A DNA stretch of 64,000 nucleotides. Origin: Lachnospiraceae bacterium (GTDB lineage: Bacteria; Bacillota; Clostridia; Lachnospirales; Lachnospiraceae). The notes under the pieces are model-generated. The model saw nothing but the letters and a program-made list of their open reading frames with translations. It did not search any database and was not told the origin of the DNA. A program made the translations under genes and the position numbers. The DNA lies in assembly GCA_015057425.1 (NCBI GenBank), contig SVEL01000011.1, positions 5,518-69,517 on the forward strand. Direction: 5' to 3'. Positions 1 to 64,000 of this stretch are shown piece after piece. How positions within the stretch are numbered: the first letter of the stretch is position 1; each line of letters begins with the position of its first letter.

Positions 1-134
1 GACAGACATTATAAGAAACGGACGTTTTGTACTTGAAGGATGCGAAGAACTTAATAAGCCTTTTGAGCAAAATAATTAATTTGAAATTTACACAAATTTA
101 ACGAAAAATCCCAATTTTAAAAGGTCTAAAATTG

Positions 135-163
135 TTGACTTGACAAGGGATATAAAGTAAAAT
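135..163 (+). promoter_or_regulatory. putative sigma-A promoter for the purE operon
   Basis: TTGACT (135-140), 17 nt spacer, TAAAAT (158-163), about 60 nt upstream of the purE ATG. Confidence 0.45.
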
Positions 164-223
164 GAAAGTCGGAGTAGTTTCAAACTCTGAATATAAAATT
201 AGACACAAAAGGAGAATTTACAC

Positions 224-730
224 ATGGCTAAAGTTGGTATTATCATGGGTAGTGATTCAGATCTTGAAATCATGAGCAAAGCAGCAGAGGTACTTGAACA
301 GTTAGGCGTTGATTACGAGATGACAATTATTTCCGCACATAGAATGCCGGATATATTTTACGATTATGCAAAATCAGCAGAAGAGAAAGGTATGAAGGTT
401 ATCATTGCAGGAGCAGGCGGCGCCGCTCATTTGCCGGGTATGTGTGCAGCAATCTTCCCTATGCCTGTAGTAGGTGTACCTATTTATACAAAATCATTAG
501 GCGGTGTAGACTCACTTTATTCTATAGTGCAGATGCCGGGCGGAATACCTGTTGCAACAGTTGCTATTAACGGCGGACTTAATGCAGGTCTTCTTGCGGC
601 AAAGATTCTTGCTACATCTGATGAAGAACTTTTAGGAAAGCTTAAAGCATATTCTGAAAGTATGAAGGAAAAGGTTGTAGAAAAGGCTGAAAAGCTTGAA
701 AAAATCGGTTATAAAGAATATTTAAAATAG
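224..730 (+). CDS. purE: N5-carboxyaminoimidazole ribonucleotide mutase
   Basis: 168 aa. Typical PurE motifs GSDSD, ISAHR and AGGAAHLPG. GGAG RBS upstream. Confidence 0.95.
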   Translation: MAKVGIIMGSDSDLEIMSKAAEVLEQLGVDYEMTIISAHRMPDIFYDYAKSAEEKGMKVIIAGAGGAAHLPGMCAAIFPMPVVGVPIYTKSLGGVDSLYSIVQMPGGIPVATVAINGGLNAGLLAAKILATSDEELLGKLKAYSESMKEKVVEKAEKLEKIGYKEYLK

Positions 731-777
731 AAGTTCCGAAGTGAACGATATTTAACGACAGAAAGGATGAAATTATT

Positions 778-1803
778 ATGGATTATAAGAAAGCCGGAGT
801 AGATATTGAAGCGGGCTATAAGTCAGTAGAATTAATGAAAGAACACGTAAAGAAAACTATGAGACCGGAAGTTTTAGGCGGACTTGGCGGATTCTCAGGA
901 GCTTTTTCATTAAGTGCTATTAAGGATATGGAAAATCCTATTCTTTTATCAGGAACAGACGGATGCGGAACAAAAGTTAAGTTGGCATTCTTGATGGATA
1001 AGCATGATACAATCGGTATTGATGCAGTAGCTATGTGCGTAAACGATGTTGTATGTGCAGGTGGCGAGCCATTATTCTTCTTGGATTATATTGCCTGTGG
1101 TAAGAACTATCCTGAAAAAATCGCAACTATCGTATCAGGTGTGGCTGAAGGATGTATTCAGTCAGGCTGCGCTCTTGTAGGTGGTGAAACAGCTGAACAT
1201 CCGGGTCTTATGCCTGAAGATGAATATGATATTGCAGGATTTGCAGTAGGTGTGGTTGATGAAAAAGATTTAATCACAGGAGCTAATATTAAGGCCGGTG
1301 ATACAATTATCGGTATTGCATCATCAGGTGTACATAGTAATGGTTTCTCCCTTGTAAGAAAAGTTTTCAAGATTACAGAAGAAAGCTTAAATACATATTA
1401 TGATGCGCTTGGAAAGACTCTTGGAGAAGCACTTCTTGTTCCTACAAGAATATATGTTAAGGCCCTTAAGAGTGTTAAAAATGCAGGCGTTACAATTAAA
1501 GGATGCAGCCATATTACAGGCGGCGGATTCTATGAGAATATTCCAAGAATGCTTCCTGACGGTGTAAGAGCTGTTGTTAAGAAGGATAGTTATGAAATTC
1601 CTGCTATTTTCAAAATGCTTTCAGAAGATGGAGATATAGCAGAGGAAATGATGTACAATACATTCAATATGGGTATCGGTATGATGCTTGTTGTTGATTC
1701 TGCTGATGTAGAAAAGACACTTAGTGCACTTAAGTCAGCAGGTGATGAAGCTTATGTTATAGGTCACATTGAAGCAGGAGAAAAGGGAGTAACATTATGC
1801 TAA
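778..1803 (+). CDS. purM: phosphoribosylformylglycinamidine cyclo-ligase (AIR synthetase)
   Basis: 341 aa. N-terminus [18 protein letters not shown] and GGETAE motifs typical of PurM. Confidence 0.95.
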
Positions 1804-2423
1804 AAGTTGGGGTTCTTGTATCAGGCGGAGGAACAAACTTACAGGCAATTATAGATAGTATTGGTAATGGTGACATTACCAATACTTCTATTGAAGTAGT
1901 TATAAGTAACAACAAAAACGCATATGCATTAGAACGTGCTAAGAATGCAGGTATTGATGCAGTGTGTATATCACCAAAGGATTATGCAGACAGGGCAGAT
2001 TTTAATAAGGCATTGATAGAATGTCTTGATGAATATGCCCTTGATTTAGTTGTACTTGCAGGCTGTCTTGTAGTTCTTCCGGAAGAATTAATCAGAAAAT
2101 ATAAAAACAGAATTATTAATATTCATCCATCACTTATTCCTGCATTTTGCGGTACAGGTTTTTACGGACTTAAAGTTCATGAGGCAGCTTTGGAACGAGG
2201 AGTGAAGGTAGTAGGTGCAACTGTTCATTTTGTAGATGAAGGAACAGATACGGGACCGATTATTTTCCAGAAACCGGTTATGGTTGAAGACGGAGATACA
2301 GCAAAGGTTCTTCAGCAGAGAGTTATGGAAGAGGCAGAATGGAAGATACTTCCTATGGCTATTGATTATATTGCCAACGGAAGAGTTGAGATTGACGAAA
2401 ACAATAAGGTACATATAAAATAG
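1797..2423 (+). CDS. purN: phosphoribosylglycinamide formyltransferase
   Basis: 208 aa. [12 protein letters not shown] and [10 protein letters not shown] motifs. Its start overlaps the purM stop (ATGCTAA), which suggests translational coupling. Confidence 0.93.
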
Positions 2424-2454
2424 TTACCATTTTAAGAAGAAAGGTTGAAAAGAT

Positions 2455-3726
2455 ATGAAGGTTTTAATCGTAGGAAGCGGCGGAAGAGAACATGCAATTG
2501 CATGGAAAGTAGCTCAGAGCAAGAAGGTTACAAAGATATATTGTGCACCGGGAAATGCAGGTATCAGTGAATTTGCAGAGTGCGTAAATATCGGTGCCAT
2601 GGAATTTGATAAATTAGTAGCATTTGCTAAAGAAAATGAAATTGACCTTACTGTAATCGGTATGGATGACCCACTTGTAGGTGGCGTGGTTGATGCATTT
2701 GAAAAGGAAGGCTTACGTGTATTCGGACCAAGAAAGAATGCTGCCATATTAGAGGGTTCTAAAGCATTTTCAAAGGACCTTATGAAAAAGTATAATATTC
2801 CTACAGCTGCATACGAAAACTTCGATTCACCGGAAGCTGCCCTTAAGTATCTTGAAACAGCTAAGATGCCTATAGTTTTAAAGGCTGACGGCCTTGCTCT
2901 TGGTAAAGGTGTACTTATATGTAATACAAGAGAAGAAGCTATGGAAGGTGTTAAGACCCTTATGCTTGATAAGCAGTTTGGTGACGCCGGAAATACAATT
3001 GTTATAGAAGAGTTTATGACAGGAAGAGAAGTGTCTGTATTATCATTTGTTGACGGTAATACTATTAAGATAATGACATCTGCACAGGATCATAAGCGTG
3101 CCAAAGATGGTGACCAAGGGCTCAATACCGGAGGTATGGGAACGTTTTCACCAAGTCCTTTCTATACAAAGGAAGTAGATGATTTCTGCCGGAAATATAT
3201 TTATCAGGCATCGGTAGATGCTATGAAAGCAGAAGGCAGAGAATTTAAAGGCATTATTTTCTTTGGGCTTATGCTTACAGAAGAGGGACCAAAGGTTCTT
3301 GAATACAATGCAAGATTTGGTGATCCTGAGACACAGGTTGTACTTCCACGTATGAAAAATGATATTGTAGAAGTGTTTGAGGCTTGTATTGACGGAACTC
3401 TTGATAAGATTGATTTACAGTTTGAAGACAATGCTGCAGTTTGTGTAGTTCTTGCTTCAGACGGTTATCCTGAACATTATGAAAAAGGTTTTAAAATCAC
3501 AGGTTTTGAAAACTTTAAGGACAAAGAAGGCTACTATGTTTTCCATGCGGGAACAAAGTTTGACGGAGATAATATAGTTACAAATGGTGGTAGAGTATTA
3601 GGTGTTGTTGCGAAGGGTGAAAATCTTAAAGCAGCAAGAGCTGAAGCTTACGAAGCAACAAAACTCATTGAATTTGAAAATAAATACATGAGAAATGATA
3701 TCGGAAAGGCAATCGATGAAGCTTAG
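2455..3726 (+). CDS. purD: phosphoribosylamine-glycine ligase (GAR synthetase)
   Basis: 423 aa. MKVLIVGSGGREHAIAWK N-terminus and ATP-grasp core. Confidence 0.95.
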   Translation: MKVLIVGSGGREHAIAWKVAQSKKVTKIYCAPGNAGISEFAECVNIGAMEFDKLVAFAKENEIDLTVIGMDDPLVGGVVDAFEKEGLRVFGPRKNAAILEGSKAFSKDLMKKYNIPTAAYENFDSPEAALKYLETAKMPIVLKADGLALGKGVLICNTREEAMEGVKTLMLDKQFGDAGNTIVIEEFMTGREVSVLSFVDGNTIKIMTSAQDHKRAKDGDQGLNTGGMGTFSPSPFYTKEVDDFCRKYIYQASVDAMKAEGREFKGIIFFGLMLTEEGPKVLEYNARFGDPETQVVLPRMKNDIVEVFEACIDGTLDKIDLQFEDNAAVCVVLASDGYPEHYEKGFKITGFENFKDKEGYYVFHAGTKFDGDNIVTNGGRVLGVVAKGENLKAARAEAYEATKLIEFENKYMRNDIGKAIDEA

Positions 3727-5755
3727 AAAGAAGATTATGTCATTTGTGGGAATTATACTTATAGTTTCCATAGTGGCCGGATATATTAATCCCATAACAA
3801 TTGCATATGGCTATGAGTCTAAAAATGCACGTGTTTCTGTTAATACAGGTTATAAAGTTAATATCAGGCAGGGTGCAGGCACATCCTTTGAAGTACTGAA
3901 AAGCAGTACGGGAAGTTCAGTTCAGTTGTCAAATGGTCACAGTGTGACTATTATCAATGAACAAAATGCCAGTGACGGTATGCTTTGGTACAATATAACT
4001 TTTAAGTATACAGACGGAGAAGTATATACCGGATATATACATAGCAATTATATAATAATAGAAGAAATCGATTATGAAGAAGACGGAGACTTTGAGGAAT
4101 ATTTGGATGAACAGGAATTTCCTGAAAGTTACAAAGAAGAACTGCGTCTGTTACATGCGAAGTATCCTAATTGGGTATTTGTAGCGGATCATCTTGATTA
4201 CGAATGGGATGAAGTTGTTAAAGCAGAAAGTAAGTTGGGCAGAAATCTTGTTTATACCGGTTCTATAAGTTCGTGGAAATCAATTCAGACGGGAGCGTTT
4301 GACTGGGTTAACAATAAATGGGTAGGCTTTGACAGTGACTCATGGGTTGCTGCATCTAAGGAAATTATTGCGTATTATCTTGATCCGAGAAATTTCCTTG
4401 ATGAGAAGTATGTTTTTCAGTTTGAATTACTTTCATATAATGCAGATTATCAGTCTGCAGAAGGACTTGCCAATATCTTAAGCGGAACTTTTATGGATGG
4501 GACGACTATAGATGACGAAGGTACCACATATTCCCAAGCAATAATGGATGCGGCGGCAGTTTCTGGGGTGAGCCCATATCATTTGGCTGCAAGTATTATA
4601 CAGGAACAGGGTTCCGGCGGAGGTTCGGGCAGTATATCAGGCCAGGTGGCAGGTTATGAAGGAATATACAATTATTATAACTGGGGAGCATATGCTGCAA
4701 ATGGTAATTCGGCAGTTAAAAACGGACTTATTTATTCATCAAAGACTGATGAGGCTACTATGAGACCATGGAATACAAGATATAAGTCTATAGTAGGCGG
4801 GGCTATTAAAAAAGGCGCTGAATATATTAATATAGGTCAGGATACTCAGTATTATATAAAGTTTGACTTTGTCGGAACGCCATATACACATCAGTATATG
4901 ACCAATATTCAGGCGGCGGCAAGTGAAGGATATATCGGCTCACAGGCATATACGGAAGAAATGAAAAGTCAGATGCAGATTGTGTTTAAGATACCTGTAT
5001 TTGAAAATATGCCGGAAGAAAATGTACCAATTCCTACAAAGACAGGTAATCCGAACAATTATCTTAAGGAACTTAAAGTAGAAGGTGTGGATATTACACC
5101 AACATTTTTATATTCTACAACAGCATATGACGCGGTTGTGGGATATGATGTTTCGAGTGTAAGTATCAGTGCGACTGCTATAGATTCTAAGGCAAAGATT
5201 ACCGGTACGGGAGTTGTGGAACTTGCAGAAGGGTCAAATGTCATAAAGGTAGTTGTTAAGGCAGAAAATGGTTCGTCGAGAACTTATACAATTACAATTA
5301 TAAGAGAAGAAGCACCGAAGATTCCCGAAGGAGTGTTTGATATTACATCAGAGGAATACTTGATAAGTGATATTATCACCGGTGTAATGCCATCCACAAA
5401 TCAGGATGTTTTTATAAATAAATTTAATGTAACAAACGGAAGCGTTAAAGTTTTAAATGCAAAGGGAGAGGAATTCTCAGGTGCATTGGGAACAGGATGT
5501 AAGTTAGCAACTTATGATTTAAAAGGCGAACTTGTAAAAGAGTATTCCATTATTGTTTATGGTGATGTAAATGGTGACGGAGAGATAGCACTTTTAGATC
5601 TACTTAAGATAAAGAAACATATACTTGGCTCAAGCGAACTTGAAGGTGTATATGCGACAGCAGCCAATGTAAATAAAAAGGAAGATGGTATAACCATTTT
5701 AGATTATTTGAAAGTGAAGAAACATATATTAGGTTCAAGTATTATTGAACAGTAA
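3716..5755 (+). CDS. secreted cell-wall hydrolase candidate: SH3-like, glucosaminidase-like, cadherin-like beta-sandwich and C-terminal dockerin-like repeat pair
   Basis: The ORF track starts at 3695, inside purD. I prefer ATG 3716 (MKLRKKIMSFVGIILIV signal/TM). SPYHLAASIIQEQG...YNYYNWGAY resembles N-acetylglucosaminidase domains. The C-terminus DVNGDGEIALLDLLKIKKHILG ... NKKEDGITILDYLKVKKHILG is a duplicated dockerin-type Ca-binding repeat. Confidence 0.7.
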   Translation: MKLRKKIMSFVGIILIVSIVAGYINPITIAYGYESKNARVSVNTGYKVNIRQGAGTSFEVLKSSTGSSVQLSNGHSVTIINEQNASDGMLWYNITFKYTDGEVYTGYIHSNYIIIEEIDYEEDGDFEEYLDEQEFPESYKEELRLLHAKYPNWVFVADHLDYEWDEVVKAESKLGRNLVYTGSISSWKSIQTGAFDWVNNKWVGFDSDSWVAASKEIIAYYLDPRNFLDEKYVFQFELLSYNADYQSAEGLANILSGTFMDGTTIDDEGTTYSQAIMDAAAVSGVSPYHLAASIIQEQGSGGGSGSISGQVAGYEGIYNYYNWGAYAANGNSAVKNGLIYSSKTDEATMRPWNTRYKSIVGGAIKKGAEYINIGQDTQYYIKFDFVGTPYTHQYMTNIQAAASEGYIGSQAYTEEMKSQMQIVFKIPVFENMPEENVPIPTKTGNPNNYLKELKVEGVDITPTFLYSTTAYDAVVGYDVSSVSISATAIDSKAKITGTGVVELAEGSNVIKVVVKAENGSSRTYTITIIREEAPKIPEGVFDITSEEYLISDIITGVMPSTNQDVFINKFNVTNGSVKVLNAKGEEFSGALGTGCKLATYDLKGELVKEYSIIVYGDVNGDGEIALLDLLKIKKHILGSSELEGVYATAANVNKKEDGITILDYLKVKKHILGSSIIEQ

Positions 5756-5794
5756 GATAGTAACGGTTGTATGAAGGAAGAGAGGATATGAAAT

Positions 5795-7870
5795 ATGACC
5801 TTTAATTATATGAAAAAAACAATATTTACTCTTTGCGTAATTGTTTTTAGCATGTTGATGGTTAAGGCGGTTTATGCTTCTGAGGCAAAGATTTCTGTTA
5901 GTACAGAGTCTGTTGTGGAAGGCGCAAATGTAACAGTGACGGTAACAGTTACGTCAGACGGCAATATTGGAGTTGGCGATTTGTGGTTAACATATGATGC
6001 TTCGGTGATATCTTATTATTCAGGTGCTGATAGTACTGGAGATACAGGAAGCATACGACTTATGATAGAGGGCGACGGAACCGTAAAGGAAGTAAAGCGT
6101 CAAATTGTATTTGTCGGAAAGAAAGCAGGTACAACTGAAATTAAAGTACAGTCGGGATGCGAGATGTACGATTATGATACAGAAGAACTTATGACTGTAT
6201 CATCAGTGGCCGGCAAAGTAACAGTCACAACGCCTGTAGTTGCATCAGATGATAATACGCTTAAAAAACTTGTAGTATATGGTGTAGATAAAAATGGTGA
6301 CAGTCATAAGCTTACACTTAGTCCGAGCTTTTCAAAAAATAAGACAGAGTATAAACTTGAAGTCGGAGCAGATATAACTAAGTTATCTGTTACAGCAACC
6401 ACCAATGATTCAAAAGCAACAGTAAAAACAAGTGGGTTGAAATTATCTGAAGGTGATAATGTAACAACTATAAAAGTTACTGCTGAAAACGGAGATTCCA
6501 AGACATACTATATCTATACGGAAAAAGAAGAAAGTAAGGAAGAAGAAACGACAAAACCACCGAAAGAGGAAGAAACAACAAAACCTGTGGTGGATGATAC
6601 AGAATATATAGAATTGGTTATAGGCGAAGCTATAAAATATATGCCTGTAAAACTTGGAAAAACTGTACTTCCTGAAGGGTTTGAAAAATGTGAATACTCC
6701 TATGGGGACAAGGTAGTAGAAGGCGCAAGAGGTTTATCGAAAGATATATTGATTTTCTATATTCTTGATGAAAATAAAGAAAACGGTAAATTTTATATAT
6801 ATAATGAAACGACAAAATTATTTTATGTAATGATTAATGTTCAGACCGGCGGAAAGATGTATACGTTGGTGACACCGCCTGCTGAACTTGAAATACCGGA
6901 AGGTTTTGCAGAATCTACGGTTACTATTGAAGGTGAAGAAACATTGGCATGGACATATGGTGAGGTATCTGACTTTGTCTATGTATATGCAATGAACTGG
7001 GATGGTCAGAGTGCAATATATTCCTATGATACAGTTGAAAAGACTATGCAGCGTGTATCGGAATATGCCGGTTCCTCAGACCTTGTAAGTAAAGTAGAAA
7101 GTCTTGAAAATGAAATTAAAAATCATCTTTCAACGATTGAGTCACAAAAAAATACAATTGAAGAATTTAATAAATTCAAGAAAAATGTAATCATCGGTGC
7201 AGTTATAATTTTTATCCTTCTTTTGGGAATGCTAATATGGAACCTGATTACTAAGATTGCGGCACGAATGGATAAAAAGGATGAAGAAGCTGCAACTGAA
7301 GAAAATGCAAAGAAAGATGTAAACACAGCAGAACTGGAAACAGCGGTGGAAGTTCCTGTTGCGGCTGTGATTGATAATAAAGAAGAGTCTGTAGAAGAAA
7401 CAGCTGTAGAAGAAACAGCTGCAGAAGAAACAGCTGTAGAAGAAACAGCTGTAGAAGAAACATGTGTAGAGGAAACACATATAGAGGCAACATATGTAGA
7501 AGAAACACATGTAGAAGAGCCACTTGTAGAAAAAACAGCTATAGAAGAAACACCGGAAATTCCTGAGAATGTTGTAATTACACCGGAAAATTCTATAGAA
7601 AAAGAAAAAATGATTCCGGCTACGGAAGCAGAACCGGGCTTTAAATATGATGCCGAAGAAACAGTCGACAGAAACAAGATGGTTCCGGATGATTCGGAAT
7701 TTGTGGAAAAAGAAGAAATGATGGCTGAAGGCATGGAAGAAAATGTCATAATCAGCAGACTTGCGGATGAGGAAATTGAAAGTCTTACATTGGACATTGA
7801 GCCATTGGATATTGATGCCACAGAAGCTATTATAGACAGTTTACTTAATTTTGAGCTGGATGAAGATTAA
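5795..7870 (+). CDS. membrane-anchored protein with N-terminal cohesin-like domain, cadherin-like beta-sandwich, one TM helix and an acidic repeat tail
   Basis: 691 aa with a signal peptide. KISVSTESVVEGANVTVTVTVTSDGNIGVGDLWLTYDASVIS fits the cohesin pattern. Single TM helix VIIGAVIIFILLLGMLIWNLI. The C-terminal ~200 aa are highly acidic. Confidence 0.6.
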   Translation: MTFNYMKKTIFTLCVIVFSMLMVKAVYASEAKISVSTESVVEGANVTVTVTVTSDGNIGVGDLWLTYDASVISYYSGADSTGDTGSIRLMIEGDGTVKEVKRQIVFVGKKAGTTEIKVQSGCEMYDYDTEELMTVSSVAGKVTVTTPVVASDDNTLKKLVVYGVDKNGDSHKLTLSPSFSKNKTEYKLEVGADITKLSVTATTNDSKATVKTSGLKLSEGDNVTTIKVTAENGDSKTYYIYTEKEESKEEETTKPPKEEETTKPVVDDTEYIELVIGEAIKYMPVKLGKTVLPEGFEKCEYSYGDKVVEGARGLSKDILIFYILDENKENGKFYIYNETTKLFYVMINVQTGGKMYTLVTPPAELEIPEGFAESTVTIEGEETLAWTYGEVSDFVYVYAMNWDGQSAIYSYDTVEKTMQRVSEYAGSSDLVSKVESLENEIKNHLSTIESQKNTIEEFNKFKKNVIIGAVIIFILLLGMLIWNLITKIAARMDKKDEEAATEENAKKDVNTAELETAVEVPVAAVIDNKEESVEETAVEETAAEETAVEETAVEETCVEETHIEATYVEETHVEEPLVEKTAIEETPEIPENVVITPENSIEKEKMIPATEAEPGFKYDAEETVDRNKMVPDDSEFVEKEEMMAEGMEENVIISRLADEEIESLTLDIEPLDIDATEAIIDSLLNFELDED
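7391..7550 (+). repeat. in-frame 15 bp tandem repeat (about 10 units, unit gtagaagaaacagct = VEETA), degenerating toward the 3' end
   Basis: Read directly: VEETAVEETAAEETAVEETAVEETCVEETHIEATYVEETHVEE. Confidence 0.85.
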
Positions 7871-7895
7871 GATGAAAAATGTTGCGAGGTGACAT

Positions 7896-10343
7896 ATGAA
7901 AGGAAAGTTTACTAAGAGCGCAGTACTTGCAATTGAATATGCACATGATGTTGCCATAGAAATGGAAAAAGGTGTTATCGGTACAGAACATTTGCTTATT
8001 GGTCTGGTAAGAGTAGCTGATGGCACTGCATCCAAGGTGTTGGCTAATTATGGAATAAATGACGAAAAGCTTACTGAACTGGTTAAGAGATTTTCTGCAC
8101 CTATGAAAACAGTGATTCTTGGTGAACCGGAAGGCTTTTCGCCAAGAGCGGAAGAAGCTATAGAAAGAAGCTATAAAGAAGCACAGAAATTTGGGCATAC
8201 ACAGGTTGGTACAGGTTACATTTTGCTTTCACTTATAAAGGAAACTGAATGTGCAGCAACAAGAATTCTTGTAACACTTGATGTTAATTTGCAGAAAGTG
8301 TTTGCAGATTTGTTGATGGCGATGGGAGCAAGTCCTGAAATGATGAAGGAAGAAGTTATGTCCATCAAAAATGCACAAAATAAGAAACAGGGTACTTCTA
8401 TGCTCGCACAGTATAGTCGTAATCTTACTGACCTTGCAAAAGAAGATAAGTTAGATCCTGTATTTGGTAGGGAAGATGAACTTCAGAGAGTTATTCAGAT
8501 TTTAAGCAGAAGAATAAAAAATAATCCGTGCCTTATAGGCGAGCCGGGAGTTGGAAAGACAGCCATTGTTGAGGCTCTTGCCATGAAAATTGTCAGAGGT
8601 GATGTTCCGCAGACTATATCAGACAAGAAACTTGTAACATTGGATTTATCAGCATTAGTAGCAGGTTCCAAGTATAGAGGTGAGTTTGAAGAACGTATTA
8701 AGAGAATTATATCTGAAGTATCCCAGGATAAAGATGTATTATTATTTATAGATGAAATTCATACTATTATAGGTGCCGGTGGTGCAGAAGGTGCAATTGA
8801 TGCATCAAATATATTAAAGCCTGCACTTGCAAGAGGAGAAATTCAGATAATAGGAGCAACAACTACTTCGGAATACAGAAAGTATTTTGAAAAAGATGCG
8901 GCTCTTGAAAGAAGATTCCAGCCTGTAACAGTAGAGGAAACAACTATAGAAGAAACAATTACTGTCTTAATGGGAATAAGAGAAAAATATGAAGAGCATC
9001 ACAATGTTATTATTGACGATGGCGCTGTAGAAGCAGCTGTACGTTTATCTGAAAGATATGTAAATGACAGATATTTACCGGATAAGGCAATTGACTTAAT
9101 GGATGAGGCTGCCTCAAAAGTTAATCTTGCGTCTCATACTATGCCGCCTGAGCTGGCAGAACTTGGAAAACAGATTGCAGAACTTGAAAAAGAAAAAGAA
9201 TTATATTTGTCTAAGGAAAAGTTTTCAAAGGTTTCTGAAATTATGAAGGAACAGGAAACACTTCGTAACAGAGAATATAATGAAAGAGTAAAATGGGAAA
9301 AAGATAAGCGTAACCGAAAGGCTGTTGTAACGGAAAATGATATAGCAGATGTAGTTGCCAAATGGACAAAAATACCTGTCAAAAAAATATCCGAAGGTGA
9401 AGGAAAACGTCTGAAAAATCTTGAAAAGACACTTCATGAAAGAGTAGTAGGACAGGATGAGGCAGTTACGGCAGTTGCTAAAGCTGTAAGACGAGGCAGA
9501 GTAGGACTTAAAGATCCAAAACGACCAATAGGCTCATTTTTATTCCTTGGGCCAACAGGTGTAGGTAAGACAGAACTTTCAAAAGCATTGTCAGAAGCTG
9601 TTTTTGGAACGGAGAACTCTATAATCAGAGTTGATATGTCTGAATATATGGAAAAACACAGTGTTTCAAAGATAATAGGTTCACCGCCGGGATATGTAGG
9701 ATTTGATGAAGGCGGACAGTTAAGTGAACGTGTACGCAGAAATCCATATTCAGTTGTGCTTTTTGATGAAATTGAAAAAGCACATTCAGATGTGTTTAAT
9801 ATCTTACTCCAGATACTTGATGACGGACATGTTACAGATTCTCAGGGAAGAAAAGTTAATTTTAAAAACACCATAATAATAATGACATCAAACACGGGAG
9901 CCACGAAAATTATAGAACCGAAAAAACTTGGTTTTGGTGCTACTGAAGATGAAAAGACTGATTATGAACGTATGAAGCAGAATGTTATGGAGGAAGTAAA
10001 GAAACTTTTTAAACCGGAATTTCTTAACAGAATAGATGAAACTATTGTGTTCCATCCGTTGAACAAAGATGATAATGTCAAAATTGCAGGTATTATGCTT
10101 AAAGAAATATCATCAAGAATCAGTAAACAGCTTGATATTAACTTAAATATAACAGCTGCGGCAAAGAAACACATAGTTGATAAGAGCTTTGATAAAAAGT
10201 ATGGTGCAAGACCGCTTCGAAGAGCTCTTCAGACAATGGTTGAAGACAGACTTGCGGAAGAAATACTTGACGGCAAGATAAGCAAAGGTGATACAGTGGT
10301 GGTTTCTGTTGCCGGAGGAGAATTAAAGTTTGCGGTAAAATAA
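7896..10343 (+). CDS. clpC: ATP-dependent Clp protease ATP-binding subunit ClpC
   Basis: 815 aa. Clp_N repeats, two AAA+ modules (GEPGVGKT, GPTGVGKT) and a UVR-like linker. Confidence 0.93.
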   Translation: MKGKFTKSAVLAIEYAHDVAIEMEKGVIGTEHLLIGLVRVADGTASKVLANYGINDEKLTELVKRFSAPMKTVILGEPEGFSPRAEEAIERSYKEAQKFGHTQVGTGYILLSLIKETECAATRILVTLDVNLQKVFADLLMAMGASPEMMKEEVMSIKNAQNKKQGTSMLAQYSRNLTDLAKEDKLDPVFGREDELQRVIQILSRRIKNNPCLIGEPGVGKTAIVEALAMKIVRGDVPQTISDKKLVTLDLSALVAGSKYRGEFEERIKRIISEVSQDKDVLLFIDEIHTIIGAGGAEGAIDASNILKPALARGEIQIIGATTTSEYRKYFEKDAALERRFQPVTVEETTIEETITVLMGIREKYEEHHNVIIDDGAVEAAVRLSERYVNDRYLPDKAIDLMDEAASKVNLASHTMPPELAELGKQIAELEKEKELYLSKEKFSKVSEIMKEQETLRNREYNERVKWEKDKRNRKAVVTENDIADVVAKWTKIPVKKISEGEGKRLKNLEKTLHERVVGQDEAVTAVAKAVRRGRVGLKDPKRPIGSFLFLGPTGVGKTELSKALSEAVFGTENSIIRVDMSEYMEKHSVSKIIGSPPGYVGFDEGGQLSERVRRNPYSVVLFDEIEKAHSDVFNILLQILDDGHVTDSQGRKVNFKNTIIIMTSNTGATKIIEPKKLGFGATEDEKTDYERMKQNVMEEVKKLFKPEFLNRIDETIVFHPLNKDDNVKIAGIMLKEISSRISKQLDINLNITAAAKKHIVDKSFDKKYGARPLRRALQTMVEDRLAEEILDGKISKGDTVVVSVAGGELKFAVK

Positions 10344-10348
10344 TTTAT

Positions 10349-10395
10349 AAAGCATCTTAAATGCCATAAAATGTGCATTTGAGGTGCTTTTTTAA
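10349..10395 (+). terminator. rho-independent terminator after clpC
   Basis: The aagcatcttaaatgc / gcatttgaggtgctt stem (with G-U pairs) followed by TTTTTT. Confidence 0.6.
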
Positions 10396-10594
10396 TGTGA
10401 TATGAAATTCCTATCACATTAAAAGCACTCGGCTGAGGATGCGTACCTCAGCTTAAGAAAATTATATACGTAAATTTATTAAATATGTAGAAAAACAATA
10501 AAAAATGTTGTATAATGAAGTAGTTAAAAGGGGTATTTTTTGCAATTATATAATAATAGGCGCTTTTTAAATATATTTCAGGAGGACAATTAAG

Positions 10595-11008
10595 ATGGCA
10601 GCAATAAAAGAATTGATTTGCAGCGAGACAGACGGAACAATCAGTTTTGGCGATTATACTTTGACAGAGAAGACAAAACGTTCCGATTTTGAACACAAAG
10701 GAGATGTTTACAAGGTAAAGACGTATTGTGACATTACAAAGCTTGAAAAGAATGGCATATTTGTATATGAGTCAGTACCGGGAACAACTGTAAGAAACCT
10801 TCATGAATCAGATATGATGATGGAATTTGAAGTAGAAGGTAATGGCAATACACAGATTACAGTAGCTCTTGAAAATGAAAAAGAGTATAAGACATTTATA
10901 GATGGAATTAATGCAGGAACTGTAAAAACAAACCTTGGTGGCAAGGCAACACTCAGTGTTGAACTTGGCAATGGCGGAACATCAAAAGTAAGAATTGTGC
11001 AGGCGTAA
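10595..11008 (+). CDS. hypothetical protein (137 aa), probably co-transcribed with radA
   Basis: GGAGG RBS. It stops 3 nt before the radA ATG. I recognise no family. Confidence 0.6.
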   Translation: MAAIKELICSETDGTISFGDYTLTEKTKRSDFEHKGDVYKVKTYCDITKLEKNGIFVYESVPGTTVRNLHESDMMMEFEVEGNGNTQITVALENEKEYKTFIDGINAGTVKTNLGGKATLSVELGNGGTSKVRIVQA

Positions 11009-11011
11009 TTA

Positions 11012-12370
11012 ATGGCAAAAGAAAAGAAGTCCGTTTTCTTCTGCAAGGAATGTGGTTATGAATCTGCAAAATGGATGGGACAGTGTCCTGCGTGCAGAGA
11101 ATGGAATACATTTGTAGAGGAAGTAGTATCAAATAATAGAAAAAATACAAAAATATCTATGGATTTCAATTCAAAACCTCAGAGATTATCTGAGGTTTTG
11201 TTAGATGAAGAAGACAAAGTGACTACCAATATATCTGAACTTGACAGAGTTTTAGGCGGTGGAATTGTTAAAGGTTCCCTTACATTGGTCGGTGGTGACC
11301 CGGGTATTGGAAAGTCTACTTTGCTGTTACAGGTATGTAAGAATCTGTCAGATGCAGATAAAAATGTTCTTTATGTTTCCGGGGAAGAGTCAGCTAAGCA
11401 GATTAAGATAAGAGCTGAAAGAATAGGAAGTTTTAACGATAAGCTGATGCTTCTGTGCGAAACTAATCTAAATGTAATAGAAGAACATATCAGACAGCTT
11501 AAACCGGATGTAGTTGTTATCGACTCAATCCAGACAGTTATGAGTGAAGAAGTTTCTTCAGCACCGGGAAGTGTGAGTCAGGTAAGAGAATGTACCAATA
11601 TACTTATGCAGATTGCAAAAGGTTCCGGAATTTCAGTTTTTATTGTCGGTCATGTGACAAAAGAAGGTGTAGTTGCCGGTCCGAGAGTATTGGAACATAT
11701 GGTAGATACAGTACTTTATTTTGAAGGTGACAGACAGGCGGCATACAGAATACTTCGTGGTGTAAAGAACAGATTTGGTTCGACCAATGAAATAGGAGTA
11801 TTTGAAATGCGAAATGAGGGCTTGAAGGAGGTAACAAATCCGTCAGAGTATATGCTTAACGGCAGACCGGAGAATGCTTCGGGTTCGGTGGTAGCATGCT
11901 CAATGGAAGGAACGAGACCGATGCTTGTCGAGATTCAGGGACTTGTTTGCAAGACGGGATTTGGTATGCCGAGAAGAACGGCGGCAGGAACAGACATTAA
12001 CAGAGTTAATTTACTTATTGCTGTTCTTGAAAAAAGACTTGGTTATAAACTTTCGGAATGTGATGCTTATGTCAACATCGCAGGTGGTATGAGAGCTTCG
12101 GAGCCTGCGCTGGATCTTGGCATAGTGCTTGCAATTATGTCCAGTTATAAGGATAAGGTGATTCCTGACGATACAATAGTTTTCGGTGAAATAGGCTTAT
12201 CGGGAGAGGTTAGAGCTGTATCAATGCCGGCACAGCGATTACAGGAATCGGTAAAACTTGGCTTTAAAACCTGCATAATGCCAAAGGCATCCTTAGATGG
12301 ACTGAAGGTACCGGAGGGAATTAAAGTTATCGGTGTTTCAAGTGTTCGGGAAGCTATGACAATTATATAA
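11012..12370 (+). CDS. radA: DNA repair protein RadA
   Basis: 452 aa. N-terminal zinc finger FFCKECGYESAKWMGQCPAC, Walker A GGDPGIGKST, KNRFG motif and Lon-like C-terminal domain. Confidence 0.95.
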   Translation: MAKEKKSVFFCKECGYESAKWMGQCPACREWNTFVEEVVSNNRKNTKISMDFNSKPQRLSEVLLDEEDKVTTNISELDRVLGGGIVKGSLTLVGGDPGIGKSTLLLQVCKNLSDADKNVLYVSGEESAKQIKIRAERIGSFNDKLMLLCETNLNVIEEHIRQLKPDVVVIDSIQTVMSEEVSSAPGSVSQVRECTNILMQIAKGSGISVFIVGHVTKEGVVAGPRVLEHMVDTVLYFEGDRQAAYRILRGVKNRFGSTNEIGVFEMRNEGLKEVTNPSEYMLNGRPENASGSVVACSMEGTRPMLVEIQGLVCKTGFGMPRRTAAGTDINRVNLLIAVLEKRLGYKLSECDAYVNIAGGMRASEPALDLGIVLAIMSSYKDKVIPDDTIVFGEIGLSGEVRAVSMPAQRLQESVKLGFKTCIMPKASLDGLKVPEGIKVIGVSSVREAMTII

Positions 12371-12399
12371 TTACCCTTTGGGTTTATGGCAAAATGTTG

Positions 12400-12428
12400 T
12401 TGACAATAAGACCTGCTTATGGTATAAA
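12400..12428 (+). promoter_or_regulatory. putative promoter for tRNA-Trp
   Basis: TTGACA (12400-12405), 17 nt spacer, TGgTATAAA extended -10 (12423-12428), about 19 nt upstream of the tRNA. Confidence 0.55.
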
Positions 12429-12446
12429 TATAGGGCAGGCCAAAAT

Positions 12447-12517
12447 AGGGGTGTAGTTCATCGGTAGAATAAGAGTCTCCAAAACTCCAGAGGAGGGTTC
12501 GATTCCTTCCACCCCTG
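12447..12517 (+). tRNA. tRNA-Trp (anticodon CCA)
   Basis: Folded by hand. Acceptor stem AGGGGTG/CACCCCT, D arm GTTC/GAAT, anticodon loop CTCCAAA, T arm GAGGG-TTCGATT-CCTTC, discriminator G. The 3' CCA is not encoded. Confidence 0.9.
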
Positions 12518-12522
12518 CTATA

Positions 12523-12551
12523 AGCTCAGAGATTTTCTCTGAGCTTTTTTT
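12523..12551 (+). terminator. rho-independent terminator after tRNA-Trp
   Basis: The agctcagag / ctctgagct stem followed by a T7 run. Confidence 0.8.
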
Positions 12552-12624
12552 ATTTCATAGAAATGTTTTGATATTTCTATAGGATTTTACGAATATACAT
12601 TTTCTATAAGAAAGGAGTTATGGA

Positions 12625-13707
12625 ATGAGTGTATTAGAGTATAAATGTCCAAATTGCGGTGCAACTCTTAAGTTTGACGCTGAGGCGCAAAAGATGTCCT
12701 GTGAATACTGCGACAGTGCCTTTGAAATGGACGTTTTAAAGAAGTACGAAGAAAATGTGCTTGGCAGTACCGGAGAAGAACCGGACCCTGATTTGGGGAT
12801 TTATGAGAGCAAGAAATGGACAGAAGAGGAAACAGCAGGCCTTAGAAGGTATATCTGCCCGGCATGTGCAGGGGAAATAATCGGTGATGAAACAGTAGGT
12901 GCTACTATGTGTCCGTATTGTGACAGTGCAACGGTTATGCCGGAACAGTTTTCGGATGAATTTAAGCCGGACTACATTATACCTTTTAAAAAGACAAAGG
13001 AACAGGCGGTAAAAGCATTTGAAACATATGTAAAGGGTAAGAAACTGGTACCTGATATATTCCTTAAGAAACAGAGAATGGAAAGTATAAAGGGGATATA
13101 TGTTCCATATTGGCTTTTTGATACGGAAATGGATGCTGATTATACATATAATGCAACAAAAGTAAGGTCATGGTCTGATTCCAGATACATTTATACTGAG
13201 ACAAGTACATATATGCTTGAAAGAGAAGGTGAAATAAGATTTACCAAGGTACCTGTAGATAGTTCAAGTAAAATGGAAGATATGTTGATGGAATCTATAG
13301 AACCGTTTGATTATAATGAAATAGAACCATTTTCTACAACATATTTGTCAGGATACCTTGCAGATAAATATGATGTTGTTCAAGACGAATGTATGAAACG
13401 CGCATCGGAAAGAATGACCAACACGGTGAATAATATGGTTAGAGATACCTGTAAGGGATATGCAACGGTAAAAGCATCTGCGCAGAAGCTTAATGTTACG
13501 GAAAGCAGTATAAAGTATGCTTTGATGCCGGTATGGGTATTAAATACAAAATATGAAGGCAAGATATATACTTTTGCCATGAACGGGCAGACAGGTAAGT
13601 TCGTCGGAGAACTTCCGATGTGTAAGAAAAAATATAGAAATATGATGCTCAGGTGGTCCATTCCACTTGCGCTGGTAGTAGCCATAATCGCGTATTTTAT
13701 AGGATAA
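12625..13707 (+). CDS. zinc-ribbon protein with C-terminal TM helix (YdjG-like by architecture and synteny)
   Basis: 360 aa. CPNCG...CEYC and CPAC...CPYC ribbons. C-terminal helix WSIPLALVVAIIAYFIG. Confidence 0.7.
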   Translation: MSVLEYKCPNCGATLKFDAEAQKMSCEYCDSAFEMDVLKKYEENVLGSTGEEPDPDLGIYESKKWTEEETAGLRRYICPACAGEIIGDETVGATMCPYCDSATVMPEQFSDEFKPDYIIPFKKTKEQAVKAFETYVKGKKLVPDIFLKKQRMESIKGIYVPYWLFDTEMDADYTYNATKVRSWSDSRYIYTETSTYMLEREGEIRFTKVPVDSSSKMEDMLMESIEPFDYNEIEPFSTTYLSGYLADKYDVVQDECMKRASERMTNTVNNMVRDTCKGYATVKASAQKLNVTESSIKYALMPVWVLNTKYEGKIYTFAMNGQTGKFVGELPMCKKKYRNMMLRWSIPLALVVAIIAYFIG

Positions 13708-13735
13708 TATTAATAGGTAACGGAGGTATTATAAG

Positions 13736-14533
13736 ATGAAAATATTTAAAACAGTAATACTCAGCCTGCTATTAGTATTTGCTATAAATACTGTGGCAAT
13801 GGCTGAAGATGCAAAGACGTCAGGAACAGCAGTTTTATATGACGGAGCAGATATTCTCACCGATTCAGATGAAACTGACTTATATGAACGTGCAGCAACT
13901 ATAGCTAAAAAACATAATTTAAACATAATCATTTATACGGAAGAAAGATTTATAACTTATGCAGAAGGAACTGCAAAGGAAGTGTATTTGTCATATTTTG
14001 ATGAAAATACAGACGGAATTTTGTATTACGTAAATATGACTACGAGAGATTATTACTTCCTTACATGTGGGGATGCAAGAAGAAGTCTGAGCGACAATTA
14101 CGGACTTGTAAAAATTGAAAATAAAGTAGTAGAGGATTTGTCGGATGCCGTGTATTATACAAGCTTTGATAAATTTCTGAACATGGTTGACAAGTTCGAA
14201 AAGAAAGCAGAATCAGGTATGCCGTATAGTTTCATTAATCCTTACAGAACACCGGTTGAAATAATTATAAGAATTGTTATTGCAATAGTAATAGGTGTTG
14301 TGGTAGCATTATTGGTGTCAGGAAGGCAAAAGTCTAAACTTAAACCTGTCAAGCCGGAACCATTGGCTAAGAATTATATAGCAAAAGATGGTTTTGTTTT
14401 GAGAAAAAGCAAGGACAGTTTTATGTTTAAAAATGTAACAAAGATACCTAAACCACAGTCATCAGGCAGCAGCGGCGGCAGTCGTTCGAGCGGCGGTGGC
14501 GGCTCATTTGGTGGCAGAGGTGGCAAATTTTAA
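13736..14533 (+). CDS. TPM-domain protein with TM helix and Gly/Ser-rich tail (YdjH/YgcG-like)
   Basis: 265 aa. Signal peptide, TPM-like core, TM helix, tail SSGSSGGSRSSGGGGSFGGRGGKF. Confidence 0.8.
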   Translation: MKIFKTVILSLLLVFAINTVAMAEDAKTSGTAVLYDGADILTDSDETDLYERAATIAKKHNLNIIIYTEERFITYAEGTAKEVYLSYFDENTDGILYYVNMTTRDYYFLTCGDARRSLSDNYGLVKIENKVVEDLSDAVYYTSFDKFLNMVDKFEKKAESGMPYSFINPYRTPVEIIIRIVIAIVIGVVVALLVSGRQKSKLKPVKPEPLAKNYIAKDGFVLRKSKDSFMFKNVTKIPKPQSSGSSGGSRSSGGGGSFGGRGGKF

Positions 14534-14577
14534 AAATTATAATCATAAAATATAATCACATATGAAAGGAGATAATC

Positions 14578-15948
14578 ATGGGATTAGTAAAAGCAATAGG
14601 AGATTTAAGTATAGTTAAAGCGTTCGGAACATCTGTTAAGACACTTGTAGGTGACCAGTGGAGAGAGTATTTCTACTGTGATGCAATTCCTTCAGATGTA
14701 CTTGTAACAAAGGGCGTAAGAAGAGTTCAGGAAGGCTCACGTAATGTAAATGGTATGGATAACATCATTACAAACGGTTCTATAATTGCTGTAAATGAAG
14801 GCCAGTGTATGATTATTGTTGATCAGGGTGAAGTTGTTGAAGTTTGTGCTGAGGCAGGTGAATTCATATTTGATCAGTCAACAGAACCATCATTTATGTA
14901 TGGCAAGCTGGGTTCTAATATAAAGGGAGCTGCCAAAACTGTTTTAAGAAGAACATCATTTGGGGGAGACACAGCAAAAGACCAGAGAATTTATTTCTTT
15001 AATACAAAGGAAATTATCGGCAATAAGTTTGGAACAGCACAGCCTATACCGGTTAGAGTTGTAGATACCAACATCGGACTTGATATGGATATGTCTATCA
15101 GATGTAACGGTGAATATACTTATAAAATTGTTGACCCTGTATTATTCTACAAGAACGTATGCGGTAATGTAACAGGAGAATACAGAAGAAGCGAACTTGA
15201 CAGCATATTAAAGGCAGAATTCCTTGATAAATTACAGCCGGCATTGTTTAAAGTTTCTGAAATGGGAATCAGATATAGTGCATTCCCTGGTAAGACAACA
15301 GAAATCGGTGATGTAATCAATGAAGAGTTAGCTGAAGATTGGGCATTAAAGAGAGGTATCGTAGTTGCATCAATCGCATTTAACTCAGTTACTGCACCTG
15401 AAGAAGATGAAAAGAGAATCAAAGAACTTCAGCAGATGGCTGTGTTTAGAAATCCTGGTATGGCAGCAGCAAGCCTTGTTGGTGCACAGGGTGACGCAAT
15501 GAGAGCGGCAGCAAGCAATGAAGGCGGAGCTATGTTAGGTTTTATGGGACTTAATATGGCAACACAGGCAGGCGGAATGAATGCTAATAACCTTTTTGCT
15601 ATGGACCAGCAAATGAATGCGCAGCAGATGCAGGCACAGCAGATGAATACTATGGCACAGCAGCCGGTAGCTTCAAATGCAACAGGATGGACATGTAAGT
15701 GTGGAGCTGTTAATACAGGCAAGTTCTGCGCAGAATGTGGTGAGTCAAAACCGGCAGACGGATGGGCTTGTAGTTGTGGAGCTGTTAATAAAGGAAAGTT
15801 CTGCACAGAGTGTGGTCAGAAAAAACCTGTAGGTGAACCACTTTACAAATGTGATAAGTGTGGTTGGGAACCGGCAGATCCAAAGAATCCACCAAAGTTC
15901 TGCCCTGAATGTGGTGATCCGTTTAGTGATGAGGATATAACAAACTAA
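14578..15948 (+). CDS. SPFH-like protein (YdjI-like) with Q/M-rich linker and three C-terminal zinc ribbons
   Basis: 456 aa. The tail contains WTCKCGAVNTGKFCAECG, WACSCGAVNKGKFCTECG and YKCDKCG...KFCPECG. Confidence 0.8.
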   Translation: MGLVKAIGDLSIVKAFGTSVKTLVGDQWREYFYCDAIPSDVLVTKGVRRVQEGSRNVNGMDNIITNGSIIAVNEGQCMIIVDQGEVVEVCAEAGEFIFDQSTEPSFMYGKLGSNIKGAAKTVLRRTSFGGDTAKDQRIYFFNTKEIIGNKFGTAQPIPVRVVDTNIGLDMDMSIRCNGEYTYKIVDPVLFYKNVCGNVTGEYRRSELDSILKAEFLDKLQPALFKVSEMGIRYSAFPGKTTEIGDVINEELAEDWALKRGIVVASIAFNSVTAPEEDEKRIKELQQMAVFRNPGMAAASLVGAQGDAMRAAASNEGGAMLGFMGLNMATQAGGMNANNLFAMDQQMNAQQMQAQQMNTMAQQPVASNATGWTCKCGAVNTGKFCAECGESKPADGWACSCGAVNKGKFCTECGQKKPVGEPLYKCDKCGWEPADPKNPPKFCPECGDPFSDEDITN

Positions 15949-15971
15949 GAAATGATAATATAAGAGATATT

Positions 15972-16014
15972 AGGGCATTGCGGAATGATATTTCTGTAAA
16001 TGCCCTTTTGTTTG
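15972..16014 (+). terminator. possible terminator after the SPFH gene
   Basis: The agggcatt / aatgccct stem with a large loop, then TTTGTTTG. Confidence 0.45.
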
Positions 16015-16031
16015 AAAGGTATGGTATATAT

Positions 16032-17225
16032 ATGAACGATAATATAAATAATGCATTGTTTGTGCAAGGTTTTATAAGAATGTGCGATGACGGATTTAAT
16101 CAGGGGTGGCATGAAAGAAATGGTGGTAACCTTACATATAGAATTAAGCCTGAAGAAATTGAAGAAGTTAAGTCTGAATTGAAAGATGATGGAGAATGGT
16201 TTCCGATTGGAACAAGTGTTCCGGGTTTAGCTGGGGAGTATTTTCTTGTAACAGGTTCAGGAAAGTATTTCAGAAACGTGATTTTAGATCCGTGGGCTAA
16301 TATCGCTATTGTTAAAATAGATGATAATGGTGAAAAATATAAAATTGTATATGGATTAGAAAAAGGTGGAAAGCCAACAAGCGAACTGCCATCTCACTTG
16401 ATGAATCACGAAGTTAAAAAGAGAGTAACCAATGGCGAACATAGAGTTATTTATCATTGCCATACAACAAATGTAATTGCACTTACGTTTGTTCTTCCTC
16501 TTGAAGATAAAGTGTTTACAAGAGAATTATGGGAAATGGCAACAGAATGTCCGGTTGTATTTCCTTCAGGAGTAGGTGTGGTACATTGGATGGTTCCGGG
16601 TGGAAGAGATATAGCTGTTGAAACATCTAAACTTATGGAAATGTATGATGTGGCAATTTGGGCTCATCATGGAATATTCTGCTCAGGTGCAGATTTTGAC
16701 CTTACATTTGGTCTTGCGCATACAGTTGAGAAAGCAGCTGAGATACTTGTAAAAACTCTTTCTATGCAGAATTACAAACTACAGACTATTGAGCCACAAG
16801 AATTTAGGAATCTGGCAAAGGATTTTAAAGTAGATATACCTGAGAAGTTCTTGTATGATAAAACAACAAAATACGTGATAAATACTGTTGATACCACGGA
16901 AAATAAATCAATAATCAGAAAGTCGTTTAAGATGAAATTATTCGAGGGTATGGAAGACGAATACGAGCGCAGACACAATGAATTATGGCCTGAGATGAAA
17001 GAAATGATACATGAATATGGCGGTCACAATTATTCTATATTCCTGGATAAAGAAACCAATATTCTGTATGGATATATAGAACTTGAAAATGAAGAAAAAT
17101 GGGCCAAGTCAGCTGATACGGAAATCTGTAGGAAATGGTGGGATTATATGGCAGATATAATGGAAACAAATCCTGATAATAGTCCTGTTTCTACTGATTT
17201 GAAAAATGTGTTCTTCTTGAAATAA
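16032..17225 (+). CDS. rhaD: fusion protein: rhamnulose-1-phosphate aldolase (RhaD) plus L-rhamnose mutarotase (RhaM)
   Basis: The N-terminal ~270 aa align by eye with E. coli RhaD (ELPSHLMNHE..., HCHTTNVIALT, TECPVVFPSGVGVVHWMVPG). The C-terminal ~105 aa align with E. coli RhaM/YiiL (YERRHNELWPEM, HNYSIFLDK, NPDNSPVSTDL). ATG 16032 is preferred over the TTG at 15978. Confidence 0.9.
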   Translation: MNDNINNALFVQGFIRMCDDGFNQGWHERNGGNLTYRIKPEEIEEVKSELKDDGEWFPIGTSVPGLAGEYFLVTGSGKYFRNVILDPWANIAIVKIDDNGEKYKIVYGLEKGGKPTSELPSHLMNHEVKKRVTNGEHRVIYHCHTTNVIALTFVLPLEDKVFTRELWEMATECPVVFPSGVGVVHWMVPGGRDIAVETSKLMEMYDVAIWAHHGIFCSGADFDLTFGLAHTVEKAAEILVKTLSMQNYKLQTIEPQEFRNLAKDFKVDIPEKFLYDKTTKYVINTVDTTENKSIIRKSFKMKLFEGMEDEYERRHNELWPEMKEMIHEYGGHNYSIFLDKETNILYGYIELENEEKWAKSADTEICRKWWDYMADIMETNPDNSPVSTDLKNVFFLK

Positions 17226-17265
17226 TGCCTTTTTGGAATGATATGATAAATGATATTTTTGCACT

Positions 17266-17300
17266 AAAAACCTCCTGCTAAAATTTGCAGGAGGTTTTTT
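17266..17300. terminator. bidirectional terminator between convergent genes
   Basis: The aaaaacctcctgc / gcaggaggttttt stem flanked by A and T runs. Confidence 0.8.
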
Positions 17301-17344
17301 GCTACGTAATACTGCTCGTATTGCTTTTTGTCTGAAAATATATT

Positions 17345-18718
17345 TTAGAGAGGAGCTTTACCCCAAACACAGATATGATTATTGTTTATGCCTGTAAGAA
17401 CTACACATGGTTTCCAAAGTTCGTAATCCCAACCGGGAAGAACTGTAAGCGTTTCAACTGTTTTACCATATGAAATCTCAATGGTATATTCATCTGTAAA
17501 ATGCCAGTGACCTTTAATTGTTTCCTGTATGAGAACAGAACCATCGTTTTTTAATTCCATTAATGTGGAATGTCTTATACCTTGAGGTATAGTTGGCTGT
17601 AAAGTGATTCTTTCGAAAGTGCGGCATACAAGTTCTTTTGGAACCGGCTGTAACTGTTCGCCTGCATATTGAAGAGGAGATGCACATGGCCAACCGTCTT
17701 TTGTCCAAACTATCTTTCTTATATGCATTGTTGAGGCTTCTCCACCTTTGAAGTTCTTTTCTCTTATATGGCAAATTACATACCAATTATTATCAAAGTC
17801 ACGAAGTACTGAGTTGTGTCCCGGTCCCATATATGGCTTGCAATCCTTAAAAGCATAACCGCATTCTATCATATAACCTAATGTATTATCTGTATCGTTG
17901 ATGTCGGTCATATCTCTTCCGTTATGATCGTAGTAAGGACCGGTTATACATTTGCTTCTTCCTACACGGATGTTATAATCGCTTTTAAGAGAAGCATATG
18001 AAACGAAAAGATAATAGTATTCTGTATCCGGATTGTAAATTATGTATGGACCTTCGATTGCACAATCAGCCCACTGTGGTCTTCTTGCAATACATTTACC
18101 GATTAATTCTTCTTCAGTAGTAGGATTTGCGTTGGCTGCAAGTCCTGTTTCTTTATCTAACTTAAGTATATGACATCCGCCCCAGAATGAACCATAAGTC
18201 ATATACTGTTCTCCTGTTTCTACATCTTCCACAATATTAGCATCAATTGCATTGACCGGCAATTTTTCTGATGTTTTTAAAACCGCGCCACGTGGTATAA
18301 ATGGACCTTCGGCATTGTCGGCAACAGCAAGGAAAATACAAGACTGTCTTACACCCCATGTGGAGTTTGAACCATAAATTCTGTATTCGTCTCCTACTTT
18401 AACAATATCCGGAGCCCAAATAGCATTACCGCCAACCCAGTCAGAGGATTCTTTTGGAGGAGCTTCGATAACTCGTCCTAATCGTTCGAAACTGATTAAA
18501 TCAGTTGATTTTAAACATTCAGCACCGGTTCCGTATATATAGTAATTATTTGACACGGGATCGTGATATATAGCAGGGTCGTGAGTAAACCAAACACTGT
18601 TTTTAGGTAAAGGTTCAGGTCTTTCGCCCGGCTTTGGCGGAAGCGGTTTTCCTGCCGGCTTTGGTGGCTCGGAAGGAAATATATATTCGTCTATAGAAAT
18701 ATTATTTAAATTATTCAT
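17345..18718 (-). CDS. glycoside hydrolase family 43 protein (arabinanase/arabinofuranosidase-like), no signal peptide
   Basis: 457 aa. GH43-type five-bladed propeller motifs (HDPAIY, WAPDIVKVGDEYRIYGS, CAIEGPYI). Pro-rich N-terminus PPKPAGKPLPPKPGERPEP. Confidence 0.85.
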   Translation of the reverse strand: MNNLNNISIDEYIFPSEPPKPAGKPLPPKPGERPEPLPKNSVWFTHDPAIYHDPVSNNYYIYGTGAECLKSTDLISFERLGRVIEAPPKESSDWVGGNAIWAPDIVKVGDEYRIYGSNSTWGVRQSCIFLAVADNAEGPFIPRGAVLKTSEKLPVNAIDANIVEDVETGEQYMTYGSFWGGCHILKLDKETGLAANANPTTEEELIGKCIARRPQWADCAIEGPYIIYNPDTEYYYLFVSYASLKSDYNIRVGRSKCITGPYYDHNGRDMTDINDTDNTLGYMIECGYAFKDCKPYMGPGHNSVLRDFDNNWYVICHIREKNFKGGEASTMHIRKIVWTKDGWPCASPLQYAGEQLQPVPKELVCRTFERITLQPTIPQGIRHSTLMELKNDGSVLIQETIKGHWHFTDEYTIEISYGKTVETLTVLPGWDYELWKPCVVLTGINNNHICVWGKAPL

Positions 18719-18756
18719 ATATTACTCCAATCTTAAGAATAAGTTTTGCTACTATA

Positions 18757-20022
18757 TTAATATTTTTTTGCTGCAAGGAAATTACCGTTATTATCAAATC
18801 CTATTAAAAGAGTAGTTTGAACTGATGTGGAACTAATCTTTACAGGAACAGATATATATTCTTCCACGGTGTTGTTGTATCTGATTATAAGTTTATTATC
18901 GTTGCTTATAATCCAGTATCCTCTAAGGCTACCACCTAATTCAACTCTACCGCCTGCTTTATGTGGTATAGCAAGAGCCCATGAATTTCTTGTAGAGCTT
19001 ACACCTTGTTCGGATGGCTGCAATAATGATAAAGGATTGTAGTCATTAAGTGGTAACGGAACTTCCTTTGTAAGGTTAATATATTCATACGGACCGCATA
19101 CATTACTTGGTAAAATACTTGTATCACAAGGTGTACCACATAATTCCATTCCAAAAGGTACGGGGAGAAATGGTATCTGTGCATTGGATGATTCTGTAGT
19201 AAGTAAATCGGTAATACTTACAATACCATCTTCTTCATCACTGTTGTATACGTATACAGACAAGTGGAGTTTGTTGTTGAAATCTTTGAAAACAACAGGT
19301 CTTGAGTAACCATACACAAATGTACAATCATCGAAATGCATAGGTGCAAGAATCATATAGCCTATTGTGTCATCAAAGTTATTGGTATCTGCCATGTCAC
19401 GTCTGTTACAGTCCAGATATGGTCCGTTTATATGTGAGCTTTTGCCAACTCTTACAGAACCATGTTTATCACTTCCGTAAGTTGCAAATAAATAGTAAGA
19501 TTTGTCATTTTCGTTATAATATATGTAACCATCTGTAATACGGGAATTGAATTCAGGAGCTTTGGCAATAGTAATTCCCGGACCATCCACAAAAGCAAGA
19601 CCATTGCGTGGGTTAAGATGAAGTATCTTTACACCACCGTGACAACATCCGTACACAAGGTAATGTTCACGGGTAATAGGGTCTGATATAACAGATGGAT
19701 GTGATATAACAAGTCGGTTGTGATTAAACTCAAAAGAGTTATCATCATATGTAATTACATAGTCTCTAACGTGAAAACCGCTTGTTGGTGTGTCTGATAC
19801 ATAAAGTAGAATACCATCATCTGTTACTGTGTAGATACGGTATTCATTTCTGACTTTTATAACTGCAGGCTGGTTCAACTGCGGAAGTTCACTTTGTGCA
19901 GGTTCCCAGTCTTTAAGGTTGTCTGAAACAAATACATCACTGCCGTCACCGTAGCAGTAGTATTTTTCTGTTGCTTCATCGGCCAAAATGTAGGGATGTT
20001 TTAAACTGAAATTGGTTGACAT
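18757..20022 (-). CDS. GH43-like glycoside hydrolase paralog, no signal peptide
   Basis: 421 aa. Weaker GH43-like pattern (HPYILAD, HPSVISD, TDGYIYY, SVRVGKS). Confidence 0.7.
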   Translation of the reverse strand: MSTNFSLKHPYILADEATEKYYCYGDGSDVFVSDNLKDWEPAQSELPQLNQPAVIKVRNEYRIYTVTDDGILLYVSDTPTSGFHVRDYVITYDDNSFEFNHNRLVISHPSVISDPITREHYLVYGCCHGGVKILHLNPRNGLAFVDGPGITIAKAPEFNSRITDGYIYYNENDKSYYLFATYGSDKHGSVRVGKSSHINGPYLDCNRRDMADTNNFDDTIGYMILAPMHFDDCTFVYGYSRPVVFKDFNNKLHLSVYVYNSDEEDGIVSITDLLTTESSNAQIPFLPVPFGMELCGTPCDTSILPSNVCGPYEYINLTKEVPLPLNDYNPLSLLQPSEQGVSSTRNSWALAIPHKAGGRVELGGSLRGYWIISNDNKLIIRYNNTVEEYISVPVKISSTSVQTTLLIGFDNNGNFLAAKKY

Positions 20023-20164
20023 AACACACTAATCCTTTCTTATTAATAATTTGATAAAAAGCTTTCTTAATTATATCATAATTAAGAATTATTTTAAAGA
20101 AAAAGTCTTTCAAAAAAAATATTTAGTGATATAATCTATAAAGGATGAAAAAGAGGTGGACAAG

Positions 20165-20395
20165 ATGAGAGAAGATGAATTTAAAATGGAAAGAGCAGGT
20201 CTTGTTAAAATAGGCGATGAAGTGACGATAAGTGAAGGAAAGCTGCCTTTTAGCTATTATTATACTATTGAACCTGCAGTGGCTATGTCCGGTAATTATG
20301 AATTTAGAGACAGGATAAAGTCTGAAAAAGGTATAGTAAAAAGTATAAGGGAAACGGAAAGTGGATATTTTCTTACTGTAGAGTTTGAAGAATAA
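20165..20395 (+). CDS. small hypothetical protein (76 aa)
   Basis: ATG 20165 sits 8 nt after a GAGG RBS, and the ORF track's GTG at 20156 overlaps that RBS. A TGaTATAAT extended -10 lies upstream. Confidence 0.5.
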   Translation: MREDEFKMERAGLVKIGDEVTISEGKLPFSYYYTIEPAVAMSGNYEFRDRIKSEKGIVKSIRETESGYFLTVEFEE

Positions 20396-20452
20396 CATTA
20401 TTTTTATAAAGATATATAATGAAAGGAGAGCGTTTTTATAGCGCGGGATATT

Positions 20453-21280
20453 ATGGCAGAAAGAGATTGTAGCAGTACATCATGTACAAGAGAAAGTTGT
20501 GAAGGGTGTCCAAGTAAAAATGGAATTCCTAAGGAACCTTTAAATTCAATGAGTTCTATTAAAAAAGTTATAGGAGTTGTAAGCGGTAAGGGTGGCGTTG
20601 GTAAGTCTATGATTACATCATCGATAGCAGTGGCACTTGCCAATAAGGGATACAAGGTTGGTATTCTGGACGGAGACATTACAGGCCCATCAATACCTAA
20701 AATGTTTGGAATCACAGATAAGGCAACAGGTAACGAAAGTGGTATTTTTCCGGCAGAAGCAACAAATGGCATAAGAATAATGTCAGTTAACCTTCTTCTT
20801 GAGAACCCGGATGACCCTGTTATTTGGAGAGGCCCGGTAATCGGAGGCGTAGTAAAGCAGTTTTGGACAGATGTTATATGGGGAGAGCTTGACTATCTTC
20901 TTATAGATATGCCACCGGGAACAGGAGACGTACCACTTACGGTATTCCAGTCGATTCCGGTAGATGGCATCGTGATTGTAACTTCGCCACAGGATTTGGT
21001 TAACTTAATAGTTAAGAAAGCCTATAAAATGGCTGAAGCCATGAATATTCCGATTTTGGGTATCGTAGAAAACTACAGCTATCTTGAATGCCCGGATTGC
21101 GGTAAGAAGATTGAGCTGTTTGGAAAGAGCAATATAGATGAAGTTGCAAATGGGCTCGGACTTAAAGTTCTTGGTAAAGTTCCACTTATGCCGGCTATTG
21201 CGGAATTAGCTGATGGCGGCATATTCCACAAAATGGAAAGCGAACATATCGGACAGATTCTTGATAATATGGGCGCATAA
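20453..21280 (+). CDS. Mrp/NBP35/ApbC-family Fe-S cluster carrier ATPase
   Basis: 275 aa. Deviant Walker A SGKGGVGKS, Cys-rich N-terminus, CPDCG motif. Confidence 0.9.
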   Translation: MAERDCSSTSCTRESCEGCPSKNGIPKEPLNSMSSIKKVIGVVSGKGGVGKSMITSSIAVALANKGYKVGILDGDITGPSIPKMFGITDKATGNESGIFPAEATNGIRIMSVNLLLENPDDPVIWRGPVIGGVVKQFWTDVIWGELDYLLIDMPPGTGDVPLTVFQSIPVDGIVIVTSPQDLVNLIVKKAYKMAEAMNIPILGIVENYSYLECPDCGKKIELFGKSNIDEVANGLGLKVLGKVPLMPAIAELADGGIFHKMESEHIGQILDNMGA

Positions 21281-21314
21281 AACATTCTGAATAAAAAATA
21301 TAATGATATTAAAA

Positions 21315-21356
21315 AATGATCATTTGGTGAATATATGCCGGATGGTCATTTTTTTC
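21315..21356 (+). terminator. rho-independent terminator after the mrp-like gene
   Basis: The aatgatcatttgg / ccggatggtcatt stem (with G-U pairs) followed by a T run. Confidence 0.65.
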
Positions 21357-21369
21357 TTTTACAAATATC

Positions 21370-21398
21370 TTGAAATCTTTAAGCAGTTATGCTATATT
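21370..21398 (+). promoter_or_regulatory. putative promoter of the radical-SAM repair operon
   Basis: TTGAAA (21370-21375), 17 nt spacer, TATATT (21393-21398). Confidence 0.55.
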
Positions 21399-21403
21399 AA
21401 AAA

Positions 21404-21417
21404 CAAACATATGTTCG
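21404..21417 (+). promoter_or_regulatory. LexA (Cheo/SOS) box candidate
   Basis: CAAACATATGTTCG matches the Firmicutes consensus CGAACnnnnGTTCG at 13 of 14 positions. It lies 5 nt downstream of the -10. Confidence 0.6.
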
Positions 21418-21442
21418 ATTAGATTTTTGGAGAAGTTAAGCG

Positions 21443-22792
21443 ATGAATAATACGATAATTAATGAAAAACTTAGTTTATCCCAGAAACTGGAGATATTGT
21501 CGGATGCAGCAAAATACGATGTTGCATGTACATCCAGCGGTGTAGAAAGAAAAGGAGACGGAAAGAATATGGGTAATTCTGCGGCATGCGGAATATGTCA
21601 TTCCTTTGCAGCTGACGGAAGATGCATTTCCCTACTAAAGATACTTATGTCCAATGAATGCATATATGACTGTAAGTACTGCGTTAACAGGTCTTCTAAT
21701 GACGTGGTTAGGGCGACATTTACACCTGATGAGATATGTAAGCTTACATACGAGTTTTATAGAAGGAATTATATAGAAGGATTGTTTTTGAGTTCGGGTA
21801 TCATTGATTCGCCTGATAACACCATGAAACTTTTGTATGAGACATTATATAAACTCAGAAATGTATATAAGTTTAACGGATACATTCATGTTAAAGGAAT
21901 TCCCGGGGCCGATCCTGTGCTGGTAGAGATGATAGGTTATCTTGCTGACAGAATGAGTATAAATTTAGAATTACCTACAGGGGACGGCCTTAAAAAATTA
22001 GCGCCACATAAGAATAGAAAAAATATTCTTACACCTATGAAAAACATCCAATACGGTATATCAACAGGTAGGGGGATTCTTGGTATAGAAGATAAGTACA
22101 AACGAATAGATGAAGTTGCCGTAAAAGATACGGATATTGTGGGAGTGAAGAGAGCGGGCAGATATTTTGTGCCGGCAGGTCAAAGTACACAGATGATAAT
22201 AGGTGCAACAGATGAAAGTGATTATCATATTGTAACTATTGCAGAAAACTTATATAAAAAGTTTGATTTAAAGAGAGTTTTTTATTCGGGATATGTTCCG
22301 ATTAATGAAGATAAGGATTTACCGGCATTGGGTACACCGGTTCCGCTTCTGCGGGAACATCGTCTGTACCAGGCAGACTGGCTTTTAAGATTTTATGATT
22401 TTTCGGCAGGAGAATTATTATCTGAAAATCACCCCAACCTTAATACCGACATAGACCCTAAATGTGACTGGGCAGTTAATCATCTGGAGGAATTTCCTAT
22501 GGAGATAAACTATGTAAGTTATCAAAAATTACTTAGAATTCCCGGAATCGGTGTAAAAAGTGCAAGAAGAATTGTTTCTGCAAGAAGATATGGCAGGCTT
22601 GATTTTGAAGATTTGAAGAAAATGGGAGTTGTCTTGAAGAGAGCGGTATATTTTATAACATGCAACGGCAGGATGATGTACAACACCAGAATGGAAACTG
22701 ATTATATAACAAGACAGCTTACGTACAGTGATAAGGAATCTATGAAAGCGGGAACGGATATATATGTTCAGATGCAACTACCGATATATTGA
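21443..22792 (+). CDS. putative DNA modification/repair radical SAM protein (TIGR03916-like)
   Basis: 449 aa. CxxxCxxC motif (CIYDCKYC) and a C-terminal helix-hairpin-helix (LLRIPGIGVKSARRI). Confidence 0.88.
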   Translation: MNNTIINEKLSLSQKLEILSDAAKYDVACTSSGVERKGDGKNMGNSAACGICHSFAADGRCISLLKILMSNECIYDCKYCVNRSSNDVVRATFTPDEICKLTYEFYRRNYIEGLFLSSGIIDSPDNTMKLLYETLYKLRNVYKFNGYIHVKGIPGADPVLVEMIGYLADRMSINLELPTGDGLKKLAPHKNRKNILTPMKNIQYGISTGRGILGIEDKYKRIDEVAVKDTDIVGVKRAGRYFVPAGQSTQMIIGATDESDYHIVTIAENLYKKFDLKRVFYSGYVPINEDKDLPALGTPVPLLREHRLYQADWLLRFYDFSAGELLSENHPNLNTDIDPKCDWAVNHLEEFPMEINYVSYQKLLRIPGIGVKSARRIVSARRYGRLDFEDLKKMGVVLKRAVYFITCNGRMMYNTRMETDYITRQLTYSDKESMKAGTDIYVQMQLPIY

Positions 22793-22817
22793 TATGGAAC
22801 AGATGAGGATGACCAGG

Positions 22818-23609
22818 ATGGAAAAACATGTTTTTATTTGTAAAGATGATATAGAAAATATGCTGACTGCTGTTTTTGACGCATTTTCATATCGGAATAA
22901 GATGAACACAGATGATATAGGAATAATTGTTTCTGATGATGGCATTATTGAAAGAGAAATGTTTTGTGATTATGAAAACGTGGAAACTGATATAAATAAA
23001 GCATTATCAACTGTGGATAATATAAGAAACAGGCTTGGCGAATATGTGTATGACCAAAGCATTAAAATATTATGCCATTATGATACAGAACGGGTATATA
23101 CATTATTTAAATTTCTTGAAATATGCTTTAAAAAAGGTGGTAATGCTATTTATAAACTCAAAAATCCGTATATTATGCGGGCGATGGAGTTGGCAAGAAA
23201 AACTCAAAATGAAACCCATCTGTATCTTGGGGTGACAAGATTTCAAGAGACATATGGAATATTATGTGCTACAATAGAACCTAAGTGTAATGCTATTCCT
23301 ATAATCACAGGACATTTTGCTGACAGATACCCGGGCGAAAACTGGATTATATATGATAAGACCAGAAATGTTATGGCAGTGCATAGAGCATTGGGAAGTG
23401 TGGAACTTATAAAAGGTTCACCGGAATTTCTGATTGATTCAAAAGGCTTTGAAGTGGGGCACCATGATGAATATGTGGATTTGTGGCAGGTGTTTTTTGA
23501 ATCAATTGCTATTGATGAGAGGTATAATCCTAAGTGCCAGAATAATTTGCTGCCTTTATGGATGAGAAAGCATATGACTGAATTTACGGACAAAAGGGTA
23601 CAACAGTAG
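22818..23609 (+). CDS. TIGR03915-like putative DNA repair protein (DUF4130-type partner of the radical SAM protein)
   Basis: The start is uncertain (ATGs at 22794, 22803, 22809 and 22818). It lies immediately downstream of the radical SAM gene, which is the known obligate pairing. Confidence 0.75.
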   Translation: MEKHVFICKDDIENMLTAVFDAFSYRNKMNTDDIGIIVSDDGIIEREMFCDYENVETDINKALSTVDNIRNRLGEYVYDQSIKILCHYDTERVYTLFKFLEICFKKGGNAIYKLKNPYIMRAMELARKTQNETHLYLGVTRFQETYGILCATIEPKCNAIPIITGHFADRYPGENWIIYDKTRNVMAVHRALGSVELIKGSPEFLIDSKGFEVGHHDEYVDLWQVFFESIAIDERYNPKCQNNLLPLWMRKHMTEFTDKRVQQ

Positions 23610-23617
23610 GGAAGAAA

Positions 23618-25981
23618 ATGGAATTTTTCAAAGATAGTGTTCTTCGTATATCAGTAAGAAATCTTGTTGAATTTATACTGCGTTCCGGAGATATAGATAA
23701 CAGAACATTTGGACATATGGATACTGATGCAATGCTCGAAGGCAGTAAAATCCACAGAAAGATTCAAAAGTCTATGGGATTGGGATACAATGCTGAAGTA
23801 TCGCTTAAGACAGAAGTTTATTATAATGATTTTAAAGTTATAATTGAAGGACGCGCCGATGGTATTTTTAACAGTGATACGGGAATGACCGTTATTGATG
23901 AGATAAAGGGAACTTATAAAGATATATCTTATATGAATGAGCCTGTGTATGTACATAAAGCACAGGCTATGTGTTATGGGTATATGTATGGTGTTGATAA
24001 AGAAATTGACAATATACGTATCAGAATGACATATGTGAATCTTGACACGGAAGAAGTGAGATATTTCGAAGAAGAGATGACATTTGAATATGTAAAAGAC
24101 TGGTTTATGAATGTTGTTTCCGAGTATATGAAGTGGGCTGAATTTATGTATTCGAATAATACGTTGACACAAAAGACGGCATCCGAATTACAGTTTCCTT
24201 TTGAATACAGAGATGGTCAGAGAGATATTGTAGCTGCTGTGTACAACAGCATAAGCAGGAAAAAGAATCTGTACATACAGGCGCCAACCGGTGTAGGTAA
24301 GACTATGTCAGTAATCTTTCCGTCTGTAAAGGCTATGGGTGAAAAGAAAGCAGACAAGATTTTTTATATAACTGCAAAGACAATTACCGGAACGGTTGCC
24401 ATGCAGGCATACAGGATATTGCGTGATAATGGTCTTCATTTTAGAAATATTATGATTACCGCTAAAGAAAAGATATGTGCAATGGAAGAAGTCAAATGTA
24501 ATCCTGAATATTGCCCGAGAGCCAAGGGACATTATGATAGGATAAATGATGCAGTGTTTGATCTTATTAACAATGAATACGACATTACAAGAGAAGTGAT
24601 TATGCAGTATGCAGAGAAGCATCAGGTTTGTCCTTTTGAAATGTCTCTTGACGTAAGCAATTGGGTAAATGGAATTATCTGCGACTATAATTATGTTTTT
24701 GATCCTCATGTATGCCTTAAAAGATATTTTTCTGAAGGCGGACAGGGTGAGTATGTCGTATTGACCGATGAGGCACACAATCTGGTTGACAGGGCAAGGG
24801 AAATGTACAGTTGCGTCCTTGTTAAAGAAGATATAATGGAAGTGAAAAAGCTTGTAAAAGATGTTGATTCAAGATTGGCATCAGCACTTGATAAATGTAA
24901 TAAAGCTATGCTAAGCCTTAAAAGGCAAAGCGAAGGCTGTACAATAGTTGACAGTTTGGATGAACTGGCTATGACGCTTGGAAGAACTGATTCGCGATTT
25001 ATGAGCTTTTTTGAAAAGCATAACAAATTTTCCGAACGTGAAAAAGTAAAAGATTTGTATTTTAATATAAAGAACTTTCTTGAAGTGTATGACTGCATGG
25101 ATGAAAAGTACAGAATATATATGATGATAGATGATAAAGGGGACTTTTTTGTTAAACTTTTATGTGTTAATCCTTCGTCAAGGATAAGAGAATGTACTGA
25201 CAGAGTCGTCAATACCACTTTTTTCTCAGCAACTCTTCTGCCGGTAAATTATTATAAGGAATTATTTACAGGTGATATAGAAGATTATGCTATATATGTT
25301 AATTCACCTTTTGAACAGGAGAAGAGACTGCTTCTGGCAGCAAAGGATGTAAGCAGCAAATATACCAGGCGAGGGCCGGAAGAATATATGAAGATTTATA
25401 ATTACATAGATACCATAGTGAGTATGCAAAAGGGAAATTATATGGTGTTTTTTCCATCATATAAATTGATGGAAGCTGTGTATGATGTGGCATATACAAA
25501 TGGTTTTGAAAAACGGACCAAGTGTATAGTACAGCATTCTAATATGAATGAAAGCGAAAGAGAAGAGTTTTTGCAGACTTTTGATGAAACCTATGACGAA
25601 CCGTTAGTGGGCTTTTGCGTTATGGGCGGAATATTTTCTGAAGGAATTGATTTGACAAATGATAAGCTTATTGGCACTATTATAATAGGTACGGGATTGC
25701 CACAGATAGGTAATGAAAAAGATATTATCAAAAATTATTTTGATGATGTAGGTAAAAATGGTTTTGATTATGCTTACAGATATCCCGGAATGAATAAGGT
25801 AATGCAGGCTGCCGGCAGGGTTATCAGAACCAAGGATGATGTGGGAGTAATTGCTCTCCTTGATGACAGATTTTCTCAAAGCGGATATAGAATGCTGTTT
25901 CCGAGAGAATGGGATGATTGCAGATACATTACGCTTGATGAGCTTGGACATCAGGTAAAAGATTTTTGGCGGAGATTATAG
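23618..25981 (+). CDS. XPD/DinG-family ATP-dependent DNA helicase with N-terminal RecB/Cas4-like PD-(D/E)XK nuclease domain
   Basis: 787 aa. Nuclease motifs IDEIK and QAMCY. Walker A APTGVGKT, DEAH box, and a Cys cluster (CAMEEVKCNPEYC...C) consistent with an Fe-S domain. Confidence 0.85.
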   Translation: MEFFKDSVLRISVRNLVEFILRSGDIDNRTFGHMDTDAMLEGSKIHRKIQKSMGLGYNAEVSLKTEVYYNDFKVIIEGRADGIFNSDTGMTVIDEIKGTYKDISYMNEPVYVHKAQAMCYGYMYGVDKEIDNIRIRMTYVNLDTEEVRYFEEEMTFEYVKDWFMNVVSEYMKWAEFMYSNNTLTQKTASELQFPFEYRDGQRDIVAAVYNSISRKKNLYIQAPTGVGKTMSVIFPSVKAMGEKKADKIFYITAKTITGTVAMQAYRILRDNGLHFRNIMITAKEKICAMEEVKCNPEYCPRAKGHYDRINDAVFDLINNEYDITREVIMQYAEKHQVCPFEMSLDVSNWVNGIICDYNYVFDPHVCLKRYFSEGGQGEYVVLTDEAHNLVDRAREMYSCVLVKEDIMEVKKLVKDVDSRLASALDKCNKAMLSLKRQSEGCTIVDSLDELAMTLGRTDSRFMSFFEKHNKFSEREKVKDLYFNIKNFLEVYDCMDEKYRIYMMIDDKGDFFVKLLCVNPSSRIRECTDRVVNTTFFSATLLPVNYYKELFTGDIEDYAIYVNSPFEQEKRLLLAAKDVSSKYTRRGPEEYMKIYNYIDTIVSMQKGNYMVFFPSYKLMEAVYDVAYTNGFEKRTKCIVQHSNMNESEREEFLQTFDETYDEPLVGFCVMGGIFSEGIDLTNDKLIGTIIIGTGLPQIGNEKDIIKNYFDDVGKNGFDYAYRYPGMNKVMQAAGRVIRTKDDVGVIALLDDRFSQSGYRMLFPREWDDCRYITLDELGHQVKDFWRRL

Positions 25982-25996
25982 AAGAGAGGAAAATTT

Positions 25997-26746
25997 ATGA
26001 TGAAGTACGTTAAATGGATAGTTGCGTTTGTGTTTGCAATTTCGCTGATACCGGTTGTTATGATAACGGCAGTAGAAATTGCTGTGTATGCAGATTATGG
26101 ATATTTTGAGAAAGAATATATTAAATACGATGTCAATGCAGAAGGTTCCATAGTAGATATGGAAATGGATGAGTTGATGGAAGTAACAAAAGAAATGATG
26201 AGTTATCTGCGTGGAAACAGAAAAGATTTGGTGGTTTACGCAATCATAGACGGTGAAGAAACGGAATTTTTTAATGATATTGAAAAGTTTCATATGAATG
26301 ATGTGAGAAACTTGTTTGTTGCGGCTCTTTATATAAGAAGAATTTGTTTGTTTTTTATGCTGTCAACGGCATCGGTGCTGTTTATGCTCAATGCAGGTGT
26401 ATTGAAGACGTTATCAAAAATGGTTATTTGGGTAATGGGAATATTTGATATAACATTTGTAACGCTTATAGGACTTATAAGCCTTAATTTTAACAGAGCA
26501 TTTACTATATTTCATGAAATATTATTTACTAATGATATGTGGCTGCTTGACCCGGATACGGACAGATTAATTAACATTGTTCCCGAAGGATTTTTTGTAG
26601 ATACGGCAATCAGAATAGCAGTTATTTATTTTTTAATAAATTTTATAATTTTTAGTATAGCCTTTTTAATATTATGTGGTAAAATAAAATGGATTAAACG
26701 CAAAAATACATTAACACAAGACGGAGGTACCTATGAGCAAGGTTAA
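25997..26746 (+). CDS. TIGR01906/DUF1461-family integral membrane protein (Lit-like)
   Basis: 249 aa, multiple TM helices, motif NDMWLLDPDTDRLINIVPEGFF. The family assignment is from memory. Confidence 0.6.
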   Translation: MMKYVKWIVAFVFAISLIPVVMITAVEIAVYADYGYFEKEYIKYDVNAEGSIVDMEMDELMEVTKEMMSYLRGNRKDLVVYAIIDGEETEFFNDIEKFHMNDVRNLFVAALYIRRICLFFMLSTASVLFMLNAGVLKTLSKMVIWVMGIFDITFVTLIGLISLNFNRAFTIFHEILFTNDMWLLDPDTDRLINIVPEGFFVDTAIRIAVIYFLINFIIFSIAFLILCGKIKWIKRKNTLTQDGGTYEQG

Positions 26747-29700
26747 GAGAGTATACGTTGAAAAGAAAGCGCCTTATGCAGTAAAAGCTAAAGAACTTTT
26801 TGAAGAAATCGGAAGTTATCTTGGCATTAAGACTGTAACAGGGGTAAGAGAACTTGTAAGGTATGATGTGGAAAATATTTCGGAAGATACATATGTGAAA
26901 GCATTGGTTACAGTATTTTCTGAACCACCGGTAGATAACCTTTACGAAGAAGAATTTCCATACAATGCAGATGCTGACAGAGTATTTAGTGTAGAATTTC
27001 TTCCGGGACAGTTCGACCAGAGAGCAGATTCAGCAGAACAATGTATTAAGTTTTTAAAAGAAGATGAAGAGCCTGTTATTAAAACAGCTATTACATATGT
27101 TATAGAAGGAACAGTTACAGATGAACAGTTTGCAAGTATTAAAGCATTCTGCATCAACCCTGTAGATTCAAGAGAGACAGGACTTGTTAAACCGGATACA
27201 CTCGTAACTGTATTTGATGAACCGGCAGATGTAATTATATTTGACGGATTTATTGATATGGATGACGACAAGTTAAAGGAATTATACGCATCACTTAATC
27301 TTGCCATGACATTTAAGGATTTCAAGTTTATCCAGACATATTTTGCAGGTGAAGAAAAGAGAAATCCATCTATGACAGAAATCAGGGTTCTTGACACATA
27401 TTGGTCAGACCACTGCCGTCATACAACATTCTCGACAGAACTTAAGGATGTTGCGTTTGATGATGGATATTACAATGAACCTATCGTTGCTACATATAAC
27501 CAGTATATAGCAGACAGAAATGATATATTTGCAGGAAGAAAGGACAAGTTTGTTTGTCTTATGGACCTTGCACTTATGGCTATGCGTAAGCTTAAGAAAG
27601 AAGGTAAGCTTGCAGACCAGGAAGAATCAGAAGAAATCAATGCATGTAGTATTGTGGTTCCTGTTGAAGTTGAAAGAGACGGCAAGGTAGAAACAGAAGA
27701 ATGGCTTGTAAACTTCAAAAATGAAACACACAACCATCCTACAGAAATCGAACCATTCGGTGGTGCTGCTACATGTCTTGGCGGTGCTATCAGAGATCCG
27801 TTGTCAGGACGTACATATGTATATCAGGCAATGCGTGTTACAGGTGCAGCAGACCCTACAGTATCAGTTAAAGACACCATGAAAGGTAAACTTCCACAGA
27901 AGAAGCTTGTACGTGGTGCAGCTAACGGATACAGCTCATATGGTAACCAGATTGGTCTTGCTACAGGTCTTGTTAAAGAAATATATCATCCAAACTATGT
28001 AGCTAAGAGAATGGAAATCGGTGCGGTTATGGGTGCGGCTCCAAGAAGAGCAGTTATCCGTGAAACATCAGATCCGGGCGATATCATTATCCTTTTAGGA
28101 GGAAGAACAGGACGTGACGGTTGTGGTGGTGCAACAGGTTCATCTAAGGTTCATACAGAAGCATCTATCGAAACATGCGGTGCAGAAGTACAGAAGGGTA
28201 ACGCACCTACAGAAAGAAAGATTCAGAGATTATTCAGAAGAGAAGAAGTAAGTAAATTAATTAAGAAGTGTAACGACTTTGGTGCCGGCGGTGTATCAGT
28301 TGCTATCGGTGAACTTGCACCGGGTCTTGACATTAATCTTGATAAAGTACCTAAGAAATACGCAGGTCTTGACGGAACAGAAATCTCTATTTCAGAGTCA
28401 CAGGAAAGAATGGCTGTTGTTGTAGACCCTAAGGATGTTGCACAGTTCCTTAAGTATGCAGCAGAAGAAAATCTTGAAGCTATAGAAGTGGCTGTTGTTA
28501 AAGAAGACCCAAGACTTACACTCGTATGGAGAGGTAAGACTATCGTTGATATTTCAAGAGCATTTCTTGATACAAACGGTGCTCATCAGGAGACAAATGT
28601 TGCAGTAGATATGCCTGTTAAGGAAGATAACTACTTTAACGAAAAGAAGGTTGAAAATGTAGAAGAAAAGTGGATGTCAACACTTGCTGACCTTAATGTA
28701 TGCTCGCAGAAGGGTCTTGTTGAAATGTTTGACGGTTCTATCGGTGCAGGTTCAGTATTTATGCCACACGGCGGAAGATATCAGCTTACAGAGACACAGG
28801 CTATGGTAGCTAAACTTCCTGTACTTGACGGAAAGAGCGATACAGTAACTATGATGAGTTATGGATTTGATCCATATCTTTCAACATGGAGTCCGTACCA
28901 TGGAGCTATATATGCAGTTGTAGAATCGGTTGCTAAGATAGTTGCAAACGGTGGTGAATATAAGAAGATTAGATTTACATTCCAGGAATATTTCAGAAGA
29001 ATGACAGAGGATCCAAAGCGTTGGAGCCAGCCATTTACAGCACTTCTTGGTGCTTATGATGCGCAGCTTGGTTTCGGACTTCCATCAATCGGTGGTAAGG
29101 ACAGTATGTCAGGTACATTCAATGATATAGATGTTCCGCCTACACTTGTTTCATTTGCAGTAGATGTTGCAAAAGAAAAAGATGTTATCACACCTGAACT
29201 TAAGAAAGCAGGAAACAGCTTAGTAGTCTTTAAGATAGAGAAAGACCGGTATGATAAGCCTGTATATGCTCAGGTTATGAAGTTATACGATATGATTCAC
29301 GAACTTATTCAGAAGAAGGCTATCGTGTCAGCATACTCTATTGATTCAAAGGGTATTGCGGCAGCTGTAAGTAAGATGGCATTTGGTAATAAGTTTGGTG
29401 TAAATATTTCTGCAGATGTAAAAGCTGAAGATTTATTTGCAGTAGGCTTTGGTAATATCGTGGCAGAAGTTGCAGCAGAACAGTTGGATACACTTAAAGC
29501 TGTTATGTCAGGTATGGAAGATGCATATGCTGTAATAGGTAATGTGACAGATGAAAAAGCTATCACATACGGAAATATGAAGATAGAGTTAGACAAAGCA
29601 ATAGCTGCATGGGAAGCACCGCTTGAAAAAGTATTCCCTACAAAGGCTGTTAAAGATGGCAAAGCATTAGACACTCCTGTATATGATAAGGGACAGATTT

Positions 29701-30521
29701 ACATTTGCAAGAATAAAGTAGCTAAACCTACAGTATTTATACCTGTATTCCCGGGTACGAACTGTGAATATGACAGTGCAAGAGCATTCGAAAGAGCAGG
29801 TGCAAATGTAATTACAAAGATATTCAGAAATCTTGATGCAGAAAGTATCAGAGAATCAGTTCAGATATTTGAAGAAAGTATCAATCAGGCACAGATTATT
29901 ATGTTCCCTGGCGGATTCTCAGCAGGTGATGAACCTGATGGTTCAGCTAAATTCTTCGCTACAGCATTCAGAAATGAAAAGATGAAAGAAGCTGTACACA
30001 AGCTCTTAAATGAAAGAGATGGTCTTGCTCTTGGTATCTGTAATGGTTTCCAGGCACTTATAAAGCTTGGACTTGTGCCAAACGGTCAGATTACAGGTCA
30101 GGATGAAAATGCACCAACACTTACATTTAATACAATTAACAGACACGTATCTAAGATGGTATATACAAAGGTAGTTACAAACAAGTCTCCTTGGTTACAG
30201 CTTGCAGAACTCGGAAAGACATATGTTAACCCTGCTTCACACGGTGAAGGCAGATTTGTTGCAAATGAAGAGTGGTTAAAGAAACTCTTTGAAAATGGTC
30301 AGGTAGCTACACAGTACGTTGACGAATTTGGTAATCCTACAATGGATGAAGAATGGAACGTAAATGGTTCATATATGGCTATTGAAGGTATTACAAGTCC
30401 GGACGGACGCTGCTTTGGTAAGATGGCACATTCAGAAAGACGCGATCGTTCAGTTGCTATGAATATCTACGGAGATCAGGATCTTAAGATATTTGAATCA
30501 GGTGTTAAGTACTTTAGCTAA
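26733..30521 (+). CDS. purL: phosphoribosylformylglycinamidine synthase, single-chain form
   Basis: 1262 aa. FGAM synthetase core plus a C-terminal glutamine amidotransferase (GICNGFQ). Its start overlaps the upstream gene by 14 nt. Confidence 0.95.
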   Translation: MSKVKRVYVEKKAPYAVKAKELFEEIGSYLGIKTVTGVRELVRYDVENISEDTYVKALVTVFSEPPVDNLYEEEFPYNADADRVFSVEFLPGQFDQRADSAEQCIKFLKEDEEPVIKTAITYVIEGTVTDEQFASIKAFCINPVDSRETGLVKPDTLVTVFDEPADVIIFDGFIDMDDDKLKELYASLNLAMTFKDFKFIQTYFAGEEKRNPSMTEIRVLDTYWSDHCRHTTFSTELKDVAFDDGYYNEPIVATYNQYIADRNDIFAGRKDKFVCLMDLALMAMRKLKKEGKLADQEESEEINACSIVVPVEVERDGKVETEEWLVNFKNETHNHPTEIEPFGGAATCLGGAIRDPLSGRTYVYQAMRVTGAADPTVSVKDTMKGKLPQKKLVRGAANGYSSYGNQIGLATGLVKEIYHPNYVAKRMEIGAVMGAAPRRAVIRETSDPGDIIILLGGRTGRDGCGGATGSSKVHTEASIETCGAEVQKGNAPTERKIQRLFRREEVSKLIKKCNDFGAGGVSVAIGELAPGLDINLDKVPKKYAGLDGTEISISESQERMAVVVDPKDVAQFLKYAAEENLEAIEVAVVKEDPRLTLVWRGKTIVDISRAFLDTNGAHQETNVAVDMPVKEDNYFNEKKVENVEEKWMSTLADLNVCSQKGLVEMFDGSIGAGSVFMPHGGRYQLTETQAMVAKLPVLDGKSDTVTMMSYGFDPYLSTWSPYHGAIYAVVESVAKIVANGGEYKKIRFTFQEYFRRMTEDPKRWSQPFTALLGAYDAQLGFGLPSIGGKDSMSGTFNDIDVPPTLVSFAVDVAKEKDVITPELKKAGNSLVVFKIEKDRYDKPVYAQVMKLYDMIHELIQKKAIVSAYSIDSKGIAAAVSKMAFGNKFGVNISADVKAEDLFAVGFGNIVAEVAAEQLDTLKAVMSGMEDAYAVIGNVTDEKAITYGNMKIELDKAIAAWEAPLEKVFPTKAVKDGKALDTPVYDKGQIYICKNKVAKPTVFIPVFPGTNCEYDSARAFERAGANVITKIFRNLDAESIRESVQIFEESINQAQIIMFPGGFSAGDEPDGSAKFFATAFRNEKMKEAVHKLLNERDGLALGICNGFQALIKLGLVPNGQITGQDENAPTLTFNTINRHVSKMVYTKVVTNKSPWLQLAELGKTYVNPASHGEGRFVANEEWLKKLFENGQVATQYVDEFGNPTMDEEWNVNGSYMAIEGITSPDGRCFGKMAHSERRDRSVAMNIYGDQDLKIFESGVKYFS

Positions 30522-30555
30522 TGAAGACATTCCGACACATAAAGGGGGTAATGAT

Positions 30556-31068
30556 ATGGAGAAACATACAAAGAGACTGTATATAATCACTATAGCTAAT
30601 TTTATATTGTTTGTACTAATGCTGTTGTTCTGTTTCCAGAATAAAGAAATAGATGTAGATGGTCTGTGTATAGATTGTATTGGAGAAAGCGGAACAACAG
30701 ATATTCTGTTTATGGGATTTCTTATAAATATATTACAAGTTGTTTTTGCAGCGATAATGTGCATCTGCTTAAGATGGTTTAGGAAACCGGATGGCAATTT
30801 AGGAATAGCCGTTTTTAGTGTTATTAATATGATTCTTTCATTTTGGCAGGTATTTTGGTTCATTAGTTGTAGTGTTGATTTTGGTACCGGGCATGGAAGT
30901 CCGACGACAGCCCGTGGACAACTTATAGTAGATATGCTGGAAATCCAGGTGAGTACTGTAAAAGTGATGAATATAGTGATGATTATCGTAAATATCCTGT
31001 TACTTATATGTGTAAGAACGTGGTATGCGACAGAGAAGAAAAAACTCTATGAATACCTTAATAGCTAA
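30556..31068 (+). CDS. hypothetical membrane protein
   Basis: ATG 30556 follows a GGGGGTAATGAT RBS region. About 4 TM helices. Confidence 0.55.
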   Translation: MEKHTKRLYIITIANFILFVLMLLFCFQNKEIDVDGLCIDCIGESGTTDILFMGFLINILQVVFAAIMCICLRWFRKPDGNLGIAVFSVINMILSFWQVFWFISCSVDFGTGHGSPTTARGQLIVDMLEIQVSTVKVMNIVMIIVNILLLICVRTWYATEKKKLYEYLNS

Positions 31069-31102
31069 AGAATTTATATTTGAAATTTTTAAGTAATGTT
31101 AA

Positions 31103-31145
31103 AAATGCACCAAGATGATAAAACATTTTGGTGCATTTCTTTTTG
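31103..31145. terminator. bidirectional terminator
   Basis: The aaatgcaccaa / ttggtgcattt stem, then a T-rich run. Confidence 0.7.
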
Positions 31146-31186
31146 TAATTCAATATAAAATTTTATTTAAAAATCAGTTTGAAAAA

Positions 31187-32056
31187 TTATCTGTGATTTC
31201 CCATAAAGAAAAGTGCTACGGTACCGGGACCTGCATGGGCACCGATTGTCGGGCTGATATAATCAATCATTATATTGTTAAAGCCTAACTTTTCCTTCAC
31301 CATATCAGCTACATACTTGGCATCTTCGAGACAATCGCCGTGACCGATGAAGATGTCATTGTTTTCACCTGTATATCCTTCAACAAGTTCGGCCATCTTA
31401 TCTACAAGCGCAGCAAGAGCTTTCTTTCTGCCGCGTACATTACACAATGAAACAAGACGTCCTTCATCATTGACGTGAAGAACCGGTTTTACATTTATAA
31501 GAGTACCAACAATGGCAGTAGTCTTAGAAACACGTCCTCCTCTATGAAGATGGAATAAATCATTTACAGTGAAAATATGTCCGAGGTTAAGCTTGTTTTC
31601 TTCAAGCCATGTTGCAACCTCGTCTATGGAAGCACCCTTTTCTTTCATAATAACTGCTTTGTGAACAAGGAGGCCTTCGCCTAAAGCTGCGGCTAAAGAA
31701 TCAATTACGTGGATTTTTGCATCCGGGTAATCTTCCTTAAGTTCATTTGCAATTATCATAGCATTGTTGTATGTGCTACTGAGAGCAGAAGAAAAACATA
31801 CATACAAAATATCTTTTCCGTTGTTAATGCAATCAAGAAAAATATCTTTAATTTCTTCGGGAACACCGGCCATAGTGCTTGGCATCTTGCCGTCTCTCAT
31901 ATGCTTGTAAAATTCGATTATACTCATTTGGTTTTCTGCGCCGTATACAACGCCGTCCAATGTATAACATAAAGGTACAATCTTTAGATTGTGTTTCTCT
32001 ACGTAAGAAGCAGGTAAATCGCAAGTAGTATCTGAAATAATAACAAAATCTTTCAT
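31187..32056 (-). CDS. DegV-family fatty-acid-binding protein
   Basis: 289 aa. Typical N-terminus IISDTTCDLP. Confidence 0.9.
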   Translation of the reverse strand: MKDFVIISDTTCDLPASYVEKHNLKIVPLCYTLDGVVYGAENQMSIIEFYKHMRDGKMPSTMAGVPEEIKDIFLDCINNGKDILYVCFSSALSSTYNNAMIIANELKEDYPDAKIHVIDSLAAALGEGLLVHKAVIMKEKGASIDEVATWLEENKLNLGHIFTVNDLFHLHRGGRVSKTTAIVGTLINVKPVLHVNDEGRLVSLCNVRGRKKALAALVDKMAELVEGYTGENNDIFIGHGDCLEDAKYVADMVKEKLGFNNIMIDYISPTIGAHAGPGTVALFFMGNHR

Positions 32057-32157
32057 AAAATAACCTAAAACAGTTTACTGTATCCTTCCTTTTTTAATGT
32101 CTTAGTTAATAATAACATCATCTGCCACAAAAATCTATACAAAAAGACAGAAATTTA

Positions 32158-32185
32158 TTGACATTATTTTTTTGTAAATTATAAT
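32158..32185 (+). promoter_or_regulatory. putative promoter of the metal ABC genes
   Basis: TTGACA (32158-32163), 16 nt spacer, TATAAT (32180-32185). It is embedded in an AAATTTATT...AATAAATTT inverted repeat. Confidence 0.5.
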
Positions 32186-32253
32186 AAATTTTGATGACAA
32201 GATAAAAGAAAAAGTTGAAAAATAAGGGAAAACCTGAACAAAGGGAGAAAAAT

Positions 32254-33009
32254 ATGTCCTTAATAACATGCGAAGACGTAACATTATCATATGATTCAAA
32301 AGATGTAATCAGCGGGCTTTCATTTGAAGTAAATGAAGGTGATTATTTGTGTATACTTGGAGAAAATGGTTCCGGTAAAAGTACACTTATAAAAGCGGTT
32401 CTTGGACTTAAAGGGACATCAAAAGGAAAGATTTCCTTTGGCGATGGCCTTAAACAGCGGGAAATAGGATATATACCACAGCAAACTCAGGTACAAAAGG
32501 ACTTTCCGGCCACAGTGTGGGAGATAGTCCGTTCGGGATTTTTAAATAAAATGGGTTTTAGAATGTACTATTCTAAGGATGAAAATGCTAAAGCTCTTGA
32601 AATAATGAAGAAGTTGAATATAGAAGAATTTAAGAATAGAAGCTACAGGGAATTGTCGGGTGGTCAGCAACAACGTGTTTTACTTGCCAGAGCACTTTGC
32701 GCTACTACGAAAGTATTGCTTCTTGATGAACCGGTTGCAGGCCTTGACCATATGATGACCGTTCAGCTCTACAATCTTATTGAAAAGATAAATAAAGAAG
32801 ATAATATTACGATTATAATGGTGTCTCACAACCATGATGCGGCTATGAAATATGCAAGCCATATACTGCATATTCATAAAGATAATATGTATTTTGGTTC
32901 AAAAGAAGATTATCTTGAATGTCCGGTATGCAAGAAGGAAGATGAAAAAGTTCCTCATATTGTAGCGGGACATGCAAAGCATGTAGATAAGTGTAATCAT
33001 AAACACTGA
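32254..33009 (+). CDS. metal (Zn/Mn-type) ABC transporter ATP-binding protein with Cys/His-rich C-terminal tail
   Basis: Walker A GENGSGKST, signature LSGGQQQR. Tail ECPVCKKEDEKVPHIVAGHAKHVDKCNHKH. ATG 32254 is preferred over the TTG at 32215. Confidence 0.85.
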   Translation: MSLITCEDVTLSYDSKDVISGLSFEVNEGDYLCILGENGSGKSTLIKAVLGLKGTSKGKISFGDGLKQREIGYIPQQTQVQKDFPATVWEIVRSGFLNKMGFRMYYSKDENAKALEIMKKLNIEEFKNRSYRELSGGQQQRVLLARALCATTKVLLLDEPVAGLDHMMTVQLYNLIEKINKEDNITIIMVSHNHDAAMKYASHILHIHKDNMYFGSKEDYLECPVCKKEDEKVPHIVAGHAKHVDKCNHKH

Positions 33010-33070
33010 TAACCATAGGCAGACGTCAGAAAGCAAGGTGTGTCAGTATTATAAATATCGGAGGAAACAG

Positions 33071-33913
33071 ATGGGATATGTATTAGAAGAACTTGAACTG
33101 TTCTTTTCATTATCATTTATACAAAGAGCGCTTGTGTCAGGAGCGTTTATATGTCTTTGCGCGGCACTTTTAGGTGCATCGCTTGTGCTAAAGAGATATT
33201 CTATGATTGGTGATGGGTTATCACATGTAGGATTTGGTACATTGGCAGTGGCAACTGCACTTGATGTAAATGATGTGACATTTCAGGTATCGCTGCCGGT
33301 TGTGATTATTACTGCTTTTTTATTACTTAGAATAAGTGACAACAGTAAGATAAAAGGCGATTCGGCTATAGCGATAATATCTACAACGGCGTTGGCAATT
33401 GGTTATATAGTAATGTATAAGCATGGAACTAATATAGATGTAAGTAATTATATGTTTGGCAATATATTCACCATTACTGAAAGAGACGGAATTATAAGTG
33501 TGGTATTAGCGATTGTGGTTATATTGTTATTTGTATTTTTTTATCACAAAATATTTGCAGTTACATTTGACGAGACATTTGCAAGAGCGGTGGGAATAAA
33601 AGCCGGTTTCTATAATGGTGTAATAGCGGTGCTTACAGCGGTGGTAGTTGTTCTTGGTATGAGAATGATGGGAACGCTTCTGATATCAGCTATAATCATT
33701 TTCCCTTCACTTATATCAATGAAAGTTTGTAAAAGCTTTAAAAATGTAGTAATTTTGGCGGCAATATTTGCAGTAATATGTTTCTTTGTGGGAAGTGTTT
33801 CTGCACATCTGCTTGATATACCGACAGGCTCGACAATAGTAGTTATCAATACACTGGTGTTGATACTTGTAAGTATATTTAATTTGGTAAAATCGAGAGT
33901 AAGAACAGAATAA
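33071..33913 (+). CDS. metal ABC transporter permease (ABC-3 family)
   Basis: About 280 aa, 8-9 TM helices, ZnuB/MntB-like. ATG 33071 is preferred. Confidence 0.85.
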   Translation: MGYVLEELELFFSLSFIQRALVSGAFICLCAALLGASLVLKRYSMIGDGLSHVGFGTLAVATALDVNDVTFQVSLPVVIITAFLLLRISDNSKIKGDSAIAIISTTALAIGYIVMYKHGTNIDVSNYMFGNIFTITERDGIISVVLAIVVILLFVFFYHKIFAVTFDETFARAVGIKAGFYNGVIAVLTAVVVVLGMRMMGTLLISAIIIFPSLISMKVCKSFKNVVILAAIFAVICFFVGSVSAHLLDIPTGSTIVVINTLVLILVSIFNLVKSRVRTE

Positions 33914-33926
33914 TGATAATCGGATA

Positions 33927-33975
33927 AAAGAAGCTGAAGAGAATGTTGAAAAATGTTTGCTTCAGCTTCTTTTTT
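33927..33975. terminator. bidirectional terminator at the boundary to the recombinase island
   Basis: The aaagaagctgaag / cttcagcttcttt stem followed by a T run. Confidence 0.7.
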
Positions 33976-34001
33976 GATGAAACATTTTTCGTATAAAAGA
34001 C

Positions 34002-35591
34002 TTATATAGAATTATTAATGTATCTGAAATAAATTTTGATTTCAGGTTGTGTATTCCTGGAATGATACGTTTTTCGTTTGCCAACGTGAATTGAATGAAT
34101 AAGAGAGGACATCACGTCAGATGTAATGGTTTCTATCGGACCGAGGGCTAAGGAAATCTCAGTAAGCTTTACGATGTTTTCGTAATTATTTTTAGCAGTG
34201 TTATATTCTTTCTCTAAGGCAGACAGATTCTTCCTGGCAGCAGTAATCTTTAAATCGTATGCATTTGTCAAAGTTTTAAAATGTTCTAAAGATATATTTC
34301 CTGTCGCATAATCCTTGTACGAGGAGACTAAAAGCTGGTCTAATTCTTCTATAAGTTCTTTGCAGGAAGAAATTTTCTTTGAAATAGAGTTTTGCTGCTG
34401 TGTCTGCTTTGAGATGGATTTTTGAATGTAACTTTCGATAAAACTCTGCTTATTATCAGAAACGGCAAGGAAAAGTTTGTTTATTTCCCGGAGCAAAGCT
34501 TCTTCTATCACGTGATTTCGCACATAATGAGAAGTACATACAGATGGAACCTTCTTGCTGTTGCTGCAAACATAGTGGCTGGTATCGGGATTGGAATTGT
34601 TACTTCGACCGTGATACATTCTTCCTTTACAATCATCACAATATACGTAGCCTGAAAAAATATCATTCTCTCCCAATCTGTTTGGTCGTCTTTTTAAGGA
34701 ACGTCGTTTTTTGACAAGTTCAAATTCGTCATCAGTGATTATTGGCGGGTGCATATTCGGAACGACAATGTGCGAGTCAGGCGGATTTTTGATAACCTTT
34801 TTACTCTTAAATGAAGGTCTGTAAGTTTTACCGCTTACAACACAACCTGTATATGTTTGATTTTCCAAAATGTTTACAATTGTAGATTTATCCCATATGT
34901 AAGGGTGCTCGGCACGTTTTTTGGAATAATATAAGCCGCTTTTTCTGTAATTATAGGCACCCGGAGAGAGGATTTGATGAGATTCCATATATCTGGAAAT
35001 TTGAGAAGGACCCATTCCCTCTATACATAGTTTAAATATAAGTCTGACATTTGGAGAGGTTTCCGGGTTGATGATATATTGCTTGCTTTCGGAATCCTTC
35101 ATATAACCATAAGGCACCGAGCCGGAAATGTGTTCGCCACGTAACGCCATGGAATGTTGGATAGCACGAATCTTTCGGCTTGTGTCCTTTGGATACCATT
35201 CATTAAATAAATCCCGCATCGGCAATAAATCATCAAGCCCTTTGTTGGTGTCAATGCCATCATTTACAGCGATGTATCTTATATTGTGGGCAATAAAATC
35301 ATCCATAAGAGAGCCGATTACAAGATAATTTCTTCCGAGTCGTGAATGATCTTTTACTATGATAGTGGAAATATCTCCATTTCGTACCTGGGACAACAGT
35401 CGGCTGAATGCCGGTCTTTCAAAATTGGTACCGGACCAACCATCGTCGATGTAGTATTCAATGTTAGTGAAATGGTGTTCGAAAGCATAGTTTCTTAAGA
35501 AAATTTTCTGGTTACTGATACTTCCGCTTTCTGTGTTTTGTTCATCGTCTTTACTTAATCTGCAGTAAAGTGCTGTAATCTTTTGTTTCAT
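34002..35591 (-). CDS. large serine recombinase (resolvase/invertase catalytic domain, recombinase domain, zinc ribbon, coiled coil)
   Basis: 529 aa. N-terminus ALYCRLSKDDE...SISNQ contains the catalytic Ser motif. VKDHSRLGRN motif. Cys cluster YCDDCKGRMY...YVCSN. Confidence 0.9.
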   Translation of the reverse strand: MKQKITALYCRLSKDDEQNTESGSISNQKIFLRNYAFEHHFTNIEYYIDDGWSGTNFERPAFSRLLSQVRNGDISTIIVKDHSRLGRNYLVIGSLMDDFIAHNIRYIAVNDGIDTNKGLDDLLPMRDLFNEWYPKDTSRKIRAIQHSMALRGEHISGSVPYGYMKDSESKQYIINPETSPNVRLIFKLCIEGMGPSQISRYMESHQILSPGAYNYRKSGLYYSKKRAEHPYIWDKSTIVNILENQTYTGCVVSGKTYRPSFKSKKVIKNPPDSHIVVPNMHPPIITDDEFELVKKRRSLKRRPNRLGENDIFSGYVYCDDCKGRMYHGRSNNSNPDTSHYVCSNSKKVPSVCTSHYVRNHVIEEALLREINKLFLAVSDNKQSFIESYIQKSISKQTQQQNSISKKISSCKELIEELDQLLVSSYKDYATGNISLEHFKTLTNAYDLKITAARKNLSALEKEYNTAKNNYENIVKLTEISLALGPIETITSDVMSSLIHSIHVGKRKTYHSRNTQPEIKIYFRYINNSI

Positions 35592-35633
35592 TGAAATAAA
35601 CCTCCGTTTGTAATATATTTGTGTAACAATTAT

Positions 35634-35642
35634 ATTATATCA
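35634..35642 (-). promoter_or_regulatory. extended -10 (TGaTATAAT) of the recombinase gene
   Basis: The minus strand reads agTGaTATAAT, about 45 nt upstream of the recombinase ATG (RBS GGAGG). Confidence 0.5.
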
Positions 35643-35643
35643 C

Positions 35644-35675
35644 TATGGCGGTATACCATTAGGGAACCCGCCATA
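35644..35675 (-). other. dyad-symmetric candidate recombinase binding/crossover site
   Basis: The minus strand reads TATGGCGG-gttccctAAtggtata-CCGCCATA: perfect 8 bp arms and a 16 nt spacer. The centre falls on the AA of the CCTAA core shared with the four cassette genes. Confidence 0.5.
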
Positions 35676-35805
35676 AGGGAGATAAAGAAACTAGGGATAA
35701 AAGAAGAGAAGTGATTCAGATAAATATATACCCAAAACGCTTCTCTAAAAGATGGAACTTCCTATATTAGAATTAATGATTATAAAATTGAATTAAATAG
35801 ATAGA

Positions 35806-36663
35806 TTATAGTTTGCAAGTACCACAATCTTTAGATTTCAGATCATTAAATTTCATTACAAATTCATCAACTGTTTTCGACTCTATCGCAAAGTCAAACC
35901 ACTTATCAAGAATATCCGAATTATTTTCATCTTTGATGGAACAAGTAACAATCTCAGGCACATCACCAAGTCGACAGAGTATACGTAATATATATTCAGT
36001 TTTGCCTTCATGTTTAGCTTTTTTTGATGTGCGATTAAGCAATTCTTCAAACTTCATATATCCCGCCTCCAATTCACGACTCTTTTTGAGTTTTGTTACC
36101 TCTTCGTGCAGCTTATGTATCAAAGGATTTTTGACGGTTGATACATATTCGTCACTTGTATTTTCGAAGTATTCAAAAAATTCCCGCAGCTCATCAGGTA
36201 AACTCTCAACATCTTTACCTTTAGTGTTAAAGAAAATCCTTTTAGCGCCATCACCAAGCTTCGCACCATCTTCTGAGCAGGATGCTTCATATGTATATCT
36301 GCAAAGTCCACGTCCAAACGGATCAAATGTACAGATAAATATGATAAAGCTATCTCCGAGTTTGTCATAACTGTCACCCGGTTTCAAAGAAGATATATCA
36401 ACTTCAGCCTGGTAATAACGACTTCGCTTTGGCAAATCATCTTCAGAGAAATTCTGCGCTTCAATATCATAATTAACATCAAATGAATCTGTTGCATGTA
36501 CATCAAGACGGATACATTTAACATCTGAGCTTATAAGTATCGGATGTTCTGACTTAACATTTAGATTATCCACGTGCTTTCCAAGCAACAATTCCAACAT
36601 AATTCTACAGTTATCGGGATTTTCAAATACAGCTGCAAAAAGAAAAGAACTGTTCAAATTCAA
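35806..36663 (-). CDS. Rpn-family recombination-promoting nuclease / PD-(D/E)XK putative transposase
   Basis: 285 aa. RLDVHATD...NYDIEAQN...RSRYY matches the D/ExQ/R-Y pattern of the PDDEXK_2 (YhgA/Rpn) family. The start codon is uncertain: TTG at 36663, or ATT 9 nt after GGAGG. Confidence 0.7.
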   Translation of the reverse strand: MNLNSSFLFAAVFENPDNCRIMLELLLGKHVDNLNVKSEHPILISSDVKCIRLDVHATDSFDVNYDIEAQNFSEDDLPKRSRYYQAEVDISSLKPGDSYDKLGDSFIIFICTFDPFGRGLCRYTYEASCSEDGAKLGDGAKRIFFNTKGKDVESLPDELREFFEYFENTSDEYVSTVKNPLIHKLHEEVTKLKKSRELEAGYMKFEELLNRTSKKAKHEGKTEYILRILCRLGDVPEIVTCSIKDENNSDILDKWFDFAIESKTVDEFVMKFNDLKSKDCGTCKL

Positions 36664-36728
36664 ATCTTTAAACTCTTTACTAATTATTAAACACCTCCTA
36701 CAAAATAGGAAGTTCCCTCTCTTAGAGA

Positions 36729-36756
36729 ATTATACCACTTATTGTATGTAAGTCAA
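36729..36756 (-). promoter_or_regulatory. promoter of the left Rpn gene
   Basis: The minus strand reads TTGACT, 16 nt spacer, TGgTATAAT. Confidence 0.55.
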
Positions 36757-36785
36757 TATATTTTGTATAAATAATTAGTGCCGAA

Positions 36786-36868
36786 TAAAAAACCGAGAGA
36801 CATTGTCTCTCGGTGGGAAAAGGAAAAACAAGCAAAAAAGAAGTCATACCCAAAAGTATGACTTCTTT
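36786..36868 (-). terminator. twin terminator hairpins downstream of cassette gene A
   Basis: On the minus strand: agaagtcatac...gtatgacttct plus a T run, then ccgagagacaatgtctctcgg plus a T run. Confidence 0.7.
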
Positions 36869-36900
36869 ATTAGTGAGAGTTAATTTATCAAGTAAGCTGA

Positions 36901-37827
36901 TTATTCAGCAACGGTTCTCTTTCTCATAACAACAACTACTGCCATAGCAGCTACTGCTAAGATAGCTACTGGAAGAACTGCTGTCATATCACCTGTTTCT
37001 GTTGCATCTTCTGTTTCTGTCTCTGTTGCAGTAGGAGCTGCATATAAAGCTGCTACATCTGCCGCACTTAATTCGCGTTCATAAATGCACACTTCGTCCA
37101 TTAAACCAGAGAAGTTAGCATTCCACCAGTCGCCACTTCCAATAAAACCAACATCTGTCCAAGATGCTGCATCATCACTAAACATGTTTAAATATGTTGA
37201 GCCATTGTCTGTAGAATAAGCAAACCAACCATCGTCAGTATAATTAGCTTCATCCCAGTATGTTGAAACTTCAACACCATCTACATAAACTGTTGCTTTG
37301 CCTGTTGCTGAAACAGTATATGTTAACATTGTCCACTTTGATGTATCCTGACCAACCTTACCTGTTCTCCAATGGTCACCTACTGCTGATTCCCAACTAA
37401 ATGCGCTTGACATAGCTGCACGTGATGCTGCGAATGCATCTGTTGTGTTATTTGAACAGAACTGGAAATACTGACAGCAACCGTCAAAGAACAATGCTGT
37501 TCCTGTTGCGTCATTCTTTACCCAATAACTAACTGTAAAAGCTGTTGTTGTAGGAAGCTTATCCAAGGCAATAGCTACTGCTGCGTTTGCAAGTGTACTT
37601 GTGCCAGCATTTGCTGAAAAGTCAAATGCTTTACCTTTGATACCACCGTCAACATAAGCCGCTGTTCCTTTGTTAAGTGTTGCATCTGAGTCAGCGGCAT
37701 CATTTGCCAAACTATCTTCGAAAGAGTATTTTGCTATTAACCCCGTTTCGATATCAGCCGCAAATGCAGGCGCTGCTAATGCAAGTGTCATTACTGTAGC
37801 TACTGCTACTGCAAAAAATTTCTTCAT
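36901..37827 (-). CDS. secreted LamG/concanavalin-like surface protein, cassette paralog A
   Basis: The start MKKFFAVAVATVMTLALAAPAFA follows GGAGG. LamG-type motif DEVCIYERELSAADVAALY. C-terminus ATETGDMTAVLPVAILAVAAMAVVVVMRKRTVAE. Confidence 0.85.
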   Translation of the reverse strand: MKKFFAVAVATVMTLALAAPAFAADIETGLIAKYSFEDSLANDAADSDATLNKGTAAYVDGGIKGKAFDFSANAGTSTLANAAVAIALDKLPTTTAFTVSYWVKNDATGTALFFDGCCQYFQFCSNNTTDAFAASRAAMSSAFSWESAVGDHWRTGKVGQDTSKWTMLTYTVSATGKATVYVDGVEVSTYWDEANYTDDGWFAYSTDNGSTYLNMFSDDAASWTDVGFIGSGDWWNANFSGLMDEVCIYERELSAADVAALYAAPTATETETEDATETGDMTAVLPVAILAVAAMAVVVVMRKRTVAE

Positions 37828-37887
37828 TTTTCTTTCTACCTCCAATATTAATGTGGTATTCCCCAAAGATAAAAATATATATTTAGG
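37779..37887 (-). repeat. conserved 5' module (CCTAA core, leader, RBS, signal-peptide codons), copy A
   Basis: Near-identical to 38817-38946, 39166-39295 and 41383-41512. Confidence 0.85.
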
Positions 37888-37922
37888 GAACCCGCCATAA
37901 GGGAGATGAAGAAAGAGAAATG

Positions 37923-37956
37923 AAAAAGAAGTCATACCAAAAAGTATGACTTCTTT
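37923..37956 (-). terminator. terminator hairpin downstream of cassette gene B
   Basis: The agaagtcatac / gtatgacttct stem plus a T run on the minus strand. Confidence 0.65.
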
Positions 37957-37989
37957 CATTAGTGAGAATTAATTTATTAAGTATGCTGA

Positions 37990-38886
37990 TTATTCAGCGA
38001 CTGTTCTCTTTCTCATAGCAACAACTACTGCCATAGCAGCTACTGCTAAGATAACTACAGGAAGAACTGCTGTCATATCACCTGTTTCTGTTGCTTCTTC
38101 TGTTTCTGTTTCCTGAATGAATTCGCCTGCTGCTGCTGATGCAACTCCAGCTGCATCTAATTCATCAAACCAAATTGCTACATCATCAAACAAAAGATGT
38201 GAGTCTCTATCTGTCCAGCAGTGATTGTGATATCCACCGATAGTAGCTATAGTATACAAATCTGAGAATGCATCACCAGTATCTGTACGATCTAAACTAT
38301 TAAGAACTTCGCCATCAAGATAAACAACTGACTTTGTAGCAGTTACAGTATAAACCAAATGATGCCACTCGTTGTCATCAAGATATCCGTCATAATTGTT
38401 TGTGTTATATGCGTTGTTATCAAAGAAACCGCCGTTATTAACATGCATTGTTCCTCTAACACCAAAAACTGTCCACTGCCAGTCAGCATCAGGATTCTGC
38501 GCTGTAAATATTGGTGCCCAGCCGTCGCCGATTTCTGTCCAATTAGTAACATCATTATTTGACGCAGGTGATTTTACCCACATACTAAGTGAAAACTCTT
38601 CTGCTGCTGCAAGATCTTCCAAAAACTTTTCAGGAAGTTTTAAATAATCTGTACGCTGTGCTGAAGCTGAACCAGTTACGTTGTCAAATACCTTTCCGCG
38701 TGCATCATCTGCAATTGCACCTGATCCAACAATTGTAAGTGCTGTATCTGTTTCTCCTGCAAGACCTGCATTGTTTAAATTTCCTTCGAAATCATAATAA
38801 TAATTAGGTGCATCCATTGCGAAAGCTGAAACTGACATAGCAAGTGTTGTCACTGTAGCTAAAGCTACTGCAAAAATTTTTTTCAT
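37990..38886 (-). CDS. secreted LamG-like surface protein, cassette paralog B
   Basis: Start MKKIFAVALATVTTLAMSVSAFA. Motif FDDVAIWFDELDAAGVA. Same ETGD-TM-RKRTVAE tail. Confidence 0.85.
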   Translation of the reverse strand: MKKIFAVALATVTTLAMSVSAFAMDAPNYYYDFEGNLNNAGLAGETDTALTIVGSGAIADDARGKVFDNVTGSASAQRTDYLKLPEKFLEDLAAAEEFSLSMWVKSPASNNDVTNWTEIGDGWAPIFTAQNPDADWQWTVFGVRGTMHVNNGGFFDNNAYNTNNYDGYLDDNEWHHLVYTVTATKSVVYLDGEVLNSLDRTDTGDAFSDLYTIATIGGYHNHCWTDRDSHLLFDDVAIWFDELDAAGVASAAAGEFIQETETEEATETGDMTAVLPVVILAVAAMAVVVAMRKRTVAE

Positions 38887-38946
38887 TTTTCTTTCTACCT
38901 CCAATATTAATGTGGTATTCCCCAAAGATAAAAATATATATTTAGG
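38817..38946 (-). repeat. conserved 5' module, copy B (left arm of the inverted repeat flanking the B-C intergenic segment)
   Basis: The first 83 nt from the core are identical to copy C in inverted orientation. A few mismatches follow, out to ~130 nt. Confidence 0.85.
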
Positions 38947-39110
38947 GAACCTGCCATAAGGGAGATGAAGAAAGAAGAGAATGATATGTTGTGAAAACTT
39001 GATAAGTTTCGATAAAGAGTTGACACAGCGTTTAGTATAAATGTGGAGTTTTACTAAACAAAACGTGGTAAAATTCGGATTAAAAAAATAAAAAAAGAAT
39101 TAACATTATG

Positions 39111-39139
39111 TTGACAATAACTTAAATAAATGATATTAT
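39111..39139 (+). promoter_or_regulatory. near-consensus sigma-A promoter facing cassette gene C
   Basis: TTGACA (39111-39116), 17 nt spacer ending in TGa, TATTAT (39134-39139). Confidence 0.65.
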
Positions 39140-39165
39140 TTTTTTATCTTAAAAAAAGAGGTATG

Positions 39166-39295
39166 CCTAAATATATATTTTTATCTTTGGGGAATACCAC
39201 ATTAATATTGGAGGTAGAAAGAAAAATGAAAAAAATTTTTGCAGTAGCTATGGCTACAGTAATGACACTTGCTATGTCAGTTTCAGCTTTCGCTG
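39166..39295 (+). repeat. conserved 5' module, copy C (right arm of the inverted repeat)
   Basis: Homology to the other copies begins exactly at CCTAA (39166-39170). The upstream sequence is unique and carries the promoter. Confidence 0.85.
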
Positions 39296-40137
39296 CAACA
39301 CCAGTTTACTTCAATGATTTTGAAGATGGCGCAGGCGATGCAACAATCGTAGGTAGTGGTGCAATTGAAGATGATGCCAATGAAAAATATGGAAAGGTTT
39401 TCCATAACGCAGTAGGCGATGCAACAAATGTTAGAACAAATTACTTGCTTTTACCGGAAGATGTATTATCACATAGCGTAGATTCAAAAGAATTAACTAT
39501 TCAGTTTTGGGTCAACTTAGGTGCAACAGGTACAAATGATATGTATTCTCCGTTATTTGGTGCTTATGCTGCAGAACCACCTGCAACAGGAAATTCATGG
39601 CCGATGTTGGTTCTTCAGTCAAGATTACTTGCTCAGGTTAACTGTGCCGGATGGAGTGATCTTACAGCAGATCAGAATCTTGAAGGCGGAAATACAGAAG
39701 ATGTTACATGGTTAGATGACAAAGAATGGCACTTATACACAGTTACATTTGATGAAGAAATCGTAACAATTTATGTTGATGGTGTTGTTAAGCAGAAATG
39801 GGATGCTTCAACAGATTATGGCACAAACACTGACACAACAGTAGCTGGTTTGTATTCAAACGGTGCAGACCTTAAGTATATCTGCCTTGGTGGTAACCAG
39901 GCTTGGAACTGGGGCGATCCAGATGCTGACTATTTATTTGATGATGTTGCAATCTACAACGTAGCTTTATCAGCAGATGATATTGCTGATGTTATGGAAG
40001 CAAAGACAGCAGAAGCTTCAGACACAGAAGATGCAACAGAAACAGGTGATATGACAGCAGTTCTTCCAGTAACTATCTTAGCAGTAGCTGCTATGGCAGT
40101 AGTTGTTGTTATGAGAAAGAGAACAGTTGCTGAATAA
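39226..40137 (+). CDS. secreted LamG-like surface protein, cassette paralog C
   Basis: Start MKKIFAVAMATVMTLAMSVSAFA. Motif FDDVAIYNVALSADDIADV. Same ETGD-TM-RKRTVAE tail. Confidence 0.85.
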   Translation: MKKIFAVAMATVMTLAMSVSAFAATPVYFNDFEDGAGDATIVGSGAIEDDANEKYGKVFHNAVGDATNVRTNYLLLPEDVLSHSVDSKELTIQFWVNLGATGTNDMYSPLFGAYAAEPPATGNSWPMLVLQSRLLAQVNCAGWSDLTADQNLEGGNTEDVTWLDDKEWHLYTVTFDEEIVTIYVDGVVKQKWDASTDYGTNTDTTVAGLYSNGADLKYICLGGNQAWNWGDPDADYLFDDVAIYNVALSADDIADVMEAKTAEASDTEDATETGDMTAVLPVTILAVAAMAVVVVMRKRTVAE

Positions 40138-40169
40138 TCAGCTTACTTAATAAATTAACTCTCACTAAT

Positions 40170-40251
40170 AAAGAAGTCATACTTTTGGGTATGACTTCTT
40201 TTTTGCTTGTTTTTCCTTTTCCCGCCGAGAGACAATGTCTCTCGGTTTTTT
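40170..40251 (+). terminator. twin terminator hairpins downstream of cassette gene C
   Basis: The same two hairpins as at 36786-36868, in mirror orientation. Confidence 0.7.
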
Positions 40252-40278
40252 ATACTCATTGTTTTTATGCAAAATGTA

Positions 40279-40306
40279 TTGACATATAAACAATATGTGG
40301 TATAAT
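40279..40306 (+). promoter_or_regulatory. promoter of the right Rpn gene
   Basis: TTGACA (40279-40284), 16 nt spacer, TGgTATAAT (-10 at 40301-40306). Confidence 0.6.
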
Positions 40307-40341
40307 GAATGAAAGGAAACTTCCTGTTTTGTAGGAGGTGT

Positions 40342-41238
40342 TTGTTAATTAATAAGGATTTTAAAGATTTAAATTTAAACAGTTCGTTTCTTTTTGCGGC
40401 AGTATTTGAAAATCCAGACAATTGCAGAATTATGCTGGAACTGTTACTTGGGAAACACATCGACAATCTAAGTGTTAAATCTGAGCATCCGCTACTTATA
40501 AGTACAGATGTCAAATGTATTCGGCTCGATGTACATGCCACAGATTCCTACGATGTTAATTATGATATCGAAGCACAGAATTTCTATGAGGATGACCTGG
40601 CAAAGAGAAGCCGTTATTATCAAGCAGAATTAGATGTGGCATCTTTAAAACCTGGTGACAGCTATGATAAACTTGGTGATTCTTTTATCATATTTATCTG
40701 TACATTTGATCCGTTCGGTCGAGGGCTTTGCAGATATACATATGAAGCCTCTTGTTCAGAGGATGGCGAAAAGCTTGGCGATGGCGCAAAAAGGATTTTC
40801 TTTAATACCAAAGGAAAAGATGTGGAGAGTTTATCTGCTGAACTGAGGGAGTTTTTTGGATATTTCGAAAACACAAATGACGCGTATGTATCAACTGTCA
40901 ACAATCCTTTGATACACAAGTTACATAAAGAAGTTACCAAACTTAAAAAGAGTCGTGAATTGGAGGCCGGATATATGAAGTTTGAAGAGTTGCTCAATCG
41001 AACATCGGAAAAAGCTAAGCGTGAAGGCAAAATTGAAGGTAAGATCGAAGATATATTACGTATACTCTGTCGCCTTGGTGATATCCCTGAAGATGTCACC
41101 TGTTCTATCAAGCACGAAAACAATTCAGAGATTCTCGATAAGTGGTTTGACATTGCAATAGAATCAAAAAACGTTGATGAATTTATAAAAAAGTTTAAAA
41201 GTCTGAACTCTAAGGATTATGGTGCTTACAAACTATAA
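40342..41238 (+). CDS. Rpn-family recombination-promoting nuclease / PD-(D/E)XK putative transposase (second copy)
   Basis: Roughly 85-90 percent identical by eye to the 35806-36663 product, with one 4 aa indel. The ORF-track ATG at 40309 lies 2 nt after the -10 and so upstream of the likely TSS. The real start is probably TTG 40342 or ATT 40348. Confidence 0.7.
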   Translation: MLINKDFKDLNLNSSFLFAAVFENPDNCRIMLELLLGKHIDNLSVKSEHPLLISTDVKCIRLDVHATDSYDVNYDIEAQNFYEDDLAKRSRYYQAELDVASLKPGDSYDKLGDSFIIFICTFDPFGRGLCRYTYEASCSEDGEKLGDGAKRIFFNTKGKDVESLSAELREFFGYFENTNDAYVSTVNNPLIHKLHKEVTKLKKSRELEAGYMKFEELLNRTSEKAKREGKIEGKIEDILRILCRLGDIPEDVTCSIKHENNSEILDKWFDIAIESKNVDEFIKKFKSLNSKDYGAYKL

Positions 41239-41382
41239 TCTGTCTATTTGATTAAAATTTATTATCATTAAAGATTTACACAGGAAGTTCCATCTTTTTA
41301 GAGAAGTGTTTTGGGTATATATTTATCTAAATCACTTCTCTTATTTTATCCCTATTTTCTTCATATCCCTTATGGCAGGTTC

Positions 41383-41512
41383 TCTAAATATATATTTTTA
41401 TCTTTGGGGAATACCGCATTAATATTGGAGGTAGAAAGAAAAATGAAGAAAATTTTTGCAGTAGCAGTAGCTACAGTAATGACACTTGCTATGTCAGTTT
41501 CAGCTTTCGCTG
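41383..41512 (+). repeat. conserved 5' module, copy D
   Basis: Same leader, RBS and signal peptide. The core has one change (tctaa). Confidence 0.8.
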
Positions 41513-42237
41513 CAACAGAAGACAGGGTTGTTTATCAGAAAAATACTTATGCACTTGATGGTGATGCAACAACAGTAGAAAGTATGGATAATCCATTATT
41601 AAATCTTGATGCAAGCAAGATTGTAGTTGAATTCACAGTAACATCTCAGCAGCAGTTTGCAGCTTGGCCTATGGTAGCTTGTTTCTACAATTTAGATGAT
41701 AACGATGCTCCAAGAGGTGCAGCAGCAGTCAATTACTGGCCAAAGATTGAATTAAACAAATTTGATGATCCAAACCAGTGGTGTTCAGCAGGTTCAGGTG
41801 AGGCAAACAACGGTGGTACAATTTATGCGGATACACACTGTGATGGTCAGCCACATACATACAAATATGAAATCACAGACACAGCTGTTGTTATGACAGT
41901 TGATGGTACAGTCATCACTACAAAGTATGGTTATGGTGATGGGGCTTCAACAGATGCTGAATGTGCTGCTATGATTTTGGATTATATGAATACAGCTGCG
42001 AAATTTTCATTAGGAGCTGGAAGCAATATTTTTACTTGGGGTGAATTAACAGGTACACTTGAAAACTTCAAGATTACAGCTACAGTAGAAGCAACTGAAC
42101 CAACTCCAACAGAAGGAACGGAAACAGAAGATGCAACAGAAACAGGAGATATGACAGCAGTTCTTCCAGTAGCTATCTTAGCAGTAGCTGCTATGGCAGT
42201 AGTAGTTGTTATGAGAAAGAGAACAGTTGCTGAATAA
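41443..42237 (+). CDS. secreted surface protein, cassette paralog D (divergent beta-rich core)
   Basis: Start MKKIFAVAVATVMTLAMSVSAFA. Same ETGD-TM-RKRTVAE tail. The core lacks the LamG end motif. Confidence 0.8.
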   Translation: MKKIFAVAVATVMTLAMSVSAFAATEDRVVYQKNTYALDGDATTVESMDNPLLNLDASKIVVEFTVTSQQQFAAWPMVACFYNLDDNDAPRGAAAVNYWPKIELNKFDDPNQWCSAGSGEANNGGTIYADTHCDGQPHTYKYEITDTAVVMTVDGTVITTKYGYGDGASTDAECAAMILDYMNTAAKFSLGAGSNIFTWGELTGTLENFKITATVEATEPTPTEGTETEDATETGDMTAVLPVAILAVAAMAVVVVMRKRTVAE

Positions 42238-42274
42238 TATTTAGTTACTGAATTTAATAACAAAAATAAGAACA

Positions 42275-42308
42275 AAATCCGGGACTTTAAAAGCCTCGGA
42301 TTTTATTT
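42275..42308 (+). terminator. terminator after paralog D
   Basis: The atccggg / cctcggat stem followed by TTTTATTTT. Confidence 0.55.
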
Positions 42309-42362
42309 TAAACAAAAAGTTTATAAAATTTTTATAATTTTTAGAAAAATGTTATTTAACCA

Positions 42363-42391
42363 TTGACAAATGATATAAAAGAATATAGAAT
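42363..42391 (+). promoter_or_regulatory. promoter of the 42450 gene
   Basis: TTGACA, 17 nt spacer, TAGAAT. Confidence 0.55.
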
Positions 42392-42449
42392 TAGCATTGT
42401 AAGGTAATTGGATTGTATGATTACAAAAAGTCTATTTGGGAGGAGAACA

Positions 42450-43295
42450 ATGAAGAAAAAGTTTTTTGCGGTAGTCGCTACGACTGTGATAACAGCTATG
42501 ATGTCGCTTACAGCATTTGCATCATCGTTTCAGCTTACAGAAAGTAGCACATACAAGTATGCCAATCCGTTAAAAGGTACTAATCCGGAAGAAGTAACTA
42601 TTGAATACACTATCACTGCAGCTGATAATGCAGCGGCAAATGGATGGGATGGTATATTATCATTCTATAACTCGAGTACATTGGGACGTGTTTCTATTCA
42701 AAGTCATCCGTATGTATGTTGGAATTCAGCTAATGCAGCAGCAGGATGGATTGACCATAAGGCATCAGCATTACAGATAAAGAAGGGCGTTGAACAGTCA
42801 TATAAGATTGTTATTAATAAGGATGGAATTCAGATGTTTTTAAATGGTGAAGCAATAACAAGTGCTGATACAGGTACATCGGCAGGCGATGCAACACCTA
42901 TAGCGGTTACATATCAGAATATTCTTGATGAAATTAACGGATGTGATTATTTCTTTGTAGGCGTAGGAAAAGCACAGTATTGCTATTGGAATACGGAGGT
43001 TTGTACGTTAACAGGCGTTAAAGTCAATGGTAAGGAATTTGACCCGGATAAGATTTTGCAGGAAGAGACAACGACGTTGGGAGTTCCTGAAAAGAACACT
43101 ATGGATTATGGTGTTCCTGTAGATGATAGCGGTTCAGTGAATATAGTGCCGGTTATTGTGGTATCGGTAGTTGCAGTTCTTGCAGTGGTTGTGGTTGTAG
43201 TTGTTCTTGTGATTGTTATATCTAAAGGAAAGAAAAAGAATAATGACGAAGAAATAAATAAAGAATCGCAGGAAGAGACGAATTCGGAAGAATAA
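42450..43295 (+). CDS. secreted, TM-anchored surface protein (lectin-like beta-rich ectodomain, acidic cytoplasmic tail)
   Basis: MKKKFFAVVATTVITAMMSLTAFA follows GGGAGGAG. C-terminal TM helix VPVIVVSVVAVLAVVVVVVVLVIVI, then KGKKK and an acidic tail. Confidence 0.75.
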   Translation: MKKKFFAVVATTVITAMMSLTAFASSFQLTESSTYKYANPLKGTNPEEVTIEYTITAADNAAANGWDGILSFYNSSTLGRVSIQSHPYVCWNSANAAAGWIDHKASALQIKKGVEQSYKIVINKDGIQMFLNGEAITSADTGTSAGDATPIAVTYQNILDEINGCDYFFVGVGKAQYCYWNTEVCTLTGVKVNGKEFDPDKILQEETTTLGVPEKNTMDYGVPVDDSGSVNIVPVIVVSVVAVLAVVVVVVVLVIVISKGKKKNNDEEINKESQEETNSEE

Positions 43296-43348
43296 ATTTA
43301 TACAAATTACTTTTGATTAATTTTATTTAATAATCGTTTTACTTTTAT

Positions 43349-43377
43349 TTGACTTTAATACATAAATGTGATATAAT
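43349..43377 (+). promoter_or_regulatory. promoter of the 43446 gene
   Basis: TTGACT, 17 nt spacer ending in TGa, TATAAT. Confidence 0.6.
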
Positions 43378-43445
43378 TTTGTCATATTTATGGGATAAAA
43401 GAAACATAAATTTATCAAATTCAATAATCTAAGGGAGGAAAGAAA

Positions 43446-44543
43446 ATGAAGAAAAGAATTTTTGCAGCAGTTATTACTGCTATGATGACAGTATCTATGG
43501 CTGTATCAGCATTTGCAGCAGATATTGAATCAGATCTTATTGGTAAGTTTACATTTGATGAAAACATCACAAATGCAGTTACCGGAGAAGACGCTAAGAT
43601 TATTGCTCAGAAGGGATTAGGCCCTGATGCAGCAGCAGTAGAGTACACATTCCCATTCGTAGATGGTGTAGATGGTAAGGCTCTTCATTTAGGTACAGAC
43701 ACAACAGGTGCAGCTAATACAAACGCACTTAACTTAAACCTTAAGGTTAAAGATGACCAGAACTATACATTCTCAGTATGGGTAAAGGCTTTCGAAGAAA
43801 GAGTTAACTTTGCTTGTCCTGTTGTTTGGATGGGTAAAGCAGTTCAGTCTCCAGAAAACTGGGTAGGTATCTGGCCAGGACTTGCTGGTGACTATGCAAA
43901 TGGTCCATGTTTCGGTGCTAACGGTATTATCGACAGCTCAGAAGTTGTTACAAGATTAGGTGCTGTACCTCTTACAGACGAAGGTCTTGGTATTAAGAAA
44001 CCTGTTAACGCTGAAGTTAAGACAACATTTGAATGGACAAATATTACTGCAGTAGTTAAAGATGGTATTGCTTGGTTATACTATGATGGAAAGTTAGTAG
44101 CTTCAACAGAAGGTAAGAACGGTACTAATGGTGATCAGCAGTTAACACCACATGTAAATGAAGATGATACAGTAAGCATTTACCTTGGTGCAAACTACTG
44201 GGATGCTCCGTTCGTAGGATATGTTGATGACTTATACATCTATGACAGAGCTTTAACAACAGAAGATGTAGTTGCATTAGTAACAGAAACAAACAAAGCC
44301 GGTGTTGCATTAGGCGACTATTCAGAATATGTTACAACAACAACAATCGACTACACAAAGAAACCAAGTATCAACAAGAATCCTGATTGGGTACAGGAAG
44401 AAGAAGATTCTATGTTAGTACCAATTATTATTGCAGCAGCAGTAGTAGTTGTATTAGTAGTAGTTATCGTATTGGTATTAGTAGTAAGCAAGTCAAAGAA
44501 GAAAGACGATGCTGAAGAAGATGCAGAAGATACAAACGCTTAA
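43446..44543 (+). CDS. secreted LamG-domain protein with C-terminal TM anchor and acidic tail
   Basis: 365 aa. Signal peptide ending SAFA, LamG motif VDDLYIYDRALTTEDVVAL, TM helix, then KSKKKDDAEEDAEDTNA. Confidence 0.85.
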   Translation: MKKRIFAAVITAMMTVSMAVSAFAADIESDLIGKFTFDENITNAVTGEDAKIIAQKGLGPDAAAVEYTFPFVDGVDGKALHLGTDTTGAANTNALNLNLKVKDDQNYTFSVWVKAFEERVNFACPVVWMGKAVQSPENWVGIWPGLAGDYANGPCFGANGIIDSSEVVTRLGAVPLTDEGLGIKKPVNAEVKTTFEWTNITAVVKDGIAWLYYDGKLVASTEGKNGTNGDQQLTPHVNEDDTVSIYLGANYWDAPFVGYVDDLYIYDRALTTEDVVALVTETNKAGVALGDYSEYVTTTTIDYTKKPSINKNPDWVQEEEDSMLVPIIIAAAVVVVLVVVIVLVLVVSKSKKKDDAEEDAEDTNA

Positions 44544-44582
44544 TATTTGTGCTTGATTTATAGTTATTGAATATTGATAAGA

Positions 44583-44615
44583 AAAGGGATGCCAAAGTAA
44601 TGGCGTCCCTTTTTA
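44583..44615 (+). terminator. rho-independent terminator
   Basis: The aagggatgcc / ggcgtccctt stem followed by TTTT. Confidence 0.75.
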
Positions 44616-44746
44616 TGTGCATTTTTAACAAAAAAACTTTGATATAAAATAAAAAGCAGTGGCTTTGTACAAAATTACTAAAATTTCCAAAGGTATTAAA
44701 TTTTTATAAATATAGTAAATATGTACAAAAATAGGGGGTAGTTTTC

Positions 44747-44775
44747 TTGACTTTTAGGGTAATTATGTATATAAT
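44747..44775 (+). promoter_or_regulatory. promoter of the glycan-uptake locus
   Basis: TTGACT (44747-44752), 17 nt spacer, TATAAT (44770-44775). It leaves a ~155 nt leader. Confidence 0.6.
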
Positions 44776-44799
44776 CGTACCATAGTATCAATATGCCCT

Positions 44800-44837
44800 A
44801 TTGTGAAACCTACGTAAATTTGCGCATGTTTCACAAT
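44800..44837 (+). promoter_or_regulatory. perfect 10 bp inverted repeat in the leader (ATTGTGAAAC-N18-GTTTCACAAT)
   Basis: Read directly. It could be an operator or an RNA hairpin. A second small hairpin lies at 44861-44876. Confidence 0.4.
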
Positions 44838-44931
44838 AAATTATGCTCATTTGGCTGAAACATGCCGTTTGGCATGCTCCAAATGATACTGGACAAAAAA
44901 GAAATGATAAAACACAGAGGGAGGCAAGTGT

Positions 44932-47900
44932 ATGAAACGTCGAAGTATTACTCGTTTACTGGCTTTGTTGCTTGTAATCAGCGTTTTTGCATGTGACTTA
45001 ACGGTATTTGCAGAAACAGCAACAGCAGATGAGTCAGGCGATAAGACTGTTGCGGAAGAAACAACAGGTAATGATACGGAAGATGAAAAGTCCGATGATG
45101 CGTCAGAAAAAGACAAGGAAACTGATGCAAATGCAACTGAATACATTAGTGACAGAATTGACAAGAACTACACTAATATCAGTAGCAAGTATACTTATAG
45201 CAAATATACAGGAGATGTGATAAAGTACAATATCCTTGATATCTATAAGTCAACTGTTGATGCAGAGAAGAAAGTAGTTGATTCTCTTACAACAGAAACA
45301 TTGAATTATGAAAATGCAGATAAAGTTGTAGATATAGGCATGGGTGATACAGCTACATTTATCATTGATGTAGCACAGGCCGGTGTGTATGTATTTGCGA
45401 TGGATCAGGTTTGTTATGAAACAGATTCAATTCTTGCAGTTGAAATGACACTTAAAGTAAATGGTGAAGTGCCATTCTACGAATGTAACAGACTTGTATT
45501 TGAAAGCAAGTGGAAAGAAGCAGAAGAAAAAGTATATGATAAGTACGGTAATGAAATCGTTGCTTCTCCATCAAAGGTTGTTGAATGGAGCAAGGCATAT
45601 ATTAAGGATGCAAGCTTCAGATACACAACACCGCTTTTACTCCAGCTTGAAGCCGGTAAGAATGAAATTTCAATGAAGGTTACAGAAGGTAGTATCAAGA
45701 TTGGTGACTTCTATCTTATGGGCGAAACTTCAGTTCCAAAGTACGAGACAAATCATGTTGCAGAAGGAAACTTCTTCATACAGATGGAAGCTGAAAAGCC
45801 TACATATAAGAATGACTCATCAATTCGTCCGACATGTGAATATGATCCGGACCTTACACCTTACAACTCAAAGAAGAAAGTTCTTAACATTCTTGATAGT
45901 GCATCATTTGCAGATTCAGGTATGTCGTTGACATATGAATTTACTGTTCCAGCTGATGGATATTATTATATAGGAATGAACTACAGACAGTCAGATAAAG
46001 TTGACTTCCCTGTATTCACAAATATCTATGTAGATGGACAGATTCCAAATGACCAGCTTCAGGGATATGGAATCTACTATGCAAAGAACTTTAAGAAAAC
46101 AACTGTAAAAGATTCAAATGGTAAGAAGATGGGTATCTACCTTACAGAAGGTACACACCAGGTTACTATCGAACTTGCAAATGATAAGATTAGAGAATGT
46201 CTTGAAAGCTTCGACAGAGTAATGAGTGAAGTAAATGACCTTTCTCTTGAAATTACAAAGGTTGCAGGTACAACAACATCAGAATACCGTGATATTGAAA
46301 TTAAAGAATACATCCCTGATATTGAAGAGAGACTTCAGAGATGGATTGATGAAATAGAAGAATCATACAAATATCTTTCACAGTTCTCAAATGCAAAGAA
46401 CTGCGGTACAATTTCATACCTTGTAACAGCAATTGAAAGACTTGAAGATCTTGCAAAGGATCCTAACGATATTCCATATAGAAGAGGAGAACTTGCAACA
46501 GATACAGCTTCAGTTAACCAGGATATTGCTAATACAATCAACGAGTTAAATGCAAACAACCTCTCAATTGACTCAATATACATCTACCAGGAAGGTGGAA
46601 AAGATCAGATTCCTGGCAAGACAAACATTTTTGTTAAGATTTGGGAATCAGTGGTAAGATTTATAGCATCATTCGGTGCACAGTCGTACTCAACAGGTGA
46701 TGCTGATCCAACACATCTTCAGGTATGGATTAACAGACCAAGACAGTATCTGGAAATCATCCAGCAGTTAGTTGATACAACATTCACACCACAGACAGGT
46801 ATTGAAGTTGATCTTTGTATTATGCCGGATGCACAGAAACTCATTCTTGCAAATGCTGCAGGTGAATCACCTGACGTAGCACAGGCTATTGATTATACAC
46901 AGCCATTTGAGCTTGCTGTAAGAAATGCACTTGTGGATCTTACGCAATTTGAAGATTACAAAGAAGTAATGGGTTGGTTCCCGGAAGGTATTTTAGTACC
47001 TTCTGTAGCACCGTCAGATAATGAATATGGCGCAGGTATTTATTCATTGCCTGAGACGTTCTACTTCTGGGTATTGTTCTACAGAACAGATATTCTTGAA
47101 AAATTAAATATAGAAGTACCGGAGACGATGGCAGATGTTCAGACAATCATTCCACAGCTTAAGAACAGAGGTCTGGAATTCTTCTATCCTACAGCAGGTA
47201 CAACAGGTCAGAGATCATTTGCTATGACAACACCGTTATTATATCAGTACGGAACAAGTTTGTATGTGGCAACTGATGACGAAGCATCTTCAAAGGCATA
47301 CTATGCAACAGCTATTAACAGCGAAGATGGTATTGCAGGTTTTGAAGCACTTACAGAATTATTTACAATTTATGATATTCCACAGGAATGTTCATCGTTC
47401 TTCCAGCATTTCAGAAATGGTGATGTTCCAATCGGTATCGCAGATTACTTTATGTACAGCCAGCTTATCAATGCAGCTCCTGAAATTGAAAACTCATGGG
47501 AAATTTCATTAGTACCAGGTATTCAGCAGACAGATGCAGAAGGCAAGCCTATGTATGATGAAGAAGGTAAGCCAATCACACTTAATATGACAGCAGGTGC
47601 TGCACAGAATTCATGTATTATGAAGAGTGATAGTGATGTTCTTGTTACAAATATTAATGGTGGTGAAGATTACAAGAGAGAAGATGCTGCTTGGGAATAT
47701 CTTAAGTGGTGGATGTCAACAGAAACTCAGGTTGCATTTGGTAACAACCTTCAGATAACATATGGTAAGGAATATATTTGGAACTCAGCTAATATCGAAG
47801 CATTCCAGAAACTTTCATGGAAGAGCAGAGATAAGGCAATTATTGTAGAAGCAATGGAAAACATTGTTGAATCACCACGTATTCCTGGAACATATATGTT

Positions 47901-48108
47901 AGAGCGTGAATTAAGTAACGCATATATCGATGTTGTTATTAATGGTACAACATTAAGAACAGCATTAGATTCCGCTGTTAAGCGAATTGATAGAGAAACT
48001 AAACGTAAGTTACAGGAGTTTGGCTATCTTGATGAAAGTGGTAACATTGTAAAAGAATACTCTATACCATCAGTTGAAACGGTTAGAGAAATTATTGGAA
48101 CTAATTAA
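44932..48108 (+). CDS. giant extracellular solute-binding protein: acidic linker, two CBM-like beta-sandwich modules, coiled region, family-1 SBP domain
   Basis: 1058 aa with a signal peptide. The C-terminal ~450 aa look like a sugar ABC SBP. The N-terminal half has two similar modules (GVYVFAMD..., GYYYIGMNY...). Confidence 0.75.
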   Translation: MKRRSITRLLALLLVISVFACDLTVFAETATADESGDKTVAEETTGNDTEDEKSDDASEKDKETDANATEYISDRIDKNYTNISSKYTYSKYTGDVIKYNILDIYKSTVDAEKKVVDSLTTETLNYENADKVVDIGMGDTATFIIDVAQAGVYVFAMDQVCYETDSILAVEMTLKVNGEVPFYECNRLVFESKWKEAEEKVYDKYGNEIVASPSKVVEWSKAYIKDASFRYTTPLLLQLEAGKNEISMKVTEGSIKIGDFYLMGETSVPKYETNHVAEGNFFIQMEAEKPTYKNDSSIRPTCEYDPDLTPYNSKKKVLNILDSASFADSGMSLTYEFTVPADGYYYIGMNYRQSDKVDFPVFTNIYVDGQIPNDQLQGYGIYYAKNFKKTTVKDSNGKKMGIYLTEGTHQVTIELANDKIRECLESFDRVMSEVNDLSLEITKVAGTTTSEYRDIEIKEYIPDIEERLQRWIDEIEESYKYLSQFSNAKNCGTISYLVTAIERLEDLAKDPNDIPYRRGELATDTASVNQDIANTINELNANNLSIDSIYIYQEGGKDQIPGKTNIFVKIWESVVRFIASFGAQSYSTGDADPTHLQVWINRPRQYLEIIQQLVDTTFTPQTGIEVDLCIMPDAQKLILANAAGESPDVAQAIDYTQPFELAVRNALVDLTQFEDYKEVMGWFPEGILVPSVAPSDNEYGAGIYSLPETFYFWVLFYRTDILEKLNIEVPETMADVQTIIPQLKNRGLEFFYPTAGTTGQRSFAMTTPLLYQYGTSLYVATDDEASSKAYYATAINSEDGIAGFEALTELFTIYDIPQECSSFFQHFRNGDVPIGIADYFMYSQLINAAPEIENSWEISLVPGIQQTDAEGKPMYDEEGKPITLNMTAGAAQNSCIMKSDSDVLVTNINGGEDYKREDAAWEYLKWWMSTETQVAFGNNLQITYGKEYIWNSANIEAFQKLSWKSRDKAIIVEAMENIVESPRIPGTYMLERELSNAYIDVVINGTTLRTALDSAVKRIDRETKRKLQEFGYLDESGNIVKEYSIPSVETVREIIGTN

Positions 48109-48129
48109 GGAATAGGAGGAGAAAAAGTT

Positions 48130-49014
48130 ATGAGAACAGATAGAAAAAGTCCATTTTTCTTCTTGATTCCGTATGTAGCGTTGTTTACTGTATTTATTAT
48201 CTTACCTATCCTGGTAGCTATCGGCTTATCATTTACTAACTTTGATGCCGTTCAGACACCATCATTCGTAGGTTTTAAAAACTATATTAACGTAATTACA
48301 CAGGATTCAATTTTCATGCAGTATGTATTGCCAAATACAATAACATATGCGTTAGTAGTTGGTCCTGGCGGATATGCATTATCATTCTTGTTAGCTTGGG
48401 CGATTGCTCAGCTGACAAGAGTACCAAGAATTGTTTTAACACTTATACTTTATTCACCATCACTTACATCAGGTACTGCTATGGCGGTTCTTTGGAAGAT
48501 TATCTTCAGTGGTGACAGTATGGGTTACTTAAATGCCTTCCTTATTAAAGGTGGTATAATCAACCAGCCAATCACTTGGCTTACAAGTGCGGAATTCCTT
48601 CTTCCTATTATGATTATTGTAGGTTTATGGAGTAGTATGGGTGTTGGTTTCCTTGCTATTTTGGCAGGTATTATGAATACTAACGATGAACTTTATGAAG
48701 CCGGCGCTATCGACGGTATCAAGAACAGATTCCAGGAAATGATTTACATAACAGTTCCTACGATGAAGTCACAGATGTTGTTCGCTGCCGTTATGGCAAT
48801 CGTTGGTACATTCAATAACGGTGCTATCGGTGTTGCTCTTTCAGGATCAAACCCTACACCGGGTTATGCAGGACAGTTAATTGTTAACCACATTGATGAC
48901 TATGGATTTATCCGTTATGAAATGGGTTATGCAGCAGCTTGTTCAGTTGTGTTACTTATAATTATTGCATTCTTCTCAAAGGTTTTCTCAAACCTTTTTG
49001 CAGAGAAAGAATAG
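48130..49014 (+). CDS. carbohydrate ABC transporter permease (MalF-like)
   Basis: 294 aa, 6 TM helices, EAA-type loop (YEAGAIDGI). Confidence 0.88.
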   Translation: MRTDRKSPFFFLIPYVALFTVFIILPILVAIGLSFTNFDAVQTPSFVGFKNYINVITQDSIFMQYVLPNTITYALVVGPGGYALSFLLAWAIAQLTRVPRIVLTLILYSPSLTSGTAMAVLWKIIFSGDSMGYLNAFLIKGGIINQPITWLTSAEFLLPIMIIVGLWSSMGVGFLAILAGIMNTNDELYEAGAIDGIKNRFQEMIYITVPTMKSQMLFAAVMAIVGTFNNGAIGVALSGSNPTPGYAGQLIVNHIDDYGFIRYEMGYAAACSVVLLIIIAFFSKVFSNLFAEKE

Positions 49015-49030
49015 AAAGGAGAGCAGAAAA

Positions 49031-49903
49031 ATGGCCGGATACAAAGGTAGTAGAATCAATCCTAGAAATTTCAACAAGGATCAGCTTCCTATATATATAA
49101 TTTTGTTGCCATTGGCAATATTTATGCTCTTCCCACTTGTGTTTATTTTCTGTCATGCATTTAAACCAATGTCAGAGCTGTTTAAGTTCCCACCAAGTTT
49201 CTTTGTAGAGAGACCTGTAATGGACAACTTTGAAAACTTACTTAAATCTGCAAGAAACTCATCAATTCCTATCGGAAGATATATATTCAACAGCTTCCTT
49301 GTTACAATAGCTGTTATTCTTGCAAACATTATTATTTCAACAATGGCTGGATTTGCTCTTTCTAAGATGAAGTTTAAATTAAGAGGACCACTTTTCGCCA
49401 TTAACCAGGCGGCACTTATGTTCGTAGCAACTGCAGTGCAGATTCCAAGATATTTGATTATTTCCAATATTCATATAACGGATACATATTTTGCACATAT
49501 TTTACCGCTGATTGCGGCGCCTACGACATTGTTCCTCATTAAGCAGTTCATTGATGATGTTCCGGATTCGCTTATAGAAGCAGCCGTAGTGGATGGTGCT
49601 AATTCATTTAGAATATATAGCCAGATTATTATTCCACTTATTAAGCCTGCTATTGCAACCGGTGTTATCCTTTCTTTCCAACAGGTATGGGGATACTTGG
49701 AAAGTTCAAACCTTTATACAAATACAGAAAGTATGAAGACTCTTGTATTCTATATGAATACACTTGCAAATGCCAATAACGGTGTTCAGGGTCAGGGTGT
49801 TCAGGCTGCAGCCACACTTATATTATTTGTACCTAACCTTATAATATTCTTATTCCTCCAGAAGGACGTAATGAATACAATGGCACATTCAGGTATCAAA
49901 TAA
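49031..49903 (+). CDS. carbohydrate ABC transporter permease (MalG-like)
   Basis: ATG 49031 follows an AAGGAGAG RBS. EAA loop IEAAVVDGA. Confidence 0.88.
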   Translation: MAGYKGSRINPRNFNKDQLPIYIILLPLAIFMLFPLVFIFCHAFKPMSELFKFPPSFFVERPVMDNFENLLKSARNSSIPIGRYIFNSFLVTIAVILANIIISTMAGFALSKMKFKLRGPLFAINQAALMFVATAVQIPRYLIISNIHITDTYFAHILPLIAAPTTLFLIKQFIDDVPDSLIEAAVVDGANSFRIYSQIIIPLIKPAIATGVILSFQQVWGYLESSNLYTNTESMKTLVFYMNTLANANNGVQGQGVQAAATLILFVPNLIIFLFLQKDVMNTMAHSGIK

Positions 49904-49940
49904 GATTGGCGCGATACTTAAATATATAAAGGAGGATATC

Positions 49941-52067
49941 ATGAGGAAAGTCTTAAATAAATTATCCGCTGTGATTGCCGGAGTTATGGCTCTTCTCGTA
50001 GTTGCACAACCAATTGTGTCAATTGCAGATGTTCCATACAAGACATTCTCACAGAACGGATATGGAGAATATATTCAGTCTCAGACAGCCTATACACCGG
50101 GTGAGACTATTTATAAGATAGTAGATAACGCAACTGATGAAATCTATTATCTTGACGGTGCTAACGATATGATGCTTGCATCAGATGGCCTTATCTACAT
50201 TGCAGATACAGGTAATGACCGTATTTTGGTGTGTGACAAAGATGGTAACTTTGTTAAGAAGATAGATAATGAATCAATTGCACCTGAAGGTACACCTGAA
50301 GATGAAATTGAAAAGATTATTTACAAGCCTGAAGGTTTATATGTTACAGCAGAAGGTGATATATATGTATGTATCCCGCTTCTTTCGAAATATGTAAACT
50401 ATGGTGCTGTTCTTAAGTTCAACAGCGATGGTGAACTTGTAGACAGATATGATAAGCCTGAAAGCTTATTATTTGGTAACGACGCATACAAGCCAAGAAA
50501 ACTTATCGTAGATAACGGTGGTAATATGTATGTAGTATCACAGGGTAACAGTAATGGTATTGTACAGCTTACACAGGATAGTACATTCCTTGGATACTTC
50601 GGTACAGGTGAAGTTTTCTATAATTTTATGGATATTTTCTTAAATCTGGTATTATCAGATGAACAGCTTGCCAGCCGTGCTAAGAGAGTTCCACAGACAA
50701 CAAACAATCTTTGTATAGATAAGAAGGGTATTATCTACACATTGGTTGATGGTACATCAGGACAGACTCTCAAAAAGCTTAATAAAGCCGGTACTAATAT
50801 GCTTGAGCTTGAAGTTATGCCATTCTACGCTACTTCAGTAACAGTTGGTCAGTATGAAAATATTTATGTAGCAACATCAACAGGTTTCATCTATGAATAT
50901 ACTAAGGAAGGTACACTTCTCTTCAGATTTGGTGGTGAAGACTCAACATCAGATTATCGAGTGGGTCTTTTCTCAAAAGCCGGTATTTCAGCAATTGCAG
51001 TAGATGAAAACGATATGCTCTACGTACTTGATTCAAAGGCAAATACAATTAACAAGTTTAATACAACAGAGTTTACGGATTATGTTCACCAGTCGCTTGG
51101 TTATTACCAGAAAGGTGACTATGTAAATACTAAGATTTATCTTGAAGAAATCATTGATATGAACAGTATGTTTGACTATGCTAACCAAGCAATGGGTCTT
51201 ACATTATTCAATGAAGAAAAGTATGAAGAATCAATGGGATATTTCAGACTTGCAAAAGATAAACTTGGATATTCAGATGCATTCTGGGAAATCAGAAATG
51301 TGTGGCTTACAAACAATCTTATCATAGTTATAATAGCGGTTGTTGTTTTATTCTTAATATGGAAAGTATTAAGCACACTCGATAAGAAGAAGAAAATCTT
51401 TGATCCTGTAAGAAAAGTTACAGCAGGTGTAAGAGAAAATCTTATTGTAAGACAGATATTCTTCGGCTTTAGATTTATAAGACATCCTATAGATGGTGCA
51501 TATGAAATTAAGCATTATAAGATGTCATCAAACATAATATCTGCCGGATTGGTTGTTGTATATATGGTTATATTCATTATCAACAAATACTTTGGCGGAT
51601 TCCTTGTAAAGACTGCAAGAGACGGAAGATACAATCTTCTCGGAGATATCGGTATTTTTGTAATTGGTTTCCTTGCAGCAGGTATTGTTACTTATCTTAT
51701 TTGTACAATTAATGATGGTGAAGGCAAGTTTAAAGAAATTCTTGCCGGATATGTATATTCATTTACACCTTATTTGATTATACAGCCTATCTTATTTGTT
51801 ATAGGTATGGGAGTAACAAATAACGAAATGTTTATTATCGAATTTGCTAACCTGATAATGATAAGTTATATACTCATCCTTATGTTCTTGGCAATAAAAG
51901 AAATAAACAACTACACGGTTATGGAAACATTTAAGGTTATATTCCTTACAGTATTCGCTGCGTTCATATTTGCATTGATTATTTTCGTAATTTATGTACT
52001 TGGACAGCAGTTGATGAGTTTCGTAATATCAATCTATGGAGAGGTGGTGTACAGAATTGGCAGATAA
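49941..52067 (+). CDS. NHL-repeat beta-propeller, TPR-like segment and Yip1-type multi-TM domain protein
   Basis: 708 aa. Signal peptide, NHL-type motif IADTGNDRILVCDKDGNF, and a C-terminal ~230 aa with 5 TM helices. Confidence 0.7.
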   Translation: MRKVLNKLSAVIAGVMALLVVAQPIVSIADVPYKTFSQNGYGEYIQSQTAYTPGETIYKIVDNATDEIYYLDGANDMMLASDGLIYIADTGNDRILVCDKDGNFVKKIDNESIAPEGTPEDEIEKIIYKPEGLYVTAEGDIYVCIPLLSKYVNYGAVLKFNSDGELVDRYDKPESLLFGNDAYKPRKLIVDNGGNMYVVSQGNSNGIVQLTQDSTFLGYFGTGEVFYNFMDIFLNLVLSDEQLASRAKRVPQTTNNLCIDKKGIIYTLVDGTSGQTLKKLNKAGTNMLELEVMPFYATSVTVGQYENIYVATSTGFIYEYTKEGTLLFRFGGEDSTSDYRVGLFSKAGISAIAVDENDMLYVLDSKANTINKFNTTEFTDYVHQSLGYYQKGDYVNTKIYLEEIIDMNSMFDYANQAMGLTLFNEEKYEESMGYFRLAKDKLGYSDAFWEIRNVWLTNNLIIVIIAVVVLFLIWKVLSTLDKKKKIFDPVRKVTAGVRENLIVRQIFFGFRFIRHPIDGAYEIKHYKMSSNIISAGLVVVYMVIFIINKYFGGFLVKTARDGRYNLLGDIGIFVIGFLAAGIVTYLICTINDGEGKFKEILAGYVYSFTPYLIIQPILFVIGMGVTNNEMFIIEFANLIMISYILILMFLAIKEINNYTVMETFKVIFLTVFAAFIFALIIFVIYVLGQQLMSFVISIYGEVVYRIGR

Positions 52068-54768
52068 CAAATTAAAAAGACTTATTAGCCTTGGACTTGT
52101 TTGTCTTATGCTTACTCCGGCTATTTCATTTGCAACTGATATCGGAACAGATATAACAGATACAGCTGTTACAGAAGGAACAGATGATGAGAAAAAAGAA
52201 GATGTAGATGGAGGTATTCCTGCTTTACCTGAATTAGACAGATATAAGGAAGCACTTGACCGTGCATCTTTTGATACAAAAGAAGATTTACTTGCTTTCT
52301 ACACAAAATATGAATTTTTGTGTGAATCAACAGATTATGAAATGTATTATGATGCCGAGACTCTTGGTATTATCATCAGAGATAAAGATACCGGGGCTGT
52401 AATGGAATCTGTAATGGATCGTGAAACAGCAGAAGGAAGAAATTATTCTTCAAAAATCAAAGCACCTATGGTAAGTGCAATTGCTATAAGAACAATCACA
52501 GACTTAGGTGAAGTTACACGTAATACAAGAGTTCGTACAAGTGAATGGACAGGATGTGTAGGATATGTAGAAAAGGTAGAAAAGCTTGAAGCCGGCAATG
52601 GATTTAAGGCACATATTGACTACAAGGATTTATTTGTATCATTTGACTTTATAGTATCTCTTGAAGAAGATGGTGTTCATGCTTTAGTGCCACATGATTC
52701 TATTGAATTTAAAGAAGCAAATGTTTGTCTCGGCGATATGTATGTATATGCACTTATGGGATATACAGAACGTGGAGACAGAGATGGATATATGATTATT
52801 CCTGATGGCAACGGAGCTATCGTAGAATACGAAGATTTCATTGAAATAGGAGATTATGAACATGAAATCGAAAGCTGGAAGTTCGGTTCAGGATATTCAC
52901 AGCCGGTATACGGTGATGACTTATCATATAAGTCAAATGTAGCAACATTTTCAGAAGATGCTATCGCAGGTGCAAATGACCCTGAATTTATCTATGCTCC
53001 ATATTGGGGTATGGTACACAGAGATACACAGATGGCATTCCTTGCAGTTGCAGATGATGGTGATGTAAGTATGAATGTTGAAGCTGTATTTAATGGTGTA
53101 AACACAATTCTTGAAAACTATGTAACACCAAGATTTATATACAGAAAGACATACTATGAACCAAAGAACTCAAATGAAGCAGATGGTGTTGAAACACCAC
53201 CTGAAAGAGATTATATCGATGATGTAGCAATTCATTATATGTTTGCAAATGGTAAAGAAGCAGATTATGCAAATCTTGCAGTAGCATATAGAGATAAGCT
53301 TATCAAAGAAGGCGTGCTTAAAGAAAATAATGCAAGCAAAGATGTTCAGGTAAGAGTAGATATGCTTGGTACAGATAAGGAAGACTTCCTTATCTTCAAG
53401 AAAACTGTAACTGCTACGACAGTAGATAATATCAGAACAATTATTGATACACTTACAGATAATGGCGTGTCAAATATGATGGTTATCTATAATGGCTGGC
53501 AGTCAGGCGGTGTATATAATGTACCTGTATCAGAATATAAGGTTGATAGTGCAATCGGCGGTAAAGCTTCACTTAATGCATTAGCATCAGACCTTAAGAA
53601 ACAGGAAGGAATTGATTTCTTCCTCGGACAGGAAACACAGTACATCAACGCAACTAATGTTAAGACAACATTCGATGCAGCAAAGAAAATCACAAAGTTC
53701 ACATACAATGAAACAAGAAGATTTGAAGAAGTGTATAGACAGTTTAGAGTTTTATATCCTGAAATTTCAGAAAGCAATCTTGTAAGCCTTGTAAACGACT
53801 TTGTAGACAATGGTATTGAAAACATTGCAGTTGAAGGTATGCCAAGCAATATCTTCACATACACTAAAAAGAAAGTATTATTTACAAGACAGGATACAAT
53901 TAATTATTACTTAAGTGCATTCAAGACAATCGGTGAAGATATGACAGTAGCCATGAATCAGCCGTTTAAGGTATTCTGGTCAGAGATGGATGCGTTCCTT
54001 GATATGCCACTTGGTCACTCAATGTATAACTACGAGTCAAGTGAAATACCATTCCTTTCAATCGTACTTAACGGAACAATTGATTGTTATTCAGAGTATG
54101 TTAACTTTGAAGCTGACAAGTCAGAGTACTTCCTGAAACTTGCAGCATATGGAGTGAACCCATCATTCCTCCTTACTTATGAGAATCCAAGTATACTTCA
54201 GTATACTAACTCAAATTGGATTTATACATCAGAATATGTTCATTATGTTGATCAGATTGCAACATATTACAAGGAGTTAGGTGAGCTTAAAGGTCTTACA
54301 GAGGGTTCTGTAATTGTTGATTACGAATATGACAATTATATTGGTATTACAACATATGCAAACGGATTACAGGTTTACTGTGATTACAAGAATTACCTTT
54401 TAGCAGCTTTCAAAGATGGAAATATGGTATACGGATATAACCCACAGGAAGAAGTTGACCTTACAGAAGCACAGGCTGCAATTATGAAGACATATGTTGC
54501 TATTGAAAATGGTCAAACAAAAGTAGAAAGTTATATTGGCACAGCAATAGCTAAGACACATACAATTGCTGTTAAGTATAATGAAGTGGGATATTCAAAC
54601 GGCGTGACAGTTTACGATGACTATAACGCAAATATCAGAGCAGTAGCTGAAAACGGTAACTTAGTATATGGTTATAATACAGTTACAGGTGAAGAACTTA
54701 GTCAGGATGAACTTAAAACCTTTGCCGATTCTTTATCAAATGTAAAGGAGGGTGAAGTAAATGAGTAA
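52057..54768 (+). CDS. large secreted protein of unknown function (possibly DUF5696-like)
   Basis: About 900 aa with signal peptide LISLGLVCLMLTPAISFA. The TTG 52057 start after GGAGAGGTGG is a guess. The family name is from memory of similar Firmicutes clusters and is unverified. Confidence 0.6.
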   Translation: MADNKLKRLISLGLVCLMLTPAISFATDIGTDITDTAVTEGTDDEKKEDVDGGIPALPELDRYKEALDRASFDTKEDLLAFYTKYEFLCESTDYEMYYDAETLGIIIRDKDTGAVMESVMDRETAEGRNYSSKIKAPMVSAIAIRTITDLGEVTRNTRVRTSEWTGCVGYVEKVEKLEAGNGFKAHIDYKDLFVSFDFIVSLEEDGVHALVPHDSIEFKEANVCLGDMYVYALMGYTERGDRDGYMIIPDGNGAIVEYEDFIEIGDYEHEIESWKFGSGYSQPVYGDDLSYKSNVATFSEDAIAGANDPEFIYAPYWGMVHRDTQMAFLAVADDGDVSMNVEAVFNGVNTILENYVTPRFIYRKTYYEPKNSNEADGVETPPERDYIDDVAIHYMFANGKEADYANLAVAYRDKLIKEGVLKENNASKDVQVRVDMLGTDKEDFLIFKKTVTATTVDNIRTIIDTLTDNGVSNMMVIYNGWQSGGVYNVPVSEYKVDSAIGGKASLNALASDLKKQEGIDFFLGQETQYINATNVKTTFDAAKKITKFTYNETRRFEEVYRQFRVLYPEISESNLVSLVNDFVDNGIENIAVEGMPSNIFTYTKKKVLFTRQDTINYYLSAFKTIGEDMTVAMNQPFKVFWSEMDAFLDMPLGHSMYNYESSEIPFLSIVLNGTIDCYSEYVNFEADKSEYFLKLAAYGVNPSFLLTYENPSILQYTNSNWIYTSEYVHYVDQIATYYKELGELKGLTEGSVIVDYEYDNYIGITTYANGLQVYCDYKNYLLAAFKDGNMVYGYNPQEEVDLTEAQAAIMKTYVAIENGQTKVESYIGTAIAKTHTIAVKYNEVGYSNGVTVYDDYNANIRAVAENGNLVYGYNTVTGEELSQDELKTFADSLSNVKEGEVNE

Positions 54769-56011
54769 TAAAAATACTGAACAAGAAGTAAATGCTTTAA
54801 ATGAAGCAGTTTTGGAAGAAAATACATCCGAAGAAACTGCAGGTGCAGTTACTGAAAGCAGTGAAACACCTGAAAAAGAAGAAAAGAAGAAAAAGAAACG
54901 TAAGAAAACTTATTCTGTAGATGAACTCATCCAGCATAGTGATGAAATCGTTTATGAAGATGAGTTCCACAGAAAAGTTAAGATTAAAGTAAAAGTTAAA
55001 CAGGGTAAGCTTCTTAAGAGAGAAGCAAGAATGGGATATGTCTTTGTAGCTCCTTGGATTATCGGTGCATTAGTATTTTTACTTGTTCCGGTAGGAATTT
55101 CAATAGCTATGGCGTTCTCACGAGTTATCATTAAAGGTTTGGAATTAAGATTTAACGGCATAGAAAACTTCCAGTACATTTTTGAAAAAGAAAAGTACTT
55201 GTTAACTGAGCTGTTATCCTACCTTGTAGATACGGGAATATCTGTACCGCTTATAGTTGTATTTGCTCTTATTATGGCAATGCTTCTTAATATGAAGATA
55301 CGATTCAGAGGATTATTCAGAGCAATATTCTTCCTTCCTGTTATCGTAGTAAGTGGTCCTGTTATGACAAACATAACAAGTGATACATCACGTGTATCAA
55401 CAGTTGACTTGGAATTTGTACAGCTTTGGCTGGAAAATCTGCTTCCGGTATGGGCAGCAAACCCGATATTTGATGCATTCAGTAATATTATTATGATACT
55501 TTGGTATTCAGGCGTACAGATTCTTATATTCCTTGCAGCCATCCAAAAAATCGATACATCACTGTATGAAGCAGCTAAAATCGATGGTGGTTCAGGATGG
55601 GAATGTTTCTGGAAGATTACACTTCCTACAATTAAACCTATGATACTTTTAAATGCCATTTATACATTGGTATTCATATCACAGAGTAATAACTGGTTTA
55701 TCGATAGAATAACGGTAAAATACATTGAAGATAACTCTAACTATGGTAGAGCATCTGCATTAGCCTGGTTGTATACACTTATTGTTTTGGCTTTGGTAGG
55801 AGTAATCGTGTTACTCTTTATGCCAAAACAGGATCCGTATGTACGACAGGTTAAACGTACAAAACGTCTTGAAAAGAAGACACGTAAGCAGATTGCTAAA
55901 TCGCATAAGAGATCTATCAGAAATGAAAAGAAGTTCCAGAAGCATGTTGAAAAGCAGGCTATGTTACGAGCTAAAGGAAAATTAGTGGAAGGAGGTCGCG
56001 GTGATGAGTAA
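54761..56011 (+). CDS. carbohydrate ABC permease (MalF-like) with long charged N- and C-terminal extensions
   Basis: 416 aa. EAA loop YEAAKIDGG. Lys-rich N-terminus (EKEEKKKKKRKK) and a basic ~60 aa C-terminal tail. Confidence 0.85.
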   Translation: MSNKNTEQEVNALNEAVLEENTSEETAGAVTESSETPEKEEKKKKKRKKTYSVDELIQHSDEIVYEDEFHRKVKIKVKVKQGKLLKREARMGYVFVAPWIIGALVFLLVPVGISIAMAFSRVIIKGLELRFNGIENFQYIFEKEKYLLTELLSYLVDTGISVPLIVVFALIMAMLLNMKIRFRGLFRAIFFLPVIVVSGPVMTNITSDTSRVSTVDLEFVQLWLENLLPVWAANPIFDAFSNIIMILWYSGVQILIFLAAIQKIDTSLYEAAKIDGGSGWECFWKITLPTIKPMILLNAIYTLVFISQSNNWFIDRITVKYIEDNSNYGRASALAWLYTLIVLALVGVIVLLFMPKQDPYVRQVKRTKRLEKKTRKQIAKSHKRSIRNEKKFQKHVEKQAMLRAKGKLVEGGRGDE

Positions 56012-57170
56012 TGAATTAGAAAACAATGTTGCAGAAGAAGCAGTTGTAGAAGAAGCAGTTGCAGAAGAAACAGTTGCAGAAGAAGTTGTTGCACCGAAAC
56101 CTTCAAAAACTAAGGAAAAGAAGGAAAAAGCTCCTAAGATTAAGAAGACAAAAACTCCTTGGTCTAAGGAAAAGTTTATGAAGATACTTATGGGCAGTAA
56201 AGATGACATGGGGCTATTGAAAAAAATAGTAGTTTATGTTATACTTGTATGTGTAGGATTTATCTTCGTGTATCCGATTGCACAGATATTTGCTACAAGT
56301 TTTATGAGTGTTACTGACCTTGCGGATTCTTCAATTAACTGGATTCCTACAAAACTCAGTCTTGATAATTACATCGCAACGATTGGCGTTCTTGATTATT
56401 GGAATGCATTAATAGATAGTATACTTATATCAGGTGTACCGACTATTTGTCAGGTTGTTGTATGTGCTTTAGTAGGATACGGACTTGCAAGATATGACTT
56501 TAAGGGAAAGAAGCTTATGATGCTTATTCTTATCATATCCTTCATCATCCCTACACAGATTATGAATATTCCTATTTTCTGGGTTTATTCACAGCTTAAG
56601 TTGACAGGTTCAATCTTCGCATTTATTATGCCGGCAGCTTTTGCACAGGGATTCAAGAGTCAGCTTTTCATACTTATCTGTTGGTCATTCTTTAAGCAGA
56701 TACCAAAGGTACTTAATGAAGCTGCACAGATTGACGGTGCAGGACATATGAAACAGTTCTACAGAATAGCAATTCCTTCTGCGAAGGGTGCGTTAGTTGT
56801 AGTATTCCTGTTCTCATTTGTATGGTATTGGAATGAAGATTATCTTACAAGACTTTATCTTTATAAGTCAGGTAAGACTATAGGTGACTCTATCTTAAGT
56901 AATTTCCTTCCGGAAGGACTTAAAGATTGGACAACGTGGACACCGGTTATCAACCAGTTGCAGATATTTGATGCAGTATTTAATACAACGGTTACACAGG
57001 GTGCGACTGCACAGGGGCAGTCAGGCGGCTCAAGCGGTGTTCCATCTATCAACGTTGCATATAGTATGGCAGCCACAATATTATCAATAGCACCATTACT
57101 TATTATGTATCTCGTGCTCCAGAAGCAGTTCGTAGAAAGTGTGGATAGAGCAGGTATTACAGGTGAATAA
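56001..57170 (+). CDS. carbohydrate ABC permease (MalG-like) with acidic-repeat/basic N-terminal extension
   Basis: 389 aa. N-terminus EEAVVEEAVAEETVAEEVVAPKPSKTKEKKEKAPKIKK. EAA loop NEAAQIDGA. Confidence 0.85.
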   Translation: MMSNELENNVAEEAVVEEAVAEETVAEEVVAPKPSKTKEKKEKAPKIKKTKTPWSKEKFMKILMGSKDDMGLLKKIVVYVILVCVGFIFVYPIAQIFATSFMSVTDLADSSINWIPTKLSLDNYIATIGVLDYWNALIDSILISGVPTICQVVVCALVGYGLARYDFKGKKLMMLILIISFIIPTQIMNIPIFWVYSQLKLTGSIFAFIMPAAFAQGFKSQLFILICWSFFKQIPKVLNEAAQIDGAGHMKQFYRIAIPSAKGALVVVFLFSFVWYWNEDYLTRLYLYKSGKTIGDSILSNFLPEGLKDWTTWTPVINQLQIFDAVFNTTVTQGATAQGQSGGSSGVPSINVAYSMAATILSIAPLLIMYLVLQKQFVESVDRAGITGE

Positions 57171-57267
57171 TCATTCACAACACAAGGGAATAATCACTGT
57201 GCAGTCTTTGCACAGTGATTCCATATAAATTTAATAAAAAGGGAAAATAGAAAAGGAGGACATTATT

Positions 57268-58797
57268 ATGGCAAAGAACATGAAGAAGTTATTAGCATTA
57301 CTTCTCGTTGTTGCACTCGCTGCTACATGCTTCACAGCTTGTTCAGGCGATGGAAAGAAAAAAGTTAACATCCGTGATATTTACACAGATGTTGATATTA
57401 ATCTCAGTTATGCATTCTGGGAAGATGGTGACATCTTCGAGAAAATTTATCAGGATTGGCTTGCAAAATATCCTAACATCACAATTGATCCTGTAGAATT
57501 CCCAACAGGAACATTTACAGAATCATTAAAGGCATTATTCGCAGCTAACGATGCACCAGATATCTTCGGTATCATCGGCGGACCTGACTTCGCAATTGAA
57601 AATGGTATGTTATTGGATATGACATTACTTTGGGAAAACGATGATGATGCTAAGAAGGTAATCAGAGGTATCAACGATTTCAGAATCGGTTACTTCTCAA
57701 CAGATTACAAGTGGGCAACACCTATTAAATTCTACCCAGCAGCAGCTTTCATTAACAAGAATCTTATTATTGAAGATCTTAACATGGAAATGCCAGATCC
57801 AGATTGGACATGGGAAGATTATGAAGAATTCATCACAGACGTATCAGACGGTAAGAAAGTTGACGGATACAAAGTATTCGGTACAACAGGTGATGGCGGT
57901 TGCTTAACAGTTACATGGTACCCAATTATGTCAGACGGTGAATGTATCGGTGAGTTCGGTTGGACAGAAAAAGACGGTGGTTCTTACGATATGGAAAACT
58001 GGGCAGTAGGTATGAACCTTCAGGCACAGTGGGCTAAAGATGGTATCTACTATGAACAGGGTAACGCAGACTATAGAACAGAAACATACGGTAGTGCTGA
58101 TATCTATCCACAGGATCAGGGTCACGTAGCAGTTGAATGTTGCTGGTGGTATACATTCGCTAGATACTTTGATAATGATCAGGGTGAACAGAAGATGTTA
58201 GAGAACGGTGTTGTATATGTTCCATATATGCAGCCACATCTTGAATCAGTAGCTAAAGAAGACTATACATACATCGCAACAATGGATATCGGTGGTATCA
58301 ACTCAAGCTGTGGCGAATATGCTGTAGAAGCATATGAAGCTCTTAAGTACTTCACATGGGGTGCTGAAGGTTGGAAAGCTAAACTTAAATACTACCCAGA
58401 GATGCTTGAAGATGGTGTAGATTACGGTGTAGCTGGTGCTAAGTACGGTTCAAACTTCCCTATCAACTTAGATGATGAAGTTTGGGAAGCTTACAGAGCA
58501 CTTTGGGCTGGCGCTGATGATCCATACGGCAGAGGCGAATACTTCGATGATTTCTTCGACAGAGTAAAAGCAGCTAGATGGACATGTCTTGGTGCACCAC
58601 AGATTCCAGGTTTCGAAACATGGTTAAATGACTTCTACTTCTTAGAAGACTTTGAAGGTTCAGGCCAGTATGCTGGTATTGAAGCTGCAGTTCTTCAGGG
58701 TGGTGTAGATGCATCTGCTCATTATCAGGAACTTCAGGAAGCTGGTAACGCATACTTCGAAGAAAAGATTGGTGAAATCGAAGTAATGTTACAGTAA
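57268..58797 (+). CDS. extracellular solute-binding lipoprotein (sugar ABC)
   Basis: 509 aa. Lipobox LAATCFTAC. Confidence 0.85.
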   Translation: MAKNMKKLLALLLVVALAATCFTACSGDGKKKVNIRDIYTDVDINLSYAFWEDGDIFEKIYQDWLAKYPNITIDPVEFPTGTFTESLKALFAANDAPDIFGIIGGPDFAIENGMLLDMTLLWENDDDAKKVIRGINDFRIGYFSTDYKWATPIKFYPAAAFINKNLIIEDLNMEMPDPDWTWEDYEEFITDVSDGKKVDGYKVFGTTGDGGCLTVTWYPIMSDGECIGEFGWTEKDGGSYDMENWAVGMNLQAQWAKDGIYYEQGNADYRTETYGSADIYPQDQGHVAVECCWWYTFARYFDNDQGEQKMLENGVVYVPYMQPHLESVAKEDYTYIATMDIGGINSSCGEYAVEAYEALKYFTWGAEGWKAKLKYYPEMLEDGVDYGVAGAKYGSNFPINLDDEVWEAYRALWAGADDPYGRGEYFDDFFDRVKAARWTCLGAPQIPGFETWLNDFYFLEDFEGSGQYAGIEAAVLQGGVDASAHYQELQEAGNAYFEEKIGEIEVMLQ

Positions 58798-58828
58798 TTT
58801 TAAATTAAATAGTTTTTTATTATCCCTT

Positions 58829-58857
58829 CCCCGTGGCTCTTTGGCCACGGGGTTTTT
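58829..58857 (+). terminator. rho-independent terminator
   Basis: The ccccgtggc / gccacgggg stem followed by TTTTT. Confidence 0.8.
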
Positions 58858-58970
58858 CATGTGTTGAAAAATTACATTAAATCAATGAAAAGTACACTGT
58901 TTATACATATAAATGTATGGTATACTTTAATTAGCTTTAAACGACAAAATTTGTAGAAAGGAAAGACTTT

Positions 58971-61067
58971 ATGGCAATTGAAAAAATATCAGATATAAGA
59001 GTCGGAGATATGATTCTTAGATATGAACAGGAAAAGGATTTTGCAACAGCAGGTTTCTCAGTTATTCCTGCGGATTTGGGTATTGAGGATAAGAGAAAAT
59101 TTTATAGGATTAATTCTCTTGTACAGGTTAAACTTGTGGGAGATGTGTATCCAAATGCATACGGACACGGCTCATCCATGAGAAACAGCGAATCAGCTAA
59201 CAGACTTGATTATAAGAGACAGGAAGTTATAGAAACAGAGGATAAAAAGGAAGTTATTACTTATCTTGAAGATGCAAGGGGATATAGTGCAAAGCATATA
59301 GTTACATACTATGATGGTGATTTAAGCTTTGAAATGCACAATGAATACACCAATAATTCAGACAAGCCTATAACTATGGAAATGATTTCAAGCTTTGAAC
59401 TTGGTAACATAACACCTTTTGTAGAAGGTGACGCACCGGACACATTACTTGTGCACAGACTCAGAAGTAAATGGAGTCACGAAGGAAGATTACATACAGA
59501 GACGGTAGAGGATTTACAGCTTGAGCCATCATGGTCGACATGGTCAGTTTCATCAGAACGTTTTGGACAGCTGGGTTCAATGCCTGTTAAAAAATTCTTC
59601 CCATTTGTGGGCATAGAAGATACGAAGAATAATATTCTTTGGGGAGCACAGCTTGCACATGAAGCATCATGGCAGATGGAAGTATATCGTCAGGATGATG
59701 GCCTTCATATTTCCGGAGGTCTTGCAGACAGAGAGTTTGGTCATTGGACCAAGGTTCTTAAACCGGGTGAAACTATAGTTACACCAAAGGCAATCGTTAC
59801 AACCTGCAAGGGTGACATAGAGGTTCTTACACAGCGACTTACTCAGGCCGGACAGAAGTATGTTAACAAAGCTCCGGAATCAGAACAGACTCTTCCTATT
59901 ATTTTCAATGAATATTGTACAACATGGGGTTGTCCTTCACATGAAAATATAAGTGGCATTGTAAATGCCATTAAGGATAAAGGATTTGATTATTTTGTAA
60001 TTGACTGTGGATGGTTTAAAGAAGATGGTATACCTTGGGACATCAGTATGGGTGATTATAATATATCATCTACATTGTTCCCTGATGGTCTTGATAAGAC
60101 AGTTAAGATGATAAATGATAACGGAATGAAAGCAGGTATCTGGTTCGAAATAGACAATATCGGAAGCGCAGCTAAGTCATTCCACAATACAGAGCATCAG
60201 CTTAAAAGAGATGGTGTTCCGATTACTACATACAGCAGAAGATTTTGGGATATGACAGACCCTTGGGTGGAAGAATATCTTACGGAAAAAGTCATCGGAA
60301 CATTGAAGAAATATGGCTTTGAATATATGAAAATGGATTACAACGATACTATTGGTATCGGATGTGATGACGAAGATTCATTAGGCGAAGGTTTAAGAAA
60401 GAATATGGATGCTTCTGTTGAATTTGTGAGAAAAGTAGCACGTGAAGTTCCGGGTATTATACTTGAAAATTGTTCATCAGGTGGTCATAAACTTGAACCT
60501 CTTATGATGAGTATATGTTCAATGGCATCTTTCTCAGATGCACATGAATGTCCTGAAATACCTATTATTGCAGCAAATCTTCATAGAGCGATACTTCCGA
60601 GACAGAGTCAGATATGGGCAGTTATAAGAAAGAAAGATTCGCTTAAGAGAATCGCTTATTCTGTAGCCAATACATTCCTTGGAAGAATGTGTCTGTCAGG
60701 AGATGTTACAGAGCTTACAGATGCACAGTGGAAGGTAATTGATGATGGTATTGCATTCTACAAGAGAATTGCACCTATCATTAAAGATGGATTTACATAC
60801 AGATATGGCAGCCATATTACAAGTGAGAGACATCCGCAGGGATGGCAGGGCGTAGTACGAGTAGGTGAAAATGGAGAAGCATTTGTACTTGTTCATACAT
60901 TTAACGGAGAAATGCCTGATGAAATGACCATGGAATTACCTGAAGGTTGCGCATGCAACATAGCTGAAAAGTATTCAGATAGCGATTTTGATGTAAAACT
61001 TGACGGAAGAATGATTACATTTAAGTCAAAAGAAAATATGAAAGCTATGGCAGTTCTTTTGGCATAA
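58971..61067 (+). CDS. GH36 alpha-galactosidase, cytoplasmic
   Basis: 698 aa. Motifs FVIDCGWF, YMKMDYN and ENCSSGGHK typical of GH36 melibiases. No signal peptide. Confidence 0.85.
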   Translation: MAIEKISDIRVGDMILRYEQEKDFATAGFSVIPADLGIEDKRKFYRINSLVQVKLVGDVYPNAYGHGSSMRNSESANRLDYKRQEVIETEDKKEVITYLEDARGYSAKHIVTYYDGDLSFEMHNEYTNNSDKPITMEMISSFELGNITPFVEGDAPDTLLVHRLRSKWSHEGRLHTETVEDLQLEPSWSTWSVSSERFGQLGSMPVKKFFPFVGIEDTKNNILWGAQLAHEASWQMEVYRQDDGLHISGGLADREFGHWTKVLKPGETIVTPKAIVTTCKGDIEVLTQRLTQAGQKYVNKAPESEQTLPIIFNEYCTTWGCPSHENISGIVNAIKDKGFDYFVIDCGWFKEDGIPWDISMGDYNISSTLFPDGLDKTVKMINDNGMKAGIWFEIDNIGSAAKSFHNTEHQLKRDGVPITTYSRRFWDMTDPWVEEYLTEKVIGTLKKYGFEYMKMDYNDTIGIGCDDEDSLGEGLRKNMDASVEFVRKVAREVPGIILENCSSGGHKLEPLMMSICSMASFSDAHECPEIPIIAANLHRAILPRQSQIWAVIRKKDSLKRIAYSVANTFLGRMCLSGDVTELTDAQWKVIDDGIAFYKRIAPIIKDGFTYRYGSHITSERHPQGWQGVVRVGENGEAFVLVHTFNGEMPDEMTMELPEGCACNIAEKYSDSDFDVKLDGRMITFKSKENMKAMAVLLA

Positions 61068-61264
61068 AATCTAAAATAAAATACGATATAAAAATTAACC
61101 GGACGACTGAACCGTCTTATAAAAAAGACAGTACAGATTCGTTCGGTTAATTTATTATAAAAAATATTAAAAAAAAATAAACTCCATATGGACTATATAA
61201 AAATTATATGCTATTATAATATTGAGGTTTGCTATGAGCAAAACATATATAGGAGGAAATTGAA

Positions 61265-62788
61265 ATGAAAAAAGGAATTAAGAAACTGCTGTGTCTTATG
61301 CTTGTTGTAGCTATGGCGTCTACGGTTTTTACAGCTTGTTCAAGTGGTTCAAAGGGACCAAGAGTTGAACTTAAGCCTATGACGGAAGATGTTATTACAC
61401 TTACATATGCTTTCTGGGAAGATAAGGCTATAGTTGATTTAATTATGGAAGATTGGAATGCGTTATATCCGAATATTACGATTAATGCTGTTGAGTACAC
61501 GCCAAGTACTTTCAATGAAAATCTTAAGGCATTATTTGCTGCAAATGATGCACCTGACGTATTTGGTATAGTTGGTTCTATCGACTTTGCTATTGAGAAT
61601 GGTATGCTCCTTGATATGACAGGTCTTTGGGAACTTGATCCGGATGCAAAGGATGGAAAGATTTTAAAAGGAATTAACGATTTTGAGATTGGTTATTTCG
61701 GTACAGACTGTAAGTGGGCAACACCTATTAAATTCTACCCACATACAGCGCTTATTAACAAATATATGGTAGAAAATACAGCTAATAAGGAGATGCCGGA
61801 TACAGACTGGACATGGGATGAATATGAAGAGTTCGTTGAAAGTTTCCAGGGTATGAAGGATGACCGAGGATATAACCTTTATGGTATGAATGCCGCAGAT
61901 GGTACATCTCCTATTACATGGTATCCGATTGCTGCAGATGGAAATTGTATCGGTGAATTTGGTTGGACCGAATCAGAAGATGCAGAAGGCGGATGCTTCG
62001 ATATGGAAAACTGGGCATATGGTGTTACTCTTTACTATGATTGGATTGAGGAAGGCGTAATAGCATTACAGGATGAAGAAACAAGAAATAATCTCTGGGA
62101 AGGTTCTTATCCACAGGATATAGGTCTTGTTGCAGTTCGTAATGAAGCTTGGAATGGATTTGTAAGATACTTTGATAATGATGAACAGCCTATGTTAAAT
62201 AACAATGCCATCTTTGTTCCATATATTATGCCACATGTTGAAACAGTAGCAAAAGAAGATTATACATATATCGGCATTCTTGATATGGGTGGCATCAACT
62301 CAACACAGATTGAATACGGACGTGAAGCATATGAAGTGCTTAAGTTCTTTGCATGGGGTGCAGAAGGATGGAAAGCAAAGTTAAAATATTATCCTGATAT
62401 GACTGCAGATGAAACATACAGTGTAATGGGTGCTAAGACAGCAGATAACTTCCCAATCTGCCTTGATGATGAAGTATGGGAAGCATTTACAGATATTTAT
62501 GCTAACTGGAAAGGTGACCCATATGGAAGAGGCGATTACTTTAAAGATTTCTTTGCAAAAGTAAAAGCTGCAAGATGGACATGTCTTGGTTCACCACAGA
62601 TTCCTGGATTTGGTACATGGCTTGAAGAATTCTACTGGGGCGAAGAATTTGTTCCGGGATATTATGGAATTGAAACAGCAGTAGCAGCAGGAGCAGCTGA
62701 TCCATATGCATATTATGAACAGCTTGAAAAACGCGGTAATGAACTTAATCAGGAAAAGATTGATGAAATAAACGCAATGCTTAAGTAA
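61265..62788 (+). CDS. extracellular solute-binding lipoprotein, paralog of 57268-58797
   Basis: 507 aa. Lipobox STVFTAC. Long collinear identical stretches with the other SBP (LKALFAANDAPD, KWATPIKFYP, WGAEGWKAKLKYYP, KAARWTCLG.PQIPGF). Confidence 0.85.
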   Translation: MKKGIKKLLCLMLVVAMASTVFTACSSGSKGPRVELKPMTEDVITLTYAFWEDKAIVDLIMEDWNALYPNITINAVEYTPSTFNENLKALFAANDAPDVFGIVGSIDFAIENGMLLDMTGLWELDPDAKDGKILKGINDFEIGYFGTDCKWATPIKFYPHTALINKYMVENTANKEMPDTDWTWDEYEEFVESFQGMKDDRGYNLYGMNAADGTSPITWYPIAADGNCIGEFGWTESEDAEGGCFDMENWAYGVTLYYDWIEEGVIALQDEETRNNLWEGSYPQDIGLVAVRNEAWNGFVRYFDNDEQPMLNNNAIFVPYIMPHVETVAKEDYTYIGILDMGGINSTQIEYGREAYEVLKFFAWGAEGWKAKLKYYPDMTADETYSVMGAKTADNFPICLDDEVWEAFTDIYANWKGDPYGRGDYFKDFFAKVKAARWTCLGSPQIPGFGTWLEEFYWGEEFVPGYYGIETAVAAGAADPYAYYEQLEKRGNELNQEKIDEINAMLK

Positions 62789-62826
62789 TTATAGTAAGTA
62801 TAATGAAATATAATAAACTATAACAT

Positions 62827-62855
62827 AAAAGGACATCATAAAGATGTCCTTTTTA
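62827..62855. terminator. bidirectional terminator between convergent genes
   Basis: The aaggacatc / gatgtcctt stem with flanking A and T runs. Confidence 0.75.
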
Positions 62856-62873
62856 GTATGGTTAATATAATTA

Positions 62874-64000
62874 TTAGTTTAAAAAGTATTCTGCAAGAAT
62901 AGCTATAAGCTTTTTATTGTCCTTCCATATGTTGTGGAACTGTGCAATCGGAAGCGGACAAGGAGTATCGCCGGTTTCTACTGTAAATGCCGGTATTTTA
63001 AGTTCTTGGATAAACCAGTCTGTATCATAACCATTAGTATATTCAAATGTATGGTCCATATTGTAATCTGTAATTTCTGCAAGCATTGTTGCTATTTCTT
63101 TGCATTTAATATGTAATTCATCATCTGCATCTGAATCCCAGTAAATATCTTCACCATTTGAGTGATATGCTATAGAACATACGAGGCCGGTCATAGAGTT
63201 TGCTAAGTCATATATGGCAATAGCTTCATTTTCGCTTAAGGCTTTCTTACCCGGATAATTCTGATATCCCGGTGAACCGGTCATAAGTTTGTTTCTAAAT
63301 CCTACCGGAAACTGCTTATTTATATCAATGCCGTTGGCGTTTGCTTTCCATAATGTATGGTCTCCGCCACCGAGAATTCTCTCAAAATCTTCCCTAACAG
63401 ATTCTGTTTTAAGTCCTTTGGCACCAAACTGTGCTATAGTCATACCATCAGGATTAGCACAAGGGACATAATAAATAGCTACATTATCAAAGATATCAGC
63501 ATAAGTAAGTTCCTTTGTCTTATCATACCAATAATAATAGTTGTCCAAATAATATTCAATCTGACTCATGATAAGCATTGTATTCATATATTCTCTGGCA
63601 TGCATTGTACCGTGAACAAGAATCTTTTTCTCGGCATCAGGATTGCCGAGAATAGCTTTGTATATGTCTCTGCCGTCAATAGTAGTTCCGATGGTTGATA
63701 CGGAAAGCTTGTCAGGATACTTGGTTTGAAGCTCATTTAAATCTTCGACCATATGCTCGTAAGTATATAAAGCATTTGACTGGTCTACAATATTTGATGA
63801 GACCAGTTCGTCATCAGAAAGTTCCTGTAAAAATGCTATTGCTTCTGCGGTAAATTCTTCGTCGTTTCTAAGATAATCAGCGGATATATATGCATATCCG
63901 TTTGGACTGTCCTTGTAGACTACTTTTGCCCAGCCGTTAGAGATGCTTTCAACAACTACGTAGTAGTATTTGTGGAGTAATCCATACTTATCACTGTTTG
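62874..64000 (-). CDS. M14-family zinc carboxypeptidase (gamma-D-glutamyl-meso-DAP peptidase-like) with upstream SH3-like domain; 5' end runs off the window
   Basis: The ORF track starts at Met 63752. I translated the same frame up to 64000 and found no stop (…GWAKVVYKDSPNGYAYISADYL…, SH3-like). Zinc motif HGTMHAREY. Confidence 0.8.
   Translation of the reverse strand, partial: NSDKYGLLHKYYYVVVESISNGWAKVVYKDSPNGYAYISADYLRNDEEFTAEAIAFLQELSDDELVSSNIVDQSNALYTYEHMVEDLNELQTKYPDKLSVSTIGTTIDGRDIYKAILGNPDAEKKILVHGTMHAREYMNTMLIMSQIEYYLDNYYYWYDKTKELTYADIFDNVAIYYVPCANPDGMTIAQFGAKGLKTESVREDFERILGGGDHTLWKANANGIDINKQFPVGFRNKLMTGSPGYQNYPGKKALSENEAIAIYDLANSMTGLVCSIAYHSNGEDIYWDSDADDELHIKCKEIATMLAEITDYNMDHTFEYTNGYDTDWFIQELKIPAFTVETGDTPCPLPIAQFHNIWKDNKKLIAILAEYFLN

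Follow-up and report, generated by a model that had tools for sequence, protein, structure and literature searches.

A probable multi-site promoter shufflon beside a TnpX-like recombinase gene in a Lachnospiraceae bacterium

A 64,000-nucleotide stretch of a gut Lachnospiraceae contig (hereafter, the window) contains a locus that we consider likely to be a multi-site promoter shufflon, in which one promoter segment is switched among the leaders of surface-protein genes by inversion. In the proposed mechanism, the segment at 38947-39165 would move by site-specific inversion among the leaders of four genes, g1 to g4, using putative CCTAA-core sites located in each gene leader and in the leader of an adjacent recombinase gene. 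Since the promoter would serve one leader at once, one gene would be transcribed at a time, g3 in the window.

Organization of the locus

Each putative site may be described as an upstream half, P (promoter) or X (promoterless), joined to a downstream half, Y (gene leader with RBS) or Z (recombinase leader). Two inverted sites, on recombining, would exchange their upstream halves. The features of the locus are:

34002-35591 (-): large serine recombinase gene, TnpX-like, 529 aa, the proposed invertase
35640-35682 (-): site A (X-Z), recombinase leader, core CCTAA at 35659-35663
35806-36663 (-): RPN1, Rpn-family PD-(D/E)XK gene (TIGR01784, E 3e-25; PDDEXK_2), own predicted promoter at 36756-36729
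36785-37032 (-): 3' module of g1 and two terminator hairpins, an inverted repeat of 40006-40253 (96%)
36901-37827 (-): g1, LamG surface protein, X-Y leader, predicted silent in the window arrangement
37883-37887 (-): core CCTAA of site B (X-Y), g1 leader
37955-38112: 3' module of g2, equivalent to that of g1
37990-38886 (-): g2, LamG surface protein, predicted silent in the window arrangement
38942-38946 (-): core CCTAA of site C (X-Y), g2 leader
38947-39165 (+): putative movable promoter segment, with an X element at its left end, an A-rich tract, -35, -10 and then GTATG beside the core
39166-39170 (+): core CCTAA of site D (P-Y), ~20 nt into the predicted g3 transcript
39226-40137 (+): g3, LamG surface protein, the promoter-linked copy, predicted expressed
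40309-41238 (+): RPN2, second Rpn-family gene, own predicted promoter at 40279-40306
41383-41387 (+): core TCTAA of site E (X-Y), g4 leader
41443-42237 (+): g4, surface protein without Pfam match, predicted silent in the window arrangement
42097-42238: 3' module of g4, equivalent to that of g1
42408-44543 (+): g5 and g6, non-switching paralogs with their own predicted promoter (42363-42391) and different C-terminal anchors

The coordinates and translations that the original prediction gave for g1 to g4 are correct. Its extent, 36901-42237, fits these genes but leaves out the recombinase gene, the recombinase-leader site and a ~1.4-kb inverted repeat (35652-37032 versus 40006-41394). This repeat holds both Rpn-family genes, RPN1 within one arm; RPN2 is 84% identical to RPN1 and inverted. 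That first reading had also missed the strong promoter facing g3 only, the junctions at the CCTAA core, the fifth of which lies in the recombinase leader, and the rearrangement at the core elsewhere.

Among g1-g4, g3 is the sole gene faced by a strong promoter (39111-39139; -35 TTGACA at 39111-39116, -10 TATTAT at 39134-39139, TG upstream of the -10), which scores 11/12 with TG, this and all other promoter calls being consensus matches only. The other top matches of the scan belong to RPN1 (11/12), RPN2 and g5, and no promoter-like site of at least 10/12 was found upstream of g1. Where g3 has P, genes g1, g2 and g4 have the promoterless element X (~35 nt or more), and the X and P sequences part exactly at CCTAA; the shared upstream sequence that had been predicted is not the same for all four genes, since X is a further stretch common to g1, g2 and g4 alone. 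The X motif occurs four times in 64 kb (0.03 expected), and GTATGCCTAA once in the window (0.15 expected by chance). The promoter segment aligns with its counterparts in the related loci L031, L032 and L116 at the X end, TTGACA, the -10 and GTATGCCTAA. Site A displays a dyad, TATGGCGG-N16-CCGCCATA, centred on the AA of the core, which is probably where crossover occurs, and an extended -10 (TGATATAAT) in Z, just downstream. A hairpin and U tract at ~41300-41345 precede site E. No recombination-site motifs were found at g5/g6.

Conserved gene ends and diverged cores

The four genes had been described as near-identical 5' and 3' ends around unrelated, hypervariable cores. Binned pairwise alignment and a repeat search bear out the ends. 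The 5' module common to g1-g4 consists of a 62-nt leader and 45-75 nt of signal-peptide coding sequence, with ~90-98% identity and then an abrupt fall to background. When 15-nt bins are counted from the CCTAA core, all pairs match at 13-15/15 across the leader and mostly at 12-15/15 across the first 45-75 coding nucleotides, and the bins that follow drop to a background of 1-8/15. The repeat search recovers these modules as repeats of 128-162 nt (82-96% identity). The 3' module, predicted as the last ~115-120 nt, spans ~120 nt at 12-15/15 per 15-nt bin in all six gene pairs (2-11/15 beyond it), and in g1, g2 and g3 the identity runs ~70-130 nt past the stop codon, across the terminator hairpin. 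It codes for the tail ...TETGDMTAVLPVAILAVAAMAVVVVMRKRTVAE, which is kept across species. In three related species, its nucleotide identity is 94-100% within a genome versus 77-91% between species; in the more distant L116 pair, it is 53-60% identical to that of other species. Exchange of this module is homologous, because its crossover points vary: the 3' junctions of two variant contigs, L010 and L022, switch at differing positions. The 3' module is thus a conserved C-terminal anchor tail homogenised within each genome, not a second site-specific site.

The cores, by contrast, are ordinary distant paralogs, neither unrelated nor hypervariable. Those of g1-g3 share 25-34% amino-acid identity (alignment z = 8-17 versus shuffles) and, in agreement with the original prediction of LamG-type domains in three genes, match Laminin_G_3 in Pfam (E 7e-14, 3e-11 and 9e-14, respectively). 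The Pfam search found no Laminin_G_3 match in g4, which is kin to the adjoining gene at 42450-43295 (g5) rather than to g1-g3 (25% identity, E 6e-10). At the 5' sites, the promoter moves rather than the cores. The 5' modules would represent a shared recombination site, leader and signal peptide, and homologous exchange or gene conversion may hold both modules to a common sequence in each genome, with the cores diverging as paralogs. The gene ends would be near-identical because the genes take turns, by inversion, at the single promoter of the locus.

Rearrangement within the strain and in related species

Alternative junctions are present in same-strain contigs that are otherwise ~100% identical to the window. 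In L010, P is joined to the g1 core (site B recombined with site D), with g1-type sequence from the ATG on. In L022, the g4 upstream region (XE) is joined to g1 (site B with site E), and flanking SNPs confine the crossover to a 36-nt interval holding the core. P precedes g3 in the window and in ~10 other distinct contigs, and g1 in one; among the contigs examined, it was never seen before g2, g4 or the recombinase gene. In at least six distinct contigs, an end falls within the 5' module; contig ends lie beside P in L004, L005, L006 and L009 and beside site C in L013/L015, and L016 begins just beyond the g3 signal peptide. L010 and L022 are short-read metagenome contigs, and each also carries a non-reference junction in the 3' module. 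Since these junctions need homologous recombination, RecA-type exchange clearly acts at the locus too. The g1 core is present twice in L022, which therefore either carries a duplication or records how an assembler traversed a mixture of isomers. Fixed differences that separate very close strains could account for the variant contigs. We infer that switching occurs within populations and that expression is limited to the P-linked gene. Inversions among the five sites give 48 computed arrangements; one step is enough to bring P to g1, g2 or the recombinase gene, and g4 takes two.

The design recurs in five related loci, together with the site motifs: GTATG/CCTAA (GTTTG in L114), TTAYGGYGG..CCTAA and CCTAA/TGG (TGC in L114), the slash marking the core boundary. 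These motifs were all absent from 1.2 Mb of sequence surrounding 80 TnpX-like recombinases that are more distantly related. L031 (recombinase 72% identical) occupies the same chromosomal position, and L116/L117 and L114 occupy other positions. An X-Z site precedes each recombinase gene in L031, L032/L033, L116/L117 and L114; L031, L116/L117 and L114 each have one P-Y site as well, and L031 and L116 have further X-Y sites before genes whose signal peptide and tail are the same.

The related genomes were compared for rearrangement between identical flanks, which was found in L032 and L033, MAGs of a related species whose recombinases are identical to each other (50% identity to that of the window). 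Their flanks are 100% and 99.96% identical, and they differ solely by inversions beside the recombinase gene. All new junctions are at CCTAA, including the X-Z site, whose partners lack homology beyond the core; the Z-site exchange falls within ~10 nt of the core, as indicated by a C/T SNP in X. The inversions shift the promoter, TTGACA-N17-TATAAT, from one surface gene to another: it is directed at the LamG gene in L033 and at a 246-aa gene in L032.

Rearrangement solely by general homologous recombination (RecA-type, possibly Rpn-assisted) between long repeats, with the recombinase an unrelated bystander such as a mobile-element relic, seems to us unlikely. Campylobacter fetus sap works in this manner: several surface-layer protein genes with conserved 5' regions depend on one promoter carried by an invertible segment, and inversion is RecA-dependent, relying on long 5' homology without a dedicated recombinase. 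The repeats here (128-248 nt at 90-97%) are long enough, and the variable 3' switch points, the mosaic 5' modules (g3 of L008 carries g2-type SNPs in the signal peptide; L119 is mosaic too) and the two Rpn "recombination-promoting nuclease" genes within the locus fit such a process. However, P-Y and X-Z partners in L031 and L116 have just the CCTAA core in common, and the X-Z exchange in L032/L033 is beyond RecA, because ~10 nt of homology is too short. The site motifs are kept across species despite diverged flanks, and the leader of the recombinase gene itself always contains one site. Unlike in sap, the short conserved core and adjacent recombinase point to site-specific exchange, and homologous exchange appears to be a second layer only.

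It is very unlikely that there is no programmed switching, the genes being tandem or inverted paralogs with signal peptide and anchor under selection and the variant contigs repeat assembly artefacts. Signal peptides and C-terminal anchors are conserved as protein across species, metagenome assemblers do mis-join repeats, and the double g1 of L022 is implausible; yet the identity has sharp edges and spans untranslated leaders, synonymous sites and terminators, and paralog tails are more alike within a genome than between the three related species. The inversions in L032 and L033 are clean and come from MAGs assembled independently, and the L010/L022 junctions combine SNPs at most 38 nt apart, which must lie on single reads or k-mers. 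The single promoter and conserved core would also be left unexplained.

The recombinase and known systems

The recombinase matches Pfam Resolvase, Recombinase and Zn_ribbon_recom, with a weak match to DUF4368, and so has the full domain set of a large serine recombinase. Its best match among solved structures is the TnpX catalytic domain (2mhc_A, E 1.6e-31), and eight homologs all retain the R11-x-S13 motif along with many other residues of the catalytic domain. Its adjacency and co-conservation with the sites suggest that this enzyme would catalyze the inversions. The directional behaviour of known large serine integrases counts against the promoter-shufflon model, as one enzyme must pair P-Y, X-Y and X-Z sites in many ways.

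The original prediction placed the genes with rearranging surface-protein families (Mycoplasma vsa/vsp, shufflon-type systems). This is supported by the adjoining recombinase gene, the single strong promoter, the core in every leader and the breaks at the core in L010, L022 and L032/L033. In Mycoplasma agalactiae vpma and M. bovis vsp, silent genes are placed behind a unique promoter by inversion; as here, the 5' untranslated region and signal peptide are conserved among several surface-protein genes, the locus has a single promoter, the recombinase gene adjoins the array, and recombination sites lie within ~70 nt upstream of start codons (PMC2268961). Those systems, however, belong to Mollicutes, not Lachnospiraceae, use a tyrosine recombinase of the lambda-integrase family (Xer1/Mbr) instead of a 529-aa large serine recombinase, and vary lipoproteins with repeats instead of LamG-type domains with a C-terminal anchor tail. 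Here, moreover, the recombinase leader is itself a site and the silent copies bear a defined X element. Hin, Gin and Bacteroides Mpi are likewise members of the serine recombinase superfamily that invert promoter- or gene-containing segments for phase variation. Such small serine invertases are described in PMC3798978 as ~190 aa with a C-terminal helix-turn-helix, Hin and Gin requiring a Fis-bound enhancer. In contrast, the present enzyme has the recombinase and zinc-ribbon domains of large serine recombinases, and it scores 35.6 bits against the NCBIfam Mpi model (cutoff 272).

The closest characterised relatives are the clostridial enzymes TnpX (Tn4451/Tn4453) and TndX (Tn5397), which have the same domain set. 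These enzymes both excise and insert with no separate directionality factor, a property that would fit a reversible invertase. They move transposons via circular intermediates, with GA as crossover dinucleotide, whereas the present locus is chromosomally fixed, carries no transposon cargo and has a CCTAA core in sites that are inverted. According to Lyras and Rood (2000), as cited in PMC13023037, recombination in Tn4451 creates a promoter for tnpX, an event that parallels the predicted P-Z state. That the recombinase and repeats are instead an integrated mobile element (a Tn4451-like transposon or prophage remnant, with X repeats as attachment sites) is extremely improbable: TnpX is a transposon enzyme, the broader recombinase family sits in Clostridia mobile elements and the Rpn genes are annotated as putative transposases, but the locus keeps its position in three species (between ABC-3/DegV/purL and a sugar-transport cluster) with recombinases just 50-72% identical, contains no transfer, replication or phage genes, and has inverted rather than direct sites, the observed events being inversions, not excisions.

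The literature searched yielded no described equivalent in Clostridia, which is absence of evidence only. In the promoter shufflon proposed here, an enzyme class better known for moving transposons and phages apparently inverts a promoter.

Conserved ends and diverged cores of the surface-protein genes

Four surface-protein genes, g1–g4, have the positions and translations that were originally predicted.

Surface-protein genes, with the coding segments of their C-terminal tails
36901–37827, minus strand, g1 (tail 36901–37005)
37990–38886, minus strand, g2 (tail 37990–38095)
39226–40137, plus strand, g3 (tail 40033–40137)
41443–42237, plus strand, g4 (tail 42133–42237)

Pairwise identity was counted in 15-nt bins from a common anchor, the stop codon for the 3' end. 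The 62-nt leader is 13–15/15 identical per bin in all pairs of g1–g4, and the first 45–75 nt of coding sequence mostly 12–15/15, with the next bins falling to 1–8/15. Leader and early coding sequence (~90–100% identical across the four genes) represent a conserved 5' untranslated region (UTR) and signal peptide. At the 3' end, the last 120 nt up to the stop codon (eight bins) are 12–15/15 identical, and the ninth bin back drops to 2–9/15. A repeat search recovered the modules as direct or inverted repeats of 121–162 nt with 82–97% identity. Common, near-identical modules, as proposed, are thus present at both ends and terminate abruptly; given such sharp edges, divergence is not uniform along the whole gene.

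The cores were originally described as unrelated, which is not the case. Those of g1–g3 align at 25–34% amino acid identity (alignment z = 8–17 against shuffled sequences). g4 is related to the adjoining downstream gene, g5 (25% identity, E 6e-10), and g1 to the paralog g6 (28% identity, E 2e-13). The Laminin_G_3 assignment (PF13385, cutoff 27.6 bits) holds for g1 (52.6 bits), g2 (44.0 bits) and g3 (52.3 bits) and fails for g4, which is without any Pfam match. The paralogy of the cores, together with the near-identical modules, describes ordinary diverged paralogs whose ends have been homogenised.

The g3 core is a common domain, matched by 333 cluster representatives of a 50%-identity library, often within much larger proteins whose C-terminal ends are quite different. 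Its relatives at ~45–55% identity (P0150, P0169, P0204 and others) occur in proteins that, by eye, resemble Bacteroidota proteins with T9SS-type C-terminal sorting domains, and are also repeated as modules within proteins as long as 2356 aa. This core thus appears to be a widely shared module carrying ends for export and anchoring that differ by lineage. Homologs of g4 are nearly absent, and its single-sequence AlphaFold model is unusably poor (pLDDT 45).

The genes g5 and g6 (42408–44543, plus strand) are paralogous, g5 to g4 and g6 to g1. A promoter of their own serves the pair, their lysine-rich C-terminal anchors are distinct, and no recombination sites were found there. They appear to be constitutive family members beside the switching array; the pair is also found in two related loci (L031 and L032/L033). 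Elsewhere in the window (3695–7870), two large proteins contain cadherin-like domains, one of them with a type I dockerin, which suggests that the organism may build cellulosome-like surface assemblies.

The 3' module encodes ...TETGDMTAVLPVAILAVAAMAVVVVMRKRTVAE. A tail of this kind (xTGD, a hydrophobic stretch, and K/R-K/R-R-T-V-A/T-E) ends the switching genes in all related species, including L031, L032 and L116. The hydrophobic stretch is preceded by TPxTGD in several relatives, where the tail resembles a clostridial sortase-type sorting signal, and by ATETGD in the window genes. NCBIfam and Pfam anchor models, including the LPXTG type (TIGR01167), gave no match to it at E≤0.01, the 46-aa C-terminal tail gave no matches when searched by itself, and no sortase gene was found among the scanned window ORFs of ≥200 aa. 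At the nucleotide level the tails are 94–100% identical among paralogs in one genome and 77–91% identical between three related species, while those of the more distant L116 pair are only 53–60% identical to the others. The higher identity within than between genomes indicates concerted evolution.

One predicted promoter, five leader sites and a large serine recombinase

In a consensus scan, the sole strong predicted promoter facing any of the four genes lies before g3 (39111–39139), with transcription predicted to begin near 39146. No strong promoter was found upstream of g1, g2 or g4, and the remaining top matches belong to g5 and to two genes of the Rpn family. Upstream of their leaders, g1, g2 and g4 share an element X, ...CTTATGGC[A/G]GGTTC[C/T]CTAA. 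In its place g3 has a promoter-bearing segment P, consisting of TTGACA-N17-TATTAT with an upstream TG, followed by ...GAGGTATG. Both types of upstream sequence join the common leader, Y, exactly at CCTAA. The leader of the recombinase gene, Z, is preceded by the same X, and X-Z and X-Y part right after CCTAA, so that this core is common to all five leaders. X-Z contains a dyad, TATGGCGG-N16-CCGCCATA, whose axis lies between the two A's (AA being the predicted crossover dinucleotide), and the recombinase gene's own extended -10, TGATATAAT, directly follows the core.

Recombinase gene, CCTAA cores and X elements
34002–35591, minus strand, large serine recombinase (529 aa), directly left of the array
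35659–35663, minus strand, core of site A, recombinase leader (X-Z)
37883–37887, minus strand, core of site B, g1 leader
38942–38946, minus strand, core of site C, g2 leader
39166–39170, plus strand, core of site D, g3 leader, promoter-linked
41383–41387, plus strand, core of site E, g4 leader
37888–37925, element X
38947–38985, element X
41345–41382, element X

The window contains four copies of the X motif (0.03 expected) and one of GTATGCCTAA (0.15 expected). Rfam has no family for the conserved leader (best matches E ~0.1, below gathering), and neither the 33-nt Y nor a degenerate X-Z pattern matched a metagenome contig collection without these organisms. An 11-mer, ACGTGGTAAAA, lying upstream of the movable promoter with its orientation kept, is confined to two species (window 39063–39073; L032 at 7473 and L033 at 9827), and could be a site for a regulator or accessory factor, or a chance occurrence.

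The recombinase combines a catalytic domain bearing the serine with recombinase and zinc-ribbon domains (Resolvase PF00239, Recombinase PF07508 and Zn_ribbon_recom PF13408, all above cutoffs; the DUF4368 match is weak), as expected of a TnpX-like large serine recombinase. Catalytic-domain residues including R11-x-S13 are invariant among its homologs. Among solved structures, its best match is the TnpX catalytic domain (E 1.6e-31), from a clostridial transposon enzyme. A small invertase of the Hin/Gin/Mpi type (~190 aa, a catalytic domain with a C-terminal HTH) is excluded by the length of 529 aa and the large-serine domains; under the Mpi model the protein reaches 35.6 bits (cutoff 272).

Homologs include one protein at 72% identity (P0002) and others at ~45–52% (P0003–P0020). 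Scans of genome and viral contig collections with the recombinase alignment gave only relatives of ≤41% identity in other contexts, which served solely as negative controls for the site motifs; none of these motifs was found in 1.2 Mb around 80 more distant TnpX-like recombinases. From its adjacency and its co-conservation with the sites in five loci, we infer that switching depends on this recombinase.

The design is kept in relatives. L031, whose recombinase is the homolog of 72% identity, occupies the same chromosomal position as the window locus and has three genes of the same orientation whose signal peptide and tail are those of the window genes. Two of them lie behind X-Y and one behind P-Y, and X-Z stands before the recombinase gene. 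L116/L117 has this layout at a different chromosomal position; a run of N at ~8706–9690 interrupts the promoter-linked gene in L116, a further sign of assemblers failing at such loci. In L114, a P-Y site (GTTTG for GTATG) and an X-Z site (TGC for TGG after the core) lie 1.7 kb apart. The promoter segments of four species can be aligned only at the X end, an A-rich tract, TTGACA, the -10 and GTATGCCTAA.

The window locus, L031 and L032/L033 all lie between ABC-3/DegV/purL genes and a sugar-uptake cluster, and the rest of the window consists of housekeeping and carbohydrate genes. No mobile-element genes were found at the locus or in the scanned window. A phage, transposon or ICE is therefore rejected as the source of the enzyme and locus, on synteny in three species and on gene content, and the arrangement is indicative of a resident chromosomal system.

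Rearranged loci in relatives and in the same strain

Rearrangement between identical flanks, which the original prediction proposed to look for in related genomes, is seen between L032 and L033. These two MAG assemblies identically encode a recombinase of 50% identity (P0011). Of their flanks, one matches at 100% identity along 7.3 kb and the other at 99.96% along 11.8 kb. The differences are confined to the neighbourhood of the recombinase gene.

Order of elements in the two assemblies (strand in parentheses; REC, recombinase gene)
L033: g246 (minus), Y'-X'a, Rpn (minus), LamG300 (minus), Y'-P', spacer, Xb-Z, REC (plus)
L032: g246 (minus), Y'-P', spacer, Xb-Y, LamG300 (plus), Rpn (plus), Xa-Z, REC (plus)

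Two inversions interconvert the arrangements, with all junctions at CCTAA. In L033 the gene faced by the promoter (TTGACA-N17-TATAAT) is LamG300; in L032 it is g246. The site at the recombinase leader has also exchanged its X, as Xa and Xb can be told apart by a C/T SNP 10 nt from the core. Since Z and Y are alike only at the core, this exchange cannot be due to RecA-type recombination.

For the strain itself, exact-protein look-ups gave ~30 JGI/ENA metagenome loci ~100% identical to the window, all short-read assemblies, and window segments were mapped onto every locus. Most of the contigs have the window arrangement (~10 distinct contigs with P before g3), and two differ. The first, L010 (ENA, 2.7 kb), has the order RPN2 (minus), g1 core (minus), promoter segment (minus), g2 (plus). 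Here g1 is joined to the promoter, with g1-type sequence from the start codon on, which is the expected product of inversion between sites B and D. In the second, L022 (JGI 3300028242, Ga0302102_10021446; 7.4 kb), the leader and core of g1 are joined to XE, the upstream region of g4. SNPs are XE-type 5 nt before the CCTAA core and g1-type 33 nt after it, bracketing the crossover to 36 nt that include the core; this junction is the expected product of sites B and E. Over the whole contig the g1 core appears two times (g1-RPN2-XE-g1-RPN1), an order beyond the reach of inversions alone. Either the duplication is real, arising for instance when two isomers exchange unequally, or the assembler traced a path across mixed isomers. 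None of the predicted junctions of P with g2, g4 or the recombinase gene was present among all fetched loci.

The ends of at least six distinct contigs fall within the 5' module, either next to P (L004, L005, L006 and L009) or next to site C (L013/L015), and L016 begins just past the g3 signal peptide. Between L005 and L016, which come from one sample, the missing piece is exactly the 5' module. These breaks hint at mixed connections in the reads.

In both L010 and L022 the g1 core is joined to the RPN2-side flank, which requires exchange within the 3' module. The crossovers fall within ~24 nt after the stop region in L010 and within the following 75 nt in L022, and given these different points the 3' module is rejected as a second site-specific site. 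Mosaic 5' modules were also found. L008 (~1242–1249) has a g3 signal peptide with a g2-type TTA codon change (protein P0125), and L119 (2240–2359) an XE-linked leader that has a non-g4 SNP and, after it, a g4-type signal peptide; the two modules look like footprints of gene conversion. The differing 3' crossovers and the mosaic 5' modules argue for homologous exchange or gene conversion acting on both modules, on top of the site-specific system.

The window also encodes two PD-(D/E)XK "recombination-promoting nucleases" that are 84% identical, each gene with a near-consensus promoter. They are situated within invertible segments, as a 1.4-kb inverted repeat. One Rpn gene is present in L031 and one in L032/L033; L116 has none.

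Rpn-family genes
35806–36663, minus strand, RPN1
40309–41238, plus strand, RPN2

Proposed mechanism and its significance

The original assignment to rearranging families of variable surface proteins is supported by anatomy, variant junctions and cross-species conservation. At that level, as read from DNA, the mechanism can be regarded as shown, and we infer the catalyst, switching in populations and the consequences for expression. Inversion between any two opposite-facing sites would swap their upstream halves and hand the promoter segment from leader to leader. Enumeration of inversions gave 48 arrangements; a single step takes P to g1, g2 or the recombinase gene, and two steps take it to g4. 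In L031 and L116, where the surface genes face the same way, the promoter would pass between genes only by prior docking at the recombinase gene.

Silent copies appear to be doubly locked, by terminators before X and by sequestration of the Shine-Dalgarno sequence by X. Terminator hairpins precede X at g1, as does a hairpin with a U tract at g4 and at the recombinase gene. X itself contains CCTCC and UUCUUUCU, complementary to the ribosome-binding region of the leader (GGAGG..AGAAAGAA). The predicted unpaired probability of the Shine-Dalgarno sequence is 0–0.33 in eight X-Y leaders versus 0.12–0.81 in P-Y leaders. These folding predictions are suggestive only, and X could be a translational lock on silent copies.

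One joint reading of the locus is possible, if as a whole somewhat doubtful. A TnpX-type large serine recombinase may have been domesticated as a reversible, multi-site chromosomal invertase that works without a separate directionality factor. Its own gene would be a docking site for the movable promoter, the predicted P-Z state, with every surface gene off and the strong promoter driving the recombinase, would be both self-limiting and an obligatory intermediate in same-facing arrays (L031, L116), and the anti-Shine-Dalgarno in X would add a second lock on unselected copies.

Functionally, the locus is of the Mycoplasma vpma/vsp design, in which the 5' UTR and signal peptide are conserved, the promoter is unique, the sites lie in the leaders and a recombinase is adjacent (PMC2268961). 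The two share paralogous surface genes with a conserved 5' UTR and signal peptide, one promoter (predicted here), and leader sites where arrangements break. They differ in that the enzyme here is a large serine recombinase instead of a tyrosine one, the host a Gram-positive anaerobe of the gut, and the recombinase gene itself a docking site. A strict shufflon (R64 Rci) uses a tyrosine recombinase to reassort the alternative 3' coding segments within a single gene. Here the enzyme is of the serine type and the site-specific crossover lies in the untranslated leader without reassorting coding sequences, so the locus is not a strict shufflon. Tn4451, whose TnpX belongs to the same enzyme family, offers a parallel to the promoter creation predicted here, as its recombination makes a promoter for tnpX (Lyras and Rood 2000, as cited in PMC13023037). 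A literature search for natural invertases of the large serine/DUF4368 type, or for such invertible elements in Lachnospiraceae, returned nothing relevant, an outcome that does not prove novelty.

Owing to their directionality, large serine recombinases are mainstay tools in genome engineering and in synthetic DNA memory. A natural one that flips DNA both ways among several site pairings would, if confirmed, be a useful tool and a test case for the loss of directionality. With short conserved sites (~40 bp around CCTAA) and a small enzyme, the idea is directly testable in E. coli. Since metagenome assemblies break at the locus, systems of this kind probably go under-reported.

For Bacteroides, Mycoplasma and pathogens, there are good descriptions of phase variation in surface structures. 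To our knowledge, it is barely described in Lachnospiraceae, which are dominant in gut and rumen communities. The locus suggests that these bacteria vary lectin-like surface proteins, which would bear on phage escape, attachment to plant fibre or mucus, and antibody evasion.

Follow-up and report, generated by a model that had tools for sequence, protein, structure and literature searches.

A probable multi-site promoter shufflon linked to a large serine recombinase in a Lachnospiraceae surface-protein locus

We analyzed a stretch of Lachnospiraceae DNA of 64,000 nucleotides (the window) and found a locus that is probably a promoter shufflon with multiple sites, run by a large serine recombinase (LSR) and serving antigenic variation of surface proteins. 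Five sites with a common core precede four surface-protein paralogs (A, B, C, and D) and the adjacent LSR gene. A single promoter arm is found at one of these sites, and natural rearrangements of the locus have their junctions at the core.

One strong predicted promoter for four surface-protein paralogs

In the paralog proteins, a LamG-type domain is combined with a signal peptide and a C-terminal (TM) anchor. The paralogs and the genes lying among them are as follows.

36901..37827, minus strand: paralog A, LamG-type surface protein (PF13385), behind a U arm and presumed silent
37990..38886, minus strand: paralog B, LamG-type surface protein (PF13385), starting at 38886 and presumed silent
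39226..40137, plus strand: paralog C, LamG-type surface protein, the copy now behind the promoter
41443..42237, plus strand: paralog D, with the 5' and 3' modules of A-C and a different body, presumed silent
36785..37032, minus strand: 3' module of A, comprising the C-terminal anchor and terminators
35806..36663, minus strand: Rpn-family PD-(D/E)XK gene, copy 1 (PF12784, TIGR01784), inside the invertible region
40309..41238, plus strand: Rpn-family PD-(D/E)XK gene, copy 2, with a promoter at 40279-40306

The second PD-(D/E)XK gene is an inverted duplicate of the first (84% identity), whose own promoter (11/12) is located at 36756-36729. The 3' module of A pairs with that of C (40006-40253) in a 248-nt inverted repeat (96%). 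The 5' modules are about 128-162 nt long and 90-96% identical. A repeat search placed those of B and C in a 128-nt inverted repeat, 96% complementary, with arms at 38819-38946 and 39166-39293 and a spacer of 219 nt. The first-pass annotation had described this segment as flanked by inverted 5' modules, and the repeat search bore it out, with a longest perfect match of 84 nt rather than 83.

38947..39165, plus strand: promoter-carrying segment, with the U_B arm at its left, the promoter at 39111-39139, and the P arm at its right
38946-38975: U_B arm, at the left end of the segment and facing B
right end of 38947..39165: P arm, AAAAAAAGAGGTATGC, facing C
38819..38946, minus strand: left inverted-repeat arm, the B leader and signal-peptide module up to the core (CTAA 38945->38942)
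39166..39293, plus strand: right inverted-repeat arm, the core (CTAA 39167-39170) followed by the C leader and signal peptide

Promoters and terminators were called as consensus matches. The scan identified the promoter TTGACA-17-TATTAT, with TG upstream, at 39111-39139 on the plus strand (11/12), facing C. It is the only match of at least 11/12 in the 339-bp B-C intergenic region, where dinucleotide shuffles of the region gave an expectation of 0.013, and the earlier claim of one near-consensus promoter toward C was therefore correct. A weak minus-strand promoter, TTGTTT-16-TATACT, had also been proposed; the motif is present, scoring 3/6 and 5/6, but it falls under the scanner threshold. Within 9.3 kb, promoters of at least 11/12 precede C, the two PD-(D/E)XK genes, E, F, and the next gene, and none precedes A, B, or D. 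The consensus scan found no match of at least 9/12 upstream of A or B. The sole such match near D scores 9/12 and lies about 280 nt upstream of the ATG, inside the preceding gene, in line with the earlier observation that A, B, and D have no comparable -35/-10. In all, the scans assigned a single strong promoter to the four paralogs and placed hairpins upstream of U arms. Judged by these motifs, the U-linked paralogs look promoter-less and would be silent.

Five sites share a core and exchange left arms

Alignment identified five sites with a CTAA core, of which R, A, and B are on the minus strand and C and D on the plus strand. This gives at least two site copies in inverted orientation, as in shufflon-type loci. 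The left arm is U at four sites and the promoter arm P at one (C). Besides its copy on the B side of the segment, element U (TTCTTCATCTCCCTTATGGCrGGTTC) precedes A, D, and the recombinase gene, just as the first-pass annotation had placed it. The homology breakpoints meet at CCTAA: homology ends left of the core at site C and right of it at siteR. The U and P left half-sites have GGnnTnCC in common at -10 to -3.

35625..35697, minus strand: siteR, the recombinase's own site, with a U arm, core CTAA 35662->35659, and R' arm
37883..37914, minus strand: site A, the U_A arm and core CTAA 37886->37883, preceded by the B terminator (37924-37957)
41356..41387, plus strand: site D, the U_D arm and core CTAA 41384-41387
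41300..41341, plus strand: hairpin X2 with a U-rich tail, a terminator-like insulator upstream of U_D (z -3.6)
35705..35746, minus strand: hairpin X1, terminator-like, upstream of U_R (z -1.1, weaker than X2)

SiteR is a near-palindrome, formed by TATGGCGG (35675-35668) and CCGCCATA (35651-35644), 16 nt apart. Its dyad centre is the AA of CTAA (35660-35659), which we infer to be the crossover dinucleotide; at site C, the crossover is predicted at AA 39169-39170. An extended -10, TGATATAAT, is found in siteR at 35642-35634. We also considered whether D and the recombinase gene are co-transcribed with the upstream PD-(D/E)XK genes. Such read-through is less likely because hairpins with U-rich tails intervene.

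Natural rearrangements at the sites

Rearranged forms were observed in contigs of the same strain. A P-core-A junction was found in ENA ERZ27248306 (L019) and JGI 3300022753 (L020), and a U_D-core-A junction in JGI 3300028242 (L027). Every piece of these recombinant contigs is 100% identical to the window; the contigs are few, short, and from metagenome assemblies. The window's own P->C state was found in at least 10 samples. The crossover in L027 falls between two markers: a T specific to D, immediately to the left of CTAA, and, 33 nt to the right, a SNP of the A type. The crossover intervals in the window's strain are 65 nt and 32 nt. The first-pass annotation had predicted a promoter->B form. 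This form was not found in public assemblies, in which P->A and U_D->A were found instead, and exact look-ups of the 319-aa and 330-aa promoter-B products returned no match. In all, 11 predicted junction proteins were looked up exactly (P-B, P-D, P-A of 340 aa, U_A-C/D/B, and U_D-A/B/C), each without a match; those with a TTG start are uninformative, since the genuine D ORF (308 aa, TTG) was not found either.

Further alternative arrangements with junctions at the sites come from orthologous loci. Two MAGs (L032 and L033, with contigs of 26 and 81 kb) carry an identical orthologous LSR (P0011, 50% identity to that of the window) in a syntenic locus. The two loci are 100% identical except for a cyclic permutation of the left arms P, U_seg, and U_R relative to the three right arms, which belong to a 246-aa gene, a LamG gene, and the recombinase. 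They differ by two inversions with all junctions at CCTAA, and one junction is at the recombinase's own site, whose left arm is exchanged. The first-pass annotation had named a CCTAA core, and these junctions agree with it as the exchange point. The exchanging sites have 5-27 nt in common, too little for homologous recombination, and the leaders differ between paralogs.

The layout with one promoter arm is conserved. In a motif scan of nine loci with eight recombinase variants, several of them on contigs that end beside the recombinase, each locus had exactly one P-L site, one U-R' site, and 0-3 U-L sites. Although non-coding, both arms have conserved sequences, AAAAAnnnGTATGCCTAA in the P arm and CTTAyGGC....CCT in the U arm. 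The P arm is kept in L028, L029, L031, L032/L033, and L038, and siteR in L028-L033, L035, and L038. In L038, every gene site is in one orientation, which leaves siteR as the sole possible inversion partner.

Homologous (RecA-type) recombination between the 5' modules, similar to that of sap and with the neighbouring recombinase unrelated, is an unlikely source of these rearrangements. The length and identity of the 5' modules would suit it, and the 65-nt and 32-nt crossover intervals, which lie inside shared sequence, would also fit homologous exchange inside these modules. Secondary exchanges at the A 3' module in L019 and L027 have differing crossover points and look homologous; they include A-3'->PD2 junctions, which are impossible through exchanges at the cores. 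However, a sap-type system has long homology and no dedicated recombinase, whereas the sites in L032 and L033 share from CCTAA up to about 27 nt and yet all junctions are exactly at the core. The homology boundaries are also sharp at the identical 5 bases in three different contexts, and the LSR, the palindromic site, and the arm motifs have stayed together across relatives of 45-72% identity.

We consider it quite improbable that the 219-bp segment alone flips between B and C, the other sites being inactive duplication relics. No other inverted pair of sites is as close together as B and C or has flanks as alike. L032 and L033 can be interconverted by two routes, one of which is a small-segment flip, and this makes a B/C-type flip plausible in itself. 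However, the recombinant junctions recovered concern sites A and D, siteR swaps arms between L032 and L033, L038 leaves only siteR as a partner, and no P->B fusion is present among the contigs on record. The first-pass annotation had proposed such a two-state inverton. Its movable promoter between recombination sites holds, but its two-state scope is too narrow for a locus with five sites, in which three core-sharing sites beyond a simple promoter inverton's two also exchange.

It is very improbable that the array is static, with the repeats as duplication leftovers and the variant contigs as assembly chimeras. Most assemblies do have one arrangement and many contigs break inside modules; L027 carries gene A twice and may in part be a chimeric walk through the assembly graph. 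Against this, P->A was seen in two independent assemblies made with different pipelines, and the perfect stretch shared there is 65 nt, which typical read lengths and final assembly k-mers presumably exceed. The contigs of L032 and L033 are long and differ by a clean 2.4-kb inversion together with the transposition of a 170-bp segment, and the one-P architecture is conserved.

A large serine recombinase as the presumed invertase

The gene adjoining the array encodes a protein with the domains of a large serine recombinase.

34002..35591, minus strand: LSR gene, 529 aa, presumed invertase (Pfam Resolvase, Recombinase, and Zn_ribbon_recom)

The domains are PF00239 (7-152), PF07508 (176-298), and PF13408 (311-371). 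A YCRLS motif, read from the sequence at residues 9-13 in the N-terminal part, includes the active-site serine, and the C-terminal region after the Zn ribbon is expected to be a coiled-coil. With this length and these domains, the protein is not a small serine invertase of the Hin/Gin type (about 190 aa with a C-terminal HTH). It falls in a distinct clade (45-72% identity), and generic DUF4368 LSRs are at 39% identity or less. A match to the Mpi family is weak, far below the cutoff, and covers the catalytic domain only. The linkage of LSR and array is kept in L028-L033, L035, and L038, as for a dedicated recombinase. This adjacency and conservation suggest that the LSR catalyses the inversions. 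A protein-based scan of a metagenome contig collection returned only an unrelated LSR at 35%. In this collection, the centre of the promoter segment had 0 hits even though it is present in known JGI contigs, whose samples are evidently missing there. Genome contigs, when scanned, yielded three relatives (51-52% identity), most of them located on contigs that end beside the recombinase.

That the LSR is instead a mobile-element integrase or transposase, with the CTAA sites as att sites or target remnants, is highly improbable: its closest generic relatives are DUF4368-type LSRs, which are typical of clostridial mobile elements, and its NCBIfam matches, each weak and well under the cutoff, are CcrB/XisF-type excision recombinases, but the locus is chromosomal with identical flanking neighbours in three species-level relatives, no phage, ICE, or conjugation genes were found adjacent to it, and a site precedes every paralog with one promoter arm conserved.

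Proposed mechanism of switching

In the proposed shufflon, the LSR would pair two oppositely oriented sites, cut at the central AA, and invert the intervening DNA. Each inversion would swap left arms, place the promoter before another paralog, and so change the surface coat. The U arms would be promoter-less and insulated by terminators, the single P arm being at C at present. Because left-arm swaps give products of unchanged site kinds, the locus could stay switchable without a directionality factor. The palindromic siteR would act as a pivot, and it would be the only inverted partner if all surface genes face one way, as in L038. SiteR probably overlaps the recombinase's own -10 promoter, so that the recombinase might regulate its own expression through this site.

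A more specific and tentative proposal is that a reversible, RDF-independent LSR serves as an arm-swapping invertase for multiple sites, with siteR as both pivot and operator, in a self-resetting random coat selector. Here, the left half-site would be canonical (U or P) and the right arm would stay with its gene, and each exchange would therefore recreate sites of the substrate type. If the promoter were parked on siteR (P-R', never observed), a burst of recombinase could follow and force a new shuffle. We rejected a strict hub model (attP x attB / attL x attR), in which all switches go via the recombinase site, because the pairing of U arm and gene could then never change, yet U_D-A exists.

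Comparison with known systems

In vpma, a single promoter travels among recombination sites that lie in 5' untranslated regions. Similar to vpma of Mycoplasma agalactiae (Xer1), vsp of M. bovis, and vsa of M. pulmonis, the locus has an array of surface paralogs with an adjacent site-specific recombinase, and, as in vpma, site-specific inversions are proposed to switch the expressed paralog. In contrast to these systems, which use tyrosine (Xer/lambda-Int type) recombinases, the recombinase here is an LSR and one site belongs to its own gene. The systems also differ in host, here a Lachnospiraceae-like gut Firmicute, and in their products, which are lipoproteins there and TM-anchored LamG proteins here. 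Sap of Campylobacter fetus is RecA-dependent, without a dedicated recombinase, and nested inversions bring other copies to the promoter. Both sap and the locus have a unique promoter on an invertible segment between opposed homologs with conserved 5' regions. What sets the locus apart from sap is a conserved core of 5 bp, short motifs in the arms, an LSR next to the array, and exchange between near-non-homologous sites. In M. agalactiae, Xer1-mediated vpma inversions are accompanied by Xer1-independent chimeras, duplications, and deletions (PMC5634654), and the latter resemble the 3'-module exchanges described above.

Hin, Gin, Cin, and Min share with the LSR the chemistry of serine recombinases, and the crossover predicted for the locus is likewise 2 bp at the dyad centre, a non-palindromic AA. 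These enzymes lack its 529-aa LSR architecture and, unlike the proposed shufflon, swap C-terminal coding segments or flip one promoter. Min of p15B carries out multiple inversions between several sites (PMC6109161), and one account has Hin/Gin-type invertases depend on an enhancer and Fis (PMC3798978).

The integrases of phiC31, Bxb1, A118, and SPbeta, as well as clostridial TnpX/TndX, have the same order of Resolvase, Recombinase, and Zn ribbon, and short sites centred on a dinucleotide. Accounts of serine integrases describe attP x attB recombination as unidirectional, with an RDF needed for reversal (PMC5737554, PMC11722253). This canonical unidirectionality counts against the shufflon. The locus differs from phage-type integrase systems in having at least 3-5 sites in one chromosome, in regenerating the same site types, and in its non-mobile context and proposed outcome in gene regulation. 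A unidirectional integrase does not fit a left-arm exchange that regenerates site classes in a syntenic chromosomal locus free of MGE genes.

PhaseFinder-type invertons, such as those of Bacteroides fragilis (Mpi) and C. difficile (RecV), resemble the locus in having a short promoter segment between inverted repeats and surface-structure genes nearby. Each of them switches on or off through two sites, and the enzymes, tyrosine or small serine invertases, often act in trans on many loci, whereas here multiple sites share one promoter among several genes in cis.

Implications

To our knowledge, every described inversion system that moves a promoter relies on a tyrosine recombinase, a small serine invertase, or RecA. 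The prevailing view of LSRs is that they integrate in one direction and require a directionality factor. We found no description of an inverton or shufflon run by an LSR in the literature searched, which is not proof of novelty; the survey of programmed inversions by Milman et al. mentions no serine recombinases, LamG, or Lachnospiraceae. If the shufflon is real, a chromosomal LSR that reversibly shuffles one promoter would be a new natural role for this enzyme class and a ready test case for relaxed LSR directionality. For synthetic biology, it suggests a self-contained DNA switch with multiple states. Loci of this kind tend to be collapsed or broken by short-read assemblies. The locus suggests that uncultured Lachnospiraceae in herbivore guts vary their antigens or adhesins; in these bacteria, surface variation has received little study.

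The promoter segment between paralogs B and C

A 339-bp spacer separates the divergent surface-protein paralogs B and C. The first-pass annotation had described a segment of about 219 bp here, lying between inverted copies of the 5' module, and a repeat search recovered it: the arms (38819-38946 and 39166-39293) are 128 nt long and 96% complementary, with 219 nt between them, and the longest perfect match between the B and C 5' modules is 84 nt. The near-consensus promoter reported to face C was also found. It is a sigma-70-like TTGACA-17-TATTAT with an upstream TG (39111-39139) and is the only match of at least 11/12 in the spacer, where chance would give 0.013 such matches (dinucleotide shuffles). 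The weak minus-strand promoter flagged by the annotation matched at 3/6 and 5/6, under the scanner's threshold. As the annotation had noted, further copies of the element at the segment's B end, TTCTTCATCTCCCTTATGGCrGGTTC, lie ahead of A, D and the recombinase gene.

Genes and recombination-site cores (position of the C of CTAA)
34002-35591, minus: 529-aa large serine recombinase (LSR; Resolvase, Recombinase and Zn_ribbon_recom domains)
35662, minus: core of site R
35806-36663, minus: Rpn-family PD-(D/E)XK copy 1, inside the invertible region
36901-37827, minus: paralog A
37886, minus: core of site A
37990-38886, minus: gene B, LamG-type paralog
38945, minus: core of site B
39167, plus: core of site C
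39226-40137, plus: gene C, LamG-type paralog
40309-41238, plus: Rpn-family PD-(D/E)XK copy 2, inverted copy with 84% identity to copy 1
41384, plus: core of site D
41443-42237, plus: paralog D
42450-43295, plus: paralog-like surface protein E, own 11/12 promoter at 42363
43446-44543, plus: paralog-like surface protein F, own 11/12 promoter at 43349

Five sites with exchangeable arms

We aligned the regions upstream of the recombinase gene (R) and A-D and found a two-arm layout around CTAA at all five. Four of them (R, A, B and D) have the promoter-less element U as left arm; the fifth, C, has a promoter arm, P. On the right, A-D have a common leader, L, and R has the recombinase's own leader, R', so that homology ends left of CCTAA at C and right of it at R. 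Site R is near-palindromic, with TATGGCGG and CCGCCATA separated by 16 nt, and its dyad centre is the AA of CTAA, where the 2-bp staggered cut of a serine recombinase is expected. In our reading, U, P and R' appear to have an inner GGnnTnCC in common, -10 to -3 from the dyad centre.

A hairpin with a U-rich tail lies ahead of U_A (B's terminator, 37924-37957, minus), of U_D (41300-41341, plus) and of U_R (35705-35746, minus). No strong hairpin was found before the fourth U arm, U_B, at the back of the promoter segment. The three hairpins would shield the recombinase and the putatively silent copies from transcription arriving from upstream. The leader of the recombinase gene contains an extended -10, TGATATAAT (35634-35642, minus), 21-29 nt past the core start, and the recombinase's putative binding site thus overlaps its own promoter region. 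TATAAT is similarly spaced in the recombinase leaders of contigs L028-L033 and L038. The overlap suggests that the recombinase may be autoregulated through site R.

Rearrangements at the core

The exact recombinase protein occurs in numerous JGI and ENA samples, on 21 contigs in total. Every contig spanning the B-C spacer into C-specific sequence (at least 10 samples) has the window's orientation. Three contigs deviate from the window's arrangement, while all their pieces match it at 100% identity. L019 (ENA ERZ27248306) runs from the flank of PD-(D/E)XK copy 2 through the 3' module, body and leader of A to the core, followed by the promoter segment, U_B and B; the promoter is therefore fused to A at the core. 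The same junction of P, core and A-type leader is found in L020 (JGI 3300022753). In L027 (JGI 3300028242), PD-(D/E)XK copy 2, the hairpin before U_D and U_D itself are joined to A, and the crossover lies between the D-specific base adjoining CTAA on its left and an A-type base 33 nt to its right. These junctions are the expected products of exchanges between sites A and C and between sites A and D. An attP x attB scheme of the strict integrase kind cannot yield the U_D-A junction and was therefore rejected.

Many contigs of this strain (L002, L005, L010, L012, L018, L025 and L026) end 31-76 nt past a core, within the 5' module, one of them exactly ahead of the D-specific SNP. Such ends are the pattern expected of branching in the assembly graph where alternative junctions coexist in a sample.

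An orthologous locus in two states

The recombinase clade is small: its nearest member has 72% identity, others have 45-52%, and generic DUF4368 LSRs have at most 39%. One ortholog, P0011 (50% identity to the window's LSR), is identical in two MAGs, L032 and L033, at whose locus the neighbouring genes match those in the window (ABC-3, ABC_tran, DegV, a purL-like gene, Lit and a helicase). The two contigs are identical over positions 1-7346 and 99.96% identical (5 mismatches) from 9848 on; reverse-complementing L033 7342-9700 gives L032 7516-9874. The promoter arm of L032 lies on a 246-aa gene, the U arm of the segment on a LamG gene and U_R on the recombinase. In L033 the 246-aa gene has U_R, the LamG gene has the promoter arm and the recombinase has the segment's U arm. 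Between L032 and L033 the three left arms change places cyclically, which equals two inversions, and the recombinase's own site is shown to take part. Ordinary homologous recombination is ruled out here, since partner sites have only 5-27 nt in common, the two genes have different leaders and all junctions are at CCTAA. Two routes are possible: one opens with inversion of the 170-bp promoter segment between the divergent genes, and the other goes via an intermediate that has the recombinase behind the promoter.

Proposed mechanism and its conservation

We propose that the LSR, the putative catalyst, would pair two inverted sites, cut at AA and swap the left arms, shifting the promoter arm from paralog to paralog. 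Copies linked to U would be kept off, because U is promoter-less and a terminator lies ahead of it. Right arms would remain with their genes, so that the products would again be U-L and P-L sites and the system would stay reversible. We consider a five-site, LSR-associated shufflon working in this way to be likely. The two-state B/C inverton of the first-pass annotation is partly supported: there is an invertible promoter, which would be one element of the larger system; the B/C flip is the same kind of event as one possible L032/L033 route, but the predicted products with P moved to B were not on record in our look-ups.

We scanned nine loci for the arm motifs (the window, L028-L033, L035 and L038), several of whose contigs break off beside the recombinase. 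Each locus has exactly one P-L site, one U-R' site and 0-3 U-L sites, and a P-R' site was found in none of the nine. Both left arms are kept across loci though non-coding: P as AAAAAnnnGTATGCCTAA with TTGACA-17-TATAAT before it, U as CTTAyGGC....CCT. In L038 the three paralogs are in tandem, leaving site R as their only inverted partner, and this accounts for the presence of a site at the recombinase gene, where it serves as the pivot. Among named relatives, uncultured Roseburia and Lachnospiraceae MAGs are closest, and one of these comes from water-deer rectum.

Gene content and 3' modules

A-D have in common a 5' module (leader and signal peptide) and a 3' module (TGD motif, TM helix, RKRTVAE tail and terminators); A, B and C contain Laminin_G_3 domains. 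E and F have diverged signal-peptide modules and no U/core site; they look constitutively expressed and lie outside the putative shufflon. Across species, the C-termini of A-D (for example 40038-40137) and of the L029 and L038 paralogs have a conserved signal made up of (E/D)TGD, a hydrophobic helix and [KR][KR]RTV[AT]E. This looks like a sorting signal, and no Pfam or NCBIfam model matched it.

In L019 (1-500) and L027 (3200-3400), the 3' module of A is followed by the flank usually found after C, and the crossover intervals of the two contigs are not the same (23 nt and 74 nt of identity). Core inversions cannot yield these joins. The 3' modules (36785-37032 and 40006-40253) form a 248-nt inverted repeat of 96% identity, and gene A occurs twice in L027. 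The joins could reflect gene conversion or homologous inversion between 3' modules, or assembly error. N runs cover the C-terminal anchor/terminator region of one paralog in L029 (~3620-3720) and L038 (~6850-6980), which suggests scaffolding gaps at repeated 3' modules in these MAG contigs.

Both PD-(D/E)XK genes of the window lie within the invertible region, and they might be connected with homology-type exchanges in the 3' modules. Each window copy has an 11-12/12 promoter, and L032/L033 have a single such 'recombination-promoting nuclease' gene (L032 8748-9746). These genes are absent from L029, L031 and L038 and are therefore not essential to the design.

Relation to known systems

Functionally, the locus resembles the sap system of C. 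fetus. A similar likeness was found to the Mycoplasma vpma, vsp and vsa loci (PMC5634654). The enzyme belongs to the serine recombinases by chemistry but differs in size and domains from Hin/Gin-type invertases, and thus is not of that type. Phage integrases are described as unidirectional and RDF-dependent (PMC5737554, PMC11722253), whereas the window's LSR does not appear to behave so. No description of an LSR-run inverton or shufflon was found in the literature searched, which is suggestive, not conclusive.

Follow-up and report, generated by a model that had tools for sequence, protein, structure and literature searches.

A probable GH36-linked glycan-uptake cassette with two ABC importers in a Lachnospiraceae bacterium

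YknW, a protein of the Yip1 family, modulates how the YknXYZ ABC complex assembles (PMC4887032). Among GH36 enzymes, BAD_1528 is an intracellular disaccharidase encoded within an arabinosidase gene cluster (PMC8056906), and two reports give Gal-alpha-1,3-Ara or Arap-beta-1,3-Ara from arabinogalactan protein as the substrates of bifidobacterial GH36 enzymes of this kind (PMC8056906, PMC8367640). No paper found in our literature search describes the cassette reported here, mentions DUF5696 or deals with a Yip1 protein in sugar uptake.

The locus lies in a window (the whole stretch of DNA that was analysed, 64,000 nucleotides) and is one copy of a cassette common to hundreds of plant-fibre-degrading Gram-positive gut bacteria. 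A sequence-only reading had listed ten genes and proposed a role in glycan uptake; all ten were found, on the + strand and at the coordinates in Table 1, and the locus is very probably a conserved uptake cassette. Our best explanation as a whole, which we consider probable, is that it is a GH36-linked copy of a dual ABC-importer glycan-uptake cassette conserved in Clostridia and other Bacillota.

Layout and transcription of the locus

Table 1. Features of the locus and its flanks, numbered by position in the window
Feature	Coordinates	Strand	Remarks
Secreted protein, 295 aa, C-terminal TM anchor	42408..43295	+	separate transcription unit
LamG/ConA-like surface protein, C-terminal TM anchor	43446..44543	+	Laminin_G_3 E 8e-12
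Predicted sigma-70-type promoter, TTGACT-17-TATAAT	44747..44775	+	11/12 consensus matches
5' leader, ~155 nt	44776..44931	+	between promoter and gSBP start
Giant SBP (gSBP)	44932..48108	+	1058 aa
Permease F1	48130..49014	+	BPD_transp_1 E 5e-8
Permease G1	49031..49903	+	BPD_transp_1 E 3e-9; UgpE model E 2.4e-33
NHL/Yip1 protein	49941..52067	+	Pfam NHL 4.7e-8, SGL 4.4e-6, Yip1 6e-7
DUF5696 exoprotein	52057..54768	+	PF18952 E 3.7e-133
Permease F2	54761..56011	+	BPD_transp_1 E 1.3e-8; EAA loop at residue 270
Permease G2	56001..57170	+	BPD_transp_1 E 1.7e-9; EAA loop at residue 240
Lipoprotein SBP2, ~510 aa, SBP_bac_1-like	57268..58797	+	
Predicted intrinsic terminator of the eight-gene unit	58829..58857	+	10-bp stem, 8 G-C pairs, then TTTTT
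Cytoplasmic GH36 glycosidase	58971..61067	+	Melibiase E 4.8e-28
Lipoprotein SBP3, SBP2 paralogue	61265..62788	+	57% identity to SBP2, full length
Hairpin + T-run, GGACATC-ATAAA-GATGTCC-TTTTT	62831..62854	.	between convergent SBP3 and M14 peptidase genes

The genes from 44932 to 57170, which overlap or are separated by at most 37 nt, had been taken earlier as one likely transcript. The unit appears to run further, across the 97 nt between G2 and SBP2, and the eight core genes likely form a single transcript from the promoter predicted at 44747 to the terminator predicted at 58829, both of them strong signals. The -35 and -10 boxes of this promoter, and a stretch upstream of the -35 box with TGTACAAAAA, show little or no variation among five genomes; the leader region past it aligns poorly with relatives, and an Rfam scan of 44500-45000 returned no family at E<=1 beyond chance-level matches. 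RNA contigs from one metatranscriptome of a close strain cover the core genes, a matter of coverage and not of co-transcription. One of them stops at 58825 and none lies on 59276-62395, which is weak evidence for the terminator. The GH36 and SBP3 genes look like transcription units separate from the core; no terminator was found after the GH36 gene, and the hairpin at 62831..62854 was read by eye from the sequence and is absent from the consensus-scan output.

LamG-type surface proteins are encoded on the upstream flank of the locus and a convergent M14 peptidase on the downstream flank. Within this clade the LamG/ConA-like gene is conserved on the 5' side of the cassette, and its orthologues immediately precede the gSBP gene in eight loci (L135, at 75% identity, L133, L001, L013, L003, L005, L007 and L008). 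The product of 42408..43295 matched no family in a Pfam search and shares 74% identity with the same-position gene of L133 and L135, the closest relatives, where it is likewise a neighbour of the cassette.

Importer 1 would consist of gSBP with F1 and G1. The gSBP protein starts with a signal or lipoprotein peptide. In its AF2 model (pLDDT 82) two beta-sandwich modules (residues ~90-263 and ~280-415) lead through a helical bundle (421-540) to a MalE-like SBP fold (544-1058); the top Foldseek match is 5ysb (TM 0.84), the sophoro-oligosaccharide binding protein Lin1841. Two CBM-like modules had been proposed for this protein; neither beta-sandwich matched a Pfam CBM family even at E<5, so that the label describes their shape only. 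These extra modules and the helical stalk would probably catch longer glycan chains. F1 has a MalF/UgpA-like membrane domain and is the most conserved part (61-78% identity across loci). G1 is MalG/UgpE-like, with its EAA loop at ORF residue 205; its ORF opens at 48965, but a ribosome-binding site precedes ATG 49031, the best start.

Importer 2 would pair F2/G2 with SBP2 and SBP3. The first 8 nt of the F2 gene are also the last 8 nt of the DUF5696 gene, and F2 has an N-terminal extension of ~90 aa, acidic then basic, and a basic C-terminal tail; G2 has a charged N-terminal extension of ~65 aa. SBP2 is the fastest-evolving part of the core (27-40% identity across loci). SBP3, compared with it over 516 aligned positions, has a counterpart in the corresponding position of L133 and L135, while more distant relatives have a GH43 gene there instead.

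No ATPase gene and no regulator gene were found in or beside the locus. A borrowed MsmK/MsmX-type ATPase had been suggested, and a single orphan gene for an ATPase of the MalK/MsmX type (ABC_tran + OB_MalK + TOBE_2) does lie elsewhere in the genome, on a different contig and with no adjoining permease; only three other permease pairs are present. That there is a single such ATPase favours the idea of sharing, and it would power both importers. The lack of a regulator, also remarked on earlier, is real here but local to this copy, as other copies adjoin LacI, winged-helix or histidine-kinase genes.

Conservation of the cassette

Relatives of the cassette are encoded in 414 species. Among the best 80 of these 414 species loci, 54 are strictly complete cores with the order gSBP-F1-G1-NHL/Yip1-DUF5696-F2-G2-SBP2, and most of the remaining 26, which are cut or ORF-miscalled, keep the same eight-gene order. 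A survey of the co-occurrence of the Yip1-NHL protein, the unknown family and the permeases, as proposed in the sequence-only reading, found the kernel NHL/Yip1-DUF5696-F2-G2 in all 20 loci examined from other, distant families of the phylum. The gSBP-F1-G1 block adjoins the kernel in 16 of the 20; it lies downstream instead of upstream in three and is absent or partial in four. At the junctions NHL/Yip1-DUF5696, DUF5696-F2 and F2-G2 the genes overlap or lie end to end in almost every core.

By pairwise-distance correlation NHL/Yip1, DUF5696, F2 and G2 form one group (r 0.88-0.92), with F1/G1 outside it; the partial correlations, which are the sole correction for shared phylogeny in these mirror-tree comparisons, are 0.47 for NHL/Yip1-F2, 0.41 for DUF5696-G2 and 0.48 for F1-G1. 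The Yip1 protein and the large unknown, which had been seen as an odd insertion in a composite locus, co-vary with F2/G2 and belong with them to the widespread, invariant kernel of the cassette. Neither was found to fall into an unrelated characterised enzyme family or a separately regulated unit. Gene order and co-variation suggest that both associate physically with F2/G2, and they are probably accessory parts of importer 2.

The two probable accessory proteins

The NHL/Yip1 protein has, in order, an NHL beta-propeller, a TPR-like helical region, a TM helix and a Yip1 multi-pass domain, and its hydropathy profile shows a signal at the N-terminus and, between residues 460 and 684, six further hydrophobic segments. 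This architecture had been predicted; the NHL and Yip1 parts were recovered by Pfam, and the TPR part by weak PDB matches over residues 371-436 only. The gene stands directly 5' of DUF5696 wherever the contig extends that far, and is split in two in 8 of the 20 distant loci.

Profile HMM and structure prediction, proposed earlier for the ~900 aa unknown at 52057-54768, assign it to Pfam DUF5696 and to a GH129/GH101-like predicted fold, so GH36 is no longer the only recognisable glycosidase-like protein of the locus, as had been thought. The ORF opens at 52036, and the ribosome-binding site belongs to TTG 52057. The protein starts with a signal or anchor, and its AF2 model (pLDDT 84, pTM 0.86) shows a beta-sandwich followed by a (beta/alpha)8 barrel and a C-terminal beta domain, with residues 787-910 as a clade-specific extension. 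Foldseek ranked GH129 best (5opq E 4.5e-30; 5wzn TM 0.74), followed by GH101, GH36, GH31 and GH97. Across 81 orthologues 108 positions are at least 90% conserved, many of them at the C-terminal ends of barrel strands.

We regard a catalytically active DUF5696 as a tentative proposition, and a non-catalytic binder as a somewhat doubtful one. The strongest alternative to our account, possible but doubtful, is that DUF5696 is a pseudo-glycosidase with a binding or docking function, an ancillary subunit of F2/G2 or even a surrogate binding protein. It would then resemble 4F2hc and rBAT, the catalytically dead GH13-like heavy chains of eukaryotic SLC7 transporters. Residue 600, equivalent to the canonical beta4 nucleophile of GH13, GH36, GH101 and GH129 by an assignment from AF2 secondary structure, an hhalign probability of 0.3 and a marginal GH13 match (both alignments very weak), is Glu here and Ser, Ala or Thr in 71 of 81 orthologues. 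No barrel acid is conserved across the whole family (D442, D447, E449, D533, E641, E692 and E716 all vary among 20 distant members), and four acids that are near-invariant elsewhere are lost in this clade: E225, D533 (now E or N), E641 and E704. In the loci surveyed the gene is always within a transporter operon, never alone, and some distant loci have no SBP gene after G2. Against this, the barrel face carries many polar and aromatic residues invariant in the subfamily (R440, D442, W488, Q489, N538, W648, N690, E692, E716), as in an active site; D257 is present in 81/81 near and 16/20 distant members; and among the distant members roughly one in two has Asp at position 601, in many cases as Arg-Asp, a candidate for a canonical nucleophile. 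In relatives such as GH97 the catalytic residues are relocated, so loss at one position does not prove inactivity.

In the account that we prefer, one transcript would supply two CUT1-type importers and two extracytoplasmic accessory proteins, the latter in a fixed block with importer 2. The Yip1 domain may assemble the complex at the permeases, a role that we liken to that of YknW in the YknXYZ ABC system. The NHL propeller may hold DUF5696, secreted or N-anchored, which would engage a surface glycan and either trim or present it. Its products could then pass to SBP2/SBP3 and on to F2/G2.

Substrate and role of the cassette

GH36 has no signal peptide and would cleave terminal alpha-Gal or beta-L-Arap off the imported oligosaccharide, as an alpha-galactosidase or a beta-L-arabinopyranosidase. 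Raffinose-family oligosaccharides or galactomannan fragments had been the first guess at the substrate, with GH36 as a plain alpha-galactosidase. This would fit the Melibiase match, the intact KxD nucleophile and SD acid/base motifs, and the PDB sequence matches, which are all alpha-galactosidases (3mi6 E 6e-25, 2xn0, AgaA, AgaB). We consider it unlikely, however: identity to these enzymes is low, and the best curated match is the BAD_1528 beta-L-arabinopyranosidase model, albeit at 172 bits, far under the cut-off of 1100. Mannanases of GH26, GH5 or GH113 and genes for sucrose handling are absent from the neighbourhood. The arabinogalactan-protein disaccharides given for the bifidobacterial enzymes in the reports cited above point the same way. 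In relatives the same GH36 is followed by a GH43 whose closest PDB counterparts are the alpha-L-arabinofuranosidases 3akf and 5m8e, GH43_26 exo-alpha-1,5 enzymes, and most of the best 80 loci have GH43 and GH51 genes on their flanks. Neither family occurs at this locus itself, and the genome has many GH43- and GH51-like genes. The relatives' GH43/GH51 and the arabinopyranosidase match favour arabinose/galactose-containing plant oligosaccharides over raffinose, and we tentatively name these as the substrate.

It is very unlikely that the main role of the cassette is to sense or remodel the cell surface, for instance through glycan sensing by the NHL/TPR ectodomain or through recycling of endogenous wall polysaccharide, and not to take up nutrients. 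The missing regulator, the variable LamG surface-protein genes syntenic upstream in the clade, and the nature of NHL and TPR as general interaction modules would suit such a role, but SBP-dependent type I importer parts occur in every copy examined, most of the 100 loci examined adjoin genes for glycosidases that break down plant glycans of the diet (GH43, GH51, GH36, GH10, GH26, GH3, pectate lyase), and Pfam found no signalling output domain in the NHL/Yip1 protein. A chance or recent composite, in which two unrelated genes came to lie between two independent ABC importers, is most improbable, for although the importers differ in SBP and permease subfamily (SBP2 has no significant similarity to the gSBP C-terminal domain), evolve at different rates and are joined variably in distant loci, the complete cores and the kernel recur as described, gene overlaps cross the supposed junctions, a single promoter and a single terminator appear to enclose all eight genes, and protein identities of 33-45% among the survey loci argue against one recently transferred element.

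The cassette would thus represent a type of ABC glycan importer with two uncharacterised accessory proteins, one that is widespread and worth experimental study.

Gene content and conservation of the cassette

The ten plus-strand genes that the sequence-only reading had listed at this locus were all confirmed by an ORF map and family scans. Eight of them make up the core of a cassette: a giant binding protein (gSBP), the permeases of importer 1 (F1 and G1), a protein with NHL repeats and a Yip1 domain (NHL/Yip1), a DUF5696 protein, the permeases of importer 2 (F2 and G2) and a second binding protein (SBP2). A GH36 gene and the gene for a third binding protein (SBP3) follow. That reading described the locus correctly; revision is called for in its idea that the two odd genes had been inserted and in its raffinose guess.

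A pattern scan in which each species was represented by one genome gave 414 species with a relative of the DUF5696 protein, and the best 80 of these 414 loci were analysed with our own ORF calling and phmmer labelling. The order gSBP, F1, G1, NHL/Yip1, DUF5696, F2, G2, SBP was found in these best 80 loci whenever the contig allowed, 54 of them having strictly complete cores. At the junctions within the cores, the NHL/Yip1 and DUF5696 genes always overlap as called, the median distance between DUF5696 and F2 is -4 nt, and F2 overlaps G2. Across an even sample of the phylum, DUF5696 occurs in 32 of 401 genomes and 19 of 278 genera, with three copies in some genomes, and the family comprises at least 2,373 clusters at 50% identity. 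When 20 kb around 20 sampled copies from at least 12 GTDB families was examined, every one of these distant loci had the kernel NHL/Yip1-DUF5696-F2-G2. The trio gSBP-F1-G1 is adjacent in 16 of the 20, lying downstream rather than upstream in three of these; the NHL and Yip1 parts are separate genes in eight, and the gene 3' of G2 often, though not always, encodes a binding protein. A kernel kept in all 20 distant loci, and in the same order in the 54 complete cores, argues against an insertion in a composite locus, and in the synteny survey NHL/Yip1 and DUF5696 are the part that stays constant, linked to the second permease pair. The cassette is real and conserved, and it is undescribed in the literature searched.

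Identity to the proteins of the window falls into an upper tier (F1 61-78%, G1 56-69%, gSBP C-terminal domain 46-63%) and a lower tier (F2 46-53%, G2 42-57%, DUF5696 33-38%, SBP2 27-40%). Among pairwise-distance matrices from the 54 cores, the best correlations lie within the block of NHL/Yip1, DUF5696, F2 and G2 (r 0.88-0.92), and the partial correlations are 0.47 for NHL/Yip1-F2, 0.41 for DUF5696-G2, 0.32 for DUF5696-SBP2 and 0.48 for F1-G1. This co-variation agrees with the gene-order result; as evidence it is soft, since the effect of shared phylogeny has been taken out only in part.

Two genomes with a 68%-identical DUF5696 protein (loci L133 and L135) keep a 271-aa protein, a LamG protein, the eight core genes, GH36 and SBP3. 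The convergent M14 peptidase gene is kept in L135; the downstream gene in L133 has an SH3_3 match only and runs off the locus. The gene for the LamG surface protein lies directly upstream of the cassette and is syntenic in more distant clade members too, and on account of this clade-wide synteny the upstream surface-protein genes may be functionally linked to the cassette. In a Clostridiaceae MAG (locus L023) a second cassette, with giant binding protein and permease, begins about 2.6 kb past the end of the first; this arrangement and the genomes with three DUF5696 copies indicate that the cassette has multiplied within genomes.

Positions of the features discussed (in the window unless another contig or locus is named)
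Feature	Position	Strand	Description
GH43 + GH43_C gene	17345-18718	-	26 kb upstream of the cassette, among housekeeping genes
Upstream surface-protein genes	42408-44543		one protein of 295 aa without family assignment, one of 365 aa that is LamG-like; each TM-anchored at its C-terminus
TGTACAAAA	44666, 44722		two copies upstream of the promoter match
ATATAGTAAATATGTACAAAAATAGGGGGTAGTTTTC	44700-44775		promoter match with about 45 nt upstream
Promoter match	44747-44775		TTGACT-17-TATAAT
gSBP, giant binding protein	44932-48108	+	1058 aa
G1, most likely start	49031	+	
NHL/Yip1 protein	49941-52067	+	NHL/SGL repeats, weakly TPR-like helices, TM helix, Yip1 domain
DUF5696 protein	52057-54768	+	TTG start
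DUF5696 C-terminal tail	54415-54768	+	residues 787-910
F2/G2 extensions	54761-55050, 55850-56011, 56001-56200	+	acidic, then lysine-rich
Gap in F2 of a metatranscriptome contig	55344-55514		169 nt
Terminator	58829-58852	+	32 nt past the SBP2 stop
GH13/CBM48 branching-enzyme-like protein	own genome (G000), contig C27:30596-32590		
Orphan MalK-type ATPase	own genome (G000), contig C27:177034-178179		ABC_tran + OB_MalK + TOBE_2
Start of second cassette	L023:18447-22215		

Transcription, permeases and energy supply

The best promoter match of the region precedes gSBP and the single strong plus-strand terminator follows SBP2, which makes the eight genes from gSBP to SBP2 the likely transcription unit. 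Each of GH36 and SBP3 is preceded by an AT-rich stretch of its own in which a plausible -10 box can be read by eye, and a hairpin with a T-run lies 3' of SBP3. The locus is represented in one gut metatranscriptome only, whose short contigs come from a related strain, are for the most part 90-99% identical and map to the core genes. GH36 and SBP3 have zero contigs there, and one contig ends at 58825; this pattern agrees with an eight-gene unit, as weak evidence. One of the related strain's contigs has a gap within F2, which is probably a sign of contig chimerism or strain variation rather than of a true deletion.

The sequence-only reading had remarked on the lack of a regulator, and indeed none is encoded in the locus or its flanks, though cassette copies elsewhere adjoin winged-helix, LacI or histidine-kinase genes. 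An Rfam search of the leader gave no credible RNA family. In the closest relatives (loci L133, L135, L013 and L001) the promoter, together with the roughly 45 nt that precede it (ATATAGTAAATATGTACAAAAATAGGGGGTAGTTTTC), is near-identical, which hints at a regulator encoded in trans. The repeated element TGTACAAAA is conserved in relatives; with 70 copies against 52 expected it is not enriched genome-wide, nor does it point to an obvious regulon. Its region is a possible operator of a regulator whose gene lies elsewhere.

All four permeases match PF00528 (BPD_transp_1) above the cut-off. A regular expression for the EAA motif detected it in G1, F2 and G2 and had no match in F1. The start assigned to G1 is supported by a ribosome-binding site and by a length of 290 aa, as in its homologues. 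Both F2 and G2 carry long charged extensions. The closest relatives keep these (F2 402-450 aa, G2 388-402 aa), and the permeases of distant cassettes are shorter, at about 300 aa for F2 and 330 aa for G2, which indicates that the extensions are absent there.

The genome (2.47 Mb, 90% complete) has one gene with a MalK OB domain. This orphan ATPase gene adjoins a PucR-type regulator and has no permease neighbour. The suggestion that the cassette borrows a shared MsmK/MsmX-type ATPase is supported in that a single such gene lies outside the locus, and a shared ATPase that would serve the cassette is the natural reading. Three permease pairs were detected in the genome besides those of the cassette, which accounts for two of about five CUT1-like pairs, and all three SBP-like ORFs detected belong to this locus. 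The cassette is probably a main route of sugar entry in this genome.

Binding proteins and the two kernel proteins

A Pfam family scan gave no match for gSBP, while a phmmer search matched its residues ~590-870 to the Listeria sophoro-oligosaccharide binding protein Lin1841 (E 4.9e-9). An AlphaFold2 model built from 29 orthologues (pLDDT 82) has a signal peptide, all-beta modules at ~90-263 and ~280-415, a helical bundle at 421-540 and a MalE-type binding-protein fold, and its residues 544-1058 match 5ysb in Foldseek (TM 0.84). The modules had been called CBM-like; Pfam gives no CBM family for either (residues 79-272 and 274-422) even at E<5, so the term holds for the beta-sandwich shape of the model alone. 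Pfam likewise found nothing in the helical linker. SBP2 and SBP3 are lipoproteins, 57% identical to each other; SBP3 exceeds the SBP_bac_1 cut-off and SBP2 falls slightly under it (23.2 vs 26 bits). The locus accordingly encodes the MalE-like extracytoplasmic binding proteins of CUT1 importers. A PDB search gave no informative clue to the ligand of SBP2.

In the NHL/Yip1 protein, the NHL repeats (PF01436, 33.1 bits vs cut-off 20; SGL, E 4.4e-6) have designed propellers and TRIM NHL domains as PDB matches. The Yip1 domain (PF04893) spans residues 536-681 and scores 29.9 bits (cut-off 28.6), and five hydrophobic segments within residues 529-684 give the protein a multi-pass membrane core. Our literature search found no relevant paper on a Yip1-domain protein in sugar uptake. 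The nearest likeness is YknW of the Bacillus YknWXYZ system, also a Yip1-family membrane protein encoded with an ABC transporter in a Firmicute, which is needed for the assembly of its transporter complex (PMC4887032). However, YknYZ is a MacB-type exporter, whereas the transporter found here with the Yip1 domain is a type I importer. YknW also lacks an ectodomain, whereas the Yip1 domain here is fused to or adjoins about 450 aa of NHL propeller plus helical region.

The 900-aa protein that had been left as an unknown does start at the position proposed for it, a TTG codon. Over its full length it belongs to Pfam DUF5696 (PF18952, E 3.7e-133; the database copy, P0004, has 903 aa), a family mentioned in no paper of the literature searched. 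PF18952 is its sole Pfam match, and in the PDB neither phmmer with the window protein nor a 27-sequence profile found a glycosidase or any other chain, so that no sequence match places it in GH129 or GH101. The AF2 model (27 sequences, pLDDT 84, pTM 0.86) predicts a beta-sandwich at the N-terminus, then a (beta/alpha)8 barrel (~439-755) and, at the C-terminus, further beta domains. Its top Foldseek matches in the PDB are 5opq (E 4.5e-30), 8rzk and 5wzn, with TM 0.70-0.74 on the target; GH129 comes first (5wzn, TM 0.74 on the target), followed by GH101, GH36, GH31 and GH97. The three-domain architecture and barrel are those of GH129 (NagBb alpha-N-acetylgalactosaminidase, 5wzn; ZgGH129 3,6-anhydro-D-galactosidase, 5opq) and of the GH101 endo-alpha-N-acetylgalactosaminidases, and the predicted fold can be called GH129/GH101-like. 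DUF5696 differs from both in being only 12-14% identical, in apparently having no conserved Asp at the expected nucleophile position and in always being encoded within a transporter operon.

The GH101 barrel resembles that of GH13 alpha-amylases and the catalytic domain of the GH129 enzyme NagBb resembles GH101, while sugar recognition in GH129 is aided by Ca2+ and a Trp platform (review, PMC8106489). The DUF5696 profile has a marginal match to GH13 region I of a GH13 protein in its own genome; that protein is branching-enzyme-like. A distant kinship of the DUF5696 barrel to GH13-type barrels would fit this match. Strand 526-533 is placed at beta3 by two weak alignments, namely this GH13 match and an hhalign comparison with the GH36 family (68 columns, probability 0.3), the latter serving as a hint for strand register only; the canonical nucleophile site would then be at the end of strand 596-600. 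In this register, taken from AF2 DSSP and the weak alignments, residue 600 would end strand beta4 and residue 641 strand beta5. Of the 81 orthologues, 71 have S, A or T at 600, where the window protein has E; at 641 the window protein has N, against E or D in 89%. E692 is 99% conserved among orthologues.

Near-invariant acids in the window's subfamily are D257, D442, D447, E449, D533, E641 (89%), E692 and E716. The window clade (P0003, P0005, P0006, P0007, P0009 and P0010) has E225, D533, E641 and E704 replaced. Most of the near-invariant acids vary in the 20 distant members, where Asp is common at 601, often as Arg-Asp, which suggests that the pocket diversifies between subfamilies in the manner of specificity sites. 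There is a nearly even chance that DUF5696 is an enzyme with non-canonical residues; that it is a non-catalytic binder is only slightly less likely. A pocket binding one ligand common to all cassettes was rejected, as the residues invariant in the arabino-type subfamily vary in the 20 distant members. The window clade also has a C-terminal tail that most of the family lacks, database matches ending near residue 786. This tail, of about 125 aa, contains two repeats of about 45 aa, each VY.DY.N...A..NG.(M/L)VYGYN and then a helix.

Substrate, known systems and a proposed mechanism

The GH36 protein (PF02065, Melibiase, 98.6 bits vs cut-off 27) has no signal peptide and keeps its catalytic motifs: against 3mi6, 'KMDYN' aligns with 'KWDMN' (the KxD nucleophile) and 'FSDAHE' with 'TSDDTD' (the SD acid/base). 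Among the best 80 of 414 loci, GH36 lies 3' of the core only in the 17 nearest to the window, where the next gene usually encodes a GH43 of 540 aa that includes a Big_4 domain; the remaining loci are flanked mainly by GH43, GH43 + GH43_C and GH51 genes. The relatives' GH43 is closest to the PDB alpha-L-arabinofuranosidases 3akf and 5m8e, which we take to be GH43_26 exo-alpha-1,5 enzymes, and to GH43 relatives (E ~1e-72 to 1e-80). The window's genome has at least eight GH43-like and at least six GH51-like ORFs, and the window itself has a GH43 + GH43_C gene far upstream. Distant cassette copies adjoin GH26, GH10, GH3 and pectate-lyase genes, which suggests that the core machinery is glycan-agnostic; overall, the neighbours are enzymes for arabinan/arabinoxylan, xylan, mannan, beta-glucosides and pectin.

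GH36 scores up to 91 bits against PDB alpha-galactosidases. Its best curated match is the BAD_1528 beta-L-arabinopyranosidase model at 172 bits, far under the cut-off of 1100, and it is therefore not an equivalog of BAD_1528. That enzyme, from Bifidobacterium adolescentis, is an intracellular GH36 which splits Arap-beta-1,3-Ara and is encoded in an arabinosidase gene cluster (PMC8056906), and BlAga3 is a GH36 alpha-galactosidase for gum-arabic side chains (PMC8367640). The likeness to both lies in an intracellular GH36 encoded beside sugar transporters and L-arabinosidase genes and acting on small imported oligosaccharides (PMC8056906; PMC8367640). Taken together, the GH43/GH51 neighbours in relatives, the BAD_1528 model match and the GH43/GH51-rich genome call for a revision of the raffinose guess, and with modest confidence they favour arabinose/galactose-containing plant oligosaccharides (arabinan/arabinogalactan side chains) over raffinose or galactomannan. 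RNA-seq of C. phytofermentans found many ABC transporters induced on arabinan (PMC4230839); with its locus tags unmatched to the cassette, this result does not count as evidence here.

The cassette resembles the CUT1 importers (TC 3.A.1.1) that share MsmX/MsmK, with E. coli MalEFGK2 as archetype, in its two BPD_transp_1 permeases per importer, its MalE-like or lipoprotein binding proteins and a MalK-type ATPase encoded elsewhere. It differs in having two complete permease pairs in one operon and a 1058-aa binding protein with two extra beta-sandwich modules and a helical stalk, and no CUT1 system described in the literature searched has NHL/Yip1 and DUF5696 as obligate extra genes. It also recalls the gpPULs of Roseburia and Eubacterium rectale, where transporter, glycosidase and binding-protein genes are clustered for one dietary glycan. 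By definition a gpPUL brings together, at a single locus, genes for glycan degradation, for transport and for transcriptional regulation; here the enzyme and transporters are present, whereas the regulator is missing. The NHL/Yip1-DUF5696 pair is no feature of the gpPULs described in the literature searched. The cassette is a variant of ABC glycan importers and no separate kind of system.

From the parts list, gene order, fold and signals observed, we infer a set of interactions and activities. Importer 1 (gSBP/F1/G1) would take a conserved oligosaccharide class. The Yip1 domain would organise importer 2, with YknW in YknWXYZ as precedent (PMC4887032), and the propeller and helical region would keep DUF5696 at the surface, where it might trim or present the glycan. 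SBP2 and SBP3 would then pass the products to F2/G2, the orphan MalK-type ATPase would power both importers, and GH36 would complete breakdown in the cytoplasm.

A bolder proposal, which we regard as rather unlikely at present, is that NHL/TPR/Yip1 and DUF5696 represent a novel class of subunit, accessory yet obligate, in type I ABC importers. The Yip1-anchored propeller would dock a glycosidase-fold ectoprotein on F2/G2, and the docked ectoprotein would cut the glycan or hand it over at the mouth of the transporter. If this were true, DUF5696 would offer biochemistry either a new glycoside-hydrolase-like or a new pseudo-enzyme family, and the cassette would be a new architecture among ABC importers. 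In that case its seven to eight genes would play in Gram-positive bacteria the part of the SusC/SusD signature of Bacteroidota polysaccharide utilisation loci, and could likewise serve to find and classify glycan-uptake loci across Bacillota. It would also provide a genomic marker for such loci in the butyrate-producing Firmicutes of gut and rumen, whose use of fibre is far less understood than that of Bacteroides.
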